A stretch of 64,000 bases of DNA from NCBI GenBank assembly GCA_028713155.1, contig JAQTPA010000003.1, positions 13,966 to 77,965 on the forward strand, written 5' to 3'. The notes beneath the pieces are model-generated. The model was not told the DNA's origin. It saw nothing but the letters and a program-made list of their open reading frames with translations, and ran no database searches. Position 1 is the first letter of the stretch. Every line of letters begins with the position of its first letter. Positions 1-64,000 of the stretch are shown here, piece by piece. The stretch comes from Candidatus Omnitrophota bacterium (GTDB lineage Bacteria > Omnitrophota > Gorgyraeia > Gygaellales > Profunditerraquicolaceae). Both the position numbers and the translations under genes were made by a program.

Positions 1-2
1 TT

Positions 3-404
3 CCGGGAGAGACCGGGAAGGAATTCAAAGAGCTGCTTAATTTTATTAAGGATGTCAAGTTTGAAAGATTAGGGGCGTTTACTTATTCCCGCGAAGAAGG
101 GACAAGGGCCTATAATTTTAAAGGCCAGGTGCCTGACAGATTAAAGTCAGAACGTTTAGCTGCGGTTATGTCTGTCCAGCAGGAGGTATCGCGCCAGATC
201 AACAGTAAATTTTTGGGGAAAAGCCTTATGGTCTTAGTTGATGAAGAAGAGGACGGTTCTTACCTGGGCCGTACGCAATATGATGCTCCGGAAGTTGACG
301 GTTTAGTCTATATCAGGTCTAAGCATAAACTGCATCCGGGTGATTTCGTAAGAGTTAGGATCAGTGATACCTTAGAATATGACCTTGTCGGGGAGGTAGA
401 ATAA
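3..404 (+). CDS. rimO: Ribosomal protein S12 methylthiotransferase RimO, C-terminal fragment (5' end cut by window edge)
   Basis: Frame-3 translation from the window start reads PGETGKEF...LGRTQYDAPEVDGLVYIR...GDFVRVRISDTLEYDLVGEV. This is the typical radical-SAM C-terminus plus TRAM domain of RimO. The stop codon overlaps the next gene's ATG (taATGa). Confidence 0.72.
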   Translation, partial: PGETGKEFKELLNFIKDVKFERLGAFTYSREEGTRAYNFKGQVPDRLKSERLAAVMSVQQEVSRQINSKFLGKSLMVLVDEEEDGSYLGRTQYDAPEVDGLVYIRSKHKLHPGDFVRVRISDTLEYDLVGEVE

Positions 405-982
405 TGAATCTCGCGAATAGATTGACGATGCTCAGGATCCTTCTAACTTTTGTTTTCATGGTTGTTTTATCTTGGCAGGGCCTGTGGGCCAAGATCGCGG
501 CTTTAATAATTTTTAGCCTGGCTGCCCTTTCAGACCTTTTTGACGGGATGATCGCTCATAGAAGGAATATGGTTACGGATTTTGGCCGGCTGATGGACCC
601 GATTGCCGATAAGATTCTGGTCCTGGCGGCGTTTGCCGCGTTCTTACAGTTGCAGTTGATTGAGGCCTGGATGTTTGTGATTATTGTCTCGCGCGAAATA
701 CTAATTACCTCTTTACGCCTGTTTGCGCTGAATAAAGGTAAGGTACTTTCGGCGGCTAGGGCGGGTAAGCATAAAACCGTTTCCCAGATGGCCGTGATAT
801 TTTATATCCTGGGTTTTATTGTGGTCAAGGAGTCGGTGATGACCTTTTCCAGCTGGAATCCGGTCTGGGAGGATTTTTTCCGTAAAAGCATAAATATTAT
901 GATGCTTCTTACTGTCGGGCTTACTCTATATTCGGGCTTATCTTATCTGTGGGAAAACCGTAAAATTATTACCAGGTTATAA
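404..982 (+). CDS. pgsA: CDP-diacylglycerol--glycerol-3-phosphate 3-phosphatidyltransferase
   Basis: Carries the CDP-alcohol phosphatidyltransferase motif (DLFDGMIAHRR...G...DPIADK). Multi-pass membrane protein of about 190 aa. Confidence 0.8.
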   Translation: MNLANRLTMLRILLTFVFMVVLSWQGLWAKIAALIIFSLAALSDLFDGMIAHRRNMVTDFGRLMDPIADKILVLAAFAAFLQLQLIEAWMFVIIVSREILITSLRLFALNKGKVLSAARAGKHKTVSQMAVIFYILGFIVVKESVMTFSSWNPVWEDFFRKSINIMMLLTVGLTLYSGLSYLWENRKIITRL

Positions 983-984
983 GC

Positions 985-1446
985 GTGTTTAAATTCTTAA
1001 TTAAAACTATAAGCACCTTCTTTTATGTCGGTTATTTTCCGCTTATTCCCGGGACAGCCGGAAGCGTCGCTGCGGTATTCTTCTTTTTCCTGATTAAAAA
1101 TAATCCCACAACCTATCTTATAACTTTAGCGGCATTATTGATTTTAGGTTTTCTGACTAGCGGCATGGCGGAAAAAATAATGCGGAAGACCGATCCGCCT
1201 TGCGTAGTCATAGATGAGGTTTGCGGCATGCTGATCGGGTTTTTATTCCTGCCCTACGATATAAGATTAGTGATCATCGCTTTTGTGATCTTTCGCATAC
1301 TGGATACGCTTAAACCTTACCCGATAAGCTCGTTTGAAAAATTAAAAGGGGGCTTAGGCGTAATGAGCGATGATATTATTGCCGGGCTCTATACCAATCT
1401 TATCCTTCAGGCAGTGGTGAGTTTTACTTCTTTTAGCGCTGCGTAG
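985..1446 (+). CDS. pgpA: Phosphatidylglycerophosphatase A
   Basis: PgpA signature YFPLIPGTAGS...VIDEVCG...FRILDTLKPYPI...GGLGVMSDDIIAG. GTG start, immediately after pgsA. Confidence 0.75.
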   Translation: MFKFLIKTISTFFYVGYFPLIPGTAGSVAAVFFFFLIKNNPTTYLITLAALLILGFLTSGMAEKIMRKTDPPCVVIDEVCGMLIGFLFLPYDIRLVIIAFVIFRILDTLKPYPISSFEKLKGGLGVMSDDIIAGLYTNLILQAVVSFTSFSAA

Positions 1447-1979
1447 ACAGGCCCGCCTGGGCCGAGGGTACTCTTAAATAAAGTGATCTTTGTTACATCA
1501 AATTCAATATTCCTGCCGGAAAAATAATTCTCCAGTTCCTTTAAATTATTAGCCAGCCCGTCTTTATTTAATGTTCCCTTTACTCTACCGATAGTTATAT
1601 GCGAAGAAAAGGGACGTTCTTCTTTGGAGATTCCCAGTTCTTCGATTCTTTCTTCTAATTCTCTGGCAAGCACCGCAGTTTCTTTATCGCCTTTATCGAT
1701 CCCGACCCAGACTATCCGGGGGAATTCTATCCTTGGGAAGGCGCCGAGAGAGCCAAGGTTCATCCGGAACTGCCGGGATTTTTTGGCAGTATCTTCGATG
1801 GCTCCGGTAATCTTTATGGATTTGCCTTCATCGATTTCACCTAAGAATTTCAGGGTCAGATGAATATTCTCAGGCTCAATCCATTTTACATCCGCGCCCG
1901 CTTTCTTAAGCAAGTCCTGTAATTCAGAGAGTTTATCTTTAATTTCTTGTGATAGTTCAATAGCAATAAATGTGCGCAT
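1407..1979 (-). CDS. thpR: RNA 2',3'-cyclic phosphodiesterase (2H phosphoesterase, LigT/ThpR)
   Basis: Two H-x-T/S-x motifs (HLTLKFLG and HITIGR) typical of the 2H family. ATG at 1979 (MRTFIAIEL); the ORF track extends to a TTG at 1991. Confidence 0.75.
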   Translation of the reverse strand: MRTFIAIELSQEIKDKLSELQDLLKKAGADVKWIEPENIHLTLKFLGEIDEGKSIKITGAIEDTAKKSRQFRMNLGSLGAFPRIEFPRIVWVGIDKGDKETAVLARELEERIEELGISKEERPFSSHITIGRVKGTLNKDGLANNLKELENYFSGRNIEFDVTKITLFKSTLGPGGPVYAALKEVKLTTA

Positions 1980-2008
1980 ACTCGGAACCAAGCCAATCCA
2001 TCCGCTAA

Positions 2009-2488
2009 CTATAAGATATTCTTTAATAATTTTAATGCTTTTAAGGTTGCTTGCTGTCTAACGCTATTACGAGTTCCCTTAAAAACAAATTTCTTGCAGA
2101 AGTTTATATTTTTAGAGGAGAGGGCGATAAAGACCGTGCCGACGGGCTTTTGGGGGGTTGCGCCGGTCGGGCCGGCAATACCGGTTATGCTAATCCCTAA
2201 GTCAGTTTTGGCGAGTTTTTCTATTCTTTGCGCCATAAGGAGTGCAGTTTCTTGGGAAACCGCGCCTTTTTTACGGATAACTGAAGCCGGAATTCTTAAG
2301 ATACTTTTTTTAGACTCGTTGCTGTAAGTTGTTATCCCCAGGATAAAATAACGGGAGCTATCCGGAAAGAGCGTAAGTAATGAGGAAAGCAGTCCGGCAG
2401 TGCAGGATTCAGCGGTGGCAATGGTCTTACCGCTTTTTAGCAGGCGTAGATGTACCTGTTTTATAAGGTTTTGCATAATTATAGGCAT
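2009..2488 (-). CDS. pncC: CinA C-terminal domain protein / nicotinamide-nucleotide amidohydrolase PncC-like
   Basis: TAESCTAGLLSS...GISITGIAGP is the CinA_C signature. It forms a minus-strand pair with thpR. Confidence 0.72.
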   Translation of the reverse strand: MPIIMQNLIKQVHLRLLKSGKTIATAESCTAGLLSSLLTLFPDSSRYFILGITTYSNESKKSILRIPASVIRKKGAVSQETALLMAQRIEKLAKTDLGISITGIAGPTGATPQKPVGTVFIALSSKNINFCKKFVFKGTRNSVRQQATLKALKLLKNIL

Positions 2489-2509
2489 ATTATAACTCTT
2501 TTATGGCTA

Positions 2510-2537
2510 TTGACAAGGTAGAAAATTGTGTTATAAT
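2510..2537 (+). promoter_or_regulatory. Sigma70-type promoter of the rib operon (TTGACA-16nt-TGTTATAAT, extended -10)
   Basis: TTGACA at 2510-2515 and TATAAT at 2532-2537, preceded by TGT. It lies directly upstream of the FMN riboswitch. Confidence 0.5.
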
Positions 2538-2552
2538 TCATTACTAGATTAA

Positions 2553-2680
2553 TCTTCAGGGCAGGGTGTAATTCCCGACCGGCGGTAGCGCAGAAGCGCA
2601 AGCCCGCGAGCTTCCGATAGGAAGCATGATCTGGATAATTTCCAGAGCCGATTGTAAAGTCTAGATGGAAGGAGATTAAT
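2553..2680 (+). promoter_or_regulatory. FMN riboswitch (RFN element) aptamer
   Basis: CAGGGCAGGGTGTAATTCCCGACCGGCGGTAG...AGCCCGCGAGC...CCAGAGCCGATTGTAAAGTCTAGATGGAAGGAGAT matches the conserved RFN core (GGGCAGGGUGAAAUUCCCGACCGGCGGUAG ... GCCGACAGUGAAAGUCUGGAUGGGAGA). It sits in the leader of ribBA. Confidence 0.85.
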
Positions 2681-2690
2681 AATTCTTATG

Positions 2691-2716
2691 CCCGAAGATC
2701 ATCTTCGGGTTTTTTA
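2691..2716 (+). terminator. Riboswitch expression-platform intrinsic terminator
   Basis: CCCGAAGATCATCTTCGGG hairpin followed by TTTTTT, immediately 3' of the FMN aptamer. Confidence 0.75.
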
Positions 2717-2833
2717 TTGAGTGGATAACTTACGGAGCGCATAGCGAACGTAAGTTATAGCGAAGCGTCCGCGAAATAATCCCGAGCCTTTGACTAACGT
2801 TGTTACAGGCGAGGGATCTAAGGGGTACAATTT

Positions 2834-4045
2834 ATGTTTAATACTATACCGGAAATTCTGGAAGATTTAAAAAACGGCCAGATGGTTATCGTGGTTGATG
2901 ACGCAGACCGCGAGAACGAAGGCGATCTGGTTATGGCGGCATCTTTTGTCAAGCCGGAGCATATAAACTTCATGGCTAAGTTCGGCCGCGGGCTTATCTG
3001 CGTGCCGATGGAAGAAGAGAGGCTTAAGGTTTTAAATTTAGGGCCGATGCTAAAAGATAGAGGGGCTTTTGGACGGGAAGACCCTTTTGCTACTGCCTGG
3101 ATGATGTCTGTGGATGCGGCTAAGGGTATAACCACGGGTATATCCGCGTACGACCGTTCGCGCACAATAGAAGTTTTAATTAATCCGCAGTCTAATCCTG
3201 AAGACCTCATCCGGCCAGGGCATATTTTTCCGTTAAGGGCCATGGCCGGAGGAGTATTGGTGCGCGCAGGCCATACCGAGGCAACTGTTGACCTTATGCG
3301 CCTGGGCTCATTGTATTCAGCAGGCGTAATCTGCGAGATAATGAATGATGACGGCAGTATGTCGCGCCTGCCGCAGTTATTGGAATTTTCCCGGAAGCAT
3401 AAATTAAAAATCTGTTCCATGGCCGACCTTATCGAATACCGCCGGCGTTCGGAGAAATTGATTGAAAAGGTAGCCGAAACCAGGCTTCCTACGGAATTCG
3501 GAGAGTATAAACTTATACTCTACCGCGACCTGACTAATAATAAAGTGCATACCGCTCTTATTATGGGCCAGTGGAAGGATGAGCCGGTTTTAGTGCGCGT
3601 GCATTCCGAATGTTTAACCGGAGATGTTTTCGGTTCTCTGCGTTGCGATTGCGGCCGGCAATTGAACAGGAGTATGGAAATTGTTGGCAGGCAGGGCCAG
3701 GGCGTTATCCTTTACATGAACCAGGAGGGCCGGGGTATCGGCCTGGTAGAGAAGATCAAGGCCTACGGCTTACAGGATAAAGGATTGGATACGGTAGAGG
3801 CTAATGAAGCCCTGGGTCATAAGGCGGACTTGCGCGATTACGGCATCGGCGCCCAGATACTGGTGGATTTAGGGGTTAAAAATATCAGGCTGCTGACCAA
3901 TAATCCGCGCAAGATTGTCGGCTTGGAAGGCTATGGCCTGGCGGTGGTTGAGCGCCTTTCTTTGGAAATTGAGCCAAATCCGTCTAATTACCGTTATCTA
4001 AAGACCAAAAAGGAAAAGCTTGGTCATAATTTAAATATAACCTAG
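2834..4045 (+). CDS. ribBA: Bifunctional 3,4-dihydroxy-2-butanone-4-phosphate synthase / GTP cyclohydrolase II
   Basis: N-terminal DHBP synthase signature (VVDDADRENEGDLV) and C-terminal GCHII signature (CDCGRQL, zinc cysteines). AAGGGG SD before the ATG. Confidence 0.9.
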   Translation: MFNTIPEILEDLKNGQMVIVVDDADRENEGDLVMAASFVKPEHINFMAKFGRGLICVPMEEERLKVLNLGPMLKDRGAFGREDPFATAWMMSVDAAKGITTGISAYDRSRTIEVLINPQSNPEDLIRPGHIFPLRAMAGGVLVRAGHTEATVDLMRLGSLYSAGVICEIMNDDGSMSRLPQLLEFSRKHKLKICSMADLIEYRRRSEKLIEKVAETRLPTEFGEYKLILYRDLTNNKVHTALIMGQWKDEPVLVRVHSECLTGDVFGSLRCDCGRQLNRSMEIVGRQGQGVILYMNQEGRGIGLVEKIKAYGLQDKGLDTVEANEALGHKADLRDYGIGAQILVDLGVKNIRLLTNNPRKIVGLEGYGLAVVERLSLEIEPNPSNYRYLKTKKEKLGHNLNIT

Positions 4046-4070
4046 GGACGGGATTTAAGAACCGTCCCTA
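4043..4070 (+). repeat. Palindrome TAGGGACGG-gatttaagaa-CCGTCCCTA between ribBA and ribH, overlapping the ribBA stop codon
   Basis: Perfect 9-bp arms, read directly. It shares TAGGGA/TCCCTA arms with the palindromes at 36726-36744 and 55412-55430. Confidence 0.8.
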
Positions 4071-4090
4071 AAGAAAAAGGGGGGAGAGAG

Positions 4091-4558
4091 ATGATGAAGG
4101 TGATTGAGGGTAATTTAATCGCAAAAGGAAAAAAGTTCAGTATCGTGGCTTCGCGTTTTAATAATTTTATGACTAAAGAATTAGTTTCTGGATGCGTGGA
4201 TACTCTAGTCAGGCACGGAGCAAGTGGCGATGATTTAACCGTAACCTGGGTCCCCGGGGCATTTGAGATACCCGCGGTTGCGCAAAAATTAGCTAAAACC
4301 AAAGATTATGATGCCGTAATCTGCCTGGGTACAGTTATCCGCGGAGCAACCCCGCATTTTGATTATATCGCTTCGGAAGTAGCCAAGGGTATAGCCAGGG
4401 TTTCGGAAAGCACCGGTGTCCCGGCTATCTTCGGGATTATTACTGCCGATACGATTGAACAGGCAGTAGAGCGCTCCGGCACCAAGGACGGGAATAAGGG
4501 AAGCGCTGCCGCTTTATCGGCGATAGAAATGGTTAATATCTTAGAGAAAATAAAATAA
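4091..4558 (+). CDS. ribH: 6,7-dimethyl-8-ribityllumazine synthase
   Basis: [12 protein letters not shown]...WVPGAFEIP...[16 protein letters not shown] is the lumazine synthase signature. Confidence 0.9.
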
Positions 4559-4559
4559 G

Positions 4560-4976
4560 ATGCGTAAACGAACACTTGCCCGCGAATACGCCCTGCAGGT
4601 CCTCTATCAACTGGATATTACCAGTGATGCGCCTAAAAACGCGTTAGAAAATTTTTGGTCTAACCGTAAAGACGAAGAAATTGATGCTGTTTTGAAAGAA
4701 TTTTCTTCGGAATTGGTCAGGGGAGTAGCCCAAAACCTGGAAGAGATAGATAAAAAGATAGTTAAATATGCGGCTAACTGGCAGCTTAAGCGGATGGCTG
4801 TGGTGGACAGGAATATTATGCGTTTGGGATGCTTTGAACTCTTATACCGCGAGGATATCCCGCCGAAAGTTTCCATCAACGAGGCAGTAGAACTGGCCAA
4901 AAAATTTTCCGGTATTGAATCGGGGAAATTCGTCAATGCCATATTGGATAAGGTAAAGCTCGAAAAAAATAAATGA
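4560..4976 (+). CDS. nusB: Transcription antitermination factor NusB
   Basis: ARE.ALQVLYQLD N-terminus, about 138 aa. ribH-nusB adjacency is common. Confidence 0.85.
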   Translation: MRKRTLAREYALQVLYQLDITSDAPKNALENFWSNRKDEEIDAVLKEFSSELVRGVAQNLEEIDKKIVKYAANWQLKRMAVVDRNIMRLGCFELLYREDIPPKVSINEAVELAKKFSGIESGKFVNAILDKVKLEKNK

Positions 4977-5797
4977 AATCCGCGGATTTACACCTGCATA
5001 CCATATTTTCAGACGGTACCTATACCCCTGAAGAATTAATCAGTCAAAGCTTAAAAAGCGGATTGTCGGCTATCGCCGTAGTTGACCACGATACCGTAGC
5101 GGGCCTTGCCCCTACAATAGCCGCAGCCGGAGAGAGCGGCCTGGAGGTTTTATCCGGAGTAGAAATCAGCGCGGAGTATAAAAACCAGGAAGTCCATATC
5201 CTGGGTTATTTGATTGATTATCAGGATAAAGCTTTCTTAGAGAAGACAGCGTCCTTAAAAAATAATCGCATTGAACGTGTCTATAAAATAGTCGCTAAAT
5301 TAAATGCTTTAGGTATACCTTTAGACCCGCAAAGCGTATTTGACCTGGCGGCTAGCGGTACGGTAGGCAGGCTGCATATTGCCCGGGCATTGGTTAAGGG
5401 AGGGTTGGTCAGGTCCATATACGAGGTATTCCATAAATATATCGGAGATAATGGCCCGGCTTATGTTTTGGGATTCCGTTTTAGCCCTCAAGAAGCCATA
5501 GAATTTATTAAGAAAGCCGGAGGCGTACCGGTTTTAGCCCATCCCTATACTTTGAATAATGACGAATTGATTTTAGAGTTTGTAAAGTTAGGGCTTATGG
5601 GCCTGGAGGTTTATTACCCGGAGCATTCGCAGGGAGCGGTTAACTTTTATCTGGAGCTGGCCCGGCAGAATAATTTATTGGTTACCGGAGGCTCAGACTG
5701 CCACGGTAAAGCTAAGCCCGAGGTGCGTATCGGTTCAATCAAAGTGCCTTACGCGTTAGTTGAAAAGTTAAAAGAGGCGAAAGAAAATTTAAAATGA
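4973..5797 (+). CDS. PHP-domain phosphoesterase (TrpH/YciV family)
   Basis: DLHLHTIFSDG N-terminus and histidine/aspartate metal ligands spread through the sequence (VDHDT, HILGY, HPY, GGSDCHG). Embedded in the rib operon. Confidence 0.7.
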   Translation: MKSADLHLHTIFSDGTYTPEELISQSLKSGLSAIAVVDHDTVAGLAPTIAAAGESGLEVLSGVEISAEYKNQEVHILGYLIDYQDKAFLEKTASLKNNRIERVYKIVAKLNALGIPLDPQSVFDLAASGTVGRLHIARALVKGGLVRSIYEVFHKYIGDNGPAYVLGFRFSPQEAIEFIKKAGGVPVLAHPYTLNNDELILEFVKLGLMGLEVYYPEHSQGAVNFYLELARQNNLLVTGGSDCHGKAKPEVRIGSIKVPYALVEKLKEAKENLK

Positions 5798-6885
5798 AAA
5801 AGACCCGCGAATATTATATGAACCTGGCGTTGAAATTAGCCCTAAAAGGCAAAGGTAAGACTTCGCCTAACCCCCTGGTCGGGGCTTTGGTGGTAAAAAA
5901 CAACCGGATTGTCGGCAGGGGTTTCCATGGGCAGGCCGGACTTAGCCACGCTGAGGTTATCGCCCTGGATGAAGCCCAGGATTTGGCGGAAGGCGCAACT
6001 CTCTATGTTACCTTAGAGCCCTGTTGCCATTTCGGCCGCACTCCTCCTTGCGTGGCCAGGGTTATTAAAAGCGGAGTCAAAGAAGTTATAGTGGGCATGG
6101 TTGATCCTAACCCCTTAAACAATGGAAAGGGTATTGAGATACTTAAGCAGAATAAAATAAAAGTTAAAGTAGGTTTTTTAGAAGATAAATTAAAGCGGTT
6201 AAATGAAGTTTTTATAAAATATATTACCCGTAAAACACCTTTTATTACGGTTAAAGTAGCCGAATCGCTGGATGGCCGTATCGCCACCAGGACCGGCGAT
6301 TCTAAATGGATAACCTCGGATAAATCCCGCGGTTTTGCGCACCGGCTGCGCGCTGATTTTGACGCGATTATGGTCGGAGTAAATACTGTCTTAAGGGATA
6401 ACCCTAAGCTGGATGTCTGGTTTTCCAAAAGGCATCCGGTTAAAATTGTTGTGGATAGTCAGTTAAGTACTCCGGAAAAGGCGAATATATTCTCCGGATC
6501 AAACCCGGTGATTATCGCCACCCTGGCTACGCGTTTGGGCCAGGAGACCGAGAACAGGGCGATCCTGGCTCATAAGGCCAAGATTCTGGAAATTAAGGAG
6601 AAGGCCGGCCAGGTTAACCTGAAAGATTTAATGAAGAAGCTAGCCGGCGTGGGCATTACCAGCATCCTTGTCGAAGGCGGCGGAATGCTCATTGGTTCGT
6701 TATTTGACGAAGGCCTGATAGATAAAATAATGTTTTTTATCAGCCCTAAGATTATCGGCGGTAAAGATGCCATTAGCTCGGTAATGGGCCAGGGTATAGC
6801 GCGGATTGAACGGGCAGCGAAATTAAAGAATATGTCCTTAAGGCGGTTCGGGGAAGATTTTCTGATCGAGGGGTATATAAAATAA
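5794..6885 (+). CDS. ribD: Bifunctional riboflavin biosynthesis deaminase/reductase
   Basis: CMP/dCMP deaminase zinc motif HAEVIAL...LEPCCHFGRTPPC, followed by a RibD_C reductase domain. Confidence 0.9.
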   Translation: MKKTREYYMNLALKLALKGKGKTSPNPLVGALVVKNNRIVGRGFHGQAGLSHAEVIALDEAQDLAEGATLYVTLEPCCHFGRTPPCVARVIKSGVKEVIVGMVDPNPLNNGKGIEILKQNKIKVKVGFLEDKLKRLNEVFIKYITRKTPFITVKVAESLDGRIATRTGDSKWITSDKSRGFAHRLRADFDAIMVGVNTVLRDNPKLDVWFSKRHPVKIVVDSQLSTPEKANIFSGSNPVIIATLATRLGQETENRAILAHKAKILEIKEKAGQVNLKDLMKKLAGVGITSILVEGGGMLIGSLFDEGLIDKIMFFISPKIIGGKDAISSVMGQGIARIERAAKLKNMSLRRFGEDFLIEGYIK

Positions 6886-6886
6886 T

Positions 6887-7459
6887 ATGTTTACGGGTAT
6901 CGTGGAAGAGCTGGGGGTAGTAAAAAGAATTTCGCAGCGCGCCAATATCCGTCTTATTGAAATCAGCTCCGAAAAAACTCTAGCCGATGTAAAAAAAGGA
7001 GACAGCCTGGCCGTAAACGGGGTATGCCTGACGGCAGTAGAAATAAAAAAAGGTTATTTTGCTTTTGAGGTTATGCCTCAAACTTTAAAAGTAACTAACC
7101 TGGGCAATATCAGAGTTGGTGATAAAGTCAACCTTGAGCGCAGCCTGAAAATGGGGGACAGGATATCCGGGCATTTTGTGCTGGGGCACATTGACTGCCT
7201 GGGGATTATCCGTAAGAAAAATTACGCCGGCGCTAACCTGGCTTTTGAGATTGCCGTGCCTCCGGAATTCCTGGGATATTGTTTACCCAAAGGTTCGGTC
7301 AGCGTTGACGGAATCAGCTTAACTATCATGGCTAAGCAGTCCAATGTTTTTAGCGTATATATTATTCCGCATACCCTTAGAAATACTACTTTGAGTTTTA
7401 AGGGCCCATCGGCTAAGGTTAATATTGAATTTGACCTTTTGGCTAAAAAAGGCAAGTAG
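6887..7459 (+). CDS. ribE: Riboflavin synthase
   Basis: MFTGIVEE..G start and two lumazine-binding repeats (SLAVNGVCLT / SVDGISLT). Confidence 0.85.
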   Translation: MFTGIVEELGVVKRISQRANIRLIEISSEKTLADVKKGDSLAVNGVCLTAVEIKKGYFAFEVMPQTLKVTNLGNIRVGDKVNLERSLKMGDRISGHFVLGHIDCLGIIRKKNYAGANLAFEIAVPPEFLGYCLPKGSVSVDGISLTIMAKQSNVFSVYIIPHTLRNTTLSFKGPSAKVNIEFDLLAKKGK

Positions 7460-7480
7460 CGTTATGTTAACTTGTAATTA

Positions 7481-7509
7481 TTGCCAACCTAAATATTTTC
7501 TGTTATACT
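7481..7509 (+). promoter_or_regulatory. Candidate sigma70 promoter for tRNA-Pro (TTGCCA-17-TATACT)
   Basis: TTGCCA at 7481-7486, a 17-nt spacer, and TATACT at 7504-7509, about 60 nt upstream of the tRNA. Confidence 0.45.
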
Positions 7510-7572
7510 AAATTTAAATAATACGGGGCGTGGTCATCCTCCTTCGGGGGATTTCGCCACGCAAGATATTAT

Positions 7573-7649
7573 ACGGGGCGTGGCTCAGTTTGGTAGAGCG
7601 CTTGGTTCGGGACCAAGAGGTCGACAGTTCAAGTCTGTCCGCCCCGACC
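7573..7649 (+). tRNA. tRNA-Pro (anticodon CGG), CCA encoded
   Basis: Manual cloverleaf fold. Acceptor CGGGGCG/CGCCCCG, D-stem GCTC/GAGC, anticodon stem CTTGG/CCAAG, loop TTCGGGA (anticodon CGG), T-arm GACAG-TTCAAGT-CTGTC, discriminator A, then CCA. Total 77 nt. Confidence 0.85.
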
Positions 7650-7653
7650 ACTT

Positions 7654-7926
7654 ATGAAAAAGCAAGTCCAGGTTTATTATTCCGGGCGGGTGCAAGGGAT
7701 AGGTTTTCGTTTTACTGCCGAACGCCTGGCCGAAGATCTGGGTGTCTTAGGCTGGGTCAGTAACCTTAGCGATGGCCGGGTAGAATTGGTTGCCGAAGCC
7801 AACGAAGATACCCTTAAAGATTTCCTTAGCCAGCTGAACAATATTTTTAAACGCTATATTCAGGATATACAGATAGACTGGAAGCCTGCCACAGGTACAT
7901 TTAAAGATTTCGGAGTAAGATTTTAA
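7654..7926 (+). CDS. acyP: Acylphosphatase
   Basis: VQGIGFRF motif and about 90 aa length are typical of acylphosphatase. Confidence 0.8.
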   Translation: MKKQVQVYYSGRVQGIGFRFTAERLAEDLGVLGWVSNLSDGRVELVAEANEDTLKDFLSQLNNIFKRYIQDIQIDWKPATGTFKDFGVRF

Positions 7927-10408
<2,482 letters not shown>

Positions 10409-10412
<4 letters not shown>

Positions 10413-11023
10413 TCTTAGAAAAAATTTCCGTAGGCGCGCTGCAGGTTAATTGTTATATTCTGGCTAGCCAGCGGGATTCCCGGGCGATCATTATCGATCC
10501 GGGAGCTGAAGCGCGCAAGATCCAACGGGTATTGGATAAATATAACCTGAAGCCGGCCTTGATTATCAATACCCACGGGCATTACGACCATATCGGGGCG
10601 GATAATGCGTTTAATCTCCCGGTCTATGTACATAAACTTGATGCGCCGATGCTGCAAGACGCGCAGTTAAATATGTCGGGGTTATTTTCGCTTCCCCGTA
10701 CGGTTAAATCCGAAATAATATTACTGGACGATATGCAGATCGTTGAAACAGGCGGTATACAATTAAAAGTCGTGCACCTGCCGGGGCACACAGCCGGCGG
10801 CATCGGTTTACTTCTCCAGAAGCCGGCAAAGAGGATAGCTTTTACCGGCGATACATTATTCTGCCAGGGTGTTGGCAGGTGGGATTTAGCCGGCGGCAGC
10901 CAAGCGGCATTGGTTAAGTCGATCAAAGAGAAGTTATTTATTTTACCTGATGATACCAGGATCTACCCCGGGCATGGCCCGGATTCCACGATAGGCCAGG
11001 AGAAGAAAAATAATTTAATATGA
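10409..11023 (+). CDS. MBL-fold metallo-hydrolase (glyoxalase II-like)
   Basis: THGHYDH motif plus the downstream HLPGHTAGG and PGHG motifs. Confidence 0.75.
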
Positions 11024-11907
11024 AAGAATTGATTGATACTTTCCTGAATTATCTGTCCGTAGAGCGCGGATTATCCAATAATACGATTATCTCTTACCGG
11101 GAAGACTTAAACACCTACCTGGATTTTATTGAAAAGAGCGATATCGATGCCCTCTCTAAAATATCCAAAAATAATATCACCAATTTTATGTTTGCCCAGA
11201 AAGAAAAAGGAATCGGGGCAAATTCCATTGCCCGGCGCCTGGCGGCAATAAGGATGTTCCACCGTTTTCTTACGCGGGAAAGGATTTTAAAGAGCGACCC
11301 TAGCACCTTGATCGAATCGCCTAAGTTATGGAAGAGGGTTCCGGAGACGCTCTCTTTGAATGAAGTAGAGGCTTTGATTGCCCAGCCGAATGTACGGGAT
11401 ATCCAGGGTATAAGGGATAAGGCTATTTTAGAGACGCTTTATGCTACGGGTATGCGCGTATCGGAAGCGGTGAACCTCAAAAAGGATAATGTAAATTTAG
11501 ATATCGGATTTTTACGCTGTATCGGTAAAGGCGCTAAGGAGAGAGTTATCCCCTTGGGTAAGAAGGCAATAGCCGGCATAAAAAGGTATCTGGATATTTC
11601 CCGGCCTGAGCTTTTAAAAAATAAAGAATCGGAATTTTTATTCGTCAGCCGTTTCGGCAGGAAGATCTCCCGGCAATCATTCTGGAAGATTATTAAAAAA
11701 TATGCCCGGGCCGCAGCCATCAAGAAGCCGATCAAGCCGCACATTTTAAGGCATTCATTTGCCACGCATCTGCTTGAGCACGGAGCGGACCTGCGTTCAG
11801 TCCAGGAGATGCTCGGGCATTCGAATATTTCTACAACCCAGATTTATACGCATATAAATAAGGATAGGTTAAAGAGCGTGCATAAACAATTTCATCCCAG
11901 GCCCTAA
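11020..11907 (+). CDS. xerD: Tyrosine site-specific recombinase XerC/XerD family
   Basis: N-terminal SAM-like domain (LSNNTIISYREDL) and C-terminal catalytic R...HxxR...Y (LGHSNISTTQIYTH). The housekeeping context argues for a dimer-resolution recombinase, not a phage integrase. XerC versus XerD cannot be resolved from sequence. Confidence 0.75.
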   Translation: MKELIDTFLNYLSVERGLSNNTIISYREDLNTYLDFIEKSDIDALSKISKNNITNFMFAQKEKGIGANSIARRLAAIRMFHRFLTRERILKSDPSTLIESPKLWKRVPETLSLNEVEALIAQPNVRDIQGIRDKAILETLYATGMRVSEAVNLKKDNVNLDIGFLRCIGKGAKERVIPLGKKAIAGIKRYLDISRPELLKNKESEFLFVSRFGRKISRQSFWKIIKKYARAAAIKKPIKPHILRHSFATHLLEHGADLRSVQEMLGHSNISTTQIYTHINKDRLKSVHKQFHPRP

Positions 11908-11919
11908 TAAATACTATAA

Positions 11920-13203
11920 ATGAAGAGGAATACGATGAAGAAATATCTGGGGAAAATACCGGAAGAACTTCAGGGTTTATTAAATAAGGTGCATAATATT
12001 GCCGCAAGGAAGAATACTGAGGCCTATCTTGTAGGCGGATTTGTGCGCGACTTGATCCTGGGCGTTAAGAATTTAGACTTGGATATAGTTATTGAAGGAG
12101 ACGGTATTGGGTTAGCCCAGGATTTCGCAAGTTCTCTCGGAGTAAAGATTACTGTCCACCGGCAATTCGGCACAGCTACGGTTTTTGTCCGGCCGGGACT
12201 GAAAGTAGATTTTTCCAGCAGCCGCCAGGAACATTATCCTTCTCCGGCGCACCTGCCGTTGGTTAAAGGGGGTTCGCTTAAGGATGATTTAAACCGGCGC
12301 GATTTTACGCTTAATGCCATGGCCATAAGCTTGAAAGACGGGAAGCTAGTGGATTATTTTGGCGGCCTGAATGACCTGCGGCATAAGGTTATCCGCGTAT
12401 TACATCCTTTAAGTTTTATTGACGACCCGACGCGGATATTCCGAGCGATACGTTTTGAACAGAGGTATAATTTTAAAATTGAACCGGAGAGCCTCAAGCT
12501 TTTAAGGCAAGCAGTCCGGTTAAAAATGCTGGAGCGCATTCATCCGCACAGGACGCGCGATGACCTGGTCCTGATACTTAAGGAAAAAAATCCGGTTAAA
12601 GAGATAAAGCGTATAGAAAAATTAGCGGGTTTTGATTTTATCTTACCACAGCTGAAAATTATCCCGAAAACTTACGCGCTTTTAAAAGCCATCAAGAGGG
12701 AAATCGGTTATTTCCATAAAAACTATACCGGACGCAGGCCCCTGGATACCTGGGTAATTTATCTTATGGGATTATTGGAGTCCCTGGACGCAAAAAAAAT
12801 CAAAAATATTTGCGCTAAATTTGGCTTACGCAAAGGGGAAGAAAAGAGGCTGTTAAGCTATAAGCGCTCCCAGGGCCGTTTCCTCACAGACCTAAGCAGG
12901 GCCAGTATTGCACCGGCAAGAATTTTTGCTTTACTTGAGCCGTTAAGTTATGAAACTATCCTCGCGCTCAGGGCAAAATATAATAATCCTGTATTTAAGC
13001 GCAATATTACGGATTTTCTGGATATTTATAACGGTATGCGTATCTCTGTTTCCGGAGACGATCTGGCCGGGTTAGGTGTTTTGCCCGGGCCAAGATACCG
13101 GAAGATATTCACACAAGTTTTAAAAGCCAAGCTCAATGGCCAGGTCAGGAATAAAGAAGAGGAGCTGGCGCTGATTAAGCAGCTATTAAGAAAGAGGAGT
13201 TGA
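11920..13203 (+). CDS. cca: tRNA nucleotidyltransferase (CCA-adding) / poly(A) polymerase family, class II head domain
   Basis: GGFVRDLILG...DLDIV matches the polymerase-beta nucleotidyltransferase head. No HD domain is present. Confidence 0.72.
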   Translation: MKRNTMKKYLGKIPEELQGLLNKVHNIAARKNTEAYLVGGFVRDLILGVKNLDLDIVIEGDGIGLAQDFASSLGVKITVHRQFGTATVFVRPGLKVDFSSSRQEHYPSPAHLPLVKGGSLKDDLNRRDFTLNAMAISLKDGKLVDYFGGLNDLRHKVIRVLHPLSFIDDPTRIFRAIRFEQRYNFKIEPESLKLLRQAVRLKMLERIHPHRTRDDLVLILKEKNPVKEIKRIEKLAGFDFILPQLKIIPKTYALLKAIKREIGYFHKNYTGRRPLDTWVIYLMGLLESLDAKKIKNICAKFGLRKGEEKRLLSYKRSQGRFLTDLSRASIAPARIFALLEPLSYETILALRAKYNNPVFKRNITDFLDIYNGMRISVSGDDLAGLGVLPGPRYRKIFTQVLKAKLNGQVRNKEEELALIKQLLRKRS

Positions 13204-13207
13204 TTAA

Positions 13208-13594
13208 ATGTCTAGACAGGATAAAGTGTCCGAGGCGATCCGGCAGGAAGCGAGCGTGATTATTCACGATAAATTAAAAGACCCGCGTTTAGGTTTTATA
13301 ACTATTACGAATGTTGAAATAACACAGGATTTAAGATATGCCAAGATTTTTTTCAGCGTCCTGGGTAACGATGCTGCCCATAAGAATACAAAAGAAGCCC
13401 TGGATTCGGCTTTGGGGTTTGTGCGGAAATTAATCGCCCAGAGGTTAAATTTAAGGTTTGCGCCCGAAATTGCTTTTTACGAAGACAGGTCTAGCGAATA
13501 CAGCGTGCGCATAGAAGAGGTCTTGAACGAAATAAAGGAGATCGATGAGCAGAATAAACCTAAAAAAAGCCGCCGCCGCAATAAAAAAGTATAA
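13208..13594 (+). CDS. rbfA: Ribosome-binding factor A
   Basis: R..RV.E.I..E...I.....KDPRLGF.TIT.VE...DL..A.V..S matches the RbfA KH-like domain. Confidence 0.85.
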   Translation: MSRQDKVSEAIRQEASVIIHDKLKDPRLGFITITNVEITQDLRYAKIFFSVLGNDAAHKNTKEALDSALGFVRKLIAQRLNLRFAPEIAFYEDRSSEYSVRIEEVLNEIKEIDEQNKPKKSRRRNKKV

Positions 13595-14525
13595 TCGTTT
13601 TTTAATCAGTGCCCATACCAGCCCCGAAGGAGACGCCTTAGGCTCCGAGTTAGGCCTTTATTATTTACTCAAGAAGCTGGGTAAGCAAGCGGTTATTGTT
13701 AATGAAGACCCTTTGCCGTCGGAGTACTTTTTTCTGCCGGGAAAAGAGAGTATAAAGCTTTACCGGCCTGCTCTTAAAGACATTAATTTTGATTGCGCGG
13801 TTATTCTTGATTGTACGGATTTAGGCCGCACCGGAGAAGTGTCTAAGCTAATCAACAATACTTTGTCCGTTGTTAACATAGACCACCACATAAGCAATAA
13901 AAAATTCGGCACCGTTGATTGGGTTGACCCTAAATCCTCTTCGGCTTCAGAGATGGTTTTCAGGCTCTATAAAGAAATGCACGTGCCCTTTGACGCGGAC
14001 GCAGCCCTGTTGTTATATGTGGGCATGATGACAGATACGGGGTCATTCCGTTACTCTAATACCAGTGTTTTTACGCATAAGGCGGCAGGGGAATTATTAC
14101 GTTTTGGTTTGGATGTTCCCTTGGTCTATAGGAACATCTACGAAAAAATCCCTTTTACGGATATTCAGTTGTTAATTAAAACGCTCTTACATATACACCG
14201 CACATCCGGAGGAAAGATTGCCTGGGTTGAACTTCCCGCTAGGCTACTCAGGCATAAAAAATTATCCTTTGATTTAACCGACCATATCTTGAGTTTTATC
14301 CGGGGGATAAAAGACATCCAGGCCGCAGCGTTATTTAAAGAAAACCTGGGGGTAAAAAATGAGATCCGGGTTAACTTAAGATCAACGGGCTTAGTTGACG
14401 TGAATAAAGTCGCTCAAGCCTTCGGAGGCGGGGGGCACCGAACCGCTTCCGGCTGCACCGTAAGCGGCAAGCTTGCGGATGTGCGCAAAAAAGTCATTGC
14501 CAAGATACGCCAGGACCTAAAATAA
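13545..14525 (+). CDS. nrnA: DHH/DHHA1 phosphoesterase, NrnA-like oligoribonuclease / pAp phosphatase
   Basis: DHH motif (NIDHHISN) and C-terminal DHHA1 GGGGH. Overlaps rbfA by 50 nt, and there is no alternative in-frame start. Confidence 0.75.
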   Translation: MSRINLKKAAAAIKKYNRFLISAHTSPEGDALGSELGLYYLLKKLGKQAVIVNEDPLPSEYFFLPGKESIKLYRPALKDINFDCAVILDCTDLGRTGEVSKLINNTLSVVNIDHHISNKKFGTVDWVDPKSSSASEMVFRLYKEMHVPFDADAALLLYVGMMTDTGSFRYSNTSVFTHKAAGELLRFGLDVPLVYRNIYEKIPFTDIQLLIKTLLHIHRTSGGKIAWVELPARLLRHKKLSFDLTDHILSFIRGIKDIQAAALFKENLGVKNEIRVNLRSTGLVDVNKVAQAFGGGGHRTASGCTVSGKLADVRKKVIAKIRQDLK

Positions 14526-14528
14526 ATT

Positions 14529-15431
14529 ATGAAAATAATTCATGGCATAAATAATATCGGAAAAATCAAGAAGCCGGTGGTGGCCCTCGGGGTTTTTGAC
14601 GGCGTGCACCGCGGGCACCGCAGGATATTAAAGGCTGCCGCGCATAAAGCGCATACCATAGGCGGGACAAGCGTTGTCCTTACTTTCTGTCCGCATCCGC
14701 AAAAACAAGCCAGTCTCTATTCGCTGGAGCACCGTTTGCGCCTCATCGCCGAACTGGGGATTGATATCTGCGTGGTGATTAATTTTACCGGTAGTTTTGC
14801 CGGGATCCCGGCCGAAGATTTTATAAAAAATATTTTGGCGGGCAGAATCGGCGCAAAATATGTTTATGTCGGCAAAGATTTTCGCTTTGGCAGAAAGGCC
14901 CAAGGAGATTTTAACCTCTTAAAAATAATAGGGGAAGACTATGGTTTCAAGGGCCGGGGCATTAATATTATTAAAGTGCAGGGCCGGGCAATAAGCAGCA
15001 CCTTAATCCGCAGGTTAATAAAGAGAGGGGATATAGGGCAGGCAGAAAGATTATTATCCCGTCCGGTGAGTATTTTAGGGACGGTGATCAAAGGCACCGC
15101 TGTGGGCAGGATATTGGGTTTTCCGACGGCAAATATCAATCCTCACCATGAGGTCATTCCGGCTGCGGGAATATACGCCGTAAGGATAATTTTCGGCGGG
15201 GATAAGCTTAAGGGTGCCTGTTATATCGGCCAGAGGCCTACGCTTGAGCTAAAGAATAAAAAGGTGCACATTGAAGTGCATATATTTAATTTTAAAAAAA
15301 ATATCTACGGGAAGTATCTTGAGATCCAGTTTGCGAAAATGGTCCGGACGGACAGGAGATTTGCTTCCCTGGCGCTTTTGGCCGGGCAAATCAAGAAAGA
15401 CATAGTTCTCTGCAAAAGAATCCTCGCTTAA
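14529..15431 (+). CDS. ribF: Bifunctional riboflavin kinase / FMN adenylyltransferase
   Basis: N-terminal FAD synthetase signature (GVFDGVHRGH) and a C-terminal riboflavin kinase domain. Confidence 0.88.
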   Translation: MKIIHGINNIGKIKKPVVALGVFDGVHRGHRRILKAAAHKAHTIGGTSVVLTFCPHPQKQASLYSLEHRLRLIAELGIDICVVINFTGSFAGIPAEDFIKNILAGRIGAKYVYVGKDFRFGRKAQGDFNLLKIIGEDYGFKGRGINIIKVQGRAISSTLIRRLIKRGDIGQAERLLSRPVSILGTVIKGTAVGRILGFPTANINPHHEVIPAAGIYAVRIIFGGDKLKGACYIGQRPTLELKNKKVHIEVHIFNFKKNIYGKYLEIQFAKMVRTDRRFASLALLAGQIKKDIVLCKRILA

Positions 15432-15518
15432 GCCACCCCCAATACCACAATATATAGCCAATTCACCCGGTAATATCCACTACTTCTTGTTTTAGAACAA
15501 TTTAGGTAAATTTTTTTC

Positions 15519-15547
15519 TTGACAAAACAGGGTATTTTATCTATACT
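15519..15547 (+). promoter_or_regulatory. Pmra-like sigma70 promoter of the dcw cluster (TTGACA-17-TATACT)
   Basis: TTGACA at 15519-15524 and TATACT at 15542-15547, about 70 nt upstream of mraZ. Confidence 0.6.
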
Positions 15548-15557
15548 TTGACTATTA

Positions 15558-15583
15558 AGTGGATGGAAGTGGATTAAAGTGGA
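15558..15583 (+). promoter_or_regulatory. Candidate MraZ operator: three direct AGTGGA repeats at 10-bp spacing
   Basis: AGTGGA at 15558-15563, 15568-15573 and 15578-15583, immediately downstream of the -10 element. MraZ operators in other bacteria are arrays of GTGG-type direct repeats with helical periodicity. Confidence 0.5.
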
Positions 15584-15615
15584 GCCTGCCTACCGGCAGG
15601 CAGGGAGCTTAAGCC

Positions 15616-16053
15616 ATGTTCTATGGCGAGTATCTGCATTCTATAGACCGCAAAGGGCGTTTAATATTGCCTGCCAAATTTCGCGAAGCAGCCAAGGCGC
15701 ATTTCGTGGAAAAATTCTTTGTGACCCGGGGATTAGATAATTGCCTTTTTATGCTCAGCGAAGAAGAGTGGCGGGCTCAGGAATCCAAATTTAAATCCAT
15801 ATCTTTCACCAAAGCTGAATCGCGTAAATTTAACCGTCTTTATTTTTCCGGCGCTGTCGAAGTAAATTTTGATACGCAAGGAAGAATCCTCTTGCCGCAA
15901 TACTTAAAAGATTTTGCCGAGATTAAAAAAGATGTGGTTATCGTCGGAGTTTCTAACCGCATTGAGATTTGGGCTAAAGATAAGTGGTCAGAGTTTTATG
16001 GAAATTCCCGGCAGTCTTTTGAAGAGATTGCCGAGAAATTGATGGATGTCTAA
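15616..16053 (+). CDS. mraZ: Transcriptional regulator MraZ
   Basis: MFYGEY..S.D.KGR..LPAKFR, duplicated DXXXR halves, 145 aa. First gene of the dcw cluster. Confidence 0.9.
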   Translation: MFYGEYLHSIDRKGRLILPAKFREAAKAHFVEKFFVTRGLDNCLFMLSEEEWRAQESKFKSISFTKAESRKFNRLYFSGAVEVNFDTQGRILLPQYLKDFAEIKKDVVIVGVSNRIEIWAKDKWSEFYGNSRQSFEEIAEKLMDV

Positions 16054-16948
16054 CTTAAAATTTCACACTCCCGTGATGTTAGGGGAGGTTTTGGATTATT
16101 TAGATTTAAAACCCGGCAAGACAATTGTAGACGCAACCTTAGGTACTGCCGGGCACGCTAAAGCAATATTAGAGCGGATTCTCCCTGGAGGAAGGCTCAT
16201 TGGTATTGACCGCGATGCCACATCTTTAGCGGTCGGCCGCCAACGCCTGAGTGAATTTGGGTCCGCCTGTGAATTAGTCCACGGAAATTTCGTGGAGATA
16301 AATACGCTCTTAGAAAATCTGAAAGTCAAAAAAGTTGACGGAGTGCTTTTTGACTTGGGGATATCTTCCTTTCAGCTTCAGGACGCCAGAAGGGGCTTTA
16401 GTTTCCAGAATGAAGGCCCGTTAGATATGCGTATGGACCAGGATAGCTATGTCTCGGCATACGACCTGGTGAATAACCTGAACGAAGAAGAGCTTTCCAC
16501 CTTATTGTGGAACTTCGGAGAAGAGAGGTGGCATAACCGTATCGCCCATATCCTGGTGCAGGAAAGAGAAAGGGAGCCGATTACTACCACAACGCAGCTG
16601 GCCGATATCGCAGCCAGATCCATACCGGCCAGGTACAGGCATAGGTTTTATCGGATACATCCGGCCACCCGCACTTTTCAGGCAGTACGCATTGCCGTTA
16701 ATAGAGAGCTGGAGGTGCTGGATACGGCAGTAAATAAAGCCATTATGCTCCTTGAAAAGAAGGGCAGGGTATGCGTTATTACGTTCCACTCTTTGGAAGA
16801 CCGCGCGATAAAGTTTGCGTTCCGTAAAGCCCAAAGCGAGGGACTGATAGATATCCTGACACCTAAACCTTTAACGCCGCTGGCGTTGGAAGTGGAGAGT
16901 AACCCGGCCAGCCGCTCTTCAAAACTAAGGGCGGCAAAAAGGATTTAA
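16046..16948 (+). CDS. rsmH: 16S rRNA (cytosine1402-N4)-methyltransferase
   Basis: HTPVMLGEVL, DATLGTAGHA and GIDRD SAM-binding motifs. Confidence 0.9.
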   Translation: MSNLKFHTPVMLGEVLDYLDLKPGKTIVDATLGTAGHAKAILERILPGGRLIGIDRDATSLAVGRQRLSEFGSACELVHGNFVEINTLLENLKVKKVDGVLFDLGISSFQLQDARRGFSFQNEGPLDMRMDQDSYVSAYDLVNNLNEEELSTLLWNFGEERWHNRIAHILVQEREREPITTTTQLADIAARSIPARYRHRFYRIHPATRTFQAVRIAVNRELEVLDTAVNKAIMLLEKKGRVCVITFHSLEDRAIKFAFRKAQSEGLIDILTPKPLTPLALEVESNPASRSSKLRAAKRI

Positions 16949-16954
16949 AAAGAA

Positions 16955-17323
16955 ATGAAACTGAATAAATTTTTATCCATGATTGTCTGCGTAACCCTTT
17001 TTTCGCTGCTTTATGTTTACCAGCAGACCGAAATCCTAAGGCTGGCTTATTCCGAACAAAGGCAATATGCGGTCTTCCAGAAGTTGTTGGATAGGAACAG
17101 CATTCTAAGGTATAATATTGAAAAGAACTGTTCATTGGTAAATATCGGCGGCAGTGTATCCAATAGTTCAGATTTCCAGATGCCCGATAAATACCAGTTA
17201 GCAAGGCTAGTCCCTTCTAAGGAAGGGGTTACTTTTACTCAAGGGGCAGCAAATAAAGAGACTCTGTTGGCGCGTATCTTTGGTATTAAAAGGCAGGCCG
17301 AAGCCAGGACCATCAACCCGTAG
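16955..17323 (+). CDS. ftsL: Cell division protein FtsL-like
   Basis: Small bitopic protein (single TM, then a coiled coil) in the conserved position between rsmH and ftsI. Confidence 0.6.
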   Translation: MKLNKFLSMIVCVTLFSLLYVYQQTEILRLAYSEQRQYAVFQKLLDRNSILRYNIEKNCSLVNIGGSVSNSSDFQMPDKYQLARLVPSKEGVTFTQGAANKETLLARIFGIKRQAEARTINP

Positions 17324-17344
17324 ATTTATTAATCAAAACTTAAT

Positions 17345-19063
17345 GTGTATATAAGCAATTATCGCCGCAAGGCTGAGGCGGTATTTCTATTTTTCCTCGC
17401 TTTTCTAATTTTTTGCATTGCGCGCCTGCTTTACATCCAGTTCTTCAATTCCACCTACCTATCCGGTATTGCCAGGAAACAACACAATCTTTTTGTAGAA
17501 TTGGAGCCTGTGCGCGGAGTTATCTATGATTGTAATTTAAAACCGCAGACTTTGAATTTACCTGCGCCTTCACTTTATGCTTCACCCAACACTATAAAAG
17601 ATAGCGATAAAGAACGCATTATTGCTGCACTCCCCGGAATATTGAATATGGACCAGGATTATCTAAGGGGCAGGTTAGCGCGTAAAAAATATTTTGTCTG
17701 GCTGGCCCGCAAAATAACCCCTCAGGAGGAAGCGGCAGTAAAAAAATTAAATATTAAAGGATTGGGTTTTTTGAGAGAAACCAAGCGCAGCTATCCGAAT
17801 ACCTACCTGGCCAGCCAGATCATCGGTTTTGCCGGCTTGGATAATACCGGTTTAGAAGGTATCGAGCTTTACCTGGATAAATATTTAAAAGGCGCTCCGG
17901 GCTGGGCGATATTTTTACGGGACGCGCGGCAGAAAAAATTGGATATTTGGGAGAAGATGGTCCTGCCCAGGGACGGAAATGATATAGTTTTAACTATTGA
18001 CCAGGTGATTCAGTATATTGCCGAACGCGAACTGGATAAGGCCTTCAAAACCTACCATGCCAAAGGCGCAAGCATTGTTGTTATGGATCCGCACACAGGA
18101 AAGATCCTGGCTTTAGCCAACCGGCCTACGTATGATTTAAATGAGCATAGTAATGTAAGCAAGGACCAGACGCGTGACCGGGCCATCTGTGATTTATTTG
18201 AGCCGGGCTCAGTATTTAAAATCGTTACTGCTTCAGCTGCGCTGGAGGAGAAGAGGGTTGGTGAAGAAGACAAGTTTTTCTGCGAAAACGGGTCTTATCG
18301 CGTGGCTAACCACACCTTGCATGACCATAAGCCGCACGGGTGGCTCACCTTTAGAGAGGTAATTGAAGAATCCAGTAATATCGGCACGACTAAAGTCGCC
18401 CAGTTACTGGGGCCGAATACCGTATATAAGTATGTAAGATTATTCGGTTTCGGCTCTAAGTTGGGGATAGATTTACCGGGAGAGATATCCGGGATGATTA
18501 AGGAGCCGCGTTTTTGGTCTAAGACTTCCATAGGCGCGGTCCCCATCGGCCAGGAGGTAGGCGTAACCGCGCTGCAGCTGGTCAGCGCTATTTCCGTGAT
18601 CGCCAACGGCGGCCAGTTGATGCGCCCATTTGTGATAGAAGAAATCCGCGACAAGCAGGGGAAAGTAATCAAAAGAACGTCTCCGGTATTAATCCGTAAG
18701 GTCATATCCCTGGAAACTGCCTCCAGGATGACCAAGATACTCACCGGCGCAGTGGAAGAGGGTACCGGGAGAATGGCCCAGGTTCCCGGATTTACCGCTG
18801 CTGGAAAAACCGGAACCGCCCAGAAGTTAGAGCCCAACGGCGCATATTCACATAATAAATTCGTGGCTTCCTTTATCGGTTTTGCGCCTGCCGAAGACCC
18901 TTTAGTTGCTATCGTAGTGTCGGTAGACGAGCCGCATCCGTATTATTTCGGAGGCGTAGTCGCTGCTCCGGTGTTCAAGAATGTTGCTGCCGATGTGGTA
19001 AGATACCTAAAAACCAAACAGTCCTTGGCCGAAGACTTAAATGCAAATCGCAGAGCTCGTTAA
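17345..19063 (+). CDS. ftsI: Peptidoglycan D,D-transpeptidase FtsI (PBP3)
   Basis: N-terminal TM helix, PBP dimerisation domain, and transpeptidase motifs SVFK, SSN, KTGT. GTG start is inferred. Confidence 0.85.
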   Translation: MYISNYRRKAEAVFLFFLAFLIFCIARLLYIQFFNSTYLSGIARKQHNLFVELEPVRGVIYDCNLKPQTLNLPAPSLYASPNTIKDSDKERIIAALPGILNMDQDYLRGRLARKKYFVWLARKITPQEEAAVKKLNIKGLGFLRETKRSYPNTYLASQIIGFAGLDNTGLEGIELYLDKYLKGAPGWAIFLRDARQKKLDIWEKMVLPRDGNDIVLTIDQVIQYIAERELDKAFKTYHAKGASIVVMDPHTGKILALANRPTYDLNEHSNVSKDQTRDRAICDLFEPGSVFKIVTASAALEEKRVGEEDKFFCENGSYRVANHTLHDHKPHGWLTFREVIEESSNIGTTKVAQLLGPNTVYKYVRLFGFGSKLGIDLPGEISGMIKEPRFWSKTSIGAVPIGQEVGVTALQLVSAISVIANGGQLMRPFVIEEIRDKQGKVIKRTSPVLIRKVISLETASRMTKILTGAVEEGTGRMAQVPGFTAAGKTGTAQKLEPNGAYSHNKFVASFIGFAPAEDPLVAIVVSVDEPHPYYFGGVVAAPVFKNVAADVVRYLKTKQSLAEDLNANRRAR

Positions 19064-20477
19064 ATTAATAAAAAATCAGGAAATCAGCGGTTTAAGTTCT
19101 AATTCCCGGCTGGTTAGGAAAAATTCCATTTTTGTGGCTGTCAAGGGGAGCCGAAAAGACGGGAGCAGGTTTATTAATGAAGCGGTGGACAGGGGAGCGA
19201 AGTTTGTGGTCTGCGATGCAGGAGTAAAAGTAAACCGCTTTAAACCAGCGGAATTTATAAGAGTAAAAAATACGCGTTTGGCCCTGGCTGGATTAGCTAG
19301 CCAGTTTTACCGCAATCCATCCCGCAAGGTCAAGGTTATCGGGATTACCGGGACTAACGGCAAGACTACCATTACTTATCTGCTTGAGGCGATTTTGAAA
19401 GAAGCAAAATTTTCTTCCGGCGTAATCGGCACGATTAATTATCGTTTTAAGGATAAAGTCATTCCGGCAAAGAACACAACGCCCGGGCCGGTAGAGCTTC
19501 AATCTATACTGGCGCGTATGGAAAAAGAAAAAATCAAATACGCGGCAGTGGAGGTCTCCTCGCATGCTTTAGACCAGGAACGGGTTGGCCAGGTGCATTT
19601 CCATTCGGCGATATTTACCAACTTGACCCGGGATCACCTGGACTATCATAGGACCCTGGAAGGGTATTTTAAGGCCAAGCTGAAATTATTTAGAAATCTC
19701 AGTTTAAGCTCGTTCGCCGTAATTAATAATGACAACAGGTATGCGGGCAGGATTAAAAAGGTTACTTGCGCTAAAATAATTACCTATGGGATAGATAATA
19801 AAGCGGAAGTGTTAGCCAGGGATATTAAGTTTGACGTCAGGCATACGGAGTTTAAGCTTTTATTCTGCGGGAGAGAGATAAAATTCCGGATAAATTTAAT
19901 CGGCAGGCACAATGTTTATAATACTTTAGCCAGCATTGCCTGGGCGCTTAAGGCAGGCATCAGTTTAAAAGTTATTAAATCCGCCTTGGAAAATTTTTCT
20001 CTTGTTCCGGGGAGGCTGGAACGGATAAATTCTCCAAAAGGTTTTTGCGTATTTGTTGATTACGCGCATACCGATGACGCCCTGAAAAATGCCCTTACTG
20101 CCTTAAGGCAGTTGTCCCCCAAAAGAATCATTACGCTTTTTGGCTGCGGCGGGGAGCGCGATAGGCTCAAGCGGCCTAAAATGGGCAGGGTGGTAACCGC
20201 TCTATCGGATTTTGCAGTAATTACCAGCGACAACCCCCGTTCGGAAGATCCGGCGGGTATAATCAGGGATATCCGCAGAGGCATAAAAAAGAATAATTAT
20301 TGCGCAATCCCTGACCGGAAAAGAGCGATTCAGAAAGTCCTGTCACTGGCCGGCAGGGGCGATATCGTATTATTGGCGGGCAAGGGCCATGAAAATTATC
20401 AGGTCTTAAAAGCTAAGGCCATACACTTTGATGACCGGAAGGAAGTCAGGAGATGTTTAAAGTTTCCGAATTATTAA
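19041..20477 (+). CDS. murE: UDP-N-acetylmuramoyl-L-alanyl-D-glutamate--2,6-diaminopimelate ligase
   Basis: GITGTNGKTT P-loop and a DNPR motif (TSDNPRSEDP) indicating meso-DAP specificity. Confidence 0.9.
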   Translation: MQIAELVKLIKNQEISGLSSNSRLVRKNSIFVAVKGSRKDGSRFINEAVDRGAKFVVCDAGVKVNRFKPAEFIRVKNTRLALAGLASQFYRNPSRKVKVIGITGTNGKTTITYLLEAILKEAKFSSGVIGTINYRFKDKVIPAKNTTPGPVELQSILARMEKEKIKYAAVEVSSHALDQERVGQVHFHSAIFTNLTRDHLDYHRTLEGYFKAKLKLFRNLSLSSFAVINNDNRYAGRIKKVTCAKIITYGIDNKAEVLARDIKFDVRHTEFKLLFCGREIKFRINLIGRHNVYNTLASIAWALKAGISLKVIKSALENFSLVPGRLERINSPKGFCVFVDYAHTDDALKNALTALRQLSPKRIITLFGCGGERDRLKRPKMGRVVTALSDFAVITSDNPRSEDPAGIIRDIRRGIKKNNYCAIPDRKRAIQKVLSLAGRGDIVLLAGKGHENYQVLKAKAIHFDDRKEVRRCLKFPNY

Positions 20478-21799
20478 AAGCTACTTGCGGTGAGCTTATT
20501 TCAGGCAGTAAAGATACTCTGGCAAAGGGTATTTCCATAGACTCGCGTACCATTAAAAAAAACGAAGCCTTCATTGCGATCAAGGGCGATAATTTTGACG
20601 GCCAGGATTTTATTCCGGAAGCAGTCAAGAGAGGCGCTGGTTGCCTAATAACGCAAAAAGAAGTCAGGCAAAAGGGCGTTACATCTATTAGGGTTGATGA
20701 CACAGCCCGCGCCCTGGGGGAGATTGCCTGCTTTAACCGTAAAAGATTTAAAGATATTCCGGTGATTGCGGTCACTGGTTCCAACGGCAAGACTACGGTT
20801 AAAGAGATGATTGCGGGTGTCCTTTCCCGGAAGTTCAAAGTGCTTAAGAATGAAGGGACCAGGAATAACCATATCGGCCTTCCGCTTACGTTGTTAAAAT
20901 TAGATAATTCCTATGATATCGCGGTTTTAGAAATAGGCACTAATCATTTTGGGGAAGTCGAATACCTTACCCGGATAGCTTGTCCGAATATCGGCGTAAT
21001 TACCAATATCGGGCCGGCGCACCTGGAATATTTTAGAAGTTTAAACGGAGTCTTTAAGGAGAAGTATAGCTTGCTTGGCGGATTGCAAAACCCCGCTATC
21101 GCCATATTGAATTCGGATGACGCTTTTTTAAGAAGGATTGCGCTTACAAAAACGCCATCTCCCTTTATTTTAAGTGTAGGATTAAAGCATAAAAGCGACT
21201 TTTTCGCCAGCGGGATTAGCTGCGTCCGCGGCAGGCCAGTTTTTAAGGTAAATCAAAGATTTAAATTTGCATTAAAGACGCTAGGGTATTATAATATCTA
21301 CAACAGCCTTTTTGCTATAGCGGTGGGGAGGGCTTTCGGTTTGAGCTACCGGGATATCTCTTGCGGGTTAGCCGGCTTTAGCCTTCCTGAGGGCAGGCTT
21401 AATTTTATAGAGATAGAGGGAATAAGGTTTATTGATGATACCTATAATTCCAATCCTCTTTCACTAAAGCACGCTTTGGGAGTTTTAGATAATCTTTCCG
21501 TTAGAGGAAAGAAGATCTTTGTTATGGGTGATATGCTGGAGTTAGGGGATTTGAGCCGGGCTTTACACGCTCAAGCCATAAGAGAGGCACTCAAGGTTGC
21601 GGATGCGCTGATAACGGTAGGCGAGCTTACCCGGGCGTGTTTAAATAAAAACAGCAGCGCTAAAAATAAAATATTTAACTGTGCTAGCGCTTCTGAAGCC
21701 CGCAGGATTCTGTTGGAAAAAGTGGGCGTGGTCCCGGGCGATATCGTTTTAGTCAAGGGTTCCCGCAGGATGAAAATGGAAGAGGTCCTTAAAATCTAG
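20453..21799 (+). CDS. murF: UDP-N-acetylmuramoyl-tripeptide--D-alanyl-D-alanine ligase
   Basis: VTGSNGKTT P-loop and Mur ligase central and C-terminal domains. Confidence 0.88.
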   Translation: MFKVSELLKATCGELISGSKDTLAKGISIDSRTIKKNEAFIAIKGDNFDGQDFIPEAVKRGAGCLITQKEVRQKGVTSIRVDDTARALGEIACFNRKRFKDIPVIAVTGSNGKTTVKEMIAGVLSRKFKVLKNEGTRNNHIGLPLTLLKLDNSYDIAVLEIGTNHFGEVEYLTRIACPNIGVITNIGPAHLEYFRSLNGVFKEKYSLLGGLQNPAIAILNSDDAFLRRIALTKTPSPFILSVGLKHKSDFFASGISCVRGRPVFKVNQRFKFALKTLGYYNIYNSLFAIAVGRAFGLSYRDISCGLAGFSLPEGRLNFIEIEGIRFIDDTYNSNPLSLKHALGVLDNLSVRGKKIFVMGDMLELGDLSRALHAQAIREALKVADALITVGELTRACLNKNSSAKNKIFNCASASEARRILLEKVGVVPGDIVLVKGSRRMKMEEVLKI

Positions 21800-22888
21800 A
21801 TGTTCTATAATTTACTCTATCCGCTCCACGACATAATTTCTGCTTTTAATATCTTTCGCTACATAACTTTCCGCGCGGCCATGGCGGTCCTTACCAGTTT
21901 TATCATCAGTTTATTGTTCGGTCCGATCATTATCAGGAAGTTAAAGGCGTTAAAGGTCGGGGAAAAAATCAATAAAGGCGATAGCCTAAAATTGGATGAC
22001 CTGCACCGTTCTAAAACCGATACTCCGACTATGGGTGGGCTGCTTATATTGGCGGCAGTAGTGGCTTCTACACTTTTATGGGCTGACCTTTCCAACAAGT
22101 ATATCTGGGTGGTGCTCTTCAGCACTCTCTGGCTGGGGATAACCGGCTTTGCCGATGATTATTTGAAACAAATCAAGAATAAATCCAGGGGGCTGAGCGT
22201 CAGGGCGAAATTAATCAGCCAGATAATCCTGGGTCTGATTCTGGGTGTTATTTTCTTAATCAGTTTTCAAAATAGTCTGAAGCTGGATGTGCCGTTTATG
22301 AAGCATATCTCCCTGGATTTAGACGGCCTCTATATAATCTTTGTGATTTTAGTCGTAGCCGGTACGTCTAACGCGGTGAACCTGACTGATGGGCTGGATG
22401 GTCTGGCTATCGGCATTGTAGTTATGGTTGCCCTGGCTTTTAGTATCTTAAGCTATGTCTCAGGCAACATCAAATTAAGCGAATACCTGCTCGTCCCGTA
22501 TATTAAGGGGAGCGGCGAATTGACGGTTTTCTGCGCCAGTATCCTGGGTGCAGGTTTAGGTTTTTTGTGGTTTAACTGTTATCCGGCGTCTATTTTTATG
22601 GGAGATGTCGGGTCATTAGCTTTGGGCGGGGCGCTGGGGACAGTAGCGTTATTAATCCGCAAGGAATTACTTTTAGTTATCGTAGGCGGGATATTCGTCG
22701 TAGAGGCATTATCCGTGATTTTACAGGTGGGCTCATTCCGGCTGACCCGGAAACGTATTTTTAAGATCGCGCCGCTCCATCATCACTTTCAATTTCTTAA
22801 CTGGTCGGAGAATAAAGTCATTGTCAGGTTCTGGATTATTGCGGCTCTCCTGGCGCTCTTGACAATAGTGACTTTGAAGATCCGTTAA
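21800..22888 (+). CDS. mraY: Phospho-N-acetylmuramoyl-pentapeptide transferase
   Basis: Polytopic membrane protein with NAVNLTDGLDGLA and the HHHF..L motif. Confidence 0.9.
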   Translation: MFYNLLYPLHDIISAFNIFRYITFRAAMAVLTSFIISLLFGPIIIRKLKALKVGEKINKGDSLKLDDLHRSKTDTPTMGGLLILAAVVASTLLWADLSNKYIWVVLFSTLWLGITGFADDYLKQIKNKSRGLSVRAKLISQIILGLILGVIFLISFQNSLKLDVPFMKHISLDLDGLYIIFVILVVAGTSNAVNLTDGLDGLAIGIVVMVALAFSILSYVSGNIKLSEYLLVPYIKGSGELTVFCASILGAGLGFLWFNCYPASIFMGDVGSLALGGALGTVALLIRKELLLVIVGGIFVVEALSVILQVGSFRLTRKRIFKIAPLHHHFQFLNWSENKVIVRFWIIAALLALLTIVTLKIR

Positions 22889-22896
22889 CCTATTCC

Positions 22897-24165
22897 ATGA
22901 AGAATAAGGATTGTTTTAAAGGTAAGCAGGTCCTGGTCGCAGGCCTTGCGCGCAGCGGGGTGGCCTCGGCAAATCTGCTTTATGATTTAGGTGCGCAAGT
23001 TTTTATTACGGATAATCAGGATAACGCAAATATCCGCCGGGCCTTAAGCCAGTTGAAATCAAAAGATATCAAAGTAGAGCTAGGCAAGCACTCGCGGGAT
23101 TTTGTCAGAGGTAAAGACAGCGTTGTTGTTTCTCCCGGGATCCCCAATAATGCCTTACCCGTTATTTGGGCTAAAGATGAAAATATCCCCGTAATCAGCG
23201 AAATTGAATTGGCCTGGATTCTGTGCCCCGCGCAGGTTATTGCCGTAACCGGGACCAACGGTAAAACCACAGTTACGACTTTAATCGGGAAAGTGCTTAG
23301 CGCCGCGGGCAAAAGAGTCTTTACCTGCGGGAATATCGGCAGGCCTTTTTGCGCGGAAGTAGGGAAAATGCAGGAAGGGGATTTTGCGGTGTTGGAAATA
23401 AGTTCTTTCCAGCTGGAGTATATAGATACGTTTAAGCCTAAGATTTGCGTGTTTCTTAATTTAAGCCGTAACCATCTTGACCGTTATAAAGATATGGCGG
23501 AGTACCTTGCGGCTAAAAAACGGATATTCCAAAACCAGGATGCCGCGGATTATGCAGTTTTAAATTATGATGATCCGGCTATCCGCTCTTTGGCCAAAGA
23601 GCTAAAATCAACGACCGTCTATTTTCGTAAAAAAGAAGGCCTGAACCCGAATCAGTCAGCGGTCCTGAGCGTAGCTGCGCTACTCGGCATAAATAAAGAT
23701 TCGGTAATGAAGGTTTTCGGGGAATTTAAAGGCGTAGAACACCGCCTGGAAGATGTCCTTGAAATTAACGGAGTGCGGTTTATTAATGATTCCAAGTCTA
23801 CGACTACCGAGGCCACTGTCTGGGCTTTGAATAATTTAAGCGGACCCCTGATTTTGATCGCCGGAGGGAGGGAGAAGGGAAATGATTATAGCAAGGCCGT
23901 GGAATTGGCCGCTAAAAAAGTAAAAGCCGCTGTTTTAATCGGAGAGGCAAAGGAAAAAATAAAAAAAGTATTTTCCGGTTCGCTTAATACGCTTGAGGCA
24001 GCGACGCTGGAAGAGGCGGTAAAGAAAGCTTACCGGTTGGCCCTCCCGGGAGATTGCGTTTTGTTCTCGCCTATGTGTAAGAGCTTCGATATGTTTTCTG
24101 ATTACGAAGACAGGGGCAGGTTTTTTAAAAATATAGTTTTTAAATTGGATAAAGCGAAGGTTTAA
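22897..24165 (+). CDS. murD: UDP-N-acetylmuramoylalanine--D-glutamate ligase
   Basis: VTGTNGKTT P-loop and an N-terminal Rossmann-like motif GLARSG. Confidence 0.88.
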   Translation: MKNKDCFKGKQVLVAGLARSGVASANLLYDLGAQVFITDNQDNANIRRALSQLKSKDIKVELGKHSRDFVRGKDSVVVSPGIPNNALPVIWAKDENIPVISEIELAWILCPAQVIAVTGTNGKTTVTTLIGKVLSAAGKRVFTCGNIGRPFCAEVGKMQEGDFAVLEISSFQLEYIDTFKPKICVFLNLSRNHLDRYKDMAEYLAAKKRIFQNQDAADYAVLNYDDPAIRSLAKELKSTTVYFRKKEGLNPNQSAVLSVAALLGINKDSVMKVFGEFKGVEHRLEDVLEINGVRFINDSKSTTTEATVWALNNLSGPLILIAGGREKGNDYSKAVELAAKKVKAAVLIGEAKEKIKKVFSGSLNTLEAATLEEAVKKAYRLALPGDCVLFSPMCKSFDMFSDYEDRGRFFKNIVFKLDKAKV

Positions 24166-24167
24166 AT

Positions 24168-25262
24168 ATGGTCCGTAATATCAGGGTAAGTTTATTTACC
24201 GTTGCCGTGATCCTCATGTGCATCGGGGTAGTGATGATTTACAGCTCTTCCAGTATTTATGCCTGGGAAAAGTATAAGGATGGTTTCTTCTTTCTGAAAA
24301 GGCATCTTATTTTTATGCTTATCGGCGGCGTCCTGACTTTTTTCTTTATGAGCATTGATTACCGAAAGCTTAAGGTATTTGCCCGGCCGGTATTAATCAT
24401 CTCCCTGATTTTGCTGGTTTTGGTCCTTATTCCCGGTTTAGGCAGGGAGGTCTCCGGTGCGCGCAGATGGTTCAGGTTCAAATTCTTAAGTTTCCAGCCA
24501 TCGGAGCTGGCTAACCTGGCTATCATTATCTATATGGCGGATTTTATCAGCCGCAAAGGAAACCTGATGAAGACTTTTTTTAAAGGGTTCCTGGCGCCGA
24601 TGTGCGTTTTAGCCGTTTTTGCTCTGCTCATTATGCTGCAGCCGGATTTAGGCAGCACTATAGCCCTAAGCGCCGTAGTCCTGGTTATGCTTTTTGTATC
24701 CGGAGTACGCCCGGCCTATATCTTATCCTTGATTTTAGCCAGCCTGCCCGTGTTGTATTTTTTGATATTCAGCGTGGCTTACCGCAAAGCGCGGATCCTG
24801 GCATTTTTAAATCCCTGGGTAGACCCTAAAGGAAGCGGCTTCCAGATAATTCAGTCACAGGTAGCCCTGGGTTCCGGCGGTTTATTCGGCGTAGGGCTGG
24901 GTCACTCCAAGCAAAAGTTATTTTATCTTCCGGCAGCGCATACGGATTTTATTTTTTCCATAATCGGTGAAGAGCTGGGGTTAATCGGCACCATCGGCGT
25001 AATAATATTATTCATTATTTTTATCCGGCAGGGGATTAAGGTAATCAAGAGTGCCCCGGATAAATTCGGGTATTTTCTAGCCTTAGGCCTGGTAGCGATG
25101 ATTGCTTTCCGGGTGGTGATTAATATCGGAGTTTCCTGCGGGGTTTTACCTACCAAGGGCCTGCCTTTGCCGTTTATCAGTTACGGAGGGTCCTCTTTTA
25201 TTTTTGATATGATCTGCGTGGGGATACTGGTAAATATTGCACGCACCGGAGAATACCCATAA
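24168..25262 (+). CDS. ftsW: Peptidoglycan glycosyltransferase FtsW (SEDS family)
   Basis: Ten-TM SEDS signature: GS..QPSE, PAAHTDFIF.....ELG, LPTKGLPLPFISYGGSS. Confidence 0.88.
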   Translation: MVRNIRVSLFTVAVILMCIGVVMIYSSSSIYAWEKYKDGFFFLKRHLIFMLIGGVLTFFFMSIDYRKLKVFARPVLIISLILLVLVLIPGLGREVSGARRWFRFKFLSFQPSELANLAIIIYMADFISRKGNLMKTFFKGFLAPMCVLAVFALLIMLQPDLGSTIALSAVVLVMLFVSGVRPAYILSLILASLPVLYFLIFSVAYRKARILAFLNPWVDPKGSGFQIIQSQVALGSGGLFGVGLGHSKQKLFYLPAAHTDFIFSIIGEELGLIGTIGVIILFIIFIRQGIKVIKSAPDKFGYFLALGLVAMIAFRVVINIGVSCGVLPTKGLPLPFISYGGSSFIFDMICVGILVNIARTGEYP

Positions 25263-26353
25263 TGAAAATTTTGGTAGTTGCCGGCGCCAGCGGCGGGCAT
25301 ATTTTTCCCGCGGCCAGCTTTATTTGCGCCTTGCAAGATAAGCAGGAAGGAACAGAGACGCTTCTGGTCCTGGCGTCCAGGAGCATTAAGACCGGCATTG
25401 TGCTGGACAAATATAAGGTAAGGTATATCTCTATTTCCGGGATCAGCCGGAGTATTGATATCAGTAATCTCATTGCCCTGGGTAAATTCCTCAAGGGCAC
25501 CTGGGAGAGCTTGAAGATAATCGTTGAATTTAAGCCGGAGATTGTCGTTGGTTTCGGGGGGTTAGACTGCATTCCCTGTTTATTTTTCGCCTGGCTTTTT
25601 AGGATTAAGACCTTAATCCATGAACAGAATGTTTTGCCCGGACGCGCCAATCGTTTATTAGCCAAGTTCGTTGACCGGGTGGCCGTTTCTTTTAGCGAAA
25701 CAAAAGATTATCTGAATATAAACCCGGGGAAAATAGTGGTTACCGGTAACCCCTTGCGCCGGCAGTTGAAGCAAATCGATCAGGCCCGGGCCTTGGATTT
25801 TTTTGGCCTGGATAAGGATAAGTTAACGCTATTGGTGATGGGCGGAAGCCAGGGCAGCCAGCATATTAATACGGAATTTCTTAGGGCAGCGGCATTATTA
25901 AAAGATGCTTCAAAATTACAGGTTATCCATCTTACGGGAACAGGTTCTTGCGCAGCGATTAAACAGGCCTATAATAAAATAAGGATTACTGCCAGGGTTT
26001 TTGGTTTTTTTACGGATATGGAGCAAGCCTACAGTGCTTCTGACCTGGTCATCTCGCGTTCCGGAGCGACTACCGTAACAGAGTTGATATTTTTTGGGAA
26101 GCCGGCAATAATTTCTCCTTATCCTTATGCTTACAGCCATCAACTGGAGAATGCCAGGATATTAAAAGAAAAAGGCTGCGCGGTGGTAATAAAAGACGCT
26201 GAACTGGATAAGGATGTACTCAGGCAAACACTGGAATTGTTTATCAATAATCCCGCAGAGATTGAAGCAATGCGCTCAGGGTTTAGAGATCTAGCTAAGC
26301 CTGACGCGGCAAGTTTATTGGCTGAAGCGGCGTTATCTCTTGAACTACAGTAA
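25262..26353 (+). CDS. murG: UDP-N-acetylglucosamine--N-acetylmuramyl-(pentapeptide) pyrophosphoryl-undecaprenol GlcNAc transferase
   Basis: GGTGGHIFPA N-terminus and the GT28 C-terminal domain. Confidence 0.88.
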   Translation: MKILVVAGASGGHIFPAASFICALQDKQEGTETLLVLASRSIKTGIVLDKYKVRYISISGISRSIDISNLIALGKFLKGTWESLKIIVEFKPEIVVGFGGLDCIPCLFFAWLFRIKTLIHEQNVLPGRANRLLAKFVDRVAVSFSETKDYLNINPGKIVVTGNPLRRQLKQIDQARALDFFGLDKDKLTLLVMGGSQGSQHINTEFLRAAALLKDASKLQVIHLTGTGSCAAIKQAYNKIRITARVFGFFTDMEQAYSASDLVISRSGATTVTELIFFGKPAIISPYPYAYSHQLENARILKEKGCAVVIKDAELDKDVLRQTLELFINNPAEIEAMRSGFRDLAKPDAASLLAEAALSLELQ

Positions 26354-27721
26354 ATGAAAAAACATTATCATCTTATCGGCATCGGCGGTATCGGCATGAG
26401 CGGCATCGCGCAGCTGCTTTTAGCCTGCGGCTGTAAAGTAAGCGGTTCAGACCTTAAGGAAAACCGGATTACCGCGAGCCTTAAGGAATCCGGGGCGCAA
26501 GTTTTCTTAGGGCATAATGCCGGGAATATCCGGGGAGTGGACGCCGTGGTTTATTCCTCGGCGATAAAAGAAGATAATCCTGAACTCATCGAGGCGAGGA
26601 AACAAAGCCTGCCTTTAGTTGTACGCGCCCAGGCCCTGGCCGAGCTTATGCAGGATAAGACCGTGATCACTGTTAGCGGCAGCCACGGCAAAACCACTAC
26701 AACTTCTTTAGTTGCGTATCTGTTGCTTGAAGCAGGGCTTTTTCCTACTGTGGCCGTAGGAGGGATCCTTAAAAACATAGATACTAATGCCTGCTTAGGC
26801 GACGGTAAATTCTTCGTGGCTGAAGCGGATGAATCCGACGGCTCTTTCCTGTATTATAAGCCGAAATATTCCATTGTTACCAATATTGACCGCGAGCACC
26901 TGGATTACTATAAGAGCTTCGGAAAAGAGATTGACGCTTTCAGGGAGTTCCTGAACAGGACAGATGAGGATGGCTGTGTTTTTTGTTCGGGAGACGACGC
27001 TAATCTAAGGGAAATTCTCAAAAGTTACCGGAAAAAATACGTCTTATTCGGGTTAAAAGAAACCAGCCAGGTTTATCCTGAAAATATAAAATTAGACGGA
27101 TTAACCAGCGAATTTGACTGTTATTATAAAGATAAATTTATAGCCAGGTTTAACCTTGCCCTGGGCGGAGAGCATAATATCTCCAACGCTTTGGCAGTGG
27201 TTGCTTTGGGGATCGAGTTAGGCATAGGTTTAGAATTTATCCAGAAGGCGCTCTCCGGATATAAGGGGGCGCGAAGGCGCCTAGAGATAAAATTTAAGGA
27301 TCATAATTATACGGTTATTGATGATTACGCGCATCATCCGACGGAGATCCAGGCTACCCTCAAATGCGTTGCCAATTTAAAGGCTAAGAGGTCTATTGCC
27401 ATATTCCAGCCGCACCGTTATACGCGCACGCAGTTACTTCTGGACGAGTTTGCCAAAAGTTTTGACAGTATAGACCATTTGGTCATTACGGACATCTACG
27501 CAGCCAGCGAACCGCCTATTCCGGGGGTGAGCGCTCAACTCCTCTGTGAAAAAATAAAGGAGCATAAGCCAGGGGAAACAGTTAATTTTATTCCCAAAGA
27601 AAAAATCATAGAGCATGTTTTAGGGATCTTAAAATCCGGCGACCTGGTAATTACTCTAGGGGCAGGAGATATAGTAAAGGTAAGCGATGAATTGGCCGAG
27701 AGGTTGCAGGGCAAAAGCTGA
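26354..27721 (+). CDS. murC: UDP-N-acetylmuramate--L-alanine ligase
   Basis: HLIGIGGIGMSGIA N-terminus and VSGSHGKTTTT P-loop. Confidence 0.9.
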   Translation: MKKHYHLIGIGGIGMSGIAQLLLACGCKVSGSDLKENRITASLKESGAQVFLGHNAGNIRGVDAVVYSSAIKEDNPELIEARKQSLPLVVRAQALAELMQDKTVITVSGSHGKTTTTSLVAYLLLEAGLFPTVAVGGILKNIDTNACLGDGKFFVAEADESDGSFLYYKPKYSIVTNIDREHLDYYKSFGKEIDAFREFLNRTDEDGCVFCSGDDANLREILKSYRKKYVLFGLKETSQVYPENIKLDGLTSEFDCYYKDKFIARFNLALGGEHNISNALAVVALGIELGIGLEFIQKALSGYKGARRRLEIKFKDHNYTVIDDYAHHPTEIQATLKCVANLKAKRSIAIFQPHRYTRTQLLLDEFAKSFDSIDHLVITDIYAASEPPIPGVSAQLLCEKIKEHKPGETVNFIPKEKIIEHVLGILKSGDLVITLGAGDIVKVSDELAERLQGKS

Positions 27722-28562
27722 ATATCCATTAAAGGATAAAACTACTTTTAAGATCGGTGGCTGTGCGCAGTTTTTTAGCGAGCCAGAGGACCTTACGGAG
27801 TTAAAGTTTTTACTGGGGGCAGCCAAAAAAAATAAGCTGCCTGTTTTTGTGCTGGGCGCAGGGAGCAATCTTTTGATCAGCGATAAGGGGGTAAAGGGCC
27901 TGGTCATAAAATTAAACTCCGCGTATTTTAAGAAGGTAGCGTTGAAGGGGAGTTGTCTTGAGGCGGGAAGCGGAGTTACTCTAAGCCAGCTCATTAAATT
28001 CGCGCAAACTAAATCTCTGGCCGGTCTGGAATTCCTGGCGGGTATTCCCGGCACGCTCGGCGGGGCATTGGCCATGAATGCCGGATGCTGGGAAAGCGCC
28101 ATAGGAGATTTGGTAAAAGAAGTAGGCGTGATGGATTATAGCGGCAGGATAAAAATCTTAGGCAGCAAGGAGATTAAGTTTAGTTACCGTAAATCCAGCC
28201 TGGAAAAATATATTATTTTAAGCGCTCTCTTGGGGCTTAAAAAAAGCAGCCGTCGGCAAATCCAAAAAAATATAAGTAAATATCTTATGTTCCGGCGCAA
28301 AGCCCAGGATCTAAGCCAGCCCAATGCCGGGTGTATCTTCAGGAATCCGCCGCAGCGCTACGCCGGAAAACTCATTGATCTGTGCGGATTAAAGGGGAGA
28401 AGATCAGGGGGCGCTTTTGTTTCAGAGCGCCACGCTAATTTTATCCTGAATCTCAGCAAGGCGAGCGCAAAAGATGTATTAGGGCTTATGCGGATAATCA
28501 AAAAAAAGGTTAAGGATAAATTTAAAATAACTTTACAGCCAGAGATAAAAATATGGGCCTGA
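27687..28562 (+). CDS. murB: UDP-N-acetylenolpyruvoylglucosamine reductase
   Basis: FAD-binding N-terminus (KDKTTFKIGG, VLGAGSNLL) and C-terminal MurB domain. The only in-frame start overlaps murC by 35 nt. Confidence 0.8.
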   Translation: MNWPRGCRAKAEYPLKDKTTFKIGGCAQFFSEPEDLTELKFLLGAAKKNKLPVFVLGAGSNLLISDKGVKGLVIKLNSAYFKKVALKGSCLEAGSGVTLSQLIKFAQTKSLAGLEFLAGIPGTLGGALAMNAGCWESAIGDLVKEVGVMDYSGRIKILGSKEIKFSYRKSSLEKYIILSALLGLKKSSRRQIQKNISKYLMFRRKAQDLSQPNAGCIFRNPPQRYAGKLIDLCGLKGRRSGGAFVSERHANFILNLSKASAKDVLGLMRIIKKKVKDKFKITLQPEIKIWA

Positions 28563-29494
28563 AAGAAAAATTCGGCAGGGTAGGCGTTTTAATGGCCGGG
28601 CCTTCTACGGAGAAAAAGATCTCTCTTAAATCCGGCCAGGCGGTCTGCGCAGCGCTTCAGAGATCCGGTTTGCAGGTTACGCCCGTATTGATTAAAACCG
28701 ATAAGCTCAAGGATAATGTCCGTTTATTGAAGCTTAAGAAAATAGATTGCGCTTTTATCGCCCTCCATGGCAGGTTTGGCGAAGATGGGGAGATCCAGAA
28801 AATCTTGAGCGATCTTAAGATCCCTTACACCGGTTCAGGGGTCAGGGCCAGCCGCCTGGCCATGGATAAGGTCAGCTCGCGGAAAATATTCCAGAAATAC
28901 GGATTAAAAGTGCCGCGGTCTTGGGTGTTCAGCCGGGATACTTACCGGGGCTTTTATTGCGCTAAGTTAGGTTTGCCTTTAGTGGTTAAGCCGGCAACCC
29001 ACGGTTCGAGCATAGGCCTTTCTATCGTGGGTAAATTAAAAGATATCCCCGCGGCAATAGAACTGGCTTTTAAATTTGATAAAAAAATAATTATTGAAGA
29101 ATATATAAAAGGCAGGGAGCTTACTGTCGGGATATTGGAAGAAAAAGCCATGCCGGTAATCGAGATCGTCCCCAAGCGCGCCTTCTTTGATTTCCAGGCT
29201 AAATATCAGAAAGGCCTGACCCGTTATATTGTACCGGCTAAATTATCCCCGGGTCTTACCCGGAGCGTAAAGGAAGCGGCATTGTCCGCGCATAAACTCC
29301 TGGGCTGCATCGGTTGTTCCAGGGTAGATATTATCCTGGATGAGAAAAACACGCCGTTTATCCTGGAAGTAAATACCATCCCGGGGTTGACCGCAACCAG
29401 CCTGCTGCCCAAGGCGGCTAAAAAATCAGGCATAAGTTTTACCGCGCTCTGCCTTAAATTAATCAAGTTGGCATATGAAAAAAAGAAAAGTTAA
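28553..29494 (+). CDS. ddl: D-alanine--D-alanine ligase
   Basis: ATP-grasp fold with HG..GEDG and an EVNT.PG C-terminal motif. Confidence 0.88.
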   Translation: MGLKEKFGRVGVLMAGPSTEKKISLKSGQAVCAALQRSGLQVTPVLIKTDKLKDNVRLLKLKKIDCAFIALHGRFGEDGEIQKILSDLKIPYTGSGVRASRLAMDKVSSRKIFQKYGLKVPRSWVFSRDTYRGFYCAKLGLPLVVKPATHGSSIGLSIVGKLKDIPAAIELAFKFDKKIIIEEYIKGRELTVGILEEKAMPVIEIVPKRAFFDFQAKYQKGLTRYIVPAKLSPGLTRSVKEAALSAHKLLGCIGCSRVDIILDEKNTPFILEVNTIPGLTATSLLPKAAKKSGISFTALCLKLIKLAYEKKKS

Positions 29495-30287
29495 TTTTCC
29501 AACCAGGGTTTTAGTTTTTAGTTTGGTAATTCTTCTTGCCTTGTTATTTATTCTGGGTTATATTTGGAGAGTCTTGTCCGCGGCGGATTATTTTTTGGTC
29601 AGGGATGTTATCGCGAATCAGGTTTCCAATATCGACCTTTCTTACCTCAAAGGGAAAAACATTTTCAGCCTTTCCCTGCCGAGAGAATCGGAGAATATCG
29701 CCAGGTTCTGCCCGGATTGTTCGCGAGTCAGACTGGCCAGGATCATACCCGACCGTATCTTCGTGGAGTTCGTTAAACGTAAGCCTGTTGCTTTTATAAA
29801 ATTCTACCGTTATTTTGCGGTTGACGCAGAAGGGTTTATTTTTTCCAGTCCCCTTCAGCCGCAAGATTCAGGCCTGCCTGCCGGTCAGGCAGGGCTGCCG
29901 GTAATCCTGGGTCTGGAAACTAAAATCTTCGGGCCTAAAACCGGGAAGAGGTATAATAATAAGGAGCTTTCCGTCGCCCTGCTCATTCTTAAAGAGGCCG
30001 GAAAGAACCGGCTATTCAGGGACTATAAGATCCGAAAAATAAATGTAACGGGGGAAGATGATATTACGATCCAAATACCTATTTTAAGGGGGCAGGATAC
30101 TTACGCCAACTGGAAGGCCCCGGAAAAAAACGGTTTTTTGGAGGTTAAGATCGGGCAGGGCAATATCCGGGATAAGGTTGCGATTATGGCCGGCTTAATC
30201 AACCAGGAAAAACACAATCTTGACAATATAAAGTATATAGACCTGAGATTCAAGGAACCGGTGATAAAATTTAAAGATGTTAAATAA
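29475..30287 (+). CDS. ftsQ: Cell division protein FtsQ (POTRA)
   Basis: Single N-terminal TM and a POTRA-like periplasmic domain, in the conserved position between ddl and ftsA. Confidence 0.7.
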   Translation: MKKRKVNFPTRVLVFSLVILLALLFILGYIWRVLSAADYFLVRDVIANQVSNIDLSYLKGKNIFSLSLPRESENIARFCPDCSRVRLARIIPDRIFVEFVKRKPVAFIKFYRYFAVDAEGFIFSSPLQPQDSGLPAGQAGLPVILGLETKIFGPKTGKRYNNKELSVALLILKEAGKNRLFRDYKIRKINVTGEDDITIQIPILRGQDTYANWKAPEKNGFLEVKIGQGNIRDKVAIMAGLINQEKHNLDNIKYIDLRFKEPVIKFKDVK

Positions 30288-31530
30288 TTATATTTGTACT
30301 TTGGATATCGGCTCAAGCAAAATTTCTGCCTGCCTGGCGTATTTCAAAAAGAAGCGGCTGGCTAGTATTTATTTCGAATCTTTGCCTGTCCAGGGTATGC
30401 GGGAAGGCTCAATCGTAGATTCTATCGGTTTAATCGGTTCGGTCACTAAGGCCTTGAAAAACCTGAAGGCCAAATCCGGGGTAAATATTAAATTTATCTC
30501 GGTAAACATCTCCGGACAGGATATTGTTACTAAGCACAGCCACGCCATTATCCCGCTTGCCGAAAGGGGGAATAAGGTAATTACTGTTTCGGATATGCAA
30601 AAGGTAAATGAGCAGGCACGCGTCCTCGGCTCAAGCCTGGAAGAAGAAATAATCCACATGATCCCTTTTAGTTACACGATAGATTCCAAGAATAATATTC
30701 CTAACCCCCTGGGGCTTTACAGCCACAGGCTGGAAGTGGAGTTATACCTGGTCTGCGGTAAGTTATCTTCAGTGCAGAGCCTGGCCCGGGTGATTAACCA
30801 ATCGGGATATGAAATAAAAGATTTATTTTTTTCAGGCCTGGCTACCAGCAAGGCGGTCTTTAGCCCCGGAGCCAGAGAGGGCTTAAATTTATTCTGCGAT
30901 ATAGGAGGAGATACGACCGAGATACTGGTATTTAAGGACGGCCTGCTTAAGGATATCCAGGTTTTGCCTTTCGGGGGGGATGATTTAACCCGGGAGCTTT
31001 CCGATAACTTAAAAATAAATTTTGATTTAGCCGAAGATATTAAGAGGTCATACGGCATTATTGCCGGTTTCAATGAAATAGGCGAGGATAAGGAGATCTT
31101 AGTCAAAAAAAGCGAATTCTATAAACCGATAAAACAAAAACTGGTGGCAGAGATTATTACTGCTTCGGCTAAGTCCATCTGCGCAAAGATAAAAGAGGCT
31201 GTTGAGAAGAAGGCGGCGCTTTATGAAATCAATAATTTTGTGGTCGTCGGCCGGACGGTTCTGGTAGAAGGTTTTATTGAGACCCTGGAGAATGTCCTGG
31301 GCGTAGCGGTAAAGCTGGGAAGGATTACTAATTTAGAGATAGTTTCCATAATCAAGGAAAATAGTGAGTTGTCCGGCCAGAAGTATTTAACCTACCTGAC
31401 CTGTTTGGGTATGCTTTGCGAAGCGCTGGAGACTAAGCCCCCGGGAATTTTACCGCTGCACCAACCTGCCAAAAACCTTTTCCTAAAAACTGTCAACAGA
31501 GTCAAGGAAGTATATCAGGAATATTTCTAA
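30277..31530 (+). CDS. ftsA: Cell division protein FtsA
   Basis: Actin-like ATPase (LDIGSSKISA, DIGGDTTE) with a C-terminal amphipathic helix. Confidence 0.88.
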   Translation: MLNNYICTLDIGSSKISACLAYFKKKRLASIYFESLPVQGMREGSIVDSIGLIGSVTKALKNLKAKSGVNIKFISVNISGQDIVTKHSHAIIPLAERGNKVITVSDMQKVNEQARVLGSSLEEEIIHMIPFSYTIDSKNNIPNPLGLYSHRLEVELYLVCGKLSSVQSLARVINQSGYEIKDLFFSGLATSKAVFSPGAREGLNLFCDIGGDTTEILVFKDGLLKDIQVLPFGGDDLTRELSDNLKINFDLAEDIKRSYGIIAGFNEIGEDKEILVKKSEFYKPIKQKLVAEIITASAKSICAKIKEAVEKKAALYEINNFVVVGRTVLVEGFIETLENVLGVAVKLGRITNLEIVSIIKENSELSGQKYLTYLTCLGMLCEALETKPPGILPLHQPAKNLFLKTVNRVKEVYQEYF

Positions 31531-31551
31531 TAGAGGCGGTTAAGATTGGTT

Positions 31552-32592
31552 TTAAACAGAAAGGATTTTACGTGAGAAATTAACCAGGGCCTTGCGGTAA
31601 TCCTTGCGCATTTTTAGAGCTGTTATTATGCGTTCGGATTGAAGCAGCAGGTTTTTTATTTCACCCCGGGCATAATCCAAACTGCCCGTAGCGGATAAGA
31701 GCCGGCGGATCTTAAGCAGTTCTTTTTTCCCTGTTTTTTTCCCGGAGAATACTTTTTTTATCGCTGCTTTGCCTTTCCTATCGCAGTGATTATAGGCGTG
31801 CCAGACGAGCAGCGTTCTTTTGGCCTCTTTTATATCGGTAAGGTTGGATTTTCCAATTTCTTTGCTTTCGCCAAAGGTCCCGATAATATCGTCTTTAATC
31901 TGGAACGCGCAGCCAAGATGCATTCCGTAGTCAAAAAGTTTTTTTATCTGGCTGTCTTTTACTCCGGCCAGGACCGCCCCCATGGCCAGGGGGGAGGCAA
32001 AGGTATAGTTAGCGGTTTTATAAGCGTATATTTTATAAATATCATTTTTACTTATTTTCTCTATCGGTTTTATGCCCAGGAGCAGTTCAATAAATTCACC
32101 GCTTCCGGTATAGAGCGCTGCCGAGATAAGTTTTTTTAAAGCCAGATCTTTACGTTCAGGCCTTTCTCTTACTGCCAGGAACGCGTCCAGCGCCATAGCA
32201 TACATCACATCACCGATAGCAATGGCTAGGTCATCTCCCTTAAATTTAAGGTTTTTAGCGTGTTTTAAATATTTATTCAGTAATACGTGCATCGAAGGCT
32301 TACCCCGGCGCATAGCGGACTTATCGATTATATCGTCGTGGACAAGCATAAAATCATGCAGGAGCTCTAAGGATAACGCGCTGCGGTATAATCCGGGAGG
32401 CGCTTTTTTGGCGAATCCCAGATATCCGATGCAAAAAAAGATCGGCCTTATTCTTTTACCGCCGCGGGATAAGAATTCCTTTATATTACTAAAGAGTGCG
32501 GGAGAGAGCTTGCTTAAAGAATAGTTGCGGTTTAGGTCGCGGATAAATAAGCTTAATTCCCGTTCAATCCGATTTTTCATTTTCAAAAACAT
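31552..32592 (-). CDS. Polyprenyl diphosphate synthase (trans-isoprenyl diphosphate synthase family)
   Basis: First aspartate-rich motif LVHDDIIDKS and second motif KDDIIGTFG, with a K..R.P.F upstream region. Confidence 0.8.
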   Translation of the reverse strand: MFLKMKNRIERELSLFIRDLNRNYSLSKLSPALFSNIKEFLSRGGKRIRPIFFCIGYLGFAKKAPPGLYRSALSLELLHDFMLVHDDIIDKSAMRRGKPSMHVLLNKYLKHAKNLKFKGDDLAIAIGDVMYAMALDAFLAVRERPERKDLALKKLISAALYTGSGEFIELLLGIKPIEKISKNDIYKIYAYKTANYTFASPLAMGAVLAGVKDSQIKKLFDYGMHLGCAFQIKDDIIGTFGESKEIGKSNLTDIKEAKRTLLVWHAYNHCDRKGKAAIKKVFSGKKTGKKELLKIRRLLSATGSLDYARGEIKNLLLQSERIITALKMRKDYRKALVNFSRKILSV

Positions 32593-32672
32593 AAAGTTAT
32601 GTTAACATATACCTAAAACTAAAGCAAATCAATTTTCCCGGTTATTTGGACAGAAGAGATCGGTATAGAATA

Positions 32673-33560
32673 ATGCTCCAGAATATCATACGCGCATTAA
32701 GGTTGCCGTTTATCGGCGTGAGCATCCTGCCGTTTATCCTCGGCTCATTGATTGCCCGAAAAAATTTTAATCCCTCCGGTTTTTTAGCCGGCTTATGCGC
32801 CGTTATCTTCACGCACTTAAGCGCTAACTTGATCAACGACTATTTTGATTCTGAGAGCGGGGCGGATTGGCAGGATAAAAGGTTCTATGGCTTCTTCGGC
32901 GGCTCAAAGCTTATCCAGGCGGGGCGGCTAGCCGCTAAATTCTATCTTGGGGCGGCATTATTATGCGCAGGTATGGCCGGCTTTTGCGTTGTTATTCTGG
33001 CAGCGATCCTTAAGAGTTATTGCGTTATTTTGATATACCTGTTGATTATTATTTTCAGCTGGCAGTACACCGCCAGGCCTTTAAGTTTTTCATATAATTA
33101 CCTGGGAGAGCTTTCCCTTTTTTTACTGTTTGGTCCGGTGACAGTCATGGGAGGATATTTTATCCAGACCGGGATATTCCCCGATTTAAAAAGTTTTATC
33201 CTGTCGCTACCCGCGGGATTTTTTACCGCCGCCATTCTTTTTACCAATGAAATACCGGATTTTCCCGGCGATAGCAAAACGGGGAAAAATAACCTGGTAA
33301 GTTTATGCGGCCCGCAGAAGGCGTTTGGCATTTACTATCTAATCGTCTTTTCAGGTTTCTGTTCAATCGGCTTAGGGGCGTACCTGGGATACTTAGGCTT
33401 TATCGCTATCTTTTCTTTCGCGTTGATTTTTTCAGCTTTTAAGGCAGGTATGATCCTAAAAGGACATTATGCCGACAAAGCCAGGTTAATCCCTGCGTCT
33501 AAGCTGGCCATAAACATGCAGATGTTGATCAGTATCATTTTAATCCTGGGGCTCCTATGA
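32673..33560 (+). CDS. UbiA-family prenyltransferase, MenA-like (1,4-dihydroxy-2-naphthoate polyprenyltransferase candidate)
   Basis: NDYFDSESGAD aspartate-rich motif, polytopic membrane protein. Divergent from the polyprenyl synthase. Start set at the ATG at 32673; the ORF track begins at a TTG at 32646. Confidence 0.68.
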   Translation: MLQNIIRALRLPFIGVSILPFILGSLIARKNFNPSGFLAGLCAVIFTHLSANLINDYFDSESGADWQDKRFYGFFGGSKLIQAGRLAAKFYLGAALLCAGMAGFCVVILAAILKSYCVILIYLLIIIFSWQYTARPLSFSYNYLGELSLFLLFGPVTVMGGYFIQTGIFPDLKSFILSLPAGFFTAAILFTNEIPDFPGDSKTGKNNLVSLCGPQKAFGIYYLIVFSGFCSIGLGAYLGYLGFIAIFSFALIFSAFKAGMILKGHYADKARLIPASKLAINMQMLISIILILGLL

Positions 33561-34654
33561 AAAAGATTGTCATTATCGGCGCGGGATTCGCCGGGTTGGC
33601 TGCCCTCTCCAGATTTTATAATTATAATAAGAGGCAAGGCCTGGAGGTTACACTTATAAACGATAAACAGCAATTCAGTTTCCTTCCCCTGATTCCGGAT
33701 TGCCTGGGCAGGGGTATCGCGACGGAGCACCTGGTTTTTGACCTGGCAGCCTTAAGCTATAAAAAGAATTTTAATTTTATTAAAGATAAAGTAACCGCGC
33801 TCGAGCTGGTCAAAAAAGAGGTTTCAACTTCGGTTTTAACCTTGAACTACGATTTTTTGATTATCGCCAGCGGCTCAGAGACTAATTTTTACGGTAACGC
33901 TGAAATAGAAAAAAGCGCCTTTAAGCTTGACGATGCGCAGGATGCCGCTTACCTGCGCCAGGCCCTGGATGAAAAAGATTATGACGCTTACCTGGTAGCC
34001 GGAGGGGGCTATACGGGGGTAGAAGTGGCTACGAATTTAAGAGTTTATTTAAACAAAAGGAAAATCCATAAAAAGATAATTATCGTAGAGCGTTCTTCTT
34101 CCATCCTGGGGGCTTTGCCGGAGTGGATGAAGGGTTATGTTTTAGCTGACTTTAAAAAAATAGGGATAGAGGTATTCACCGATACCAGTATTGAAAAAGT
34201 TACAGGTTTTTCCCATCCTATGCTGATTTGGGCCGCGGGAGTCAGAACCTCCGATTTTATCCAGGATTTAAAAGTCGAAAAAAATAGCCAGGGTAGGATT
34301 AAGACGGACGAGTGCCTGCGGGTTAACGATTCCTGCTTTGCGGCAGGCGACGCCGCGCATTTTTCCTATAAAAATAATTTCTTAAGAATGGCGGTGCAAT
34401 TTGCTATAATGCAGGGTAACTGCGCTGCGGAGAATATTATCCGGGCCCTTAACGGCAAAAGCCTGATGAGGTATAAGCCCGTAGACCTAGGGTTGATTAT
34501 TCCCCTGGCGAATAATAAAGCCTGCGGTATAATCTTAGGGACCCGTATACAAGGCTATTTACCCGTATTATTCCATTATATTATGTGTATCTACCGTACT
34601 TACGGTTTTAAAAATAAGTTGGGTATTATAAAAGACCTGATCGCAGGGAGGTGA
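33557..34654 (+). CDS. Type II NADH:quinone oxidoreductase (NDH-2)-like FAD-dependent pyridine nucleotide-disulfide oxidoreductase
   Basis: Two Rossmann GxGxxG motifs (IVIIGAGFAGL and VAGGGYTGVE) and FLPLIP near the N-terminus. Confidence 0.68.
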   Translation: MKKIVIIGAGFAGLAALSRFYNYNKRQGLEVTLINDKQQFSFLPLIPDCLGRGIATEHLVFDLAALSYKKNFNFIKDKVTALELVKKEVSTSVLTLNYDFLIIASGSETNFYGNAEIEKSAFKLDDAQDAAYLRQALDEKDYDAYLVAGGGYTGVEVATNLRVYLNKRKIHKKIIIVERSSSILGALPEWMKGYVLADFKKIGIEVFTDTSIEKVTGFSHPMLIWAAGVRTSDFIQDLKVEKNSQGRIKTDECLRVNDSCFAAGDAAHFSYKNNFLRMAVQFAIMQGNCAAENIIRALNGKSLMRYKPVDLGLIIPLANNKACGIILGTRIQGYLPVLFHYIMCIYRTYGFKNKLGIIKDLIAGR

Positions 34655-34657
34655 GCC

Positions 34658-35053
34658 ATGGTTGATTTGGGGATTTTAGTGTTAAGGGTCAGTTTGGGGG
34701 TTATTTTCGCAGCCCACGGTTTACAAAAGGCCTTCGGGTTATTCGGCGGCCCCGGGATCAAGGGTTTTTCCGAGATGCTTTCCGGTTTGGGTTTTAGCTA
34801 CCCGCTGGCCTGGGCCTACCTGGCTGCCTATACTGAAGTTATGGGAGGGATATTCCTGATCCTGGGTTTATTTACGCGGGGAAGTGCAGTTTTATTATTG
34901 ATCCTGATGGTTGTGGCCATAATGAAGGTCCATATAGGTAAAGGTTTCTTTTTGGCGCAGGGAGGATCTGAGTACGCTTTTATTATTGCCGCTGTTTGCT
35001 TTACCCTGATATTTTTAGGCCCGGGAAAGTTCAGTTTTATCAACAAATTTTAA
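34658..35053 (+). CDS. DoxX-family membrane protein
   Basis: LRVSLGVIFAAHGLQK N-terminus, four TM segments, 131 aa. Confidence 0.68.
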   Translation: MVDLGILVLRVSLGVIFAAHGLQKAFGLFGGPGIKGFSEMLSGLGFSYPLAWAYLAAYTEVMGGIFLILGLFTRGSAVLLLILMVVAIMKVHIGKGFFLAQGGSEYAFIIAAVCFTLIFLGPGKFSFINKF

Positions 35054-35070
35054 CCAGCAGGAAAGGAGCA

Positions 35071-35916
35071 ATGGCTAGCGCTTTCAATAAGCATAATTTT
35101 ATCGGGCGTTCGATAAGGGGCACTCTCTCATTTTTCAGGGAATCGGTTCTATCGGAAGAACACGCCTCGCACCGCGCTTTTTTACAATCACTGGACCCCC
35201 GGGTCAAGGCAGCCACTTTTTTATGGCTTTGCCTGATGGTGCTTATTGCGCGCAATATTTATTCCCTGATATTTTTATACGTATTTTGCCTGGTGCTTGT
35301 TTGGATTTCTAAAATTAACCTGGGGTTTTTCCTGAAAAGGACATGGATATTTATCCCGCTCTTTTCGCTCTTTATTGCCATACCGGCGTTATTTAGCTTT
35401 ATCAGCCCGGGAGAAGCGCTTTTAAGTTTTAATTTTTTAGGGCTAAGGCTCGTTATTACGCGGCCGGGGTTCTCCGGAGCGCTCTTATTCGTAACCAGGG
35501 TTATAACTTCGGTATCGTTGATTATCCTGCTGGGATTGACTACCAGGCATTTCGCTCTGCTTAAGGTCCTGCGTATTTTTAAGGTGCCGCAGGTTTTCGT
35601 GATGGTCCTGGGAATGTCTTACCGGTATATTTACCTTTTTGTGGAGATCGTGCAAGAGACTTATCAGGGTATCCGGAGCCGCGTAGGAGAGATAGTCCCT
35701 TACCGTAAGGGCCAGTCGCTAGTGGCCTGGAATATCGCTACGCTCTGGCAGCGTTCTTTTAAGCTCAATGATGATGTTTATAACGCTATGCTTTCCCGCG
35801 GCTATACGGGTGAGCCGGTTTTAGCAGATGAATTTAAAGCTTCTTTTAAGGATTGGGCTTGGGTTTGCCTGGTAGCGATCATATCGGGCCTGGCCCTCTA
35901 TTTAAATCATGGATGA
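35071..35916 (+). CDS. ECF transporter transmembrane (T) component, CbiQ/EcfT family
   Basis: LDPRVK motif and polytopic topology. Start set at the ATG at 35071, which follows an AGGAG RBS; the ORF track starts at 34996 and overlaps doxX. Confidence 0.7.
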   Translation: MASAFNKHNFIGRSIRGTLSFFRESVLSEEHASHRAFLQSLDPRVKAATFLWLCLMVLIARNIYSLIFLYVFCLVLVWISKINLGFFLKRTWIFIPLFSLFIAIPALFSFISPGEALLSFNFLGLRLVITRPGFSGALLFVTRVITSVSLIILLGLTTRHFALLKVLRIFKVPQVFVMVLGMSYRYIYLFVEIVQETYQGIRSRVGEIVPYRKGQSLVAWNIATLWQRSFKLNDDVYNAMLSRGYTGEPVLADEFKASFKDWAWVCLVAIISGLALYLNHG

Positions 35917-36718
35917 TTTAATCTTTAGCCTGCGCGCTGTCCGTTTTTCCTATCTTAAGAAATATCCCGCTTTAGGCGGCCTGGATATGGATATTGCCCG
36001 GGGCCAAAAGATAGCTATTCTGGGAGCTAATGGTTCAGGTAAGTCCACGCTTTTACAGCTATTGGACGGCCTTATTTTTCCCGACACCGGGAGTGTTGAG
36101 GCATTTGGCCGGCGCCTGGATGAAGCTGCTTTGAATAACGCGGATTTCTCCAGGCGTTTTAGAAGCAAGGTGGGCCTGGTTTTTCAAAATCCCGATATCC
36201 AGCTTTTTTGCCCGACAGTAAAAGAAGATATTTTATTCGGCCCCTTGCAGCTCGGGCTGGATAAGGCGAAAATGAACAAGCGGGTGGACGAAGTTATCAC
36301 CAGCCTGGGAATCGGGGATTTACTGGAACGTTCGCCGCATCAGTTAAGTGTAGGTGAAAAACGCAAAGTTTCCATAGCGACAGTTTTGGCCATTGACCCC
36401 GATGTCCTCCTGCTGGATGAGCCGACAGCCGGGCTTGACCCGCAGACATCCAGGCATATTATGGATATTATCATCGAAGCTAATGTCAAAGGTAAAACAG
36501 TTATTACCGCTACTCATGATTTGCACATTGTGGAGGAGATAGCTAGCCTGGCTTATATTTTAAGCCGCGAGAGAAAAATAGCCAAATCCGGGCCGGTAGA
36601 AGAGTTATTAAAGGATGTGGAATTGCTGCAGGCGAATAACCTTAGGCATATCCACAAACACAGGCATAAGGATATGGAGCATATTCATCCCCATCAGCAT
36701 ACAGAGCATCATCTTTAA
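35909..36718 (+). CDS. ECF transporter ATPase (CbiO/EcfA-like) with histidine-rich C-terminal tail
   Basis: Walker A GANGSGKST, ABC signature LSVGEKRK, Walker B LLLDEPT. The last 23 residues are HIHKHRHKDMEHIHPHQHTEHHL, with 10 His. Confidence 0.8.
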   Translation: MDDLIFSLRAVRFSYLKKYPALGGLDMDIARGQKIAILGANGSGKSTLLQLLDGLIFPDTGSVEAFGRRLDEAALNNADFSRRFRSKVGLVFQNPDIQLFCPTVKEDILFGPLQLGLDKAKMNKRVDEVITSLGIGDLLERSPHQLSVGEKRKVSIATVLAIDPDVLLLDEPTAGLDPQTSRHIMDIIIEANVKGKTVITATHDLHIVEEIASLAYILSRERKIAKSGPVEELLKDVELLQANNLRHIHKHRHKDMEHIHPHQHTEHHL

Positions 36719-36725
36719 TTATTGG

Positions 36726-36744
36726 ATAGGGACCGTTTCCCTAT
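36726..36744 (+). repeat. Palindrome ATAGGGA-ccgtt-TCCCTAT, 6 nt upstream of the trx-ccdA start
   Basis: Read directly. It is the exact reverse complement of the palindrome at 55412-55430. Confidence 0.8.
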
Positions 36745-36750
36745 ATTAAT

Positions 36751-37929
36751 ATGAAGAATAAAAACATATTGTTTTTAGCCGCTGTTTCTTTTCTGTTGCT
36801 AGGCATAACCTTAAGCCCGGCGTATGGCGATGATGCGCCGGCTTTACTGGTTTTCCACTCCCCGAACTGCCAGCGCTGCCTTAAAGTAAAAAAAGAAATT
36901 ATTCCCCGGATAGAAGCCGAGTTTAAAGGCCGGATCCGGATAGAGTATCGCGATATCGCGGATATCAAGGATTACATATCCATGCTGGGGCTCAAGGAGA
37001 AATACGATAAGGATATCGTGCTGGAACTGCCGTTATTTTTTATGAACGGAAAATTATTGAACGGCACAGGAGATGTAAAAGCGAACCTCGAAGGCCTGAT
37101 TAACGCGTCTTTAGAAGAAGGGTCTGAGAAAAAAGGGGAAATCCTGGGAGCGGATTTGGTGAGCCACTTTAAAGATATCCGGCCCCTTGCCGTCGCCGGA
37201 GCGGGCCTGACTGACGGGATTAATCCTTGCGCCTTTACGGTTATCGTTTTTTTTATGTCATACCTGGCCTTTCAGGGCTACCGGAAATTAGAGCTTGTTA
37301 TCGTAGGGCTTTCTTTTATATTTACCGTGTTTCTCACTTATTTCCTGATTGGCCTGGGAATTTTTAATTTTCTTTACCGGCTGGAGAGTTTTTGGGTACT
37401 TACTAAAATATTCAATGTTTCCATCGGTATATTCAGCTTGATTTTAGGAATTTTAGCTATTTATGATCTAGTGAGATTCAGCAGGACTCAGGACGCCGAA
37501 GGCCAGCTTTTGCAATTGCCTAAAACAGTAAAAAATCAGATACATTCCGTAATCGGCAGGCATTATCGTAAGGTTAAAGAAAAGGATGGCCAAAAGAGAA
37601 GCCCCTTAGGTCTGGCCAGATTGGTCTTAGGCACTTTAATCACCGGGTTCCTGGTTTCTATTCTGGAGGCAGTTTGCACAGGGCAGCTTTACTTACCGAC
37701 GCTGGCCTTTATCTTAAAGACCACGCCGCTCAAGGCCAAGGCTTTGGTCTACCTGGTGCTTTATAATGTTATGTTTGTCATACCGCTATTTATAATATTC
37801 CTTTTGGCTTTACTGGGGGTTACTTCCAGCGCCTTTAGCCAATTCGTCAGGAAACATCTGGCCAGCGTTAAGCTGCTTATGGCGATTATATTTATCAGCC
37901 TGGGTATATTTTTAGTCTGGAGGGGTTGA
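36751..37929 (+). CDS. Thiol:disulfide interchange protein: N-terminal periplasmic thioredoxin-like domain fused to a CcdA/DsbD-type transmembrane domain
   Basis: Signal peptide, a thioredoxin-like segment with CQRC, then a polytopic TM domain with conserved GINPC and EAVCTG cysteines, as in CcdA/DsbD electron-transfer cores. Confidence 0.7.
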   Translation: MKNKNILFLAAVSFLLLGITLSPAYGDDAPALLVFHSPNCQRCLKVKKEIIPRIEAEFKGRIRIEYRDIADIKDYISMLGLKEKYDKDIVLELPLFFMNGKLLNGTGDVKANLEGLINASLEEGSEKKGEILGADLVSHFKDIRPLAVAGAGLTDGINPCAFTVIVFFMSYLAFQGYRKLELVIVGLSFIFTVFLTYFLIGLGIFNFLYRLESFWVLTKIFNVSIGIFSLILGILAIYDLVRFSRTQDAEGQLLQLPKTVKNQIHSVIGRHYRKVKEKDGQKRSPLGLARLVLGTLITGFLVSILEAVCTGQLYLPTLAFILKTTPLKAKALVYLVLYNVMFVIPLFIIFLLALLGVTSSAFSQFVRKHLASVKLLMAIIFISLGIFLVWRG

Positions 37930-38295
37930 GTGAAGAGAATCCTGGGGTTGCTTATATTTGTATTCTTTTTACACGCGGGTTATTGCGCTGACCAGCCTGA
38001 TCCTTATGCCTGGGATTTTGGAAAAGTTAAATCCGGAGCAGTGGTTGCGCACAGCTTTACCTTAAAGAATGGTTCTCCTAAGGCGCTAAAGATTACCGGC
38101 GTAAATACTTCCTGCGGCTGCACTGTTTCAGAGGTTAAGAAGAAAATTCTATTGCCCGGGGAATCCACACCCGTTGAAATTAAGTTCAACTCTAAAGGCT
38201 ATTCAGGCGCTGTGCAGCAGTTTACCTATGTTAATACGGATGATGTTGACAAGCCGGTGATCAGGTTTATAATTAAAGCGGACGTGGTTAAGTAA
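37930..38295 (+). CDS. DUF1573-family secreted protein
   Basis: Signal peptide and a TSCGCT motif in an Ig-like beta domain. GTG start overlaps the upstream stop. Confidence 0.62.
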   Translation: MKRILGLLIFVFFLHAGYCADQPDPYAWDFGKVKSGAVVAHSFTLKNGSPKALKITGVNTSCGCTVSEVKKKILLPGESTPVEIKFNSKGYSGAVQQFTYVNTDDVDKPVIRFIIKADVVK

Positions 38296-38315
38296 AAAAG
38301 GAGGGTGATTTTTAG

Positions 38316-39278
38316 ATGTGGTCTTTACAGGTAAGAATGTGGTTATTATTAACGGTTCTTTTCGGTATAGTCTATGCAATTATCGTAGTCATCGGCAGGG
38401 TATTCCTGCACGCGGGAGGTTTCAGTTTCTACCTGATTATTTCCCTGGCCCTGATGTTCATCCAGTATATGCTGGGGCCAAAGATCGTGGAATGGTCTAT
38501 GCGGGTTAAATATATTAAAAGGCAGGATAACCCCGGGTTATTCCAGATGGTCGAAAGTTTAGCCAACCGGGCAAATATCCCCGTGCCTAAAATAGGCATT
38601 GCCCAGATTGAGATCCCTAATGCTTTTGCTTTCGGCAGGAGCATAAGCGACGGGAGGGTCTGCGTTACCAAGGGGATCCTGAATTTGCTTAGCGACGAAG
38701 AATTAAAGGCGGTTTTAGGCCATGAGCTAAGCCATTTGAAGAACAGGGATGTTTTAACCATTACCCTGCTCTCCGTAATCCCGATGATTATGTATAGGAT
38801 TGCCTGGCAATTCCTTTTCTTCGGCCGCCGGCGGGATGACCGGGGAGGCAATACCGTTCTGATCGGCTTGGCAGCATTCCTGTTTTATTTTATTACCAAT
38901 CTTTTGGTGCTTTATGCTTCGCGCATCCGCGAATATTTCGCGGACAGGGGCTCGATAGCTTTAGGTAATCAGCCCTCGGCGTTGGCTTCCAGCCTCTACA
39001 AACTTGTCTATGGTTCAGCGCGGATGAAGCCAGAGGCGCTTAAAGAGTCAGAAGGCCTGAAGGCTTTTTTTATAAATGATCCATCCCAGGCCAGGAATGA
39101 GATTAAAGAATTAGCCCAGCTGGATTTAGATAAAAGCGGCACAATCGACCCTTCAGAATTACTGCTTTTGCAAAACAAGAACGTACGTTTAGGATTTGGA
39201 GACAGGATTATGGAGCTCTTAAGCACCCATCCTAATATGCTTAAGCGTATCAAGAAGCTTTCGGAATATAAGGGTTAG
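38316..39278 (+). CDS. htpX: M48-family zinc metalloprotease HtpX-like
   Basis: HELSHLKNRD (HExxH) and a downstream EYFADR third ligand region, on a four-TM topology. Confidence 0.8.
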   Translation: MWSLQVRMWLLLTVLFGIVYAIIVVIGRVFLHAGGFSFYLIISLALMFIQYMLGPKIVEWSMRVKYIKRQDNPGLFQMVESLANRANIPVPKIGIAQIEIPNAFAFGRSISDGRVCVTKGILNLLSDEELKAVLGHELSHLKNRDVLTITLLSVIPMIMYRIAWQFLFFGRRRDDRGGNTVLIGLAAFLFYFITNLLVLYASRIREYFADRGSIALGNQPSALASSLYKLVYGSARMKPEALKESEGLKAFFINDPSQARNEIKELAQLDLDKSGTIDPSELLLLQNKNVRLGFGDRIMELLSTHPNMLKRIKKLSEYKG

Positions 39279-39306
39279 ATTAACAGGATTTAGCCAGGAG
39301 AACAAG

Positions 39307-39335
39307 CCCGTCAAAGCCATCGGCGGGTTTTTTCT
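39307..39335 (+). terminator. Candidate intrinsic terminator after htpX
   Basis: CCCGTC-aaagccatc-GGCGGG hairpin with one G-U pair, followed by TTTTTTCTTT. Confidence 0.5.
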
Positions 39336-39339
39336 TTAA

Positions 39340-39368
39340 TTGACATAACCCCAATTCCACTATATAAT
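39340..39368 (+). promoter_or_regulatory. Consensus sigma70 promoter for lysS (TTGACA-17-TATAAT)
   Basis: TTGACA at 39340-39345 and TATAAT at 39363-39368, 10 nt before the lysS ATG. The leader is very short and there is no room for a T-box. Confidence 0.55.
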
Positions 39369-39377
39369 TATAAAATT

Positions 39378-40823
39378 ATGGAGTTGAACGAACTTATCCA
39401 GCAAAGGAAGGCTAAGGCCGAGGCGCTTAAAGCCAAAGGGGTGGTTTTATATCCCAGTCAGAGCTCTCAATATGTGAGCATAGGGCGGACTGTCTCTGAT
39501 TTTAAGGAAGGCCAAAGAATAGCTTTCTGCGGACGGATTACTGCCAAGCGAGCGCATGGGAAAGCTGCGTTTTTAGACCTGAGGGACTCAACCGGAAAGA
39601 TCCAGCTTTACATTAAAAAGGATATTGTAGGGGAAGATAATTTCTTTATTTACGAGAATACTGATATTGCTGATTTTGTCGAGGTCGCGGGGGAGCTTTT
39701 TAAGACGCATACCGGCGAACCTACGCTTAAGGTAGAGGTAATAAAGATCCTTTCCAAAGCTTTAAGGCCGCTCCCTGAAAAATGGCATGGCCTGCGCGAT
39801 GTGGATATCCGTTACCGGCAGCGCTATCTGGATTTAATTTCAAATGAAGACGTGGCCAAAGTATTTAAGGCCCGTTCAAAAATCATTAAGGCCATCCGGG
39901 ATTTTCTCGACGCTAAAGGTTTTCTGGAGGTGGAAACTCCGATGATGCATTATATTCCGGGTGGAGCAGCGGGCCGGCCTTTTAAGACGCATCATAATGA
40001 ATATAGCATGGATTTATTTTTGAGGATTGCCCCGGAGTTATATCTGAAGCAGCTTCTGGTCGGAGGCCTGGACCGTGTTTATGAGATTAACCGTTCTTTC
40101 CGTAATGAAGGCGTCTCCACCCGCCATAACCCTGAATTTACGATGCTGGAGGTTTATGAGGCGTATTCCGACTATGCCGGGATGATGCATTTAGCCGAAA
40201 GCCTGATAGTTAGCCTGGTGCAGGATATTTTCGGCAAGACGATTATCAGTTATCAGGGGAAAGAACTGGATTTTACTCCGCCGTGGAAGCGCCTTTCCTT
40301 CCAGGAATTGGTAAAAAATGAATTTAGCATTATTCCTGAGGATAACGAAGCCGTAATGCTTAAAAAGTTAAAATCCAAAGGTTTTGCCAAAGAAGTAAAT
40401 AAACTTTCACGCACGCAGATTGCCAAGATTATCGAGGAGGTCCTGGAGGGGCAGATGAGCTTAAATCCTACTTTTGTCACGGATTATTTCAGCAGCATGT
40501 GCCCGTTAGCCAAGAACAAGAAGGGCGAACCGCTGGTCTCGGAGAGGTTTGAATTGTATATAGCCGGAATGGAAGTCGGTAATGCTTACTCAGAGTTAAA
40601 CGACCCCCTTGAGCAACGGCAGCGTTTTGAGGATGAAATTAAAGAACTGGCAACTGCCGAACAGAAGAATATTGACGATGATTATTGCCTGGCGCTTGAA
40701 CACGGGATGCCTCCCGCAGGCGGGTTAGGTATCGGTATAGACAGGTTAGTGATGCTGCTTACTGACCAGGCCTCCATTAGAGACGTAGTTTTATTTCCGC
40801 TTTTACGCCCGGGGCAGGAATAA
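39378..40823 (+). CDS. lysS: Lysine--tRNA ligase (class II)
   Basis: N-terminal OB anticodon-binding domain and class II motifs 1-3 (FRNEG, ELNDP, GGLGIGIDR). Confidence 0.92.
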   Translation: MELNELIQQRKAKAEALKAKGVVLYPSQSSQYVSIGRTVSDFKEGQRIAFCGRITAKRAHGKAAFLDLRDSTGKIQLYIKKDIVGEDNFFIYENTDIADFVEVAGELFKTHTGEPTLKVEVIKILSKALRPLPEKWHGLRDVDIRYRQRYLDLISNEDVAKVFKARSKIIKAIRDFLDAKGFLEVETPMMHYIPGGAAGRPFKTHHNEYSMDLFLRIAPELYLKQLLVGGLDRVYEINRSFRNEGVSTRHNPEFTMLEVYEAYSDYAGMMHLAESLIVSLVQDIFGKTIISYQGKELDFTPPWKRLSFQELVKNEFSIIPEDNEAVMLKKLKSKGFAKEVNKLSRTQIAKIIEEVLEGQMSLNPTFVTDYFSSMCPLAKNKKGEPLVSERFELYIAGMEVGNAYSELNDPLEQRQRFEDEIKELATAEQKNIDDDYCLALEHGMPPAGGLGIGIDRLVMLLTDQASIRDVVLFPLLRPGQE

Positions 40824-40824
40824 C

Positions 40825-42015
40825 ATGAATCCGGAATTAATGATAAGCTGGCGGTATCTATTGACCAGGAGAAAAGAAAAATTTATTTCCCTGATCAGTA
40901 TTATTTCAATACTGGGGATAGCCATCGGGGTGATGGCTTTGATTGTAGTCATTGCGGTTATGTCCGGGTTTGATAAAGACCTGCATGATAAGGTAATCGG
41001 CAATTACGCGCATATCAATTTGATGGGTTTTAAGGCAATAGATAATAACGAATACGAAAATATTTCCCGGATTGTACGCGCCAATACGCAGGTGAAAGGG
41101 ATTAGCCCTTATATTCAGGGCCAGGTGCTGCTGAAAGAGAGTAACCGGTATTTTGCCGTCGGCTTAAGGGGCATTGTCCCGTCAGAACAGAGCCAGGTCA
41201 CCAAGCTTAAAGAATACCTGGTCGCCGGCAGCCTGGAAAATCTGGCCGCGGGCGGCATTATTATCGGTAAAGAGTTGGCCGCGTATCTTGGCCTGGGATT
41301 AAATTCAAACCTTACTCTGCAGTCGCCTTTAGGCAAACAGTATACTTTGAAAATAGCCGGGATTTTTAATTCCGGGATGTATGATTATGACCTTAACCTG
41401 GTATTTACGAATTTAAAGAGCAGCCAGGATATATTCGGTATGCCGGACCAGATTAGCGCGGTCGCCATAAAATTGGATAATCCGGATCTGGCCCCCGCGG
41501 TCAGGAAGGATTTGGCCGCGGCCTTAAGGTTTAACTATACTTTAAAGACCTGGATGGAGGCTAACCAGAATTTTTTTGCGGCGCTGGCGCTGGAAAAATT
41601 GACGATGTTTATAATTTTAACCTTGATTATACTGGTCGCTTCATTTAATATCATCAGCACCTTGATCGTGATGGTGGTTGAGAAGACCAAGGATATCGGC
41701 ATATTGAGGGCTTTAGGAATGAGCGCCTTTAGCATAAGAAAGATATTCATTTATCAGGGCTTAATCATCGGGGCGTTAGGGACCCTGCTTGGCGGGCTAG
41801 GCGGGGCGCTCCTCTGTTTTTTACTTAAGAAATACCAGTTTATCAAATTGCCGCAGGACATCTATTATATTGACCGGTTGCCCGTAGCCATACAGGTCTG
41901 GCCGGATATAGTTTTAATCATTATGTCCGCGCTGGTTATTATATTGGTTGCAACCATTTATCCGGCTTCCCGGGCCTCCGGCTTAAAGCCTGTGGAAGCG
42001 CTCAGGTACGAATAG
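40825..42015 (+). CDS. lolE: Lipoprotein-releasing system permease (LolC/E, FtsX-like, single copy)
   Basis: MacB/FtsX topology with a periplasmic domain between TM1 and TM2, adjacent to lolD. Confidence 0.78.
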   Translation: MNPELMISWRYLLTRRKEKFISLISIISILGIAIGVMALIVVIAVMSGFDKDLHDKVIGNYAHINLMGFKAIDNNEYENISRIVRANTQVKGISPYIQGQVLLKESNRYFAVGLRGIVPSEQSQVTKLKEYLVAGSLENLAAGGIIIGKELAAYLGLGLNSNLTLQSPLGKQYTLKIAGIFNSGMYDYDLNLVFTNLKSSQDIFGMPDQISAVAIKLDNPDLAPAVRKDLAAALRFNYTLKTWMEANQNFFAALALEKLTMFIILTLIILVASFNIISTLIVMVVEKTKDIGILRALGMSAFSIRKIFIYQGLIIGALGTLLGGLGGALLCFLLKKYQFIKLPQDIYYIDRLPVAIQVWPDIVLIIMSALVIILVATIYPASRASGLKPVEALRYE

Positions 42016-42023
42016 GCATAAAT

Positions 42024-42695
42024 TTGTTAGAAGCTAAAAATATACATAAAGTTTATAATGACGGTAAGCGCCAGCTGGATGTCCTAAAGGGCGTAAACCT
42101 CAAGATTACAGCGGGCGCTTTTGTCGCTATTGTGGGACCGTCGGGCGCGGGTAAGTCTACGCTTTTGCATATCCTGGGAGGTTTAGATAACCCGACGCAG
42201 GGAGAGGTTATCCTGCAGGCAGAGGATATTTATAGACTAGGTGACGCTGAGCTCTCGCGCATCAGGAATAAAAAAATCGGTTTTGTTTTCCAGTTTTACC
42301 ATCTTCTTTCCGAATTTACGGTTTTAGAAAACGTACTTATGCCCGCCCGGATAAATTCTGCCTTGCGCTCCGGGCAGAGCGAGTTAAGGGAAAAGGCCCT
42401 GGGATTATTGGAAGAGGCCGGATTGGCAGAGAGGGTGAATCATTTTCCCAGCCAGCTCTCCGGAGGAGAAAAGCAGAGGGCGGCGGTTGTCCGCGGGTTG
42501 ATTAACAGCCCGGCTTTGCTTTTTTGCGATGAGCCGACAGGAAATCTTGACTCTCAATCCGGAAGCGGGATTATCGCGTTGATAAGAAAGATAAACCTGG
42601 AAAATAAAATGACCGTGGTTTTAGTCACGCATAACGCGGAATTAACGCATCAGGCGGATAAAGTTTATAATTTAAAAGACGGAGTATTAGTCTAG
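42024..42695 (+). CDS. lolD: Lipoprotein-releasing system ATP-binding protein
   Basis: Walker A GPSGAGKST, LSGGEKQR signature, Walker B LFCDEPT. TTG start. Confidence 0.85.
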   Translation: MLEAKNIHKVYNDGKRQLDVLKGVNLKITAGAFVAIVGPSGAGKSTLLHILGGLDNPTQGEVILQAEDIYRLGDAELSRIRNKKIGFVFQFYHLLSEFTVLENVLMPARINSALRSGQSELREKALGLLEEAGLAERVNHFPSQLSGGEKQRAAVVRGLINSPALLFCDEPTGNLDSQSGSGIIALIRKINLENKMTVVLVTHNAELTHQADKVYNLKDGVLV

Positions 42696-42703
42696 GAGGC
42701 AGA

Positions 42704-43573
42704 ATGAAAATCTATATCAACGGGAAATTTTACGAAAAGGACCAGGCCAAGGTTTCGGTGTTTGACCACGGGTTGCTTTACGGCGACGGCGTGTTTGAAG
42801 GCATCCGTTCGTATAGCCGCCTGGTATTCAAGTTAAAGGAACACATTGACCGGCTTTTTGAATCAGCCAGGAGTATTATGCTCAAGCCTCCCCTGACCAA
42901 GGAAGGGTTAATTAAGGCGGTTATCCTCACGTTAAAGAAGAATAATCTTAAGGATGCTTATATCCGCCTGGTGGTTACCCGCGGAGAAGGAGATCTGGGC
43001 TTAGACCCGCGTAAATGCAACGGTAATGCCACGGTTATTATCATTACCGATAAAATCGCTCTCTATCCTGAAGCATTGTATAAGAAGGGCTTGAAGATCG
43101 TGACTGTGCCGACGGTCAGGAATCTTCCCGAGGCTTTGAACCCGCAGATCAAGTCCTTGAATTATCTCAATAATATTTTAGCCAAGATTGAGGCGGTAAA
43201 CGCCGGAAGCGATGAAGCGATTATGCTTGACTCTTTAGGCTATGTGGCTGAATGCACGGGAGATAATATTTTTATCGTCAAGGGTAAGCATCTTTATACC
43301 CCTCCGCAATGTATGGGGACGTTACGGGGCATTACGCGGGACGCGGTTTTAGAGATCGCGCGTAAAGAGAAGATTCCCGCGCACGAACACGTGATCACGC
43401 GCCACGAAGTTTATATTTCCGATGAATGCTTTCTGACCGGGACAGCGGCGGAGATCATCCCGGTAGTTACGGTGGATGGCCGGGTTATCGGTGACGGAAA
43501 ACCCGGAAAGCTCACCTCGCTGCTTTTAAAGAAGTTCCGGGAAATGACCAAGACAGAAGGAGTCAGGTATTAA
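42704..43573 (+). CDS. ilvE: Class IV (fold type IV) PLP aminotransferase, branched-chain amino acid aminotransferase-like
   Basis: FDHGLLYGDGVFEG N-terminus and ECTGDNIF, a variant of the E..G.N.F motif. D-amino-acid aminotransferase cannot be excluded. Confidence 0.6.
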   Translation: MKIYINGKFYEKDQAKVSVFDHGLLYGDGVFEGIRSYSRLVFKLKEHIDRLFESARSIMLKPPLTKEGLIKAVILTLKKNNLKDAYIRLVVTRGEGDLGLDPRKCNGNATVIIITDKIALYPEALYKKGLKIVTVPTVRNLPEALNPQIKSLNYLNNILAKIEAVNAGSDEAIMLDSLGYVAECTGDNIFIVKGKHLYTPPQCMGTLRGITRDAVLEIARKEKIPAHEHVITRHEVYISDECFLTGTAAEIIPVVTVDGRVIGDGKPGKLTSLLLKKFREMTKTEGVRY

Positions 43574-43574
43574 T

Positions 43575-44075
43575 ATGCTTTGCGATATTTGCAAAAAAAA
43601 TGAGGCGACCGTGCATCTGACCGAGATTATCGATGAGCAGATGAATGAGCTGCATTTATGCGAAGAATGCGCACGGCAAAAGAGCGTAGCTATGGAGCAG
43701 CAGTTTGGCTTAAGCGATCTTTTAGCCGGGATGACTGATTTTGATAAATTGGAAAAAGAAGCAGAGCCCATTACCGGCCTGAAGTGCCCGAATTGCGGCT
43801 TAAGTTATGCCGACTTTAAGAAGATCGGCAGGCTTGGCTGCGGCAATTGCTACAGTACTTTCAGTAAATACCTGGAGCCCCTGTTGAAGCGCATCCATGG
43901 TTCAACGCAGCATACCGGGAAATCTCCGTTTAAAGCAGCCCGGGATTTAAAAAAGAAGGCCGGTACGCAGGAGTTGCGTATAAGGCTGCAGAAGGCGATT
44001 GAGTCTGAAGCGTTTGAAGAGGCGGCGAAATTACGCGACCAGATCAAGGCAGTAGAGAATAAGAAGGAAAAATAA
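43575..44075 (+). CDS. mcsA: McsA-like activator of protein arginine kinase (zinc fingers plus UVR domain)
   Basis: Two CxxC...CxxC pairs and a C-terminal UVR-like helix (EEAAKLRDQIKAVE), directly upstream of mcsB and clpC. Confidence 0.7.
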   Translation: MLCDICKKNEATVHLTEIIDEQMNELHLCEECARQKSVAMEQQFGLSDLLAGMTDFDKLEKEAEPITGLKCPNCGLSYADFKKIGRLGCGNCYSTFSKYLEPLLKRIHGSTQHTGKSPFKAARDLKKKAGTQELRIRLQKAIESEAFEEAAKLRDQIKAVENKKEK

Positions 44076-44077
44076 AT

Positions 44078-45130
44078 ATGCAGCTGAATGATCTCTTAAC
44101 CCATACCAGCGAGTGGCTAAAAGGCACCGGGCCGAATTCCGATATTGTAATCTCCAGCCGTATACGCCTGGCGCGTAATCTGGATAAAGAGGCTTTCCCG
44201 CATTGGGCAAATAAATCTCAAGGACAGGCCACGCTGAGTACCGTTAAAGACGGCCTGGCCAGGGTAGATTTTTTAAAGCGGACAATGTTTTTTAACCTGG
44301 CGGATATTGACAGCGTGGATAAACAGTTTCTGGTAGAGCGCCACCTTATGTCTCTTGACCACGCCCAGAAGAGCGATAATAAGGCGCTGGTCGTGGATGA
44401 TGAGGAGATAATCTCCATTATGATTAACGAGGAAGACCATATCCGGACACAGGTGATGCAGTCGGGTTTTAATCTTTTTGAGGCCTGGAATATCATTAAT
44501 GAGATTGATGATGCTTTGTCCAAAGAACTTAACTTTGCCTTCTTGCCGGATTGGGGATACCTGACTGCCTGTCCGACGAATACCGGGACCGGTATGCGCG
44601 GTTCAGTGATGCTGCATTTACCGGCATTGGTCATGTCCCGGACGATTGACCGGGTAATGGCGGCGATCGCTAAGCTGAGCTTTACTACTCGCGGCCTTTA
44701 CGGCGAAGGCACGCATGCCATGGGCAATTTCTTCCAGATTTCCAATCAGGTTTCTCTGGGGCCGAGCGAAAATGAGATTATTGAAAGTATAAACGGTTTA
44801 ATCCGCCAGATTATCGAACAGGAAAACCAGGCGCGGGAAAACCTGGTCTCTAAGAACGGCTCGCTCATTGAAGACAGGATTAACCGGAGTCTCGGGATTT
44901 TAAAGAGCGCCAGGATTATTTCCAGCCAGGAGACGGTAGAGTTGCTCTCGATGGTCAGGTTAGGATGCGATTTGGGGATGATTAAGAATATTGACCGCCG
45001 CAGTATTAACGAATTATTTATCATTACCCAGCCGGCGCATTTACAGAAAAAAGAAAACAAGAAGCTTTCTTCTGACGAGCGCGATTTAAAGCGGGCGGAA
45101 TTAATCAGAGAAAGGCTGAATATTCATTAA
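44078..45130 (+). CDS. mcsB: Protein arginine kinase McsB (ATP:guanido phosphotransferase family)
   Basis: Phosphagen-kinase active-site motif CPTNTGTGMRGSV. Confidence 0.85.
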   Translation: MQLNDLLTHTSEWLKGTGPNSDIVISSRIRLARNLDKEAFPHWANKSQGQATLSTVKDGLARVDFLKRTMFFNLADIDSVDKQFLVERHLMSLDHAQKSDNKALVVDDEEIISIMINEEDHIRTQVMQSGFNLFEAWNIINEIDDALSKELNFAFLPDWGYLTACPTNTGTGMRGSVMLHLPALVMSRTIDRVMAAIAKLSFTTRGLYGEGTHAMGNFFQISNQVSLGPSENEIIESINGLIRQIIEQENQARENLVSKNGSLIEDRINRSLGILKSARIISSQETVELLSMVRLGCDLGMIKNIDRRSINELFIITQPAHLQKKENKKLSSDERDLKRAELIRERLNIH

Positions 45131-45141
45131 GGGAGGGTTGC

Positions 45142-47565
45142 ATGTTTAATCGTTTTACTGAAAGGGCACGTAAAGTAATCATTTTAGCTAAGGAAGAAGC
45201 AAGGCGTTTTAATCATGATTATATCGGCACTGAGCATATACTCTTAGGCCTTATCCGTGAAGGCGAAGGCGTGGCCAGTACAGTATTGCAGAAGCTCGGC
45301 TTGTCTTTAGAAAATATACGCCTGGAGGTAGAGAAGCTGGTACAGCCCGGGCCGACCACTCAAATTATCGGAGATATTCCTTTTACCCCGCGGGCAAAAA
45401 AAGCGCTGGAGCTTGCCGCGGAAGAAGCGCGTTCGCTTGGACATAATTATATCGGCACCGAACACCTCTTATTGGGGCTTATCCGTGAGGGTGAAGGCAT
45501 AGCTTCACAGGTATTATTGAACCTGGGCCTGGATTTAAATAGCGTGCGTAATGAAGTCATGGAATTGTTGGGTTCAGCTTTACCCGGAGGCCAGGGCCTC
45601 CCCGGAGGCCAGCAGGCTAAGAGTAAGACTCCTGCGCTGGATGCTTTTGGCCGTGATTTGACGGCTTTAGCTAAAGAAGATAAACTTGATCCGGTGATTG
45701 ACCGTATGCAGGAGATCGAGAGGGTTATCCAGATCTTAAGCCGGCGCACTAAAAATAATCCGGTTCTTTTAGGCGAGGCAGGAGTGGGAAAAACCGCTAT
45801 TGTCGAAGGCCTGGCCCAGGCAATTATCGCCGGGAATATCCCGGAAATATTGCGCGGCAAGCGGCTGATTACTCTGGACCTGGCTTTAATGGTGGCCGGG
45901 ACCAAATACCGCGGCCAGTTTGAAGAAAGAATTAAGGCCGTAATGGAAGAGATCAAGCGTTCGCAGGACGTCATTATTTTTATTGATGAGCTGCATACCT
46001 TAGTCGGGGCGGGAGCGGCCGAGGGCGCGATCGACGCCTCCAATATCTTAAAGCCGGCGCTTTCGCGTGGCGAGATGCAGTGCATCGGCGCGACTACTAT
46101 GGACGAATACAGGAAGTATATAGAGAAGGATGCGGCTTTAGAGCGCAGGTTCCAGACGATTATGGTCGAGCCTCCGTCAGTAGACCAGGCTATTGAGATA
46201 TTAAAGGGCTTGCGCGAGAAATACGAGGCCCACCACCGGGTTACTTTTAAAGACGAGGCCCTGGAAGCAGCGGTAAAATTATCCGACCGTTATATCTCGG
46301 GAAGGTTCCTGCCGGATAAAGCAATTGATTTAATGGATGAGGCAGGAAGCCGCGCCAGGCTTAATGTTTTGATTGTGCCGCCGGACATAAAGACCCTAGA
46401 GGGCAAGGTAGAATCTTTACGGAAAGAAAAAGAGTCATTTATCAAGAGCCAGGATTTTGAGAAAGCAGCATCCTTGCGCGACCAGGAAAGGCAGACGCGC
46501 CAGGAGCTTGAGCAATTAAACGGCGAATGGTCGCAGGCCAAAGATAAAACGCGGCCGGAGGTAGGCGAAGAGGATATCGCTAAAATCGTGTCTCAATGGA
46601 CCGGTATCCCGATATTCCGGCTGGAAGAAAAAGAGACCGAGAAATTACTTAAGATTGAAGATGAATTACATAAGCGCGTAGTCGGCCAGAATGAGGCGAT
46701 TTCCGCTATTGCCCACGCGGTCAGGCGTTCGCGCGCGGGTATCAAAGATCCCCGGAGGCCTATCGGTTCATTCGTATTTTTAGGGCCTACCGGCGTGGGA
46801 AAATCCCTGCTGGCCCGGGCCTTAGCCGAGTTTATGTTCGGCGACGAAGACGCGCTTATCCAGCTGGACATGTCTGAATATATGGAAAAATTTAATGTTT
46901 CGCGTTTAATCGGCGCTCCGCCCGGATATGTGGGATATGAAGAGGGCGGCCAGCTTACCGAAAGGATCCGCCGCCGGCCGTATGCGGTAATTCTTCTGGA
47001 TGAGATTGAAAAAGCGCATCCGGACGTGTTTAATTTATTACTGCAGGTTTTTGAGGAAGGCCGTCTTACCGACAGCTTCGGCAGAAAAGTTGATTTCCGC
47101 AATACCGTGATTATTATGACTTCCAACGTCGGCGCAGACTTGATCCGTAAGGCCGGCTCGCTCGGTTTTAAGACGCAAAAAGAAGAAGTTACCTATCAGG
47201 AGATGAAAGATAAGCTGTTGGAGGCGGTAAAGCATACTTTTAAACCGGAGTTCTTAAACCGGATTGACGATATTATAGTCTTTCGGCAATTGATGAAGGA
47301 AGACTTGAACCGTATCATCGATATTGAAATAGGCCAGGTTGCCAGCCGTTTAAAAGAGCAGAACATTTCTTTGGAGGTTTCCCTGGAAGCTAAGGAACTC
47401 CTGATCGATAAGGGGTTTGATCTGATCTTCGGCGCCCGGCCCCTGAAAAGAACAATCCAGAGGTTCCTGGAGGACCCGCTGGCCTCGGAGATAATCTCTA
47501 AACGGTTTAAGGAAGGTTCAGCCGTGAAGGTAACGCGTAAGAACGGGGAGCTGGTTTTCGAATAA
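45142..47565 (+). CDS. clpC: ATP-dependent Clp protease ATP-binding subunit ClpC
   Basis: Two Clp_N repeats, two AAA+ modules (GEAGVGKT and GPTGVGKS), and a UVR motif in the middle domain. Confidence 0.92.
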   Translation: MFNRFTERARKVIILAKEEARRFNHDYIGTEHILLGLIREGEGVASTVLQKLGLSLENIRLEVEKLVQPGPTTQIIGDIPFTPRAKKALELAAEEARSLGHNYIGTEHLLLGLIREGEGIASQVLLNLGLDLNSVRNEVMELLGSALPGGQGLPGGQQAKSKTPALDAFGRDLTALAKEDKLDPVIDRMQEIERVIQILSRRTKNNPVLLGEAGVGKTAIVEGLAQAIIAGNIPEILRGKRLITLDLALMVAGTKYRGQFEERIKAVMEEIKRSQDVIIFIDELHTLVGAGAAEGAIDASNILKPALSRGEMQCIGATTMDEYRKYIEKDAALERRFQTIMVEPPSVDQAIEILKGLREKYEAHHRVTFKDEALEAAVKLSDRYISGRFLPDKAIDLMDEAGSRARLNVLIVPPDIKTLEGKVESLRKEKESFIKSQDFEKAASLRDQERQTRQELEQLNGEWSQAKDKTRPEVGEEDIAKIVSQWTGIPIFRLEEKETEKLLKIEDELHKRVVGQNEAISAIAHAVRRSRAGIKDPRRPIGSFVFLGPTGVGKSLLARALAEFMFGDEDALIQLDMSEYMEKFNVSRLIGAPPGYVGYEEGGQLTERIRRRPYAVILLDEIEKAHPDVFNLLLQVFEEGRLTDSFGRKVDFRNTVIIMTSNVGADLIRKAGSLGFKTQKEEVTYQEMKDKLLEAVKHTFKPEFLNRIDDIIVFRQLMKEDLNRIIDIEIGQVASRLKEQNISLEVSLEAKELLIDKGFDLIFGARPLKRTIQRFLEDPLASEIISKRFKEGSAVKVTRKNGELVFE

Positions 47566-48350
47566 TGATAAATCGATTCTTTAGTTTAATAGGCAGCCGG
47601 GTCATCTCCTTTATGTATTTTTTGGGAGGCCTGGTTAATTTAACCGTTCAGACGGTTTATTTTACCTTTATCCCGCCGTTTAAAAAGGACCGTGTGTTTG
47701 AGCAGGCAAAAAAGGCCGGGTATGACAGCTTACCTATAGTCGCGCTCGTATCTTTGTTCATTGGTTTTATCTTTGCGCTCCAGACTGCGTATTTTATGCA
47801 GCGCATTGGTTCGGAAATTTATATTGCCAGTATGGTCGCGCTCTCTATCGTGCGCGAATTAGGCCCGGTAATTACGGCGCTAATCGTGGCCGGCAGGGTG
47901 GGAGCGGCCATCACCGCGGAGTTAGGTTCAATGCAGGTCACTGAACAGATAGATGCCCTGGAGACCCTGGCGTCTAACCCCATAAAATACCTGGTTGTCC
48001 CGCGCTTCCTGGCTTTAAGCATAATGCTGCCTTTATTGACGCTTTACTCCGACGCCATCGGTATACTCGGAGGCTATATCATCTGTGTATTCAGGCTGGG
48101 GATATCCTCAAACATGTATATAAAAGTGACTAGCGAGGCTTTGTTTTACAAAGACCTTTTTACCGGTTTATTTAAGACAATATTTTTCGGTATGATCATT
48201 GCCCTGGTTTCCTGTTATGAAGGCTTTAGCGTGCAGGGCGGAGCAGAAGGCGTGGGCCGGGCCACTACCCGTTCGGTGGTCTTTAGCTTTATCATGATCA
48301 TTATCGCCGATTGCTTCTTTACCGCTATGTTCTATTTTATATTCCCGTAA
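47565..48350 (+). CDS. mlaE: Phospholipid ABC transporter permease MlaE
   Basis: MlaE/YrbE/Ttg2B permease family; operon with an ABC ATPase and an MCE protein. Confidence 0.8.
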   Translation: MINRFFSLIGSRVISFMYFLGGLVNLTVQTVYFTFIPPFKKDRVFEQAKKAGYDSLPIVALVSLFIGFIFALQTAYFMQRIGSEIYIASMVALSIVRELGPVITALIVAGRVGAAITAELGSMQVTEQIDALETLASNPIKYLVVPRFLALSIMLPLLTLYSDAIGILGGYIICVFRLGISSNMYIKVTSEALFYKDLFTGLFKTIFFGMIIALVSCYEGFSVQGGAEGVGRATTRSVVFSFIMIIIADCFFTAMFYFIFP

Positions 48351-48353
48351 AAA

Positions 48354-49115
48354 ATGATTGAGATATCCGGATTACATAAGGCGTTAGGCGGACATAAGGT
48401 TTTAAACGGAGTGCACCTTAAGATAGACAAGGGCATTACCTGCGTGGTCATCGGCCGCTCCGGCTGCGGCAAATCAGTTTTACTTAAGCATATCGTAGGT
48501 ATTTTAAAACCGGAAAAAGGAAAGGTTGTGATTGACGGCCGGGAAGTGGGGGCGTTGAATGAAAAAGAACTAGACGCCTTGCGCCTGAAGATCGGCATGG
48601 TTTTCCAGGGAGGCGCGTTATTTGATTCTATGACCGTCGGCGAGAATGTCGGTTTTGGCCTGATTGAGCACGACCACATCCCGCAGCGCAAGCTCCTGGA
48701 GAGGATAGAAGAGTCATTGGCCCTGGTAGGTTTACACGGTATAGCTAACCTTATGCCTTCGGAGTTAAGCGGCGGGATGCGTAAGCGCGTGGCCCTGGCC
48801 CGGGCAATTTGTATCAAGCCTGAGATTATATTGTATGATGAACCGACTACCGGAGTAGACCCGATTACGGCCGACAGCATAAATGAATTGATCAAAGATT
48901 TACACGATAAATTGAAAGTTACCTCCATTGTAGTCACGCACGATATGAAAAGCGCTTATAAGGTAGCGGATAAAATAGCCATGCTTTACCACGGCAAGAT
49001 TATCGCCGAGGGCGCTTCCGAGGAGATCCAGGATTCCAAAAACCCGATTGTGCATCAGTTTATTAACGGGTTGGCTGTCGGCCCGATAACCGAGACGCTG
49101 GAACGTTTTAAATAA
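48354..49115 (+). CDS. mlaF: Phospholipid ABC transporter ATP-binding protein MlaF
   Basis: Walker A GRSGCGKS, LSGGMRKR signature, Walker B ILYDEPT. Confidence 0.8.
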   Translation: MIEISGLHKALGGHKVLNGVHLKIDKGITCVVIGRSGCGKSVLLKHIVGILKPEKGKVVIDGREVGALNEKELDALRLKIGMVFQGGALFDSMTVGENVGFGLIEHDHIPQRKLLERIEESLALVGLHGIANLMPSELSGGMRKRVALARAICIKPEIILYDEPTTGVDPITADSINELIKDLHDKLKVTSIVVTHDMKSAYKVADKIAMLYHGKIIAEGASEEIQDSKNPIVHQFINGLAVGPITETLERFK

Positions 49116-49128
49116 CGGAGGATAAAAT

Positions 49129-49743
49129 ATGATATTCGGCAAAACAAAACTAGAGATGAAAGTGGGGATTTTTGTTTTTATCGGCCTGGTTATACTCGTA
49201 GTCTTTATCCTCTCTATCGGCGGAGTGAAGACCTGGTCTTCGGGCTATAAAGTGGATTTCATTTTTAATTTTGTCAATGGCGTCAAGCGCGGCGCTCCGG
49301 TAAGATTTGCCGGGGTGGACGTCGGAGAGGTTAAGTCCATCAAATTCTATTATGAATCTGGAAAGGTAAAAACCAAAGTACGCCTGACCTGTTGGGTGAG
49401 TAAGCGTGTCGGTATTCCTTTGGATTCCAAGATTTGGGTGAATACTTTGGGGCTTTTAGGGGAGAAGTATGTTGAAATTATACCTGGCCAGGACTACAGC
49501 CAGATTATGGCCGCAGGCCAGGAGCTGGACGGAGAAGACCCGCTTCCTATGAATGAGATTATGAAAGATGCCAAAAATATCGCGGATAATGTTAATATCG
49601 GGATAGAAAAGATATTGCATAAAGAAGGTACCGTCGGAAAGCTTTTATATGACGATAAGATCTATAATGAGCTGGACGCCCTGATTACCGATATAAAGAA
49701 GCATCCCTGGAAACTGTTTTTTAAGACTAAAGAGAAAAAATAA
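49129..49743 (+). CDS. mlaD: MCE-domain protein MlaD
   Basis: N-terminal TM helix followed by an MCE domain. Confidence 0.7.
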   Translation: MIFGKTKLEMKVGIFVFIGLVILVVFILSIGGVKTWSSGYKVDFIFNFVNGVKRGAPVRFAGVDVGEVKSIKFYYESGKVKTKVRLTCWVSKRVGIPLDSKIWVNTLGLLGEKYVEIIPGQDYSQIMAAGQELDGEDPLPMNEIMKDAKNIADNVNIGIEKILHKEGTVGKLLYDDKIYNELDALITDIKKHPWKLFFKTKEKK

Positions 49744-49744
49744 A

Positions 49745-51157
49745 ATGCCGCGCCTTAAAACCGTATTTGCCTGCCAGAGTTGCGGGTACCAATCTCCCAA
49801 GTGGTTAGGCCGATGCCCGGATTGCTCAAGCTGGAATTCATTCGTCGAGGAGGATTATACCTCTCCCGCCTCTGGCGCCAAAGAACGGGTTGCCTTATAT
49901 AAAGATGAACCGGTATTGCTTAGGGATGTTGAGGCTAAAGAAGAAGCGCGGCTTAAAACAGGCATAACGGAATTAGACCGGGTTTTAGGCGGAGGGATAG
50001 TCAGTGGTTCGGTAATTTTAATCGGCGGAGATCCCGGTGTCGGTAAATCCACCATATCTTTACAGGTATCCAACCAGTTGGCCCGGCATGGCGCGACTAT
50101 TCTCTACATCAGCGGAGAAGAGAGCGTATTTCAGACCAAGTTGCGGGCCAAGCGTTTAGGTTCACATGAGTCTGAGCGGCTTTATATCGTTAACCAGACG
50201 GATTTATCTTTAATCGTTGAATACATTAAAAAGCTTAAGCCCGATGTAGTCATTATTGATTCTATCCAGGTTATTTTTGACCCGGGGATCAGTTCTTCTG
50301 CCGGGAGTGTCAGCCAGGTAAGGGAGTGTTCCGGAATGCTTACGCAGTTAGCTAAAACAACCGGGACCTCCATTTTTATTATCGGGCATGTAACCAAGGA
50401 AGGCACGCTGGCCGGCCCGCGGGTTTTAGAGCATATCGTCGATACAGTCCTGTATTTTGAGGGGGACCGGTTTTCTATCTACCGGATCTTACGCGCGGTG
50501 AAGAACAGGTTTGGCTCAACCAATGAGATAGGCGTTTTTGAAATGAGCAGTCAGGGATTAACCGAAGTAAAAAATCCTTCGGAGATATTTCTTTCTGAAA
50601 AACCTCAAGGGGTAGCCGGTTCGGTAGTTACTTCCATAGTGGAAGGTTCGCGTCCGCTCCTGGTTGAGATACAGTCTCTGGTGGCCCGCTCGAGTTTTGG
50701 CTACGCCCGCAGGCGTGCGCAAGGGTTTGATTCCAACCGCCTGAGCCTTTTGGTGGCGGTTTTGGAAAAGAGAATAGGGTTGGCCCTGGAAACAGAGGAT
50801 ATTTTCGTCAATGTTGCCGGAGGTATAAAAATAGAAGACCCGTCGGCGGATCTGGCCGTAGCCATAGCCATAGCCTCTGCGTTTCGCGAACAAGTAGTGA
50901 TTCCCGCTACGGTGATCCTGGGTGAAGTGGGCCTAAGCGGGGAAATCCGCAGCACGCATCAGATTATGCTGCGCGTAAATGAAGCGGAAAAGTTAGGTTT
51001 TAAATATTGCCTCCTGCCCAGGAATAATCATAAAAATATTAAAAATTATAAAGGCAATATTGAGCTGATTCCCGTAGCGAATTTAAAAGAGGCTTTAGAT
51101 ATCGCCTTAAGCCGAAAAAGTGTACCTCCGGCAGGCGAGGGAGGAGGAAGGCAATGA
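49745..51157 (+). CDS. radA: DNA repair protein RadA/Sms
   Basis: N-terminal C4 zinc finger (CQSCGY...CPDCSSW), RecA-like Walker [15 protein letters not shown] motif, and a C-terminal Lon-like domain. Confidence 0.92.
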
Positions 51158-52119
51158 GTTTATTATTTCCGCGCATTCTATTTTTAATCGCTAGCACGCT
51201 GGTGGGTTATCAGGCGGCGGATTTGACGGGCGCCCTTATCGGCGGCATATTAGGTTTAATAATTATTATCCTTGAAGTGGGCCTGCGTAAAGTTTCGGTG
51301 AACGGGCTTTCCAGCGTAGTATTCGGATTAATCTTAGGTTTAATCATGGCCAAATTAGTGGGAGACGCCTTTAGCATTACCCCGCTTCCTCCGGACGCTC
51401 TTTATTCCATCAGGGTTATTTTAACGCTTATATTTTGTTATCTCGGTATGGTCATAGCGCTGCGCGGTAAAGATTCATTCAGCATCATTATACCCTATGT
51501 GCGCCTGCGCCGCCAGGACCAGGCAGCCGATATCGTGGTCCTGGATACCAGCGTGATTATAGACGGCAGGATCGTGGATATCTGTAAGACTAAATTCATT
51601 TCCGGGAAAGTTATCATCCCTAAATTTGTTTTAAGGGAGCTGCAGCAGATTGCCGATTCCACCGACCCGATTAAGCGCCAGCGGGGCAGGCGGGGATTAG
51701 AGATCCTGAATACGATCCAGAAGGACTCCGGTCTGGATATCGTTATACACGAAGAGGACTTTCCCGAGACTAACGAAGTAGACGCTAAGCTCGTAAAATT
51801 AGCTAAACTTTTAGAGGCAAAAATCCTGACCGTCGATTTTAATTTAAACCGGGTAGCCACAATTCAGGGGATCAAGGTCTTGAATATAAATGAATTAGCT
51901 AACGCGCTTAAGCCCGTGGTTTTCCCCGGGGAAGAAATGCAGATTAAATTAGTCAAGGAAGGCAAAGAGCATAACCAGGCAATAGGCTATCTTGATGACG
52001 GGACCATGGTCGTAGTGGAAGACGCGCGCCGCTTAATCGGCCAGGAAGTCCGGGCCGTAGTGACTTCAGTCCTCCAGACGCAGGCCGGGAGAATGATTTT
52101 TACCAAATTAGAGCGATAG
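51154..52119 (+). CDS. PIN and TRAM domain membrane protein, YacL-like
   Basis: N-terminal TM helices, a PIN domain ([11 protein letters not shown]...), and a C-terminal TRAM domain. It sits in the Firmicute-like position between radA and ispD. Confidence 0.7.
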
Positions 52120-52124
52120 GCTAT

Positions 52125-52808
52125 ATGGTTAGTGCGATAATTGTTGCTGCCGGCAAAGGCAGGAGATTCGGGTTTAAGGTTTCCAAGGCCGTCTTGAAAT
52201 TAAATTCCCGGCCGGTCATTGCCTATTCGCTGGCGGTATTCAACGCGCACCCGCAGGTAAAAGAGATTATTGTCGTAGGTAATTCCGGGAATATTCCGGC
52301 CCTGCGCAATATTATAAAGCGGGAAAAAATCGCTAAGCATATTAAGATTGTCCCCGGAGGTAAAGAGCGCCGGGATTCCGTGGCCAAGGGTTTACAGGCA
52401 GTCAACCCGAAGGCGGATCTTATCTTAATCCACGATGCAGCCAGGCCTTTTATCACTAAGAGCCTGGTATCGTCCGTGATAAAAGGAACGCAAAAAATGG
52501 GAGCGGCTATTGCGGCTGTCCCGGTAAAAGCGACCATAAAAAAAGTCCAAAGCGGATTAGTCGTAGAAAAAACATTAGATAGAAAAAGCCTCTGGGAGAT
52601 CCAGACCCCGCAGGTATTTAAAAAGGGCTTGATTTTAAAAGCGTATAAGAAATTCAAACGTCTGCCGGCTACAGACGATGCGATGTTAGTAGAAAGGCTG
52701 GGGGCCAAGGTGAACGTGGTTTTAGGCTCGTATAGCAATATCAAGATAACCACTCCGGAGGATTTTATAATTGCGAAAGGAATAGCCGGATTATGGAAAA
52801 CCGCATAG
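52125..52808 (+). CDS. ispD: 2-C-methyl-D-erythritol 4-phosphate cytidylyltransferase
   Basis: AIIVAAGKGRRFG N-terminus, about 227 aa. Confidence 0.85.
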   Translation: MVSAIIVAAGKGRRFGFKVSKAVLKLNSRPVIAYSLAVFNAHPQVKEIIVVGNSGNIPALRNIIKREKIAKHIKIVPGGKERRDSVAKGLQAVNPKADLILIHDAARPFITKSLVSSVIKGTQKMGAAIAAVPVKATIKKVQSGLVVEKTLDRKSLWEIQTPQVFKKGLILKAYKKFKRLPATDDAMLVERLGAKVNVVLGSYSNIKITTPEDFIIAKGIAGLWKTA

Positions 52809-53281
52809 GTATAGGTTACGATATCCACCGTTTGGTGGACGGCCGCGAGTTATTCATCGGCGGCATAGAAATACCTTATATTAAAGGCTTGCTGGGCCAC
52901 TCTGACGCCGATGTTTTGATCCACGCAATATGCGATGCGCTCCTTGGCGCTATTGCCGGAGGCGATATCGGGAAGTTATTCCCCGACACCAATCCCGAAT
53001 ACCGGGGTATCCGCAGCCGTGAATTGCTAAAAATTGTTTTGGAATTAGTGCGTAAAAAAGGTTATAAGATAACTAACGTAGATACGGTTATCATCGCCGA
53101 GGAACCGAACCTCTCGGCGTTTAAAAACAGGATCCAGGAAAACTTAAGCAAAATCATGAAGATAGATAAAAATTGCGTGGGCATTAAGGCTAAGACCAAC
53201 GAAGGGCTGGGCGCATTGGGCAGTAAAGAGGGGATTGCCTGCTATGCCGTTGTTTTGGTCAGGAAGGAGAACTTATTATGA
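52793..53281 (+). CDS. ispF: 2-C-methyl-D-erythritol 2,4-cyclodiphosphate synthase
   Basis: [10 protein letters not shown] and [12 protein letters not shown] signature. Confidence 0.88.
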
Positions 53282-53955
53282 TTTTCCTCGCACAGATATT
53301 ATTATTAATTTTAGGATTGATTATCGTCAAGAATATCGTGATTGCGGTTTTTTTCTACCGGGAAATAAAAACAGCCCAGCAGAAGGACCCTGCCGCCAAG
53401 AGCTTCGTTGAAATTTTACTTTTGTATCAGGGCCTGCATGCTTTGGTTGCTTACCGCGTGGGTAATTTCTTTTACCGGATAAAATTTTTCTTCCTGGCCC
53501 GGTTTATTTCACAGTTAGCGCGTTGGGCTACCGGTATTGAAATACACCCCGGAGCCAGGATCGGCAAGGGCTTGTTTATTGACCACGGCATGGGCGTGGT
53601 TGTCGGTGAAACCGCGATTATCGGGGACAATGTATTACTCTACCAGGGCGTCACTTTAGGCGGAACAGGGCTTGAGCAGGGTAAGCGCCACCCCACCATC
53701 GGTAATAACGTGGTTATTGGCGCAGGCGCTAAGATCCTGGGGAATATTACCATAGGCGATAATTCCTATATCGGAGCCAATGCCGTGGTGATAAAAGATG
53801 TGCCGATGAATTCAACAGTCGTGGGCGTGCCGGGAAGGATTACCAAACAGGAGGGCAAGAAGATTGATATCAGCCTTGACCATATCCACGTGCTTGACCC
53901 GATAATGCAATTGATTGAAGAGCTGGAAAAACGCATTGAAAAGTTAGAAAAATAA
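53278..53955 (+). CDS. cysE: Serine O-acetyltransferase (short form, hexapeptide-repeat)
   Basis: DPAAKS...[11 protein letters not shown]...[11 protein letters not shown], then left-handed beta-helix hexapeptide repeats. Carries an extra hydrophobic stretch of about 30 aa at the N-terminus. Confidence 0.85.
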
Positions 53956-53971
53956 AAAGCCTTTTCTCCTC

Positions 53972-55393
53972 ATGTCTATTTATATATATAATTCCTTATC
54001 CCGTAAAAAAGAAGAATTCCATTCCTTAAAGCCCAAAGAGGTTAAAATGTATGTCTGCGGCCCTACGGTTTACGATGAGCCGCATATCGGCCATGCCCGC
54101 AGCGCCCATATCTTTGATGTTATCCGGCGCTACCTTGCTTACAAGGATTATCAGGTTAAATTTGTCCGTAATGTTACCGACGTAGATGACAAGATTATTA
54201 ATAAGGCTAAGGAGGAATTTCCGGGAGAGGATTTAAATGCTGCCTGTAAAAAGGTCGCCGAAAAATACCTTGCTGCGTACCAGGAAGCATTAAAGAGTTT
54301 AAACATAGGGATTGATCAGGAAAAAATCTTTGAGCCCAGGGCCAGTGAATACATCCCTAAAATGGTTAAGTTTATCCAGGGCTTGATTGACCGGGGCGCG
54401 GCTTATGTTTCAGGGGGAGATGTTTATTTTGATATTACTAAAGCTAAAAACTACGGGAAATTATCCAACCAGTCGTTAGAGAAGATGGAATCCGGAGTAA
54501 GAGTTGCTCCCCAGGAAAATAAACGCAACCCCCTGGATTTTGCGCTTTGGAAATCCGCCAAGGAGAATGAGCCGTCCTGGGACAGTCCGTTTGGCAGGGG
54601 GAGGCCCGGCTGGCACATTGAGTGTTCCGTAATGAGCTCGGATATTTTAGGCGAGGAGTTTGACATCCACGGAGGAGGGATTGACCTGATTTTCCCGCAC
54701 CATGAAAATGAGATCGCCCAATCCGAAGCAGCCGGAGAGAAATTTGCCAGATACTGGATCCACCACGGGCTCCTGACCATCAACGGCCAGAAAATGGCTA
54801 AATCATTAGGCAATTTCATCACTGTCCAGGACTTCCTGGATAAATATAAGAATGCGGACTTACTCAAGTTACTATTCTTATCTACGCATTATACGCACCC
54901 GGTTGATTATACTGATGAGAAAATCCAGGAAGCTAAAAAATCATACGAAAGATTCCAGATATTATTTCAAAAGATAGATAGAGAATTTGGCTCAAGAGAT
55001 ACGGCTAAACTGCCGACAGGCAGTAAAGGAAACATTAGTATTTTTAAAGATAAATTTGTAAAAGCTATGGACGATGATTTTAATACTCCTCAAGCCTTAG
55101 GGGTATTATTTGATATGGTAACTGAATGTAATAAAATATTTGATAGCGATAAAAGATTTATACTTAGAACAGCTATGGAAACTATAATCGAGTTAGCAAA
55201 TATTTTTGGTTTGTCTTTCGGGGAGATTAAAGAAGAAAAATCTGATAACTGGGTTATGACTGCTATAGCTATGCGAGAGCAATTTAGAAAAGATAAAAAA
55301 TTTAAAGAAGCAGACGAAATTAGAAAAGAGCTAGAAGTTAAGGGTATTATTTTAGAAGATACCAAGGACGGAACAATTCCGCGTAGAAAATAA
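53972..55393 (+). CDS. cysS: Cysteine--tRNA ligase
   Basis: HIGH motif (HIGHARS), KMSKS variant (KMAKSLGN), and zinc-binding Cys/His ligands. Confidence 0.92.
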   Translation: MSIYIYNSLSRKKEEFHSLKPKEVKMYVCGPTVYDEPHIGHARSAHIFDVIRRYLAYKDYQVKFVRNVTDVDDKIINKAKEEFPGEDLNAACKKVAEKYLAAYQEALKSLNIGIDQEKIFEPRASEYIPKMVKFIQGLIDRGAAYVSGGDVYFDITKAKNYGKLSNQSLEKMESGVRVAPQENKRNPLDFALWKSAKENEPSWDSPFGRGRPGWHIECSVMSSDILGEEFDIHGGGIDLIFPHHENEIAQSEAAGEKFARYWIHHGLLTINGQKMAKSLGNFITVQDFLDKYKNADLLKLLFLSTHYTHPVDYTDEKIQEAKKSYERFQILFQKIDREFGSRDTAKLPTGSKGNISIFKDKFVKAMDDDFNTPQALGVLFDMVTECNKIFDSDKRFILRTAMETIIELANIFGLSFGEIKEEKSDNWVMTAIAMREQFRKDKKFKEADEIRKELEVKGIILEDTKDGTIPRRK

Positions 55394-55411
55394 GCGTATA
55401 GGGAAAAGTGT

Positions 55412-55430
55412 ATAGGGAAACGGTCCCTAT
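55412..55430 (+). repeat. Palindrome ATAGGGA-aacgg-TCCCTAT, 7 nt upstream of the tmk start, preceded by a GTATAGGGAAA direct repeat
   Basis: Read directly. GTATAGGGAAA occurs at 55396-55406 and again at 55410-55420. Confidence 0.8.
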
Positions 55431-55437
55431 TCTCACT

Positions 55438-56052
55438 ATGAAAGGTAAATTCATTACATTTGAAGGTTCAGAGGGCTGCGGCAAGAGCACCCAGTCAGCC
55501 ATGCTTTATGAGTATCTTAAAGCCAAGGGTAAGCGCGTCATTTACCTGCGCGAGCCCGGCGCTACCAAAATCAGCGAGAAGATCCGCGATATTCTCCTGG
55601 ATGCTAAAAATCAAGCCATATCTGTGCAATGCGAGATGCTTCTTTACATGGCTGCCCGGGCGCAGATCGTCGCTGAGCTGATTGAGCCGGCGCTTAAAAA
55701 AGGAGTAATGGTTATCTGCGACAGGTTCCTGGATTCCACGCTTGCTTATCAGGGTTATGGTTTAGGTATGAGTATTGCTCTGATCAGAAAGGTCGGAGCA
55801 TTTACCACCCGCGGCATAACCCCGGACATAACTTTCTTTTTGGATCTTGCGGTTAAGCACGGGCTCAGACACCGCCAGGCAAATCTGGACCGTATTGAGA
55901 TGCGCTCGGTTAACTATCATTTACGCGTGCGCAGGGGTTATCTGAAGTTAGCTAAACAAGAGCCAAAACGGATCAAGGTTGTGAAGGTAGAAAAAGATAA
56001 ATATAAAACCCAAGGCGCAATCAGAAAACTGGTAGAAAAATATGTCCTTTAG
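55438..56052 (+). CDS. tmk: Thymidylate kinase
   Basis: P-loop FITFEGSEGCGKST, DRF motif and lid region. ATG at 55438; the ORF track starts upstream at 55408. Confidence 0.85.
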   Translation: MKGKFITFEGSEGCGKSTQSAMLYEYLKAKGKRVIYLREPGATKISEKIRDILLDAKNQAISVQCEMLLYMAARAQIVAELIEPALKKGVMVICDRFLDSTLAYQGYGLGMSIALIRKVGAFTTRGITPDITFFLDLAVKHGLRHRQANLDRIEMRSVNYHLRVRRGYLKLAKQEPKRIKVVKVEKDKYKTQGAIRKLVEKYVL

Positions 56053-57001
56053 CGCAATCAAGGGCCAGGATAGGCCGGTAGAGATTATTAAGAGCTATAT
56101 AAAGAATGCGCGGATGGAGGGAGGATATTTATTCGTTGGCCCTGAAGGCATAGGAAAAAAAATGGCTGCTTTGGCCTTAGCCAAGACCTTGAATTGCCTG
56201 GAAGCCAAAACCGACGCTTGCGGCCATTGCGCTTCCTGCTTGAAAATAGAAAATGGCCAGCATCCGGATGTGCGTGTAATTTCAGGAGGGGAGGCGCAGC
56301 TAAAAATAGAGGCTATCCGGCAGTTGCAGAAGGATATAAATCTTAAGGCCTATGAAGGGATTTTCAAGGTTTACATCATTGATAATGCCCATACCTTATC
56401 TGCCGAAGCAGGGAACTGCTTATTAAAGATCCTGGAGGAGCCTCCTAAGAAGAGCCTGATTATCCTGGTCAGCGATAAGCCGAGCCTGCTTTTTAAGACG
56501 ATTATTTCCCGGTGCAAGATTTTAAAATTCCTACCGCTAAAAAGAGAGGCCCTGGAAGAAGTTTTGAAAAAAGAATATAAGCTGGACGTTCAATTCGCGC
56601 ATTTCCTGGCCTATTTTTCTGAAGGCAGGCTGGGCCGGGCCTTAAAGTTAAAAGACGGCGGGATACTGGCTAAGAAAAACAACCTCATTGATAGATTTGT
56701 CCTTAGCCCCCGTCCGGATATGGAGAGCCTGGCGCAGCAGGATAAGGAAGATGTGCGTTTTTCTTTAAACTTACTGGCTGCCTGGTTCAGGGACATTTAT
56801 TTACTGAAAGTCGGCCTGGCGGAGCAGGAGATTATCAATACTGACCGCCGGGAGGAATTAACGCATTCGGCCAGGGTTTTTTCGTTTTTTGATTTAGAGA
56901 CAATTTTTACAAACCTGTCTACGGCCATAGCCTGTTTAGAAAAGAATGTCAACACGCGATTATTGCTGTTTAACCTGAGGATGGAATTATGGAAAGCTTA
57001 A
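56042..57001 (+). CDS. holB: DNA polymerase III subunit delta'
   Basis: AAA+-like N-terminus (YLFVGPEGIGK), a zinc module (C..C.HC.SC), and a clamp-loader C-terminus. Lies in the tmk-holB-yaaT synteny. Confidence 0.8.
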   Translation: MSFSAIKGQDRPVEIIKSYIKNARMEGGYLFVGPEGIGKKMAALALAKTLNCLEAKTDACGHCASCLKIENGQHPDVRVISGGEAQLKIEAIRQLQKDINLKAYEGIFKVYIIDNAHTLSAEAGNCLLKILEEPPKKSLIILVSDKPSLLFKTIISRCKILKFLPLKREALEEVLKKEYKLDVQFAHFLAYFSEGRLGRALKLKDGGILAKKNNLIDRFVLSPRPDMESLAQQDKEDVRFSLNLLAAWFRDIYLLKVGLAEQEIINTDRREELTHSARVFSFFDLETIFTNLSTAIACLEKNVNTRLLLFNLRMELWKA

Positions 57002-57828
57002 TTTTTGTGCGCTTGAGGGATTCCGGCCAGGTTTATCCCTATAATAGCGGCGGGCTTAAAGTCAAAGAAGGGGATTATGTAGTTGTTGAGCATGACCGCG
57101 GCCAGGATTATGGACAGGTAGTTACGTCCGGCGAAGTTGCTTGCGTTAAAGATAACGCCGCTGGGCAGGCAGGCCCGTCTGCCGGCCAAGTAGGTAAGGA
57201 GCCGCCTAAGAGGATATTGCGTCTGGCTAAAGACACGGATATCCGGCAGATCGAAGAGAACCGCCTAAAGGCAAAAGAAGTTTTTAATTCCTGCGTGAAA
57301 AAGATAGAAGAGCATAAACTGGATATGAAGCTTGTCCAGGCCGAATATTCCTTTGACCGTTCAAAAATAGTATTTTATTTCACGGCTAACGGTAGAGTAG
57401 ATTTCAGGAATTTGGTAAAGGACCTGGCTAAGATTTTTAAGGCCAGGATTGAATTAAGGCAGATTGGCGTGCGCGACGAAGCCAGGCTTTTTGGCGGATT
57501 CGGGCCGTGCGGCAGAGAACTCTGTTGTGCCCGCTTTTTAAAAGATTTTGAGCCGGTGACCATTAAAATGGCTAAGGAAGAAGGCCTGCCTTTAAACCCG
57601 CCGAAAATCTCCGGGATTTGCGGAAGGCTGATGTGCTGCCTTTCGTTTGAATATGAAAGTTATAAATTGCTTTCTAAAGGTCTTCCCCGCGAAGGAGAAC
57701 ACGTGCATACGCCGCAGGGAAAGGGTAAGGTTATGAGTATTAATGTATTTAAGCGCACTGCCTCAGTGCAGCTGGAAGACGGGACATGGATAACGGTAAG
57801 TTATAAGGATAAAGAGCATGGGAAATAA
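56989..57828 (+). CDS. ricT: PSP1 C-terminal domain protein (YaaT/RicT-like)
   Basis: PSP1 domain with conserved cysteines (GPCGRELCCARFL, CGRLMCC). Confidence 0.75.
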   Translation: MESLIFVRLRDSGQVYPYNSGGLKVKEGDYVVVEHDRGQDYGQVVTSGEVACVKDNAAGQAGPSAGQVGKEPPKRILRLAKDTDIRQIEENRLKAKEVFNSCVKKIEEHKLDMKLVQAEYSFDRSKIVFYFTANGRVDFRNLVKDLAKIFKARIELRQIGVRDEARLFGGFGPCGRELCCARFLKDFEPVTIKMAKEEGLPLNPPKISGICGRLMCCLSFEYESYKLLSKGLPREGEHVHTPQGKGKVMSINVFKRTASVQLEDGTWITVSYKDKEHGK

Positions 57829-59311
57829 ATTTTACCTGACTACGCCTCTTTATTACGTAAACGCTTCGCCGCATATCGGGCACTCCTATACTACGATTGC
57901 CGCGGACACCTTAGCCCGCCATATGCGTAGGGTTATAGGTGAGGATAAAGTCTGGTTTCTTACCGGTACCGACGAGCACGGCCAGAAGATCCAGCGCGCC
58001 GCGGAAGCGGCAAAATTAAGCCCGCAGGATTTCGCGGATAAGACGAGCCTGCAATTTAAAGGCCTCTGGCAAAAACTCGATATTTCTTATAATGATTTTA
58101 TCCGCACTAGCCAAGAGCGGCACATTAAAACCGTGCAGAAGGTTTTAGATATACTCTATAAAAAGGGGGATATCTATGAAGGTAAATATGAGGGCTTGTA
58201 TTGCACGCCCTGTGAAACATTCTGGCTGGAATCGCAGGCGCCGGAAGGAAAGTGCCCGGATTGCCAGAGGCCGGTAGAAAAAATTACCGAGACAAATTAT
58301 TTTTTTAAGCTGGCTAAATACCAGGAATGGCTGTTAGGCTATTTGAATAATAACCGGGATTTTATCAAGCCTTCCAGCCGGTATGAAGAGACCTTAAGTT
58401 TTCTAGAATTAAATAAATTGAATGATTTATGTATTTCCCGGCCCAAAGAACGTTTAAGCTGGGGCATACCTTTGCCATTCGCTCCGGGTCATGTTACCTA
58501 TGTCTGGTTTGACGCGCTCATTAATTATATAAGCGCCGTAGGAGAGTTTGACGAAAACGATAAATATCAATCCCCATGGTGGCCTGCGGACCTGCATTTA
58601 ATGGCCAAGGACATATTACGGCAGCATACGGTATATTGGCCGATTATGCTGCATGCTTTGGGTGTCGGGCTCCCGCAAAAAGTATTTGCGCACGGCTGGT
58701 GGCTGATCAATGAAGATAAGATGTCCAAGTCTAAGGGTAATGTGGTTAACCCGCTGGAGATGATCAAAAAATACGGACTTGACGCTTACCGGTATTTTCT
58801 TTTACGGGACGTGCCTTTTGGCCTGGATGGGAATTTTTCGGAAAGCGCGATCATTAAGCGTTATAACAGCGATTTAGCCAATGACCTGGGCAACCTGGTC
58901 TATAGGACTTTGACTATGGTTGAAAAATATTTTGCGGGTAATATCCCGGATGTTGATTTAAGCGAGCATAACGGCGATCGGCAGGTTGCCGGCATAACGG
59001 CTAAGATTGAAAATTTAAAGCCGTTGGTTTATGCAGCACTGAATAACCAGGATTTTAGCCGCGCTTTAGAAAGTATCTGGGAACTGATTGGAGTGGCGAA
59101 TAAATATGTTGAAGATACCAAGCCCTGGAACCTGGAAAAAGGAAAAAAAGAAGAGGAGCTTAAGAAATTTATCCGTATATTAGTAGAGGTAATTCGGAAG
59201 GTCGGCGAAGAATTAGAAGCATTTATGCCCCAGACAGCTGCTTTAATCAGAGAACAGATCGGGAGCAGCGCAATAAAGAAAGGTTCTCCCTTATTTCCCC
59301 GCATATGTTAG
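57818..59311 (+). CDS. metG: Methionine--tRNA ligase (short form)
   Basis: HIGH motif (PHIGHSYT), a zinc knuckle (CTPCE...CPDCQ), and KMSKS. Confidence 0.92.
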   Translation: MGNKFYLTTPLYYVNASPHIGHSYTTIAADTLARHMRRVIGEDKVWFLTGTDEHGQKIQRAAEAAKLSPQDFADKTSLQFKGLWQKLDISYNDFIRTSQERHIKTVQKVLDILYKKGDIYEGKYEGLYCTPCETFWLESQAPEGKCPDCQRPVEKITETNYFFKLAKYQEWLLGYLNNNRDFIKPSSRYEETLSFLELNKLNDLCISRPKERLSWGIPLPFAPGHVTYVWFDALINYISAVGEFDENDKYQSPWWPADLHLMAKDILRQHTVYWPIMLHALGVGLPQKVFAHGWWLINEDKMSKSKGNVVNPLEMIKKYGLDAYRYFLLRDVPFGLDGNFSESAIIKRYNSDLANDLGNLVYRTLTMVEKYFAGNIPDVDLSEHNGDRQVAGITAKIENLKPLVYAALNNQDFSRALESIWELIGVANKYVEDTKPWNLEKGKKEEELKKFIRILVEVIRKVGEELEAFMPQTAALIREQIGSSAIKKGSPLFPRIC

Positions 59312-60063
59312 TTGATACGCATTGCCACTTGGATTTTCCCGTATTTGACCAGGATAGAGATGAAGTTTTAAGCCGCGCCAAGGCCCAGGGCGTAGATTAT
59401 ATGATTAATATCGGCTCAAGCCTGGAAGGCTCAAGAAGGTCGGTTGAGCTGGCTCAAAAATACGGGCCGGTCTATGCGGCAGTCGGTATCCATCCCCATG
59501 AAGCGGATGATTTTAGCTGGGAGATAGAAAAAGAAATAAAGGAGCTGGCCAAAAAGAACAAAGTCGTGGCTATCGGCGAGATTGGCCTGGATTATTTTAA
59601 GGGCTATTCCCAGAAAGAAAACCAGCTTCCTTTATTTTCAACTTTAATTAAACTAGCCAAAGAGTCAAACCTGCCGTTAGTCATACATACAAGAGAAGCC
59701 CAGGCAGATACTTTAAGGATTTTGAAAGAAGCGCTGCCGGTAAGGGGAGTAGTGCATTGTTTTTCCGGGGATAAGGGATTTTTAAAGGAATGCCTGGATT
59801 TAGGCTTTTTGGTTTCCTTTACCTGTAATGTTACCTATAAGAAAGCGGATACCTTAAGGGAGATAATTAAGTCTGTTCCGCTAGTAAGCCTATTACTTGA
59901 AACAGATGCCCCGTATTTAGCTCCGGAAGGCTTGCGCGGCAAAAGGAATGAGCCGGCCCAGGTCCGGCCGTTGGCCGAACTGGTCGCCGGACTTAAAGGC
60001 TTAAAATTTGAAGAATTAGCCAGAGTTACCACGGAGAATGCCAGGAGGTTTTTCAATTTTTAA
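59305..60063 (+). CDS. tatD: TatD-family metal-dependent DNase/hydrolase
   Basis: VDTHCHLD N-terminus and conserved His/Asp/Glu ligands (HPH, HTR, HCF, ETDAPYL). Confidence 0.85.
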   Translation: MLVDTHCHLDFPVFDQDRDEVLSRAKAQGVDYMINIGSSLEGSRRSVELAQKYGPVYAAVGIHPHEADDFSWEIEKEIKELAKKNKVVAIGEIGLDYFKGYSQKENQLPLFSTLIKLAKESNLPLVIHTREAQADTLRILKEALPVRGVVHCFSGDKGFLKECLDLGFLVSFTCNVTYKKADTLREIIKSVPLVSLLLETDAPYLAPEGLRGKRNEPAQVRPLAELVAGLKGLKFEELARVTTENARRFFNF

Positions 60064-61185
60064 ATGGACGCACAGGTAAGTATTATAAAATGCGCTGATT
60101 ATACCCCAAAACTTGTCGAAGTCAGCGTAAGAAAGGCCATCGGGCTAATCGGCGGTATAGCCCGTTTTGTTAAACCGGGCGCAAGAGTATTGGTCAAGCC
60201 GAATATGCTTATGGCCAAGGAGCCGGAGTGCGGGATCGATACTCATCCGGAAGTGGTGCGTCAGGTAATCCGGGTATTAAAAGATATCAATTGCCATATT
60301 TTTGTCGGCGATAGCCCGAACGTGTGGGGTGGCGAAATTGAAAACGTGGATGAAGTTTACCGCCGCTCAGGCATATTAAAGGTTTGCCAGGAAGAAAAAG
60401 TAGCGCTGGTTAAATTTGACAAAAGGCGCATGCGTCAAAAATTCCCTTTAACTACCTGGTTAGACCATTGCGATTACTTAGTCAGTATACCAAAGTTTAA
60501 AACCCACGGGCTCACGCTTTTGACGGGGGCAGTAAAGAACCTTTTTGGTTTGGTTACCGGGACCTTTAAAACAGAACTGCACAAAAATTATTTTCAGATT
60601 GAAGAATTTTCAAAAATTATGGCGGATATTTACGCCGAGGCCAGGCCCGCCTTGACCATTATCGACGGAATCGTGGCTATGGAAGGGGATGGCCCGGCAA
60701 CCGGCGGAAAGCTGCGCAACCTAGGATTACTGCTGGCGGGGAGCGATTGCGTAGCGCTGGATAGCGTAATGGCTAAAATAATGGGAGTTAAACCTTTTGA
60801 TGTCTGGAGTATCCGGGAGGCTAGCCAAAGGGGATTGGGGGTGGCTGATCTAGCTGCTATAAAAATTCTGGGTGAAAGACCGGAGGATTTAAAGGTAAAA
60901 CCTTTTTTACTTCCGACATCAACGTTCCCGGTAAAGAAATTTCCCAGGCTGGTAATTAACCTGGTTAAACGTTTGATTAAGTATTACCCTTATTCCGTGC
61001 GGAATAATTGCACCAGGTGTTTTGCCTGTGTTAAAATATGCCCGAATAAATGTATTAGTATGCGGCAAGAGGGGATAGTTTTTGATTATAGAAAGTGTAT
61101 TGCCTGTTTCTGCTGCCAGGAGGCATGCCCTTCGGCAGCAATTGGAATCAAGAAGAGCCTGTTTGCCAAAATTATAGGATTATGA
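60064..61185 (+). CDS. DUF362-domain protein fused to a C-terminal 2x[4Fe-4S] ferredoxin domain
   Basis: The N-terminal 300 aa carry the DUF362 signature. The C-terminus carries two CxxCxxC...CP clusters (CTRCFACVKICP and CIACFCCQEACP). Confidence 0.65.
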   Translation: MDAQVSIIKCADYTPKLVEVSVRKAIGLIGGIARFVKPGARVLVKPNMLMAKEPECGIDTHPEVVRQVIRVLKDINCHIFVGDSPNVWGGEIENVDEVYRRSGILKVCQEEKVALVKFDKRRMRQKFPLTTWLDHCDYLVSIPKFKTHGLTLLTGAVKNLFGLVTGTFKTELHKNYFQIEEFSKIMADIYAEARPALTIIDGIVAMEGDGPATGGKLRNLGLLLAGSDCVALDSVMAKIMGVKPFDVWSIREASQRGLGVADLAAIKILGERPEDLKVKPFLLPTSTFPVKKFPRLVINLVKRLIKYYPYSVRNNCTRCFACVKICPNKCISMRQEGIVFDYRKCIACFCCQEACPSAAIGIKKSLFAKIIGL

Positions 61186-62240
61186 AAATAACTACTATTG
61201 AGTGGAAGAATAATAAGATTAAGTTTATTGACCAGACAAAACTACCCCAGAAGTTAGAATATATTTATATAGATAAATTAAATGATTTATGGCAGGCGAT
61301 TAAAATGCTGAAAGTACGCGGAGCTCCGGCCTTAGGAGCGGCAGCCGCATTAGGCGTATATCTGGGGATTAAAGACGTTAAGGCAAAAGATTTTAACGCG
61401 TTTATCCGGGCATTGGATAAAGCGGCCAGGTATATCGCCGGTTCCCGGCCCACCGCCAGGAACCTTTTTTGGGGCCTGGAAAGAGCGCGCAGAGTTGCGC
61501 AGAAAAATAAGGATAAGAGCTTACTTACGCTTAAAAAATTAATCCTTAAGGAGGCGCGTAAGATTATTGCGGAAGACAGGCTTAACTGCCGCAGGCTTGC
61601 CGGTTACGGAAGCAAGTTGATTAGAGACAAGGATACTATCCTGACTATTTGTAATGCGGGCATACTGGCGACTATTGATTACGGCACAGCTTTAGGCGTT
61701 ATTTATCGCGCTAAAGAAGAAGGCAAGGGGATAAAAGTTTTTGCCTGTGAGACAAGGCCTTTATTGCAGGGCTCGCGCCTGAGCGCCTGGGAACTTAAGA
61801 AGAGAGGTATTGATGTAACGGTTATCTGCGATAATATGGCGGCTTCCCTCATGCAGCAGGGCAAAATCAATAAAGTCATTGCCGGCGCTGACCGGATTGC
61901 CGCAAACGGCGATACAGCTAATAAGATCGGGACTTATAGCCTGGCAGTTTTAAGCAAATACCACAATATTCCTTTTTATATCGCCGCTCCGGCTTCCACT
62001 TTTGATTTTAACGTTCAAAGCGGTAAAGATATTCCGATTGAAGAGCGTAACAGCCGGGAAGTCAGCGAATTGTTGTTTAGAAAGAGGGTTGCGCCGGCAG
62101 GGGTAAAAGTTTTTAACCCCGCCTTTGACGTAACACCGCATAATTTAATCAGCGCGATTATCACGGATAAAGGGGTTATCCTTCAGCCGTACAGGGAAAA
62201 CATTAAAAGAACGTTGGGCCAGGTTTTGAGGAAAAGATGA
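61182..62240 (+). CDS. mtnA: S-methyl-5-thioribose-1-phosphate isomerase / eIF-2B-like family
   Basis: N-terminus IKFIDQTKLP...VRGAPALG and the full-length eIF2B/MtnA fold. ATG at 61182; the ORF track begins at 61095 inside the upstream gene. Confidence 0.72.
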   Translation: MKITTIEWKNNKIKFIDQTKLPQKLEYIYIDKLNDLWQAIKMLKVRGAPALGAAAALGVYLGIKDVKAKDFNAFIRALDKAARYIAGSRPTARNLFWGLERARRVAQKNKDKSLLTLKKLILKEARKIIAEDRLNCRRLAGYGSKLIRDKDTILTICNAGILATIDYGTALGVIYRAKEEGKGIKVFACETRPLLQGSRLSAWELKKRGIDVTVICDNMAASLMQQGKINKVIAGADRIAANGDTANKIGTYSLAVLSKYHNIPFYIAAPASTFDFNVQSGKDIPIEERNSREVSELLFRKRVAPAGVKVFNPAFDVTPHNLISAIITDKGVILQPYRENIKRTLGQVLRKR

Positions 62241-63136
62241 GGCGCCTAAAAGATATAGGAGAGTTTGGCCTGATAGAGAGGTTCCGGAAATCGATCCGGA
62301 CAGATCCTTCGGTGATAAAAGCAAGCGGCGATGACTGCGCGGTCTTAAAGCTGGATAAATTAAATTATCAGCTCTTTACCTGCGATATGCTCGCAGAAGA
62401 TGTGGATTTTACCTTAAAAGACAAGCCCTATCTTATCGGCAGAAAGGCGATTGCCGTATCGCTCAGCGATATTGCCGCCTGCGCGGGCCAGGGGCGCTAT
62501 TGCGTTATTTCTTTGGGGCTGCCTAAAGATACTCCGCTTAAATTTGCGGATGAACTTTTTAAGGGAATGCGGGATATTTCCCGTAAATACAAGGTTAATA
62601 TTGTCGGTGGAGACTTAAGCCGTAGTAATAAAATCATTATAGACGTGAGTATGCTCGGCCAGGTAGAGAAGAAGCGCCTGGTTTTAAGGGAGAGGGCGCG
62701 CCCTGGTGATATTATCTTTATGACCGGAGAGCTCCAAGGGCCTGCTTCAGATAAACATCTTAAATTCACCCCGCGCGTAGAAGAGGCCAGGTTCCTGGCC
62801 CGTAATTTTAAGATCAACGCCATGATTGATATCTCCGATGGATTAGTCCAGGATCTGCGGCATATATTAAACAAGAGCGCGGTAGGAGCGGTAATCTATG
62901 AAGATTTGATTCCTTTGAGCAAAGGGGTGCGGAATTTATCCGCCGCCCTGAATAGCGGAGAGGAGTTTGAACTTCTTTTTACGCTTTCCCGGCGGGAGGC
63001 CCAAAAGTTATTAGCAAGAAAAGTAGCTGAATTTAAACCCATCGGCGAAATAAGAATGAAGCAATATGGTTTTAAATTAATGGACAAAAAAGAGCAATTG
63101 ATAAATATCACTCCGAAAGGGTTCAGACATTTTTAA
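62237..63136 (+). CDS. thiL: Thiamine-monophosphate kinase
   Basis: AIR-synthase-related N- and C-terminal domains (GEFGLIERF, GDDCAV). Confidence 0.85.
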   Translation: MRRLKDIGEFGLIERFRKSIRTDPSVIKASGDDCAVLKLDKLNYQLFTCDMLAEDVDFTLKDKPYLIGRKAIAVSLSDIAACAGQGRYCVISLGLPKDTPLKFADELFKGMRDISRKYKVNIVGGDLSRSNKIIIDVSMLGQVEKKRLVLRERARPGDIIFMTGELQGPASDKHLKFTPRVEEARFLARNFKINAMIDISDGLVQDLRHILNKSAVGAVIYEDLIPLSKGVRNLSAALNSGEEFELLFTLSRREAQKLLARKVAEFKPIGEIRMKQYGFKLMDKKEQLINITPKGFRHF

Positions 63137-63592
63137 ATGCAGATAATTTCTCAATCAGTTAAGGATACCTTAAATTTAGGCAGGTTGCTCGCCGGGCATC
63201 TTCAGGCCGGGGACATCATTTGCCTGGAAGGGGAACTTGGCTCCGGCAAAACCGTATTCACCAAAGGTATTGCCGAGGGCCTAGGCGTAAATAAAGCTAA
63301 GGTCACCAGCTCTTCGTTTATTCTCATCCGAGGGCACCTGGAAGGCAGGGTCCCTCTTTACCACTTTGACCTTTACCGGCTCAAAGACCCGGGCGATATA
63401 GCTGCTGTCGGGTATGAAGAGTACTTTTACGACGAAGGCGTTGCGGTTATTGAATGGGCACAAAAGTTAGATTATCTTATGCCTAAAGAACATCTTATGG
63501 TAGAATTATCCTATCGTGGAAAAAATAAGAGAATGCTTAAATTTTCCGCAAGCGCGGCGCGTTATAAAAAAATTATTCAGGGAATTAAATGA
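63137..63592 (+). CDS. tsaE: tRNA threonylcarbamoyladenosine biosynthesis protein TsaE
   Basis: P-loop GELGSGKT and the downstream conserved aromatic/His region. Confidence 0.85.
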   Translation: MQIISQSVKDTLNLGRLLAGHLQAGDIICLEGELGSGKTVFTKGIAEGLGVNKAKVTSSSFILIRGHLEGRVPLYHFDLYRLKDPGDIAAVGYEEYFYDEGVAVIEWAQKLDYLMPKEHLMVELSYRGKNKRMLKFSASAARYKKIIQGIK

Positions 63593-64000
63593 AAATACTG
63601 GCTATTGATACCGCAACAAAGTTTTTGTCGCTGGGTATTTATAACGATGGAGCGGTCTATGAATATAATCTGGAGGTAGGGCCGAAATTATCGTCGCTTT
63701 TAACCGTTAGCATTAAGAGGGCTCTGGATGCTTTAGGGCTGGGGATAAACGATTTAGATTATTTTGCCTGCGGCCTGGGGCCCGGTTCTTTTACCGGGAT
63801 GCGCGTGGGCTTAAGCGCGATGAAGGGGTTAAGCTGGTTAACCCATAAGCCGTTAATCGGAATATCTACGCTGGATACCCTGGCGATGAACGCGGGAGCC
63901 GATGCCAGGATGCTCATCCCTGTTGTTGACGCCAAAAGAAGCCTTATCTACTCCTGTTTTTACCGGAATACGGGTAATGGCCTTAAGAAATTATCTCCTT
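63589..64000 (+). CDS. tsaB: tRNA threonylcarbamoyladenosine biosynthesis protein TsaB (3' end cut by window edge)
   Basis: ILAIDTAT N-terminus of an inactive Kae1/YeaZ homologue, immediately after tsaE. Confidence 0.8.
   Translation, partial: MKILAIDTATKFLSLGIYNDGAVYEYNLEVGPKLSSLLTVSIKRALDALGLGINDLDYFACGLGPGSFTGMRVGLSAMKGLSWLTHKPLIGISTLDTLAMNAGADARMLIPVVDAKRSLIYSCFYRNTGNGLKKLSP

Follow-up and report, generated by a model that had tools for sequence, protein, structure and literature searches.

A gene for a PHP-type phosphoesterase sits between nusB and ribD in a riboflavin (rib) operon of an Omnitrophota MAG, raising the question of whether its product serves riboflavin synthesis or is tied to another neighbour in the operon. 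The initial annotation preferred the former, reading the protein as the missing phosphatase for 5-amino-6-(5-phospho-D-ribitylamino)uracil (ARPP), and also offered a second reading, in which the gene accompanies nusB and encodes an orthologue of RNase AM/pAp phosphatase. We analysed the whole 64-kb stretch of DNA carrying the operon (hereafter the window) together with homologous loci from other genomes and metagenomes. The operon and its leader comprise the following features:

2510..2537, + strand: putative sigma-70-type promoter (TTGACA, 16-nt spacer, TATAAT, TG extension; 12/12 consensus match in silico)
2548..2680, + strand: FMN riboswitch aptamer (RFN element; RF00050, 106.6 bits versus a gathering score of 66.2, full-length model match)
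2690..2718, + strand: intrinsic-terminator-like hairpin and T-run upstream of ribBA (GCCCGAAGATCATCTTCGGGTTTTTTATT; 9-bp stem)
2834..4045, + strand: ribBA, DHBP synthase/GTP cyclohydrolase II (PF00926 and PF00925; NF006803, 591.6 bits, cutoff 569)
4091..4558, + strand: ribH, lumazine synthase (TIGR00114, 175.4 bits, cutoff 84.6)
4560..4976, + strand: nusB, antitermination factor (TIGR01951, 149.4 bits, cutoff 88.35)
4973..5797, + strand: COG0613/TrpH-YciV-type PHP phosphoesterase gene (274 aa; PF02811)
5794..6885, + strand: ribD, deaminase/reductase (TIGR00326, 365.8 bits, cutoff 156.35)
6887..7459, + strand: ribE, riboflavin synthase (NF006767, 217.4 bits, cutoff 155)

Open reading frames and family matches agree exactly with the previously proposed order ribBA-ribH-nusB-PHP-ribD-ribE behind an FMN riboswitch. 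An aptamer scoring above its gathering threshold and a hairpin ahead of the first gene together predict FMN regulation of the operon, with the hairpin likely serving as the riboswitch expression platform. Stop and start codons overlap in a 4-nt ATGA both where nusB meets PHP and where PHP meets ribD, and a sequence search revealed no internal promoter of comparable strength in the rib operon; we infer that its genes are co-transcribed. Searching near the operon for boxA (GCTCTTTAACAA, up to two mismatches) yielded 11 matches where 8.5 are expected, which is the chance level, and none in the rib leader.

The PHP protein is a typical representative of the COG0613 (TrpH/YciV) branch, which contains RNase AM and Cv1693, confirming the family assignment made from the sequence earlier. 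It scores 46.3 bits against PF02811 in a profile search (cutoff 26.4) and carries the nine metal ligands of a trinuclear site (H7, H9, D14, H39, E64, H75, H190, D242 and H244), together with an Arg triad (R99, R102 and R133) and a stacking Phe (F153) that align with R107, R110, R141 and F161 of RNase AM (PMC9410882). Metal ligands, Arg triad and Phe are invariant in 118/118 Omnitrophota sequences, in 120 fusions of NusB with PHP (described below) and in essentially all of 161 sampled family members. The AF2 model of the protein (pLDDT 88.9) displays the (beta/alpha)7 barrel and helical insertion domain of the COG0613/TrpH-YciV branch, the insertion spanning residues 86-157 between strands. By TM-score the model lies closest to BAD_1165 (0.88; PDB 3o0f), followed by Vibrio cholerae RNase AM (0.86; PDB 9etk) and Cv1693 (0.84; PDB 2yb1). 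BAD_1165, an uncharacterised COG0613 protein from Bifidobacterium adolescentis (PDB 3e0f/3o0f; 34% identity), also ranks first among solved structures in sequence similarity (E = 1e-35 to 1e-42).

Compared with the two characterised enzymes of the branch, to each of which it is only ~35% identical, the protein shares the architecture of both and reaches the family cutoff of neither. RNase AM (E. coli YciV/TrpH; V. cholerae, PDB 9etk and 7ug9) has the same PHP barrel, helical insertion, nine metal ligands, Arg triad and Phe, but the PHP protein scores only 161.4 bits against the RNase RNM equivalog model (NF047791; cutoff 375) and lacks the Arg of the AHPGR motif (R201 in RNase AM, where it contacts the scissile phosphate), the equivalent residue being Thr, Ile or Ser in Omnitrophota. 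The top NCBIfam match is the pAp phosphatase family NF041577, that of Cv1693 from Chromobacterium violaceum, with 190.8 bits against a cutoff of 400. The Cv1693 structure contains bound Mn, AMP and phosphate, and the AMP-contacting residues are conserved in the PHP protein. Two other PHP assignments were tried and rejected: a PhnPP-type cyclic phosphate dihydrolase (NF041661; 112.2 bits versus a cutoff of 500, with no phn genes among the neighbours) and a HisJ-type histidinol-phosphate phosphatase (TIGR01856; 21.7 bits versus a cutoff of 90.2, with a TM-score of only 0.31 to PDB 2yxo).

Conservation of the locus was assessed in 80 species-level Omnitrophota genomes, in which the PHP protein is 59-95% identical. 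The gene is preceded by nusB in 79/79 assessable loci and followed by ribD in 76/76, and the FMN element stands ahead of ribBA in 59 of 61, which argues that the arrangement is not due to chance. The synteny extends beyond the operon, with pgsA-pgpA-thpR-cinA on one side and acyP-ligA on the other. In two lineages outside Omnitrophota, P0127 and P0128, ribBA-ribH-nusB-PHP-ribD is retained amid unrelated flanking genes. The gene-neighbourhood search suggested in the initial annotation thus finds the PHP gene inside the rib operon in every assessable Omnitrophota locus, and the rib cluster broken in Planctomycetota and Verrucomicrobiota.

Outside Omnitrophota, the rib cluster is dispersed and the link to nusB persists. 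In anammox Planctomycetota (Brocadiales), NusB and PHP form a single polypeptide of 425-470 aa (PF01029 and PF02811). The fusion accounts for at least 120 protein clusters, drawn from Scalindua, Brocadia, Jettenia and further Brocadiales, and its NusB half scores above the NusB equivalog cutoff. The gene order there is ribH, nusB::PHP, ftsY, and neither ribBA, ribD nor ribE occurs within 7 kb of the fusion loci. The AF2 model of the Scalindua fusion (pTM 0.63) contains two confident domains joined by a disordered, flexible linker (residues 135-156), with no confident interface between NusB and PHP. In Verrucomicrobiota, the order is nusB-PHP-ftsY, followed in many cases by ribD and ribE, and ribH is absent from the 7 kb upstream of nusB-PHP. 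Among 80 metagenome loci, nusB lies upstream of PHP in 44, of which 20 continue with ftsY and 16 with ribD, and no assessable locus has ribD downstream of PHP without nusB upstream. FMN riboswitches are absent from the Brocadiales, Verrucomicrobiota and P0128-lineage loci. Equally similar homologues (43-48% identity) in other phyla lie near RNase Y, PhoH-PIN or trp genes. Across these arrangements the nusB-PHP pair is the invariant unit in PVC bacteria, and we consider this linkage, together with the fusion, a more interesting result than the riboflavin question. A full-text literature search, limited in extent, returned no report of a NusB-PHP-domain fusion or linkage.

Because the rib cluster breaks up outside Omnitrophota while the nusB-PHP linkage persists, the second of the two earlier proposals is the one we favour. 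Judged from its conserved residues and neighbours, the PHP protein is probably an RNA or nucleotide enzyme rather than the missing riboflavin phosphatase. The best explanation, which we hold with reasonable though far from full confidence, is that it would be an RNase AM/Cv1693-like enzyme with NusB as its partner and a role at rRNA 5' ends, and that its place in the rib operon would stem from the link between nusB and ribH. The earlier contention that the unusual placement predicts function holds, with the qualification that the informative neighbour is nusB and not the rib genes.

The conserved pocket suggests how such an enzyme may work. The 5'-phosphate of a nucleotide would most likely be anchored in the Arg pocket and the base stacked on the Phe, with the trinuclear metal centre cleaving the 3'-side phosphoester. 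Such chemistry would either convert pAp to AMP and Pi or shorten 5'-monophosphorylated RNA in the 5'-to-3' direction. The functional partner of the enzyme would be NusB and not the riboflavin enzymes, the two being encoded side by side within the rib operon in Omnitrophota, side by side and followed by ftsY in Verrucomicrobiota, and as one polypeptide in anammox Planctomycetota. The PHP gene adjoins or is fused with nusB, unlike the E. coli RNase AM gene (yciV/trpH), which lies next to the trp operon. Within the antitermination complex, NusB contacts the boxA element of rRNA leaders (PMC10250234). RNase AM produces the mature 5' end of each of the three rRNAs (PMC7261194), a role that an RNA-related partner such as NusB would fit. 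NusB bound to boxA may therefore work with, or bring in, the PHP enzyme for processing or clean-up of rRNA-precursor 5' ends, and the PHP gene may have come to lie in the rib operon only through an ancient nusB-ribH linkage. There is a precedent in SuhB of the E. coli rRNA antitermination complex, a protein of phosphatase fold that cooperates with NusB/NusE on nascent rRNA (PMC10250234), but SuhB has an IMPase fold and the present protein a PHP fold, and a role of the latter in the antitermination complex is something we purely infer.

Several observations weigh against this explanation. The scores against the RNase RNM and pAp phosphatase models fall below cutoff at ~35% identity, and the AHPGR Arg is replaced. 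All nusB-linked arrangements observed still have a rib gene within one or two genes of the pair, namely ribH in Brocadiales and, in many Verrucomicrobiota, ribD beyond ftsY, which leaves some room for a riboflavin link. In Omnitrophota the FMN riboswitch stands over the whole unit, nusB included. The linker of the fusion model is flexible and its domain interface not confident. An NJ tree of 159 family members is star-like and hence does not demonstrate that rib-linked or nusB-linked PHP proteins form one clade; pairwise identity among all non-proteobacterial members is 37-52%, irrespective of context.

A different reading of the same enzyme chemistry is that the protein is a generic TrpH-family pAp phosphatase or nanoRNase with no mechanistic tie to either NusB or riboflavin, its position reflecting neutral, inherited gene order in PVC bacteria. 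The pAp phosphatase model as top NCBIfam match and the many unrelated gene contexts of the TrpH family in other phyla are in keeping with this reading, as is the strong general synteny around the Omnitrophota operon, which implies that some of the conservation in that phylum simply reflects common descent. The adjacency of nusB and PHP nevertheless outlasts rearrangement of everything else in three phyla, and retention of the translational fusion throughout Brocadiales is hard to square with neutrality. The window also already encodes an NrnA-like DHH protein (13545-14525; below the family cutoff) as a candidate pAp phosphatase/nanoRNase, so that the pAp role may be covered elsewhere. We therefore regard a purely neutral position as unlikely.

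The reading that the initial annotation preferred, in which the PHP protein is a dedicated ARPP phosphatase linking the product of RibD to the substrate of RibH in place of HAD or histidine-family phosphatases, draws no support beyond adjacency, and we rate its chances as low. The adjacency is itself substantial: in every assessable Omnitrophota locus, PHP lies between ribH/nusB and ribD and is coupled in translation to the latter, an FMN riboswitch usually stands ahead of the operon, and the same order is kept among different flanking genes in the P0127 and P0128 lineages. A rib gene also lies near nusB-PHP elsewhere, namely ribH in Brocadiales and ribD and ribE after ftsY in many Verrucomicrobiota. 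In favour of the same reading, we know of no universal enzyme for the ARPP dephosphorylation step, and true monoesterases occur among PHP enzymes. A scan of the 64-kb window turned up no motif of HAD-like or histidine-phosphatase type, a weak point in its favour given that the window is part of a genome, and a second PHP paralogue is likewise absent from this part of the genome. Moreover, known ARPP phosphatases already come in unrelated folds, comprising the HAD enzymes (E. coli YigB/YbjI, B. subtilis YcsE/YitU/YwtE and plant PyrP2) and a histidine-family phosphatase from Aquifex aeolicus (PMC12051542).

Those enzymes, however, share with the PHP protein only the hypothetical reaction and proximity to rib genes, and none is known to be nusB-linked. 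They employ an Asp or His nucleophile, in contrast to the trinuclear metal centre and unrelated fold of PHP (PMC12051542), and the protein has the PHP fold, not that of a HAD Rossmannoid enzyme with a DxD motif or of a histidine phosphatase with an RHG motif; were it to act on ARPP, it would add a third, new class to these phosphatases. PHP was not seen next to any rib gene without nusB and is fused to NusB across a whole bacterial order, and where the rib cluster is broken it remains with nusB rather than with ribD or ribH. Brocadiales lack a nearby ribD and Verrucomicrobiota a nearby ribH, so the gene for making the proposed substrate and the gene for using the proposed product are each missing from the neighbourhood in one of these groups. 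The pocket for a second phosphate, formed by three Arg residues, and the stacking Phe are invariant, and ARPP, having a single phosphate, would leave this nucleotide 5'-phosphate pocket unused. Near-invariant Omnitrophota residues differ from the fusion consensus at only three positions (L134/M, Q220/P and A247/R); R138, Y192 and C243 differ as well between the Omnitrophota and the fused proteins, and none of the differing positions is a metal ligand or pocket residue. Homologues equally similar to the PHP protein occur in non-rib contexts, and we found no literature joining a PHP domain with a riboflavin operon. As a known non-riboflavin passenger of rib operons (PMC5312566), nusB shows that such genes ride in these operons, so position alone does not justify annotating the PHP gene as the missing ARPP phosphatase, and for riboflavin biology the result is mostly negative.

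A flavin-nucleotide role apart from ARPP, such as removal of FAD caps from RNA (deFADding) or another hydrolysis linked to FAD or FMN, would explain the placement behind an FMN riboswitch in 59/61 Omnitrophota loci. It would draw on pocket residues conserved from RNase AM; the E. coli enzyme strips FAD caps in vitro, and in vivo it influences how much FAD-capped RNA is present (PMC9410882). Such a role is nevertheless very improbable, because the absence of the riboswitch from the Brocadiales, Verrucomicrobiota and P0128 arrangements indicates that FMN control is not a family trait, and because in RNase AM deFADding could not be told apart from the usual 5'-P exonuclease activity (PMC9410882).

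The positive result is the phylum-spanning nusB-PHP pair, which has become a single protein in anammox bacteria. Such fusions usually mark proteins that act together, making the pair a concrete, testable lead on two matters: the role of TrpH/RNase AM-type enzymes outside gamma-proteobacteria, and whether rRNA 5'-end processing is physically coupled to the Nus antitermination machinery. Taking the NusB partnership a step further, we tentatively propose, as a possibility short of an even chance, that in PVC bacteria boxA-bound NusB could anchor an RNase AM-like nuclease or phosphatase, one dependent on a 5'-phosphate, at the antitermination complex and so couple rRNA 5' trimming to transcription. 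In anammox bacteria NusB and the enzyme would be joined covalently, whereas in Omnitrophota and Verrucomicrobiota their link would be non-covalent, with FMN-riboswitch control added in Omnitrophota.

The position of nusB behind an FMN riboswitch in Omnitrophota is odd for a housekeeping gene. It occurs in only 5 of 651 FMN-riboswitch transcription units (PMC5312566), and Omnitrophota provide a rare, conserved example of this arrangement.

The gene order ribBA-ribH-nusB-PHP-ribD-ribE and the coordinates proposed for it in the initial annotation agree with the open reading frames (ORFs) and with Pfam and NCBIfam scans, and the single FMN riboswitch placed ahead of the operon is the one Rfam match to this element in the window (106.6 bits versus a gathering score of 66.2).

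Features of the rib operon and the adjacent tRNA gene (protein-coding genes called from ORFs and their Pfam and NCBIfam matches)
2510-2537, forward strand: predicted promoter, perfect sequence match to TTGACA-16-TATAAT
2548-2680, forward strand: FMN riboswitch
2690-2718, forward strand: GC-rich 9-bp hairpin and T-run, between aptamer and ribBA
2834-4045, forward strand: ribBA
4091-4558, forward strand: ribH
4560-4976, forward strand: nusB
4973-5797, forward strand: PHP-domain protein, 274 aa
5794-6885, forward strand: ribD
6887-7459, forward strand: ribE
7574-7650: tRNA-Pro(CGG), directly after ribE, with its own promoter-like site at 7481-7509

The promoter-aptamer-hairpin order is, judged by sequence, the layout of a putative transcription-terminating riboswitch. 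ATGA overlaps join the nusB stop to the PHP start and the PHP stop to the ribD start, and no strong internal promoter is seen within the operon in the window sequence. The housekeeping gene nusB, lying behind the FMN riboswitch without an obvious internal promoter (2510-4976), keeps this position across Omnitrophota. Since nusB occurs in just 5 of 651 FMN-riboswitch transcription units in a published survey (PMC5312566), its placement under an FMN riboswitch is rare in general, yet conserved in Omnitrophota. The Vibrio cholerae operon links pgpA and thiL to ribH-nusB (PMC5312566), whereas in the window pgpA and thiL (62237-63136) are apart from that pair. The position of tRNA-Pro(CGG) is shared by other Omnitrophota loci (L004, L024 and L060), and an overlapping ORF (7530-7763) is probably spurious.

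The PHP protein, recorded in identical form from Candidatus Omnitrophota MAGs, is a member of the COG0613 (TrpH/YciV) branch of the PHP superfamily and thus of a known enzyme family, not new in itself; NCBIfam matches, structure matches and metal ligands all uphold the original TrpH/YciV-type assignment. Its top NCBIfam match, 3',5'-nucleoside bisphosphate phosphatase (190.8 bits versus a cutoff of 400), and its match to RNase RNM/AM (161.4 versus 375) both fall under the equivalog cutoffs of the respective models. The nearest solved structures by sequence (E = 1e-32 to 1e-42) are BAD_1165 (3e0f/3o0f), Cv1693 (2yb1), E. coli RNase AM (7ug9, PHP domain only) and V. cholerae RNase AM (9etk), and the AlphaFold2 model (pLDDT 88.9, pTM 0.88) superimposes on BAD_1165, Cv1693 and V. 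cholerae RNase AM with TM scores of 0.88, 0.84 and 0.86, respectively. The protein carries the full set of nine ligands for the trinuclear metal site. In RNase AM, R107, R110 and R141 form the positively charged cavity burying the 5'-phosphate of the first nucleotide, and F161 stacks against the base (PMC9410882); their counterparts in the alignment are R99, R102, R133 and F153. Metal ligands, arginine triad and phenylalanine are invariant in 118/118 Omnitrophota orthologues, 120/120 NusB-PHP fusions and essentially all 161 sampled family members. Omnitrophota sequences differ from the characterised enzymes at the arginine in the motif AHPGR (R201 in RNase AM), where they have Thr, Ile or Ser.

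Within the phylum, we scanned one genome per GTDB species, obtaining 80 loci, almost all labelled Omnitrophota, with PHP identities of 59-95%. nusB lies immediately upstream of PHP in 79/79 assessable loci and ribD immediately downstream in 76/76, with an FMN element ahead of ribBA in 59/61. The wider neighbourhood is conserved as well (window 404-2488 and 7654-9918): thpR, encoding an RNA 2',3'-cyclic phosphodiesterase, and a cinA/pncC-domain gene lie divergently between pgsA-pgpA and the rib operon, which is followed by the acylphosphatase gene acyP and then ligA. Because this flanking synteny is conserved too, the placement in Omnitrophota alone shows inheritance rather than functional coupling. 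Tracing the neighbourhood through relatives, as the initial annotation had suggested, gives a divided result: the rib-operon order is kept in all assessable Omnitrophota, but in Brocadiales and Verrucomicrobiota the rib cluster is broken while nusB-PHP is kept.

Two more distant lineages, represented by the homologous proteins P0127 (50% identity) and P0128 (44%), retain ribBA-ribH-nusB-PHP-ribD among completely different flanking genes; in the P0128 lineage, no ribE was found and no riboswitch was detected upstream of ribBA. There, a nitroreductase-family gene with weak partial matches to BluB and the FbiB C-terminal region follows ribD with a 4-nt overlap in the place of ribE (L083 9901-10488, L084 4946-5533).

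Two family representatives are NusB-PHP fusions, and a search with one of them recovered at least 120 clusters (90% identity) whose proteins, 425-470 aa long, have both Pfam domains (P0170, P0290-P0408); they come from anammox Planctomycetota, namely Scalindua, Brocadia and other Brocadiales. The loci of Scalindua, Brocadia and Jettenia (L088-L093) read tatC on the opposite strand, then ribH, nusB::PHP and ftsY.

Representative fusion genes in Brocadiales loci
L090 7001-8308: nusB::PHP, ribH upstream, ftsY downstream
L092 7001-8281: nusB::PHP, ribH upstream, ftsY downstream

No ribBA, ribD or ribE was found within 7 kb of the Brocadiales fusion gene, and no FMN riboswitch at these loci. The NusB half scores above the NusB equivalog cutoff (135 bits versus 88), and the AlphaFold2 model of the fusion (pTM 0.63) has a flexible linker of 22 residues and lacks a confidently predicted interface; as modelled, tethering is supported and a defined complex is not. 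An order-wide conserved translational fusion is the usual mark of proteins acting together. A limited full-text search found no literature on the fusion or on a PVC-wide linkage.

A third arrangement emerged from metagenomes, where we annotated by HMM the best 80 of 597 confirmed candidates, ranked by likeness to P0128 (37-47% identical) and hence not a random sample. Among these 80, PHP has nusB as its immediate upstream neighbour in 44 loci and another gene in 24, and the upstream side is not assessable in 12; the gene following nusB-PHP in the 44 is ftsY in 20, ribD in 16, nothing recognised within 600 nt in 1 and not assessable in 7. No assessable locus of the 80 has ribD downstream of PHP without nusB upstream. 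The nusB-PHP-ftsY type, often continuing with ribD-ribE (L132, L137, L145, L162, L163, L174, L175 and similar loci), belongs to Verrucomicrobiota by source names, and its NusB and FtsY score above their equivalog cutoffs; no ribH lies within 7 kb upstream in L132, L137, L162 or L174. ftsY is a second recurrent neighbour of nusB-PHP, in Verrucomicrobiota and Brocadiales alike.

The sole invariant of the three arrangements (Omnitrophota ribBA-ribH-nusB-PHP-ribD-ribE, Brocadiales ribH-nusB::PHP-ftsY and Verrucomicrobiota nusB-PHP-ftsY-ribD-ribE) is nusB-PHP. The rib-operon placement of PHP is explained by nusB, a well-known non-riboflavin passenger in rib operons (PMC5312566); in the simplest account, PHP would follow nusB and nusB would follow ribH. 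RNase AM carries out 5'-end trimming of 5S, 16S and 23S rRNA (PMC7261194), and short 5'-P RNAs and diribonucleotides are further substrates that it degrades (PMC11528712), while NusB, within the antitermination complex, binds boxA in the rRNA leader (PMC10250234). The family biochemistry fits what may be an RNA partner. Given the invariant pair, the fusion and these rRNA roles, we therefore favour the view that PHP is probably an enzyme of RNase AM/pAp-phosphatase type with NusB as its partner; we infer its substrate and NusB-dependent mechanism. This agrees with the second option of the initial annotation, an RNase AM/pAp-phosphatase orthologue accompanying nusB, albeit for a protein below the equivalog cutoffs.

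That PHP is a generic pAp phosphatase hitch-hiking neutrally is unlikely, this reading being weakened both by the fusion and by an NrnA-like gene elsewhere in the window.

The NrnA-like gene and its neighbours
13208-13594: rbfA
13545-14525: NrnA-like DHH/DHHA1 protein (NF053633, 131.7 bits, under the cutoff of 350), 50-nt overlap with the end of rbfA
14529-15431: ribF

This candidate nanoRNase/pAp phosphatase gene adjoins that of the flavokinase/FAD synthetase, outside riboswitch control (13208-15431).

RibD makes 5-amino-6-(5-phospho-D-ribitylamino)uracil (ARPP) and RibH consumes its dephosphorylated product. The initial annotation preferred PHP as the missing ARPP phosphatase. In favour of this, PHP keeps a strict position beside ribD behind the riboswitch in Omnitrophota, every nusB-linked arrangement has some rib gene no more than two genes away, and different organisms use unrelated enzymes for the step, namely HAD enzymes and, in Aquifex, a histidine-family phosphatase (PMC12051542). 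However, PHP is never beside a rib gene without nusB in assessable loci, RibD is missing from the Brocadiales neighbourhood and RibH from that of Verrucomicrobiota, and no signature at catalytic or pocket positions separates rib-embedded from NusB-fused or unlinked homologues. In COG0613 enzymes (Cv1693, RNase AM and PhnPP), an arginine pocket anchors the ribose 5-phosphate while the metal site hydrolyses a second phosphoester; ARPP carries a single phosphate only. The invariance of this second-phosphate pocket and the fusion count further against an ARPP phosphatase, which we consider quite improbable. A flavin-nucleotide role such as deFADding, suggested by PMC9410882, is very improbable, as the riboswitch does not characterise the family as a whole.

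The family at large comprises 3173 representatives (50% identity) at E <= 1e-30 and, outside Omnitrophota, forms a star-like radiation with 37-52% pairwise identity. P0283 (43%) has a peptidase gene on one side and, on the other, an AAA-ATPase gene that is itself downstream of lon; PHP comes after RNase Y, one further gene and YmdB in a Firmicute MAG, and in an Elusimicrobia-type contig a PhoH-PIN gene overlaps PHP. A Rfam match to the Vibrio antisense RNA V_AS9 inside ribBA of one homologous locus (L081 5885-5987, reverse strand; 50.1 versus a gathering threshold of 50) probably reflects chance resemblance to conserved coding sequence. Homologues at L094, L095, L097 and L098, those of the Firmicute MAG and the Elusimicrobia-type contig included, have identities of 46-48%. 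Two of them (47-48%), in unrelated genomes, are near trp genes: that of Desulfobacca acetoxidans (L094, CP002629) lies between a cytidine-deaminase gene and trpG-trpE, and that of L098 downstream of trpCF-trpB-trpA, an SMC-like gene and an ORF, and upstream of aroQ. They echo E. coli trpH, itself a trp-linked COG0613 gene. At L097, cinA and thpR, which also flank the window's rib operon, lie ~5 kb upstream of the COG0613 homologue.

Follow-up and report, generated by a model that had tools for sequence, protein, structure and literature searches.

A complete dcw cluster that ends at ftsA, without ftsZ, in a genome fragment of Candidatus Omnitrophota

Introduction

FtsZ is near-universal in bacteria, so that any lineage able to divide without it is informative about the minimal divisome. 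In the canonical dcw cluster, as found in E. coli and B. subtilis, an upstream promoter with direct-repeat MraZ boxes is followed by a tightly packed series of genes running from mraZ to ftsA, and the cluster ends in ftsZ. [quoted passage not shown]

Planctomycetota and Chlamydiota, which share a superphylum with the Omnitrophota, also lack ftsZ while keeping the peptidoglycan genes together with ftsQ, ftsW and ftsI; in these groups ftsA has been lost too, often along with ftsB, and the dcw clusters are fragmented. For the Omnitrophota, Supplementary Note 1 of Seymour 2023 reports no ftsZ homologue across 421 genomes, except for one archaeal-like contaminant (89% identical to an archaeal protein), with ftsA being kept. 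The KO list given there for one genome contains K03587-K03590 (ftsI, ftsW, ftsQ, ftsA) as well as K03569-K03571 (mreBCD), and runs from K03529 to K03536 without K03531 (ftsZ). Likewise, a figure legend and Supplementary file 4 of Pende 2021 list FtsZ as NA in four of five "Omnitrophica" genomes, three of these four having FtsA, while the sole ftsZ-bearing genome, OLB16, is misclassified and does not belong to the Omnitrophota according to Seymour 2023. Statements in Rivas-Marin 2016/2017 and in a 2025 iScience paper credit the phylum with FtsZ or a well-conserved dcw set, the earlier of them going back to this misclassified genome. The literature is thus inconsistent, with reviews still crediting Omnitrophota with FtsZ via OLB16, and a clear statement of the gene order therefore has some value. 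Here we describe the dcw cluster of a 64 kb stretch of DNA (64,000 nucleotides, referred to as the window) and compare it with related loci.

Organization of the dcw cluster

A protein from the Omnitrophota MAG GCA_028716405.1 (NCBI) matches the FtsA encoded in the window at 100% identity, and 53 species-representative loci were found with FtsA identities of 53-96%, 44 of them titled Candidatus Omnitrophota/Omnitrophica and the other 9 auto-labelled as Planctomycetales, Verrucomicrobiota or plain "bacterium". Among the best 120 FtsA matches, every named protein is from Omnitrophota. Judged by these closest relatives of its FtsA, the window is assigned to Candidatus Omnitrophota, within the PVC superphylum.

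Fifteen genes lie between 15616 and 31530, 14 of them identified by NCBIfam and Pfam scans, all on the plus strand and in the order mraZ-rsmH-ftsL-ftsI-murE-murF-mraY-murD-ftsW-murG-murC-murB-ddl-ftsQ-ftsA, i.e. with the same order and tight packing as in E. coli and B. subtilis. From one gene to the next there is either an overlap of 1 to 35 nt or a gap of 0 to 21 nt. The features are as follows.

15519..15547, plus strand: putative dcw operon promoter, sigma-70-like (TTGACA and TATACT boxes 17 nt apart)
15557..15583, plus strand: three direct AAGTGGA repeats, putative MraZ operator, read from the sequence
15616..16053, plus strand: mraZ (TIGR00242, 140.1 bits, cutoff 98.35)
16046..16948, plus strand: rsmH, or mraW (TIGR00006, 315.5 bits)
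16955..17323, plus strand: ftsL-like gene for a small bitopic protein, from position and architecture only
17345..19063, plus strand: ftsI-type class B penicillin-binding protein (transpeptidase), from family and cluster position
19041..20477, plus strand: murE, meso-DAP type (NF001126, 583.7 bits, cutoff 373)
20453..21799, plus strand: murF (TIGR01143, 385.6 bits)
21800..22888, plus strand: mraY (TIGR00445, 386.8 bits)
22897..24165, plus strand: murD (TIGR01087, 393.7 bits)
24168..25262, plus strand: ftsW, SEDS family (TIGR02614, 410.7 bits, cutoff 337.5)
25262..26353, plus strand: murG (TIGR01133, 273.6 bits)
26354..27721, plus strand: murC (TIGR01082, 509 bits)
27687..28562, plus strand: murB (NF010480, 331.9 bits)
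28553..29494, plus strand: ddl (NF002378, 365.5 bits)
29475..30287, plus strand: ftsQ (PF03799 FtsQ_DivIB_C, 27.3 bits, cutoff 21)
30277..31530, plus strand: ftsA, the final cluster gene (TIGR01174, 209.9 bits, cutoff 175.85)
31531..31551, no strand: 21-bp junction, the usual place of ftsZ in other bacteria
31552..32592, minus strand: convergent polyprenyl diphosphate synthase gene, outside the dcw cluster (PF00348)

Two of the assignments are less direct. The ftsL-like ORF matches no family in NCBIfam or Pfam, and it encodes a transmembrane segment at the N-terminus followed by a helical region; for the ftsI-type gene the best matches are SpoVD, PBP2 and FtsI models, every one of them under its equivalog cutoff. 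The ftsQ product also shows a transmembrane segment at its N-terminus, and the ddl-ftsQ-ftsA order is kept in those Omnitrophota loci that cover this region.

Upstream of mraZ, a consensus scan gave a promoter-like site with 11 of 12 consensus matches, where 0.8 chance sites are expected in the region. The AAGTGGA repeats start at 15557, 15567 and 15577, with an exact period of 10 nt, and the array follows the -10 box at a distance of 10 nt. MraZ operators are direct repeats in E. coli and Mollicutes, and the arrangement of repeats and promoter is consistent with a putative MraZ operator. The dcw cluster is best read as one unit, comprising the predicted strong sigma-70-like promoter, the three MraZ-box-like repeats and 15 genes, and ending at ftsA.

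Absence of ftsZ

The difference from the canonical cluster lies at its end. A six-frame search of the whole 64 kb window for the tubulin signature GG[GA]TG[STA]G found no occurrence, and an FtsZ HMM gave no match to the window at E<=10. The same holds for the relatives: the signature is missing from loci L001-L054, and the HMM (run with --max, E<=10) has 0 matches in 875 kb and 0 in 10 Omnitrophota-like metagenomic loci (L055-L063, L089). Over some 10 kb around ftsA, FtsZ was thus found in none of the 53 Omnitrophota species representatives and none of the 10 metagenomic relatives. As a positive control, the same detector finds FtsZ directly downstream of ftsA in 58 of 59 non-Omnitrophota loci, counting only those with at least 400 nt of sequence after ftsA, the median distance between the two genes being about 40 nt and the lowest E-value 1e-163. 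Two FtsZ sequences underlie the HMM, and this control validates it well.

The first-pass annotation of this DNA had described a canonical, tightly coupled cluster that ends at ftsA with ftsZ missing, and had proposed that ftsZ was relocated or possibly lost; family identities, coordinates and searches agree with the description, and the comparison with related genomes that it called for, with some 60 Omnitrophota loci likewise lacking ftsZ near ftsA, favours loss, as do Seymour 2023 and Pende 2021, over relocation. The local evidence spans about 10 kb on either side of ftsA, and for this organism, absence across the whole genome is taken from the literature surveys, which cover MAGs and single-cell genomes. 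A simple relocation, with an intact ftsZ under its own promoter elsewhere in the genome and only the ftsA-ftsZ linkage broken, could draw on the window being a small part of the genome and on the statements in Rivas-Marin 2016/2017 and in iScience (2025) cited above. Against it, no bacterial ftsZ was found among the 421 genomes of Seymour 2023 or in the four true Omnitrophica genomes of Pende 2021, and OLB16 offers no counterexample; together with the gene order downstream of ftsA (see below), which suggests a deletion and not a split of the cluster, this makes relocation very improbable.

The lack of ftsZ is a phylum-wide, already published trait and not a peculiarity of this contig: most probably, a loss of ftsZ by the entire phylum is the reason why the cluster stops at ftsA. 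In the cited parts of Seymour 2023 and Pende 2021 the trait is identical, ftsZ absent and ftsA present, with no essential difference from the window. The window is thus a normal example of a known oddity, which is genuine biology and no artefact.

FtsA and division without FtsZ

Unlike in Planctomycetota and Chlamydiota, the cluster of the window is complete and contiguous, and ftsA is not only kept but strongly conserved. The actin-like protein contains the PF02491 SHS2_FTSA (SHS2/1C) and PF14450 domains, scores as an FtsA equivalog, and is matched by PDB FtsA chains at E=4e-30. In an alignment of Omnitrophota FtsA from 47 species, conservation is highest in the 1C domain (mean column identity 0.825), the 2B subdomain reaches 0.73, and the C-terminal QEYF is invariant. 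This tail aligns with that of E. coli, which ends in KEF, and its helix is a putative amphipathic, membrane-targeting element. Overall, the alignment argues that FtsA is under constraint in the phylum.

In the canonical system FtsA tethers FtsZ, whose C-terminal peptide binds subdomain 2B; no FtsZ partner is known in the Omnitrophota. The conservation of FtsA, including its 2B subdomain, would fit a retained partner encoded elsewhere, either a highly diverged protein of the tubulin/FtsZ type or a ring-former of unrelated origin, in which case the cells would not truly lack a Z-ring. Divergent FtsZ-like families do occur in other prokaryotes. Against such a cryptic replacement, no conserved candidate ORF lies beside ftsA, the neighbours being YggS, ProC, MTAP and IleS, and at the alignment columns of E. 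coli FtsA R300 and E303, which we take to be the contacts for the FtsZ tail, Omnitrophota have S/A/K and L/S/E and so no conserved charge, in an alignment of only about 22% identity. In addition, the KO, Pfam and TIGRFAM annotation of the genome set, as given in the cited part of Seymour 2023, found none, and we regard the replacement as quite unlikely.

A tentative picture is that of an FtsZ-independent, FtsA-centred divisome, in which FtsA alone, held at the membrane by its invariant C-terminal tail, might organise FtsQ, FtsL, FtsW and FtsI in ultra-small cells; we put this forward as possible, with reservations. Septal peptidoglycan would be made by FtsW-FtsI under FtsQ and FtsL in the absence of a Z-ring, membrane-anchored FtsA polymers would organise the synthesis from the cytoplasmic side, and MreB may also be involved, as in Chlamydiae. 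If so, Omnitrophota would represent a natural halfway state, with the canonical FtsA-FtsZ system on one side and Planctomycetota and Chlamydiota, which have neither protein, on the other. By keeping a full peptidoglycan/divisome operon and FtsA without FtsZ, Omnitrophota make the role of FtsA separable from that of FtsZ, a separation that Planctomycetota and Chlamydiota, having lost both, do not give.

Gene order downstream of ftsA

The gene yggS (ylmE) lies no more than 800 nt from the ftsA stop in 34 of 48 Omnitrophota sequences, which span the full 53-86% range of FtsA identity, and it is followed by proC, mtnP and ileS. In most relatives ftsA abuts yggS, the gap being roughly 0-440 nt. Like the ylm region of Firmicutes and Actinobacteria, this block starts with ylmE/yggS and ends with ileS, but it lacks ftsZ, ylmD, sepF, ylmG and divIVA and has proC and mtnP; in the window the whole block is replaced. 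A single outgroup locus of unassigned phylum (L068) reads ftsA-ftsZ-radical SAM-ylmD-...-yggS-proC-yggT-divIVA, and yggS lies within 8 kb downstream of ftsZ in 1 of the 59 control loci, i.e. its position after ftsZ is lineage-dependent.

That ftsA abuts a block found downstream of ftsZ in other bacteria suggests that ftsZ was removed in place, and its breadth across the phylum points to ftsA-yggS-proC-mtnP-ileS as the older arrangement, preceding the polyprenyl synthase neighbour. We consider it highly probable that the phylum lost ftsZ while keeping a complete peptidoglycan/divisome operon with ftsA. In the ancestor of the clade, ftsZ would most likely have been excised in place, probably along with ylmD, leaving ftsA directly upstream of yggS(ylmE)-proC-mtnP-ileS; in the window's sub-clade (FtsA at least 94% identical) this block would later have been replaced by the convergent polyprenyl synthase and a menA-like prenyltransferase neighbourhood, at a junction that keeps taking insertions in close relatives. 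If this holds, the ftsA-yggS-proC-mtnP-ileS order would be the scar left when ftsZ was cleanly removed. Both this order and the secondary rearrangement go beyond the cited parts of Seymour 2023 and Pende 2021, which do not mention them.

The ftsA/polyprenyl synthase junction

The ftsA stop codon ends at 31530 and the convergent gene ends at 31552, leaving 21 bp, just as first annotated. The PF00348 match supports its identity as a polyprenyl synthase; its NCBIfam matches are GGPP/FPP synthase-like, all under the cutoffs. In line with the first annotation, no terminator-like hairpin or intrinsic terminator is predicted in the 21 bp, whereas the further claim that the convergent transcripts collide is unsupported speculation. 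Closely spaced convergent genes are common, and the transcripts may be ended by Rho or run some way into the opposite gene before they terminate.

The abrupt flip in gene orientation after only 21 bp, in a sequence that probably comes from a metagenome assembly, would fit a contig chimeric at 31530-31552, with ftsZ lost at the mis-join, a possibility raised in the first-pass annotation. It is refuted by three independent assemblies that are colinear across the junction: the window, L001 (99.89% identity over 15,024 nt, 17 mismatches) and L002, from a different MAG (91.9% over 16.1 kb). L003 and L004 carry insertions of 0.64 kb and 1.4 kb exactly at 31531-31551 with unchanged flanking genes, GC content is continuous across the junction, and all more distant Omnitrophota loci also lack ftsZ after ftsA, which leaves an artefact with virtually no probability.

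The polyprenyl synthase adjoins ftsA only in the window and in L001-L004, and this restriction to the sub-clade marks the junction as a recent secondary rearrangement. As minor observations, the interval originally annotated as the cluster, with its end at 32592, takes in the polyprenyl synthase gene, which lies outside the dcw cluster, and GC skew dips in one 2-kb bin over this minus-strand gene.

Division and cell wall gene cluster

The ORF map, together with NCBIfam and Pfam scans, places 15 co-oriented genes of the division and cell wall (dcw) cluster on the + strand at window positions 15616-31530, in the order mraZ, rsmH, an ftsL-like ORF, an ftsI-type PBP gene, murE, murF, mraY, murD, ftsW, murG, murC, murB, ddl, ftsQ and ftsA, with neighbours overlapping by 1-35 nt or separated by gaps of 0-21 nt. 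Most of the genes pass curated equivalog cutoffs, FtsA among them (TIGR01174, 209.9 bits vs 175.85). The ftsI-type PBP is assigned at family level only (NCBIfam/Pfam), FtsQ passes Pfam PF03799 only (27.3 bits vs 21), and the ftsL-like ORF, which has no family match, is called by its position and by a transmembrane segment that precedes a helical stretch. These scans agree with the first-pass annotation, which had described a canonical, tightly coupled mraZ-ftsA order ending without ftsZ, and the gene ends bear out the convergent polyprenyl synthase that it had placed 21 bp past ftsA:

31530, + strand: stop of ftsA, the last dcw gene
31552-32592, - strand: polyprenyl diphosphate synthase, convergent, ending at 31552, 21 bp from ftsA

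The possibility of a chimera or assembly error at 31530-31552, raised in the same annotation, is contradicted by two loci of the window's sub-clade that are colinear through the junction: L001 aligns continuously, with 17 mismatches over 15,024 nt (99.89% identity), and L002, which comes from another MAG, shares 91.9% identity across 16.1 kb. The flanking genes of the window recur in the other two sub-clade loci, L003 and L004. GC content runs through the junction without a break, and GC skew dips in one 2-kb bin, over the minus-strand gene. In this sub-clade the dcw cluster end seems to be a hot spot of rearrangement, with insertions exactly at the ftsA 3' junction, one of 0.64 kb with a GspG/PilA-like pseudopilin gene (L003:11255-11897) and one of 1.4 kb with a pseudopilin and a TPR protein (L004:3881-5289).

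The first-pass annotation had judged the interval too short for a terminator hairpin, and neither an intrinsic terminator nor a notable RNA structure is predicted there on either strand (folding z-scores +0.5 to +0.7). Its further inference, that the convergent transcripts would collide, does not follow from this: convergent genes at a spacing of about 21 bp are common, and termination may be factor-dependent.

Absence of FtsZ

No tubulin signature was found in six-frame translations of the 64-kb window, nor any match to an FtsZ HMM (--max, E<=10), and both are equally missing within ~10 kb of ftsA in all 54 Omnitrophota loci (875 kb in total). A hidden or divergent FtsZ was likewise not found by tblastn in the window and the fetched loci, the best match having E=0.89. 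The HMM was built from two sequences; as a positive control, metagenome contigs were scanned with an FtsA alignment to which the E. coli protein had been added, giving 59 loci from outside Omnitrophota that extend 400 nt or more past ftsA. FtsZ lies directly downstream of ftsA in 58 of these 59 (median gap ~40 nt, E-values down to 1e-163), which validates the HMM. With the same HMM, none of ten Omnitrophota-like metagenomic loci (L055-L063 and L089) has FtsZ at that place.

The rest of the window holds ordinary housekeeping genes and no FtsZ-associated factors; ZapA, SepF, MinCDE, FtsEX and ZipA were looked for there and not found. The architecture of an FtsX-like permease (40825-42015) is of the MacB/LolCE type, with an ABC ATPase.

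Omnitrophota are a phylum of the PVC superphylum. A protein identical to the window's FtsA is present on NCBI MAG GCA_028716405.1. An FtsA scan with one genome per species yielded 53 loci with FtsA 53-96% identical, 44 of them titled Candidatus Omnitrophota/Omnitrophica and 9 carrying automatic labels (Planctomycetales, Verrucomicrobiota, plain 'bacterium', etc.); among the best 120 FtsA database matches listed, all named proteins are from Omnitrophota. The ddl-ftsQ-ftsA order is kept in all Omnitrophota loci that cover this stretch.

Seymour et al. 2023, covering 421 genomes of Omnitrophota, a phylum without isolated representative, report no ftsZ homologue apart from one, which shares 89% identity with an archaeal protein (PMC10066038). 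Their supplement assigns OLB16, the sole 'Omnitrophica' genome to which FtsZ had been attributed, to a different phylum, states that OLB16 encodes ftsZ, and gives a KO list for one genome in which K03587-K03590 (ftsI, ftsW, ftsQ, ftsA) and K03569-K03571 (mreBCD) are present and the entries pass from K03529 to K03536, so that K03531 (ftsZ) is missing. Pende et al. 2021 state that FtsZ is absent from 'Planctomycetes, Omnitrophica and Chlamydiae', and a table there gives FtsZ as NA in 4 of 5 Omnitrophica genomes, 3 of those 4 having FtsA (PMC8178401). Rivas-Marin et al. 2016 and 2017 credit Omnitrophica with FtsZ from OLB16 alone, the authors themselves flagging the doubt. A 2025 iScience paper places Omnitrophota with phyla of well-conserved dcw genes, and its text, as far as consulted, does not resolve ftsZ.

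The first-pass annotation had proposed that ftsZ was relocated or possibly lost; given the lack of FtsZ near ftsA in relatives and the published surveys, loss, and not relocation, is the option supported. That interpretation is thereby borne out in part, with genome-wide absence in this organism resting on the surveys. Since Seymour et al. 2023 and Pende et al. 2021 report FtsZ absence, the ftsZ-less cluster of the window is an ordinary instance of a phylum-level trait that is already known.

Genes downstream of ftsA in relatives

Of the 48 Omnitrophota sequences that extend 900 nt or more beyond ftsA, 34 show the same four genes after it, on the same strand and usually within 250 nt:

first gene, same strand as ftsA: YggS/YlmE PLP-binding protein (TIGR00044)
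second gene, same strand: ProC (TIGR00112)
third gene, same strand: MTAP, mtnP (TIGR01694)
fourth gene, same strand: IleS (TIGR00392)

This run, exemplified by L005:11294-16635, has equivalents in ~38 other Omnitrophota loci and recurs in the metagenomic loci L055-L057 and L061. In most Omnitrophota it fills the place that ftsZ and the ylm genes hold in other bacteria. Because it is found across the full 53-86% FtsA identity range, it is taken as the older arrangement. The yggS block was not found anywhere in the window. Among the loci compared, a polyprenyl synthase lies beside ftsA in the window and L001-L004 alone, where FtsA identity is 94% or higher, and its restriction to that sub-clade therefore indicates a recent secondary rearrangement.

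The control locus L068, whose FtsA is among the closest from outside Omnitrophota (30% identity), has the order ftsA-ftsZ-radical SAM-ylmD-...-yggS-proC-yggT-divIVA-yggU; yggS is near ftsZ in only 1 of the 59 control loci. Judging from gene order, the simplest scenario is an in-place deletion of ftsZ, probably along with ylmD, which would have joined ftsA to yggS-proC. Neither the ftsA-yggS-proC-mtnP-ileS order nor the recent junction rearrangement is met in the consulted parts of published accounts of Omnitrophota ftsZ loss.

Two other Omnitrophota loci carry very long ORFs after ftsA, namely one of 1717 aa inserted between ftsA and yggS (L026:11356-16509) and two of 1065 and 1153 aa (L034:1432-8094). 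Giant genes are, according to published abstracts, a known Omnitrophota trait. In the window, the polyprenyl synthase forms a divergent pair, with a 53-bp spacer, with a MenA/UbiA-type prenyltransferase gene, followed by a pyridine-nucleotide-disulfide oxidoreductase and then a DoxX protein (31552-35053). This stretch is possibly a quinone or prenyl-lipid module, and its conservation does not extend beyond the sub-clade of the window.

FtsA conservation and a possible division mode

FtsA matches PDB FtsA chains (E=4e-30). Across 47 aligned Omnitrophota FtsA proteins, the phosphate-binding motifs are conserved and the C-terminal QEYF, which aligns with the tail that targets E. coli FtsA to the membrane, is invariant. 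Conservation is highest in the 1C subdomain (mean column identity 0.825 vs 0.68-0.73 elsewhere). In the actin-fold 'adenosine' motif the first G is invariant, and most Omnitrophota have R in place of the second; the window protein reads VVVGRT (31237-31266, residues ~321-330) vs LTGGAA in E. coli. Positions aligned to E. coli R300 and E303 hold S/A/K and L/S/E in what is a low-identity alignment. These two residues, which we take to be contacts to the FtsZ tail, are given little weight. Taken together, purifying selection on FtsA is clear, its usual partner being absent.

We infer that division would depend on peptidoglycan synthesis and be independent of FtsZ, with membrane-bound FtsA organising FtsW-FtsI and FtsQ/FtsL. 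MreB could possibly join FtsA in this role, by analogy with Chlamydiae.

Upstream region of mraZ and other features

Three elements precede mraZ:

15519-15547, + strand: predicted strong, near-consensus sigma-70-like promoter (TTGACA, 17 nt, TATACT)
15557, 15567 and 15577 (span 15557-15583), + strand: three AAGTGGA direct repeats with an exact 10-nt period
15584-15601: GC-rich palindrome GCCTGCC-TACC-GGCAGGC, directly ahead of the ribosome-binding site

An exact 10-nt repeat period is typical of MraZ operators, and the repeats resemble one; they are a putative MraZ operator.

Elsewhere in the window, three genes in a row (43575-47565) encode a protein with a UVR motif, an ATP:guanido phosphotransferase and an AAA+ protein of the ClpC type that carries Clp_N and UVR domains. 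This looks like the mcsA-mcsB-clpC protein-arginine-kinase quality-control operon, best known from Firmicutes. An FMN riboswitch (2548-2680; Rfam RF00050, 106.6 bits) stands ahead of riboflavin genes at 2834-7459, comprising ribBA, ribH and, further on, ribD and ribE, with nusB and a PHP-domain gene interleaved; a tRNA-Pro (anticodon CGG, 7574-7650) lies alone in the 467-bp ribE-ligA gap. Pfam gives no match at E<=0.001 for two ORFs, 9915-10412 (165 aa) and 36751-37929 (392 aa), and the latter is directly followed by a DUF1573 protein (37930-38295). Nearly all window genes are on the + strand, with just three on the minus strand (1407-1991, 2009-2488 and the polyprenyl synthase gene), and GC skew stays positive from end to end (0.02-0.16), which fits one leading-strand replichore arm.
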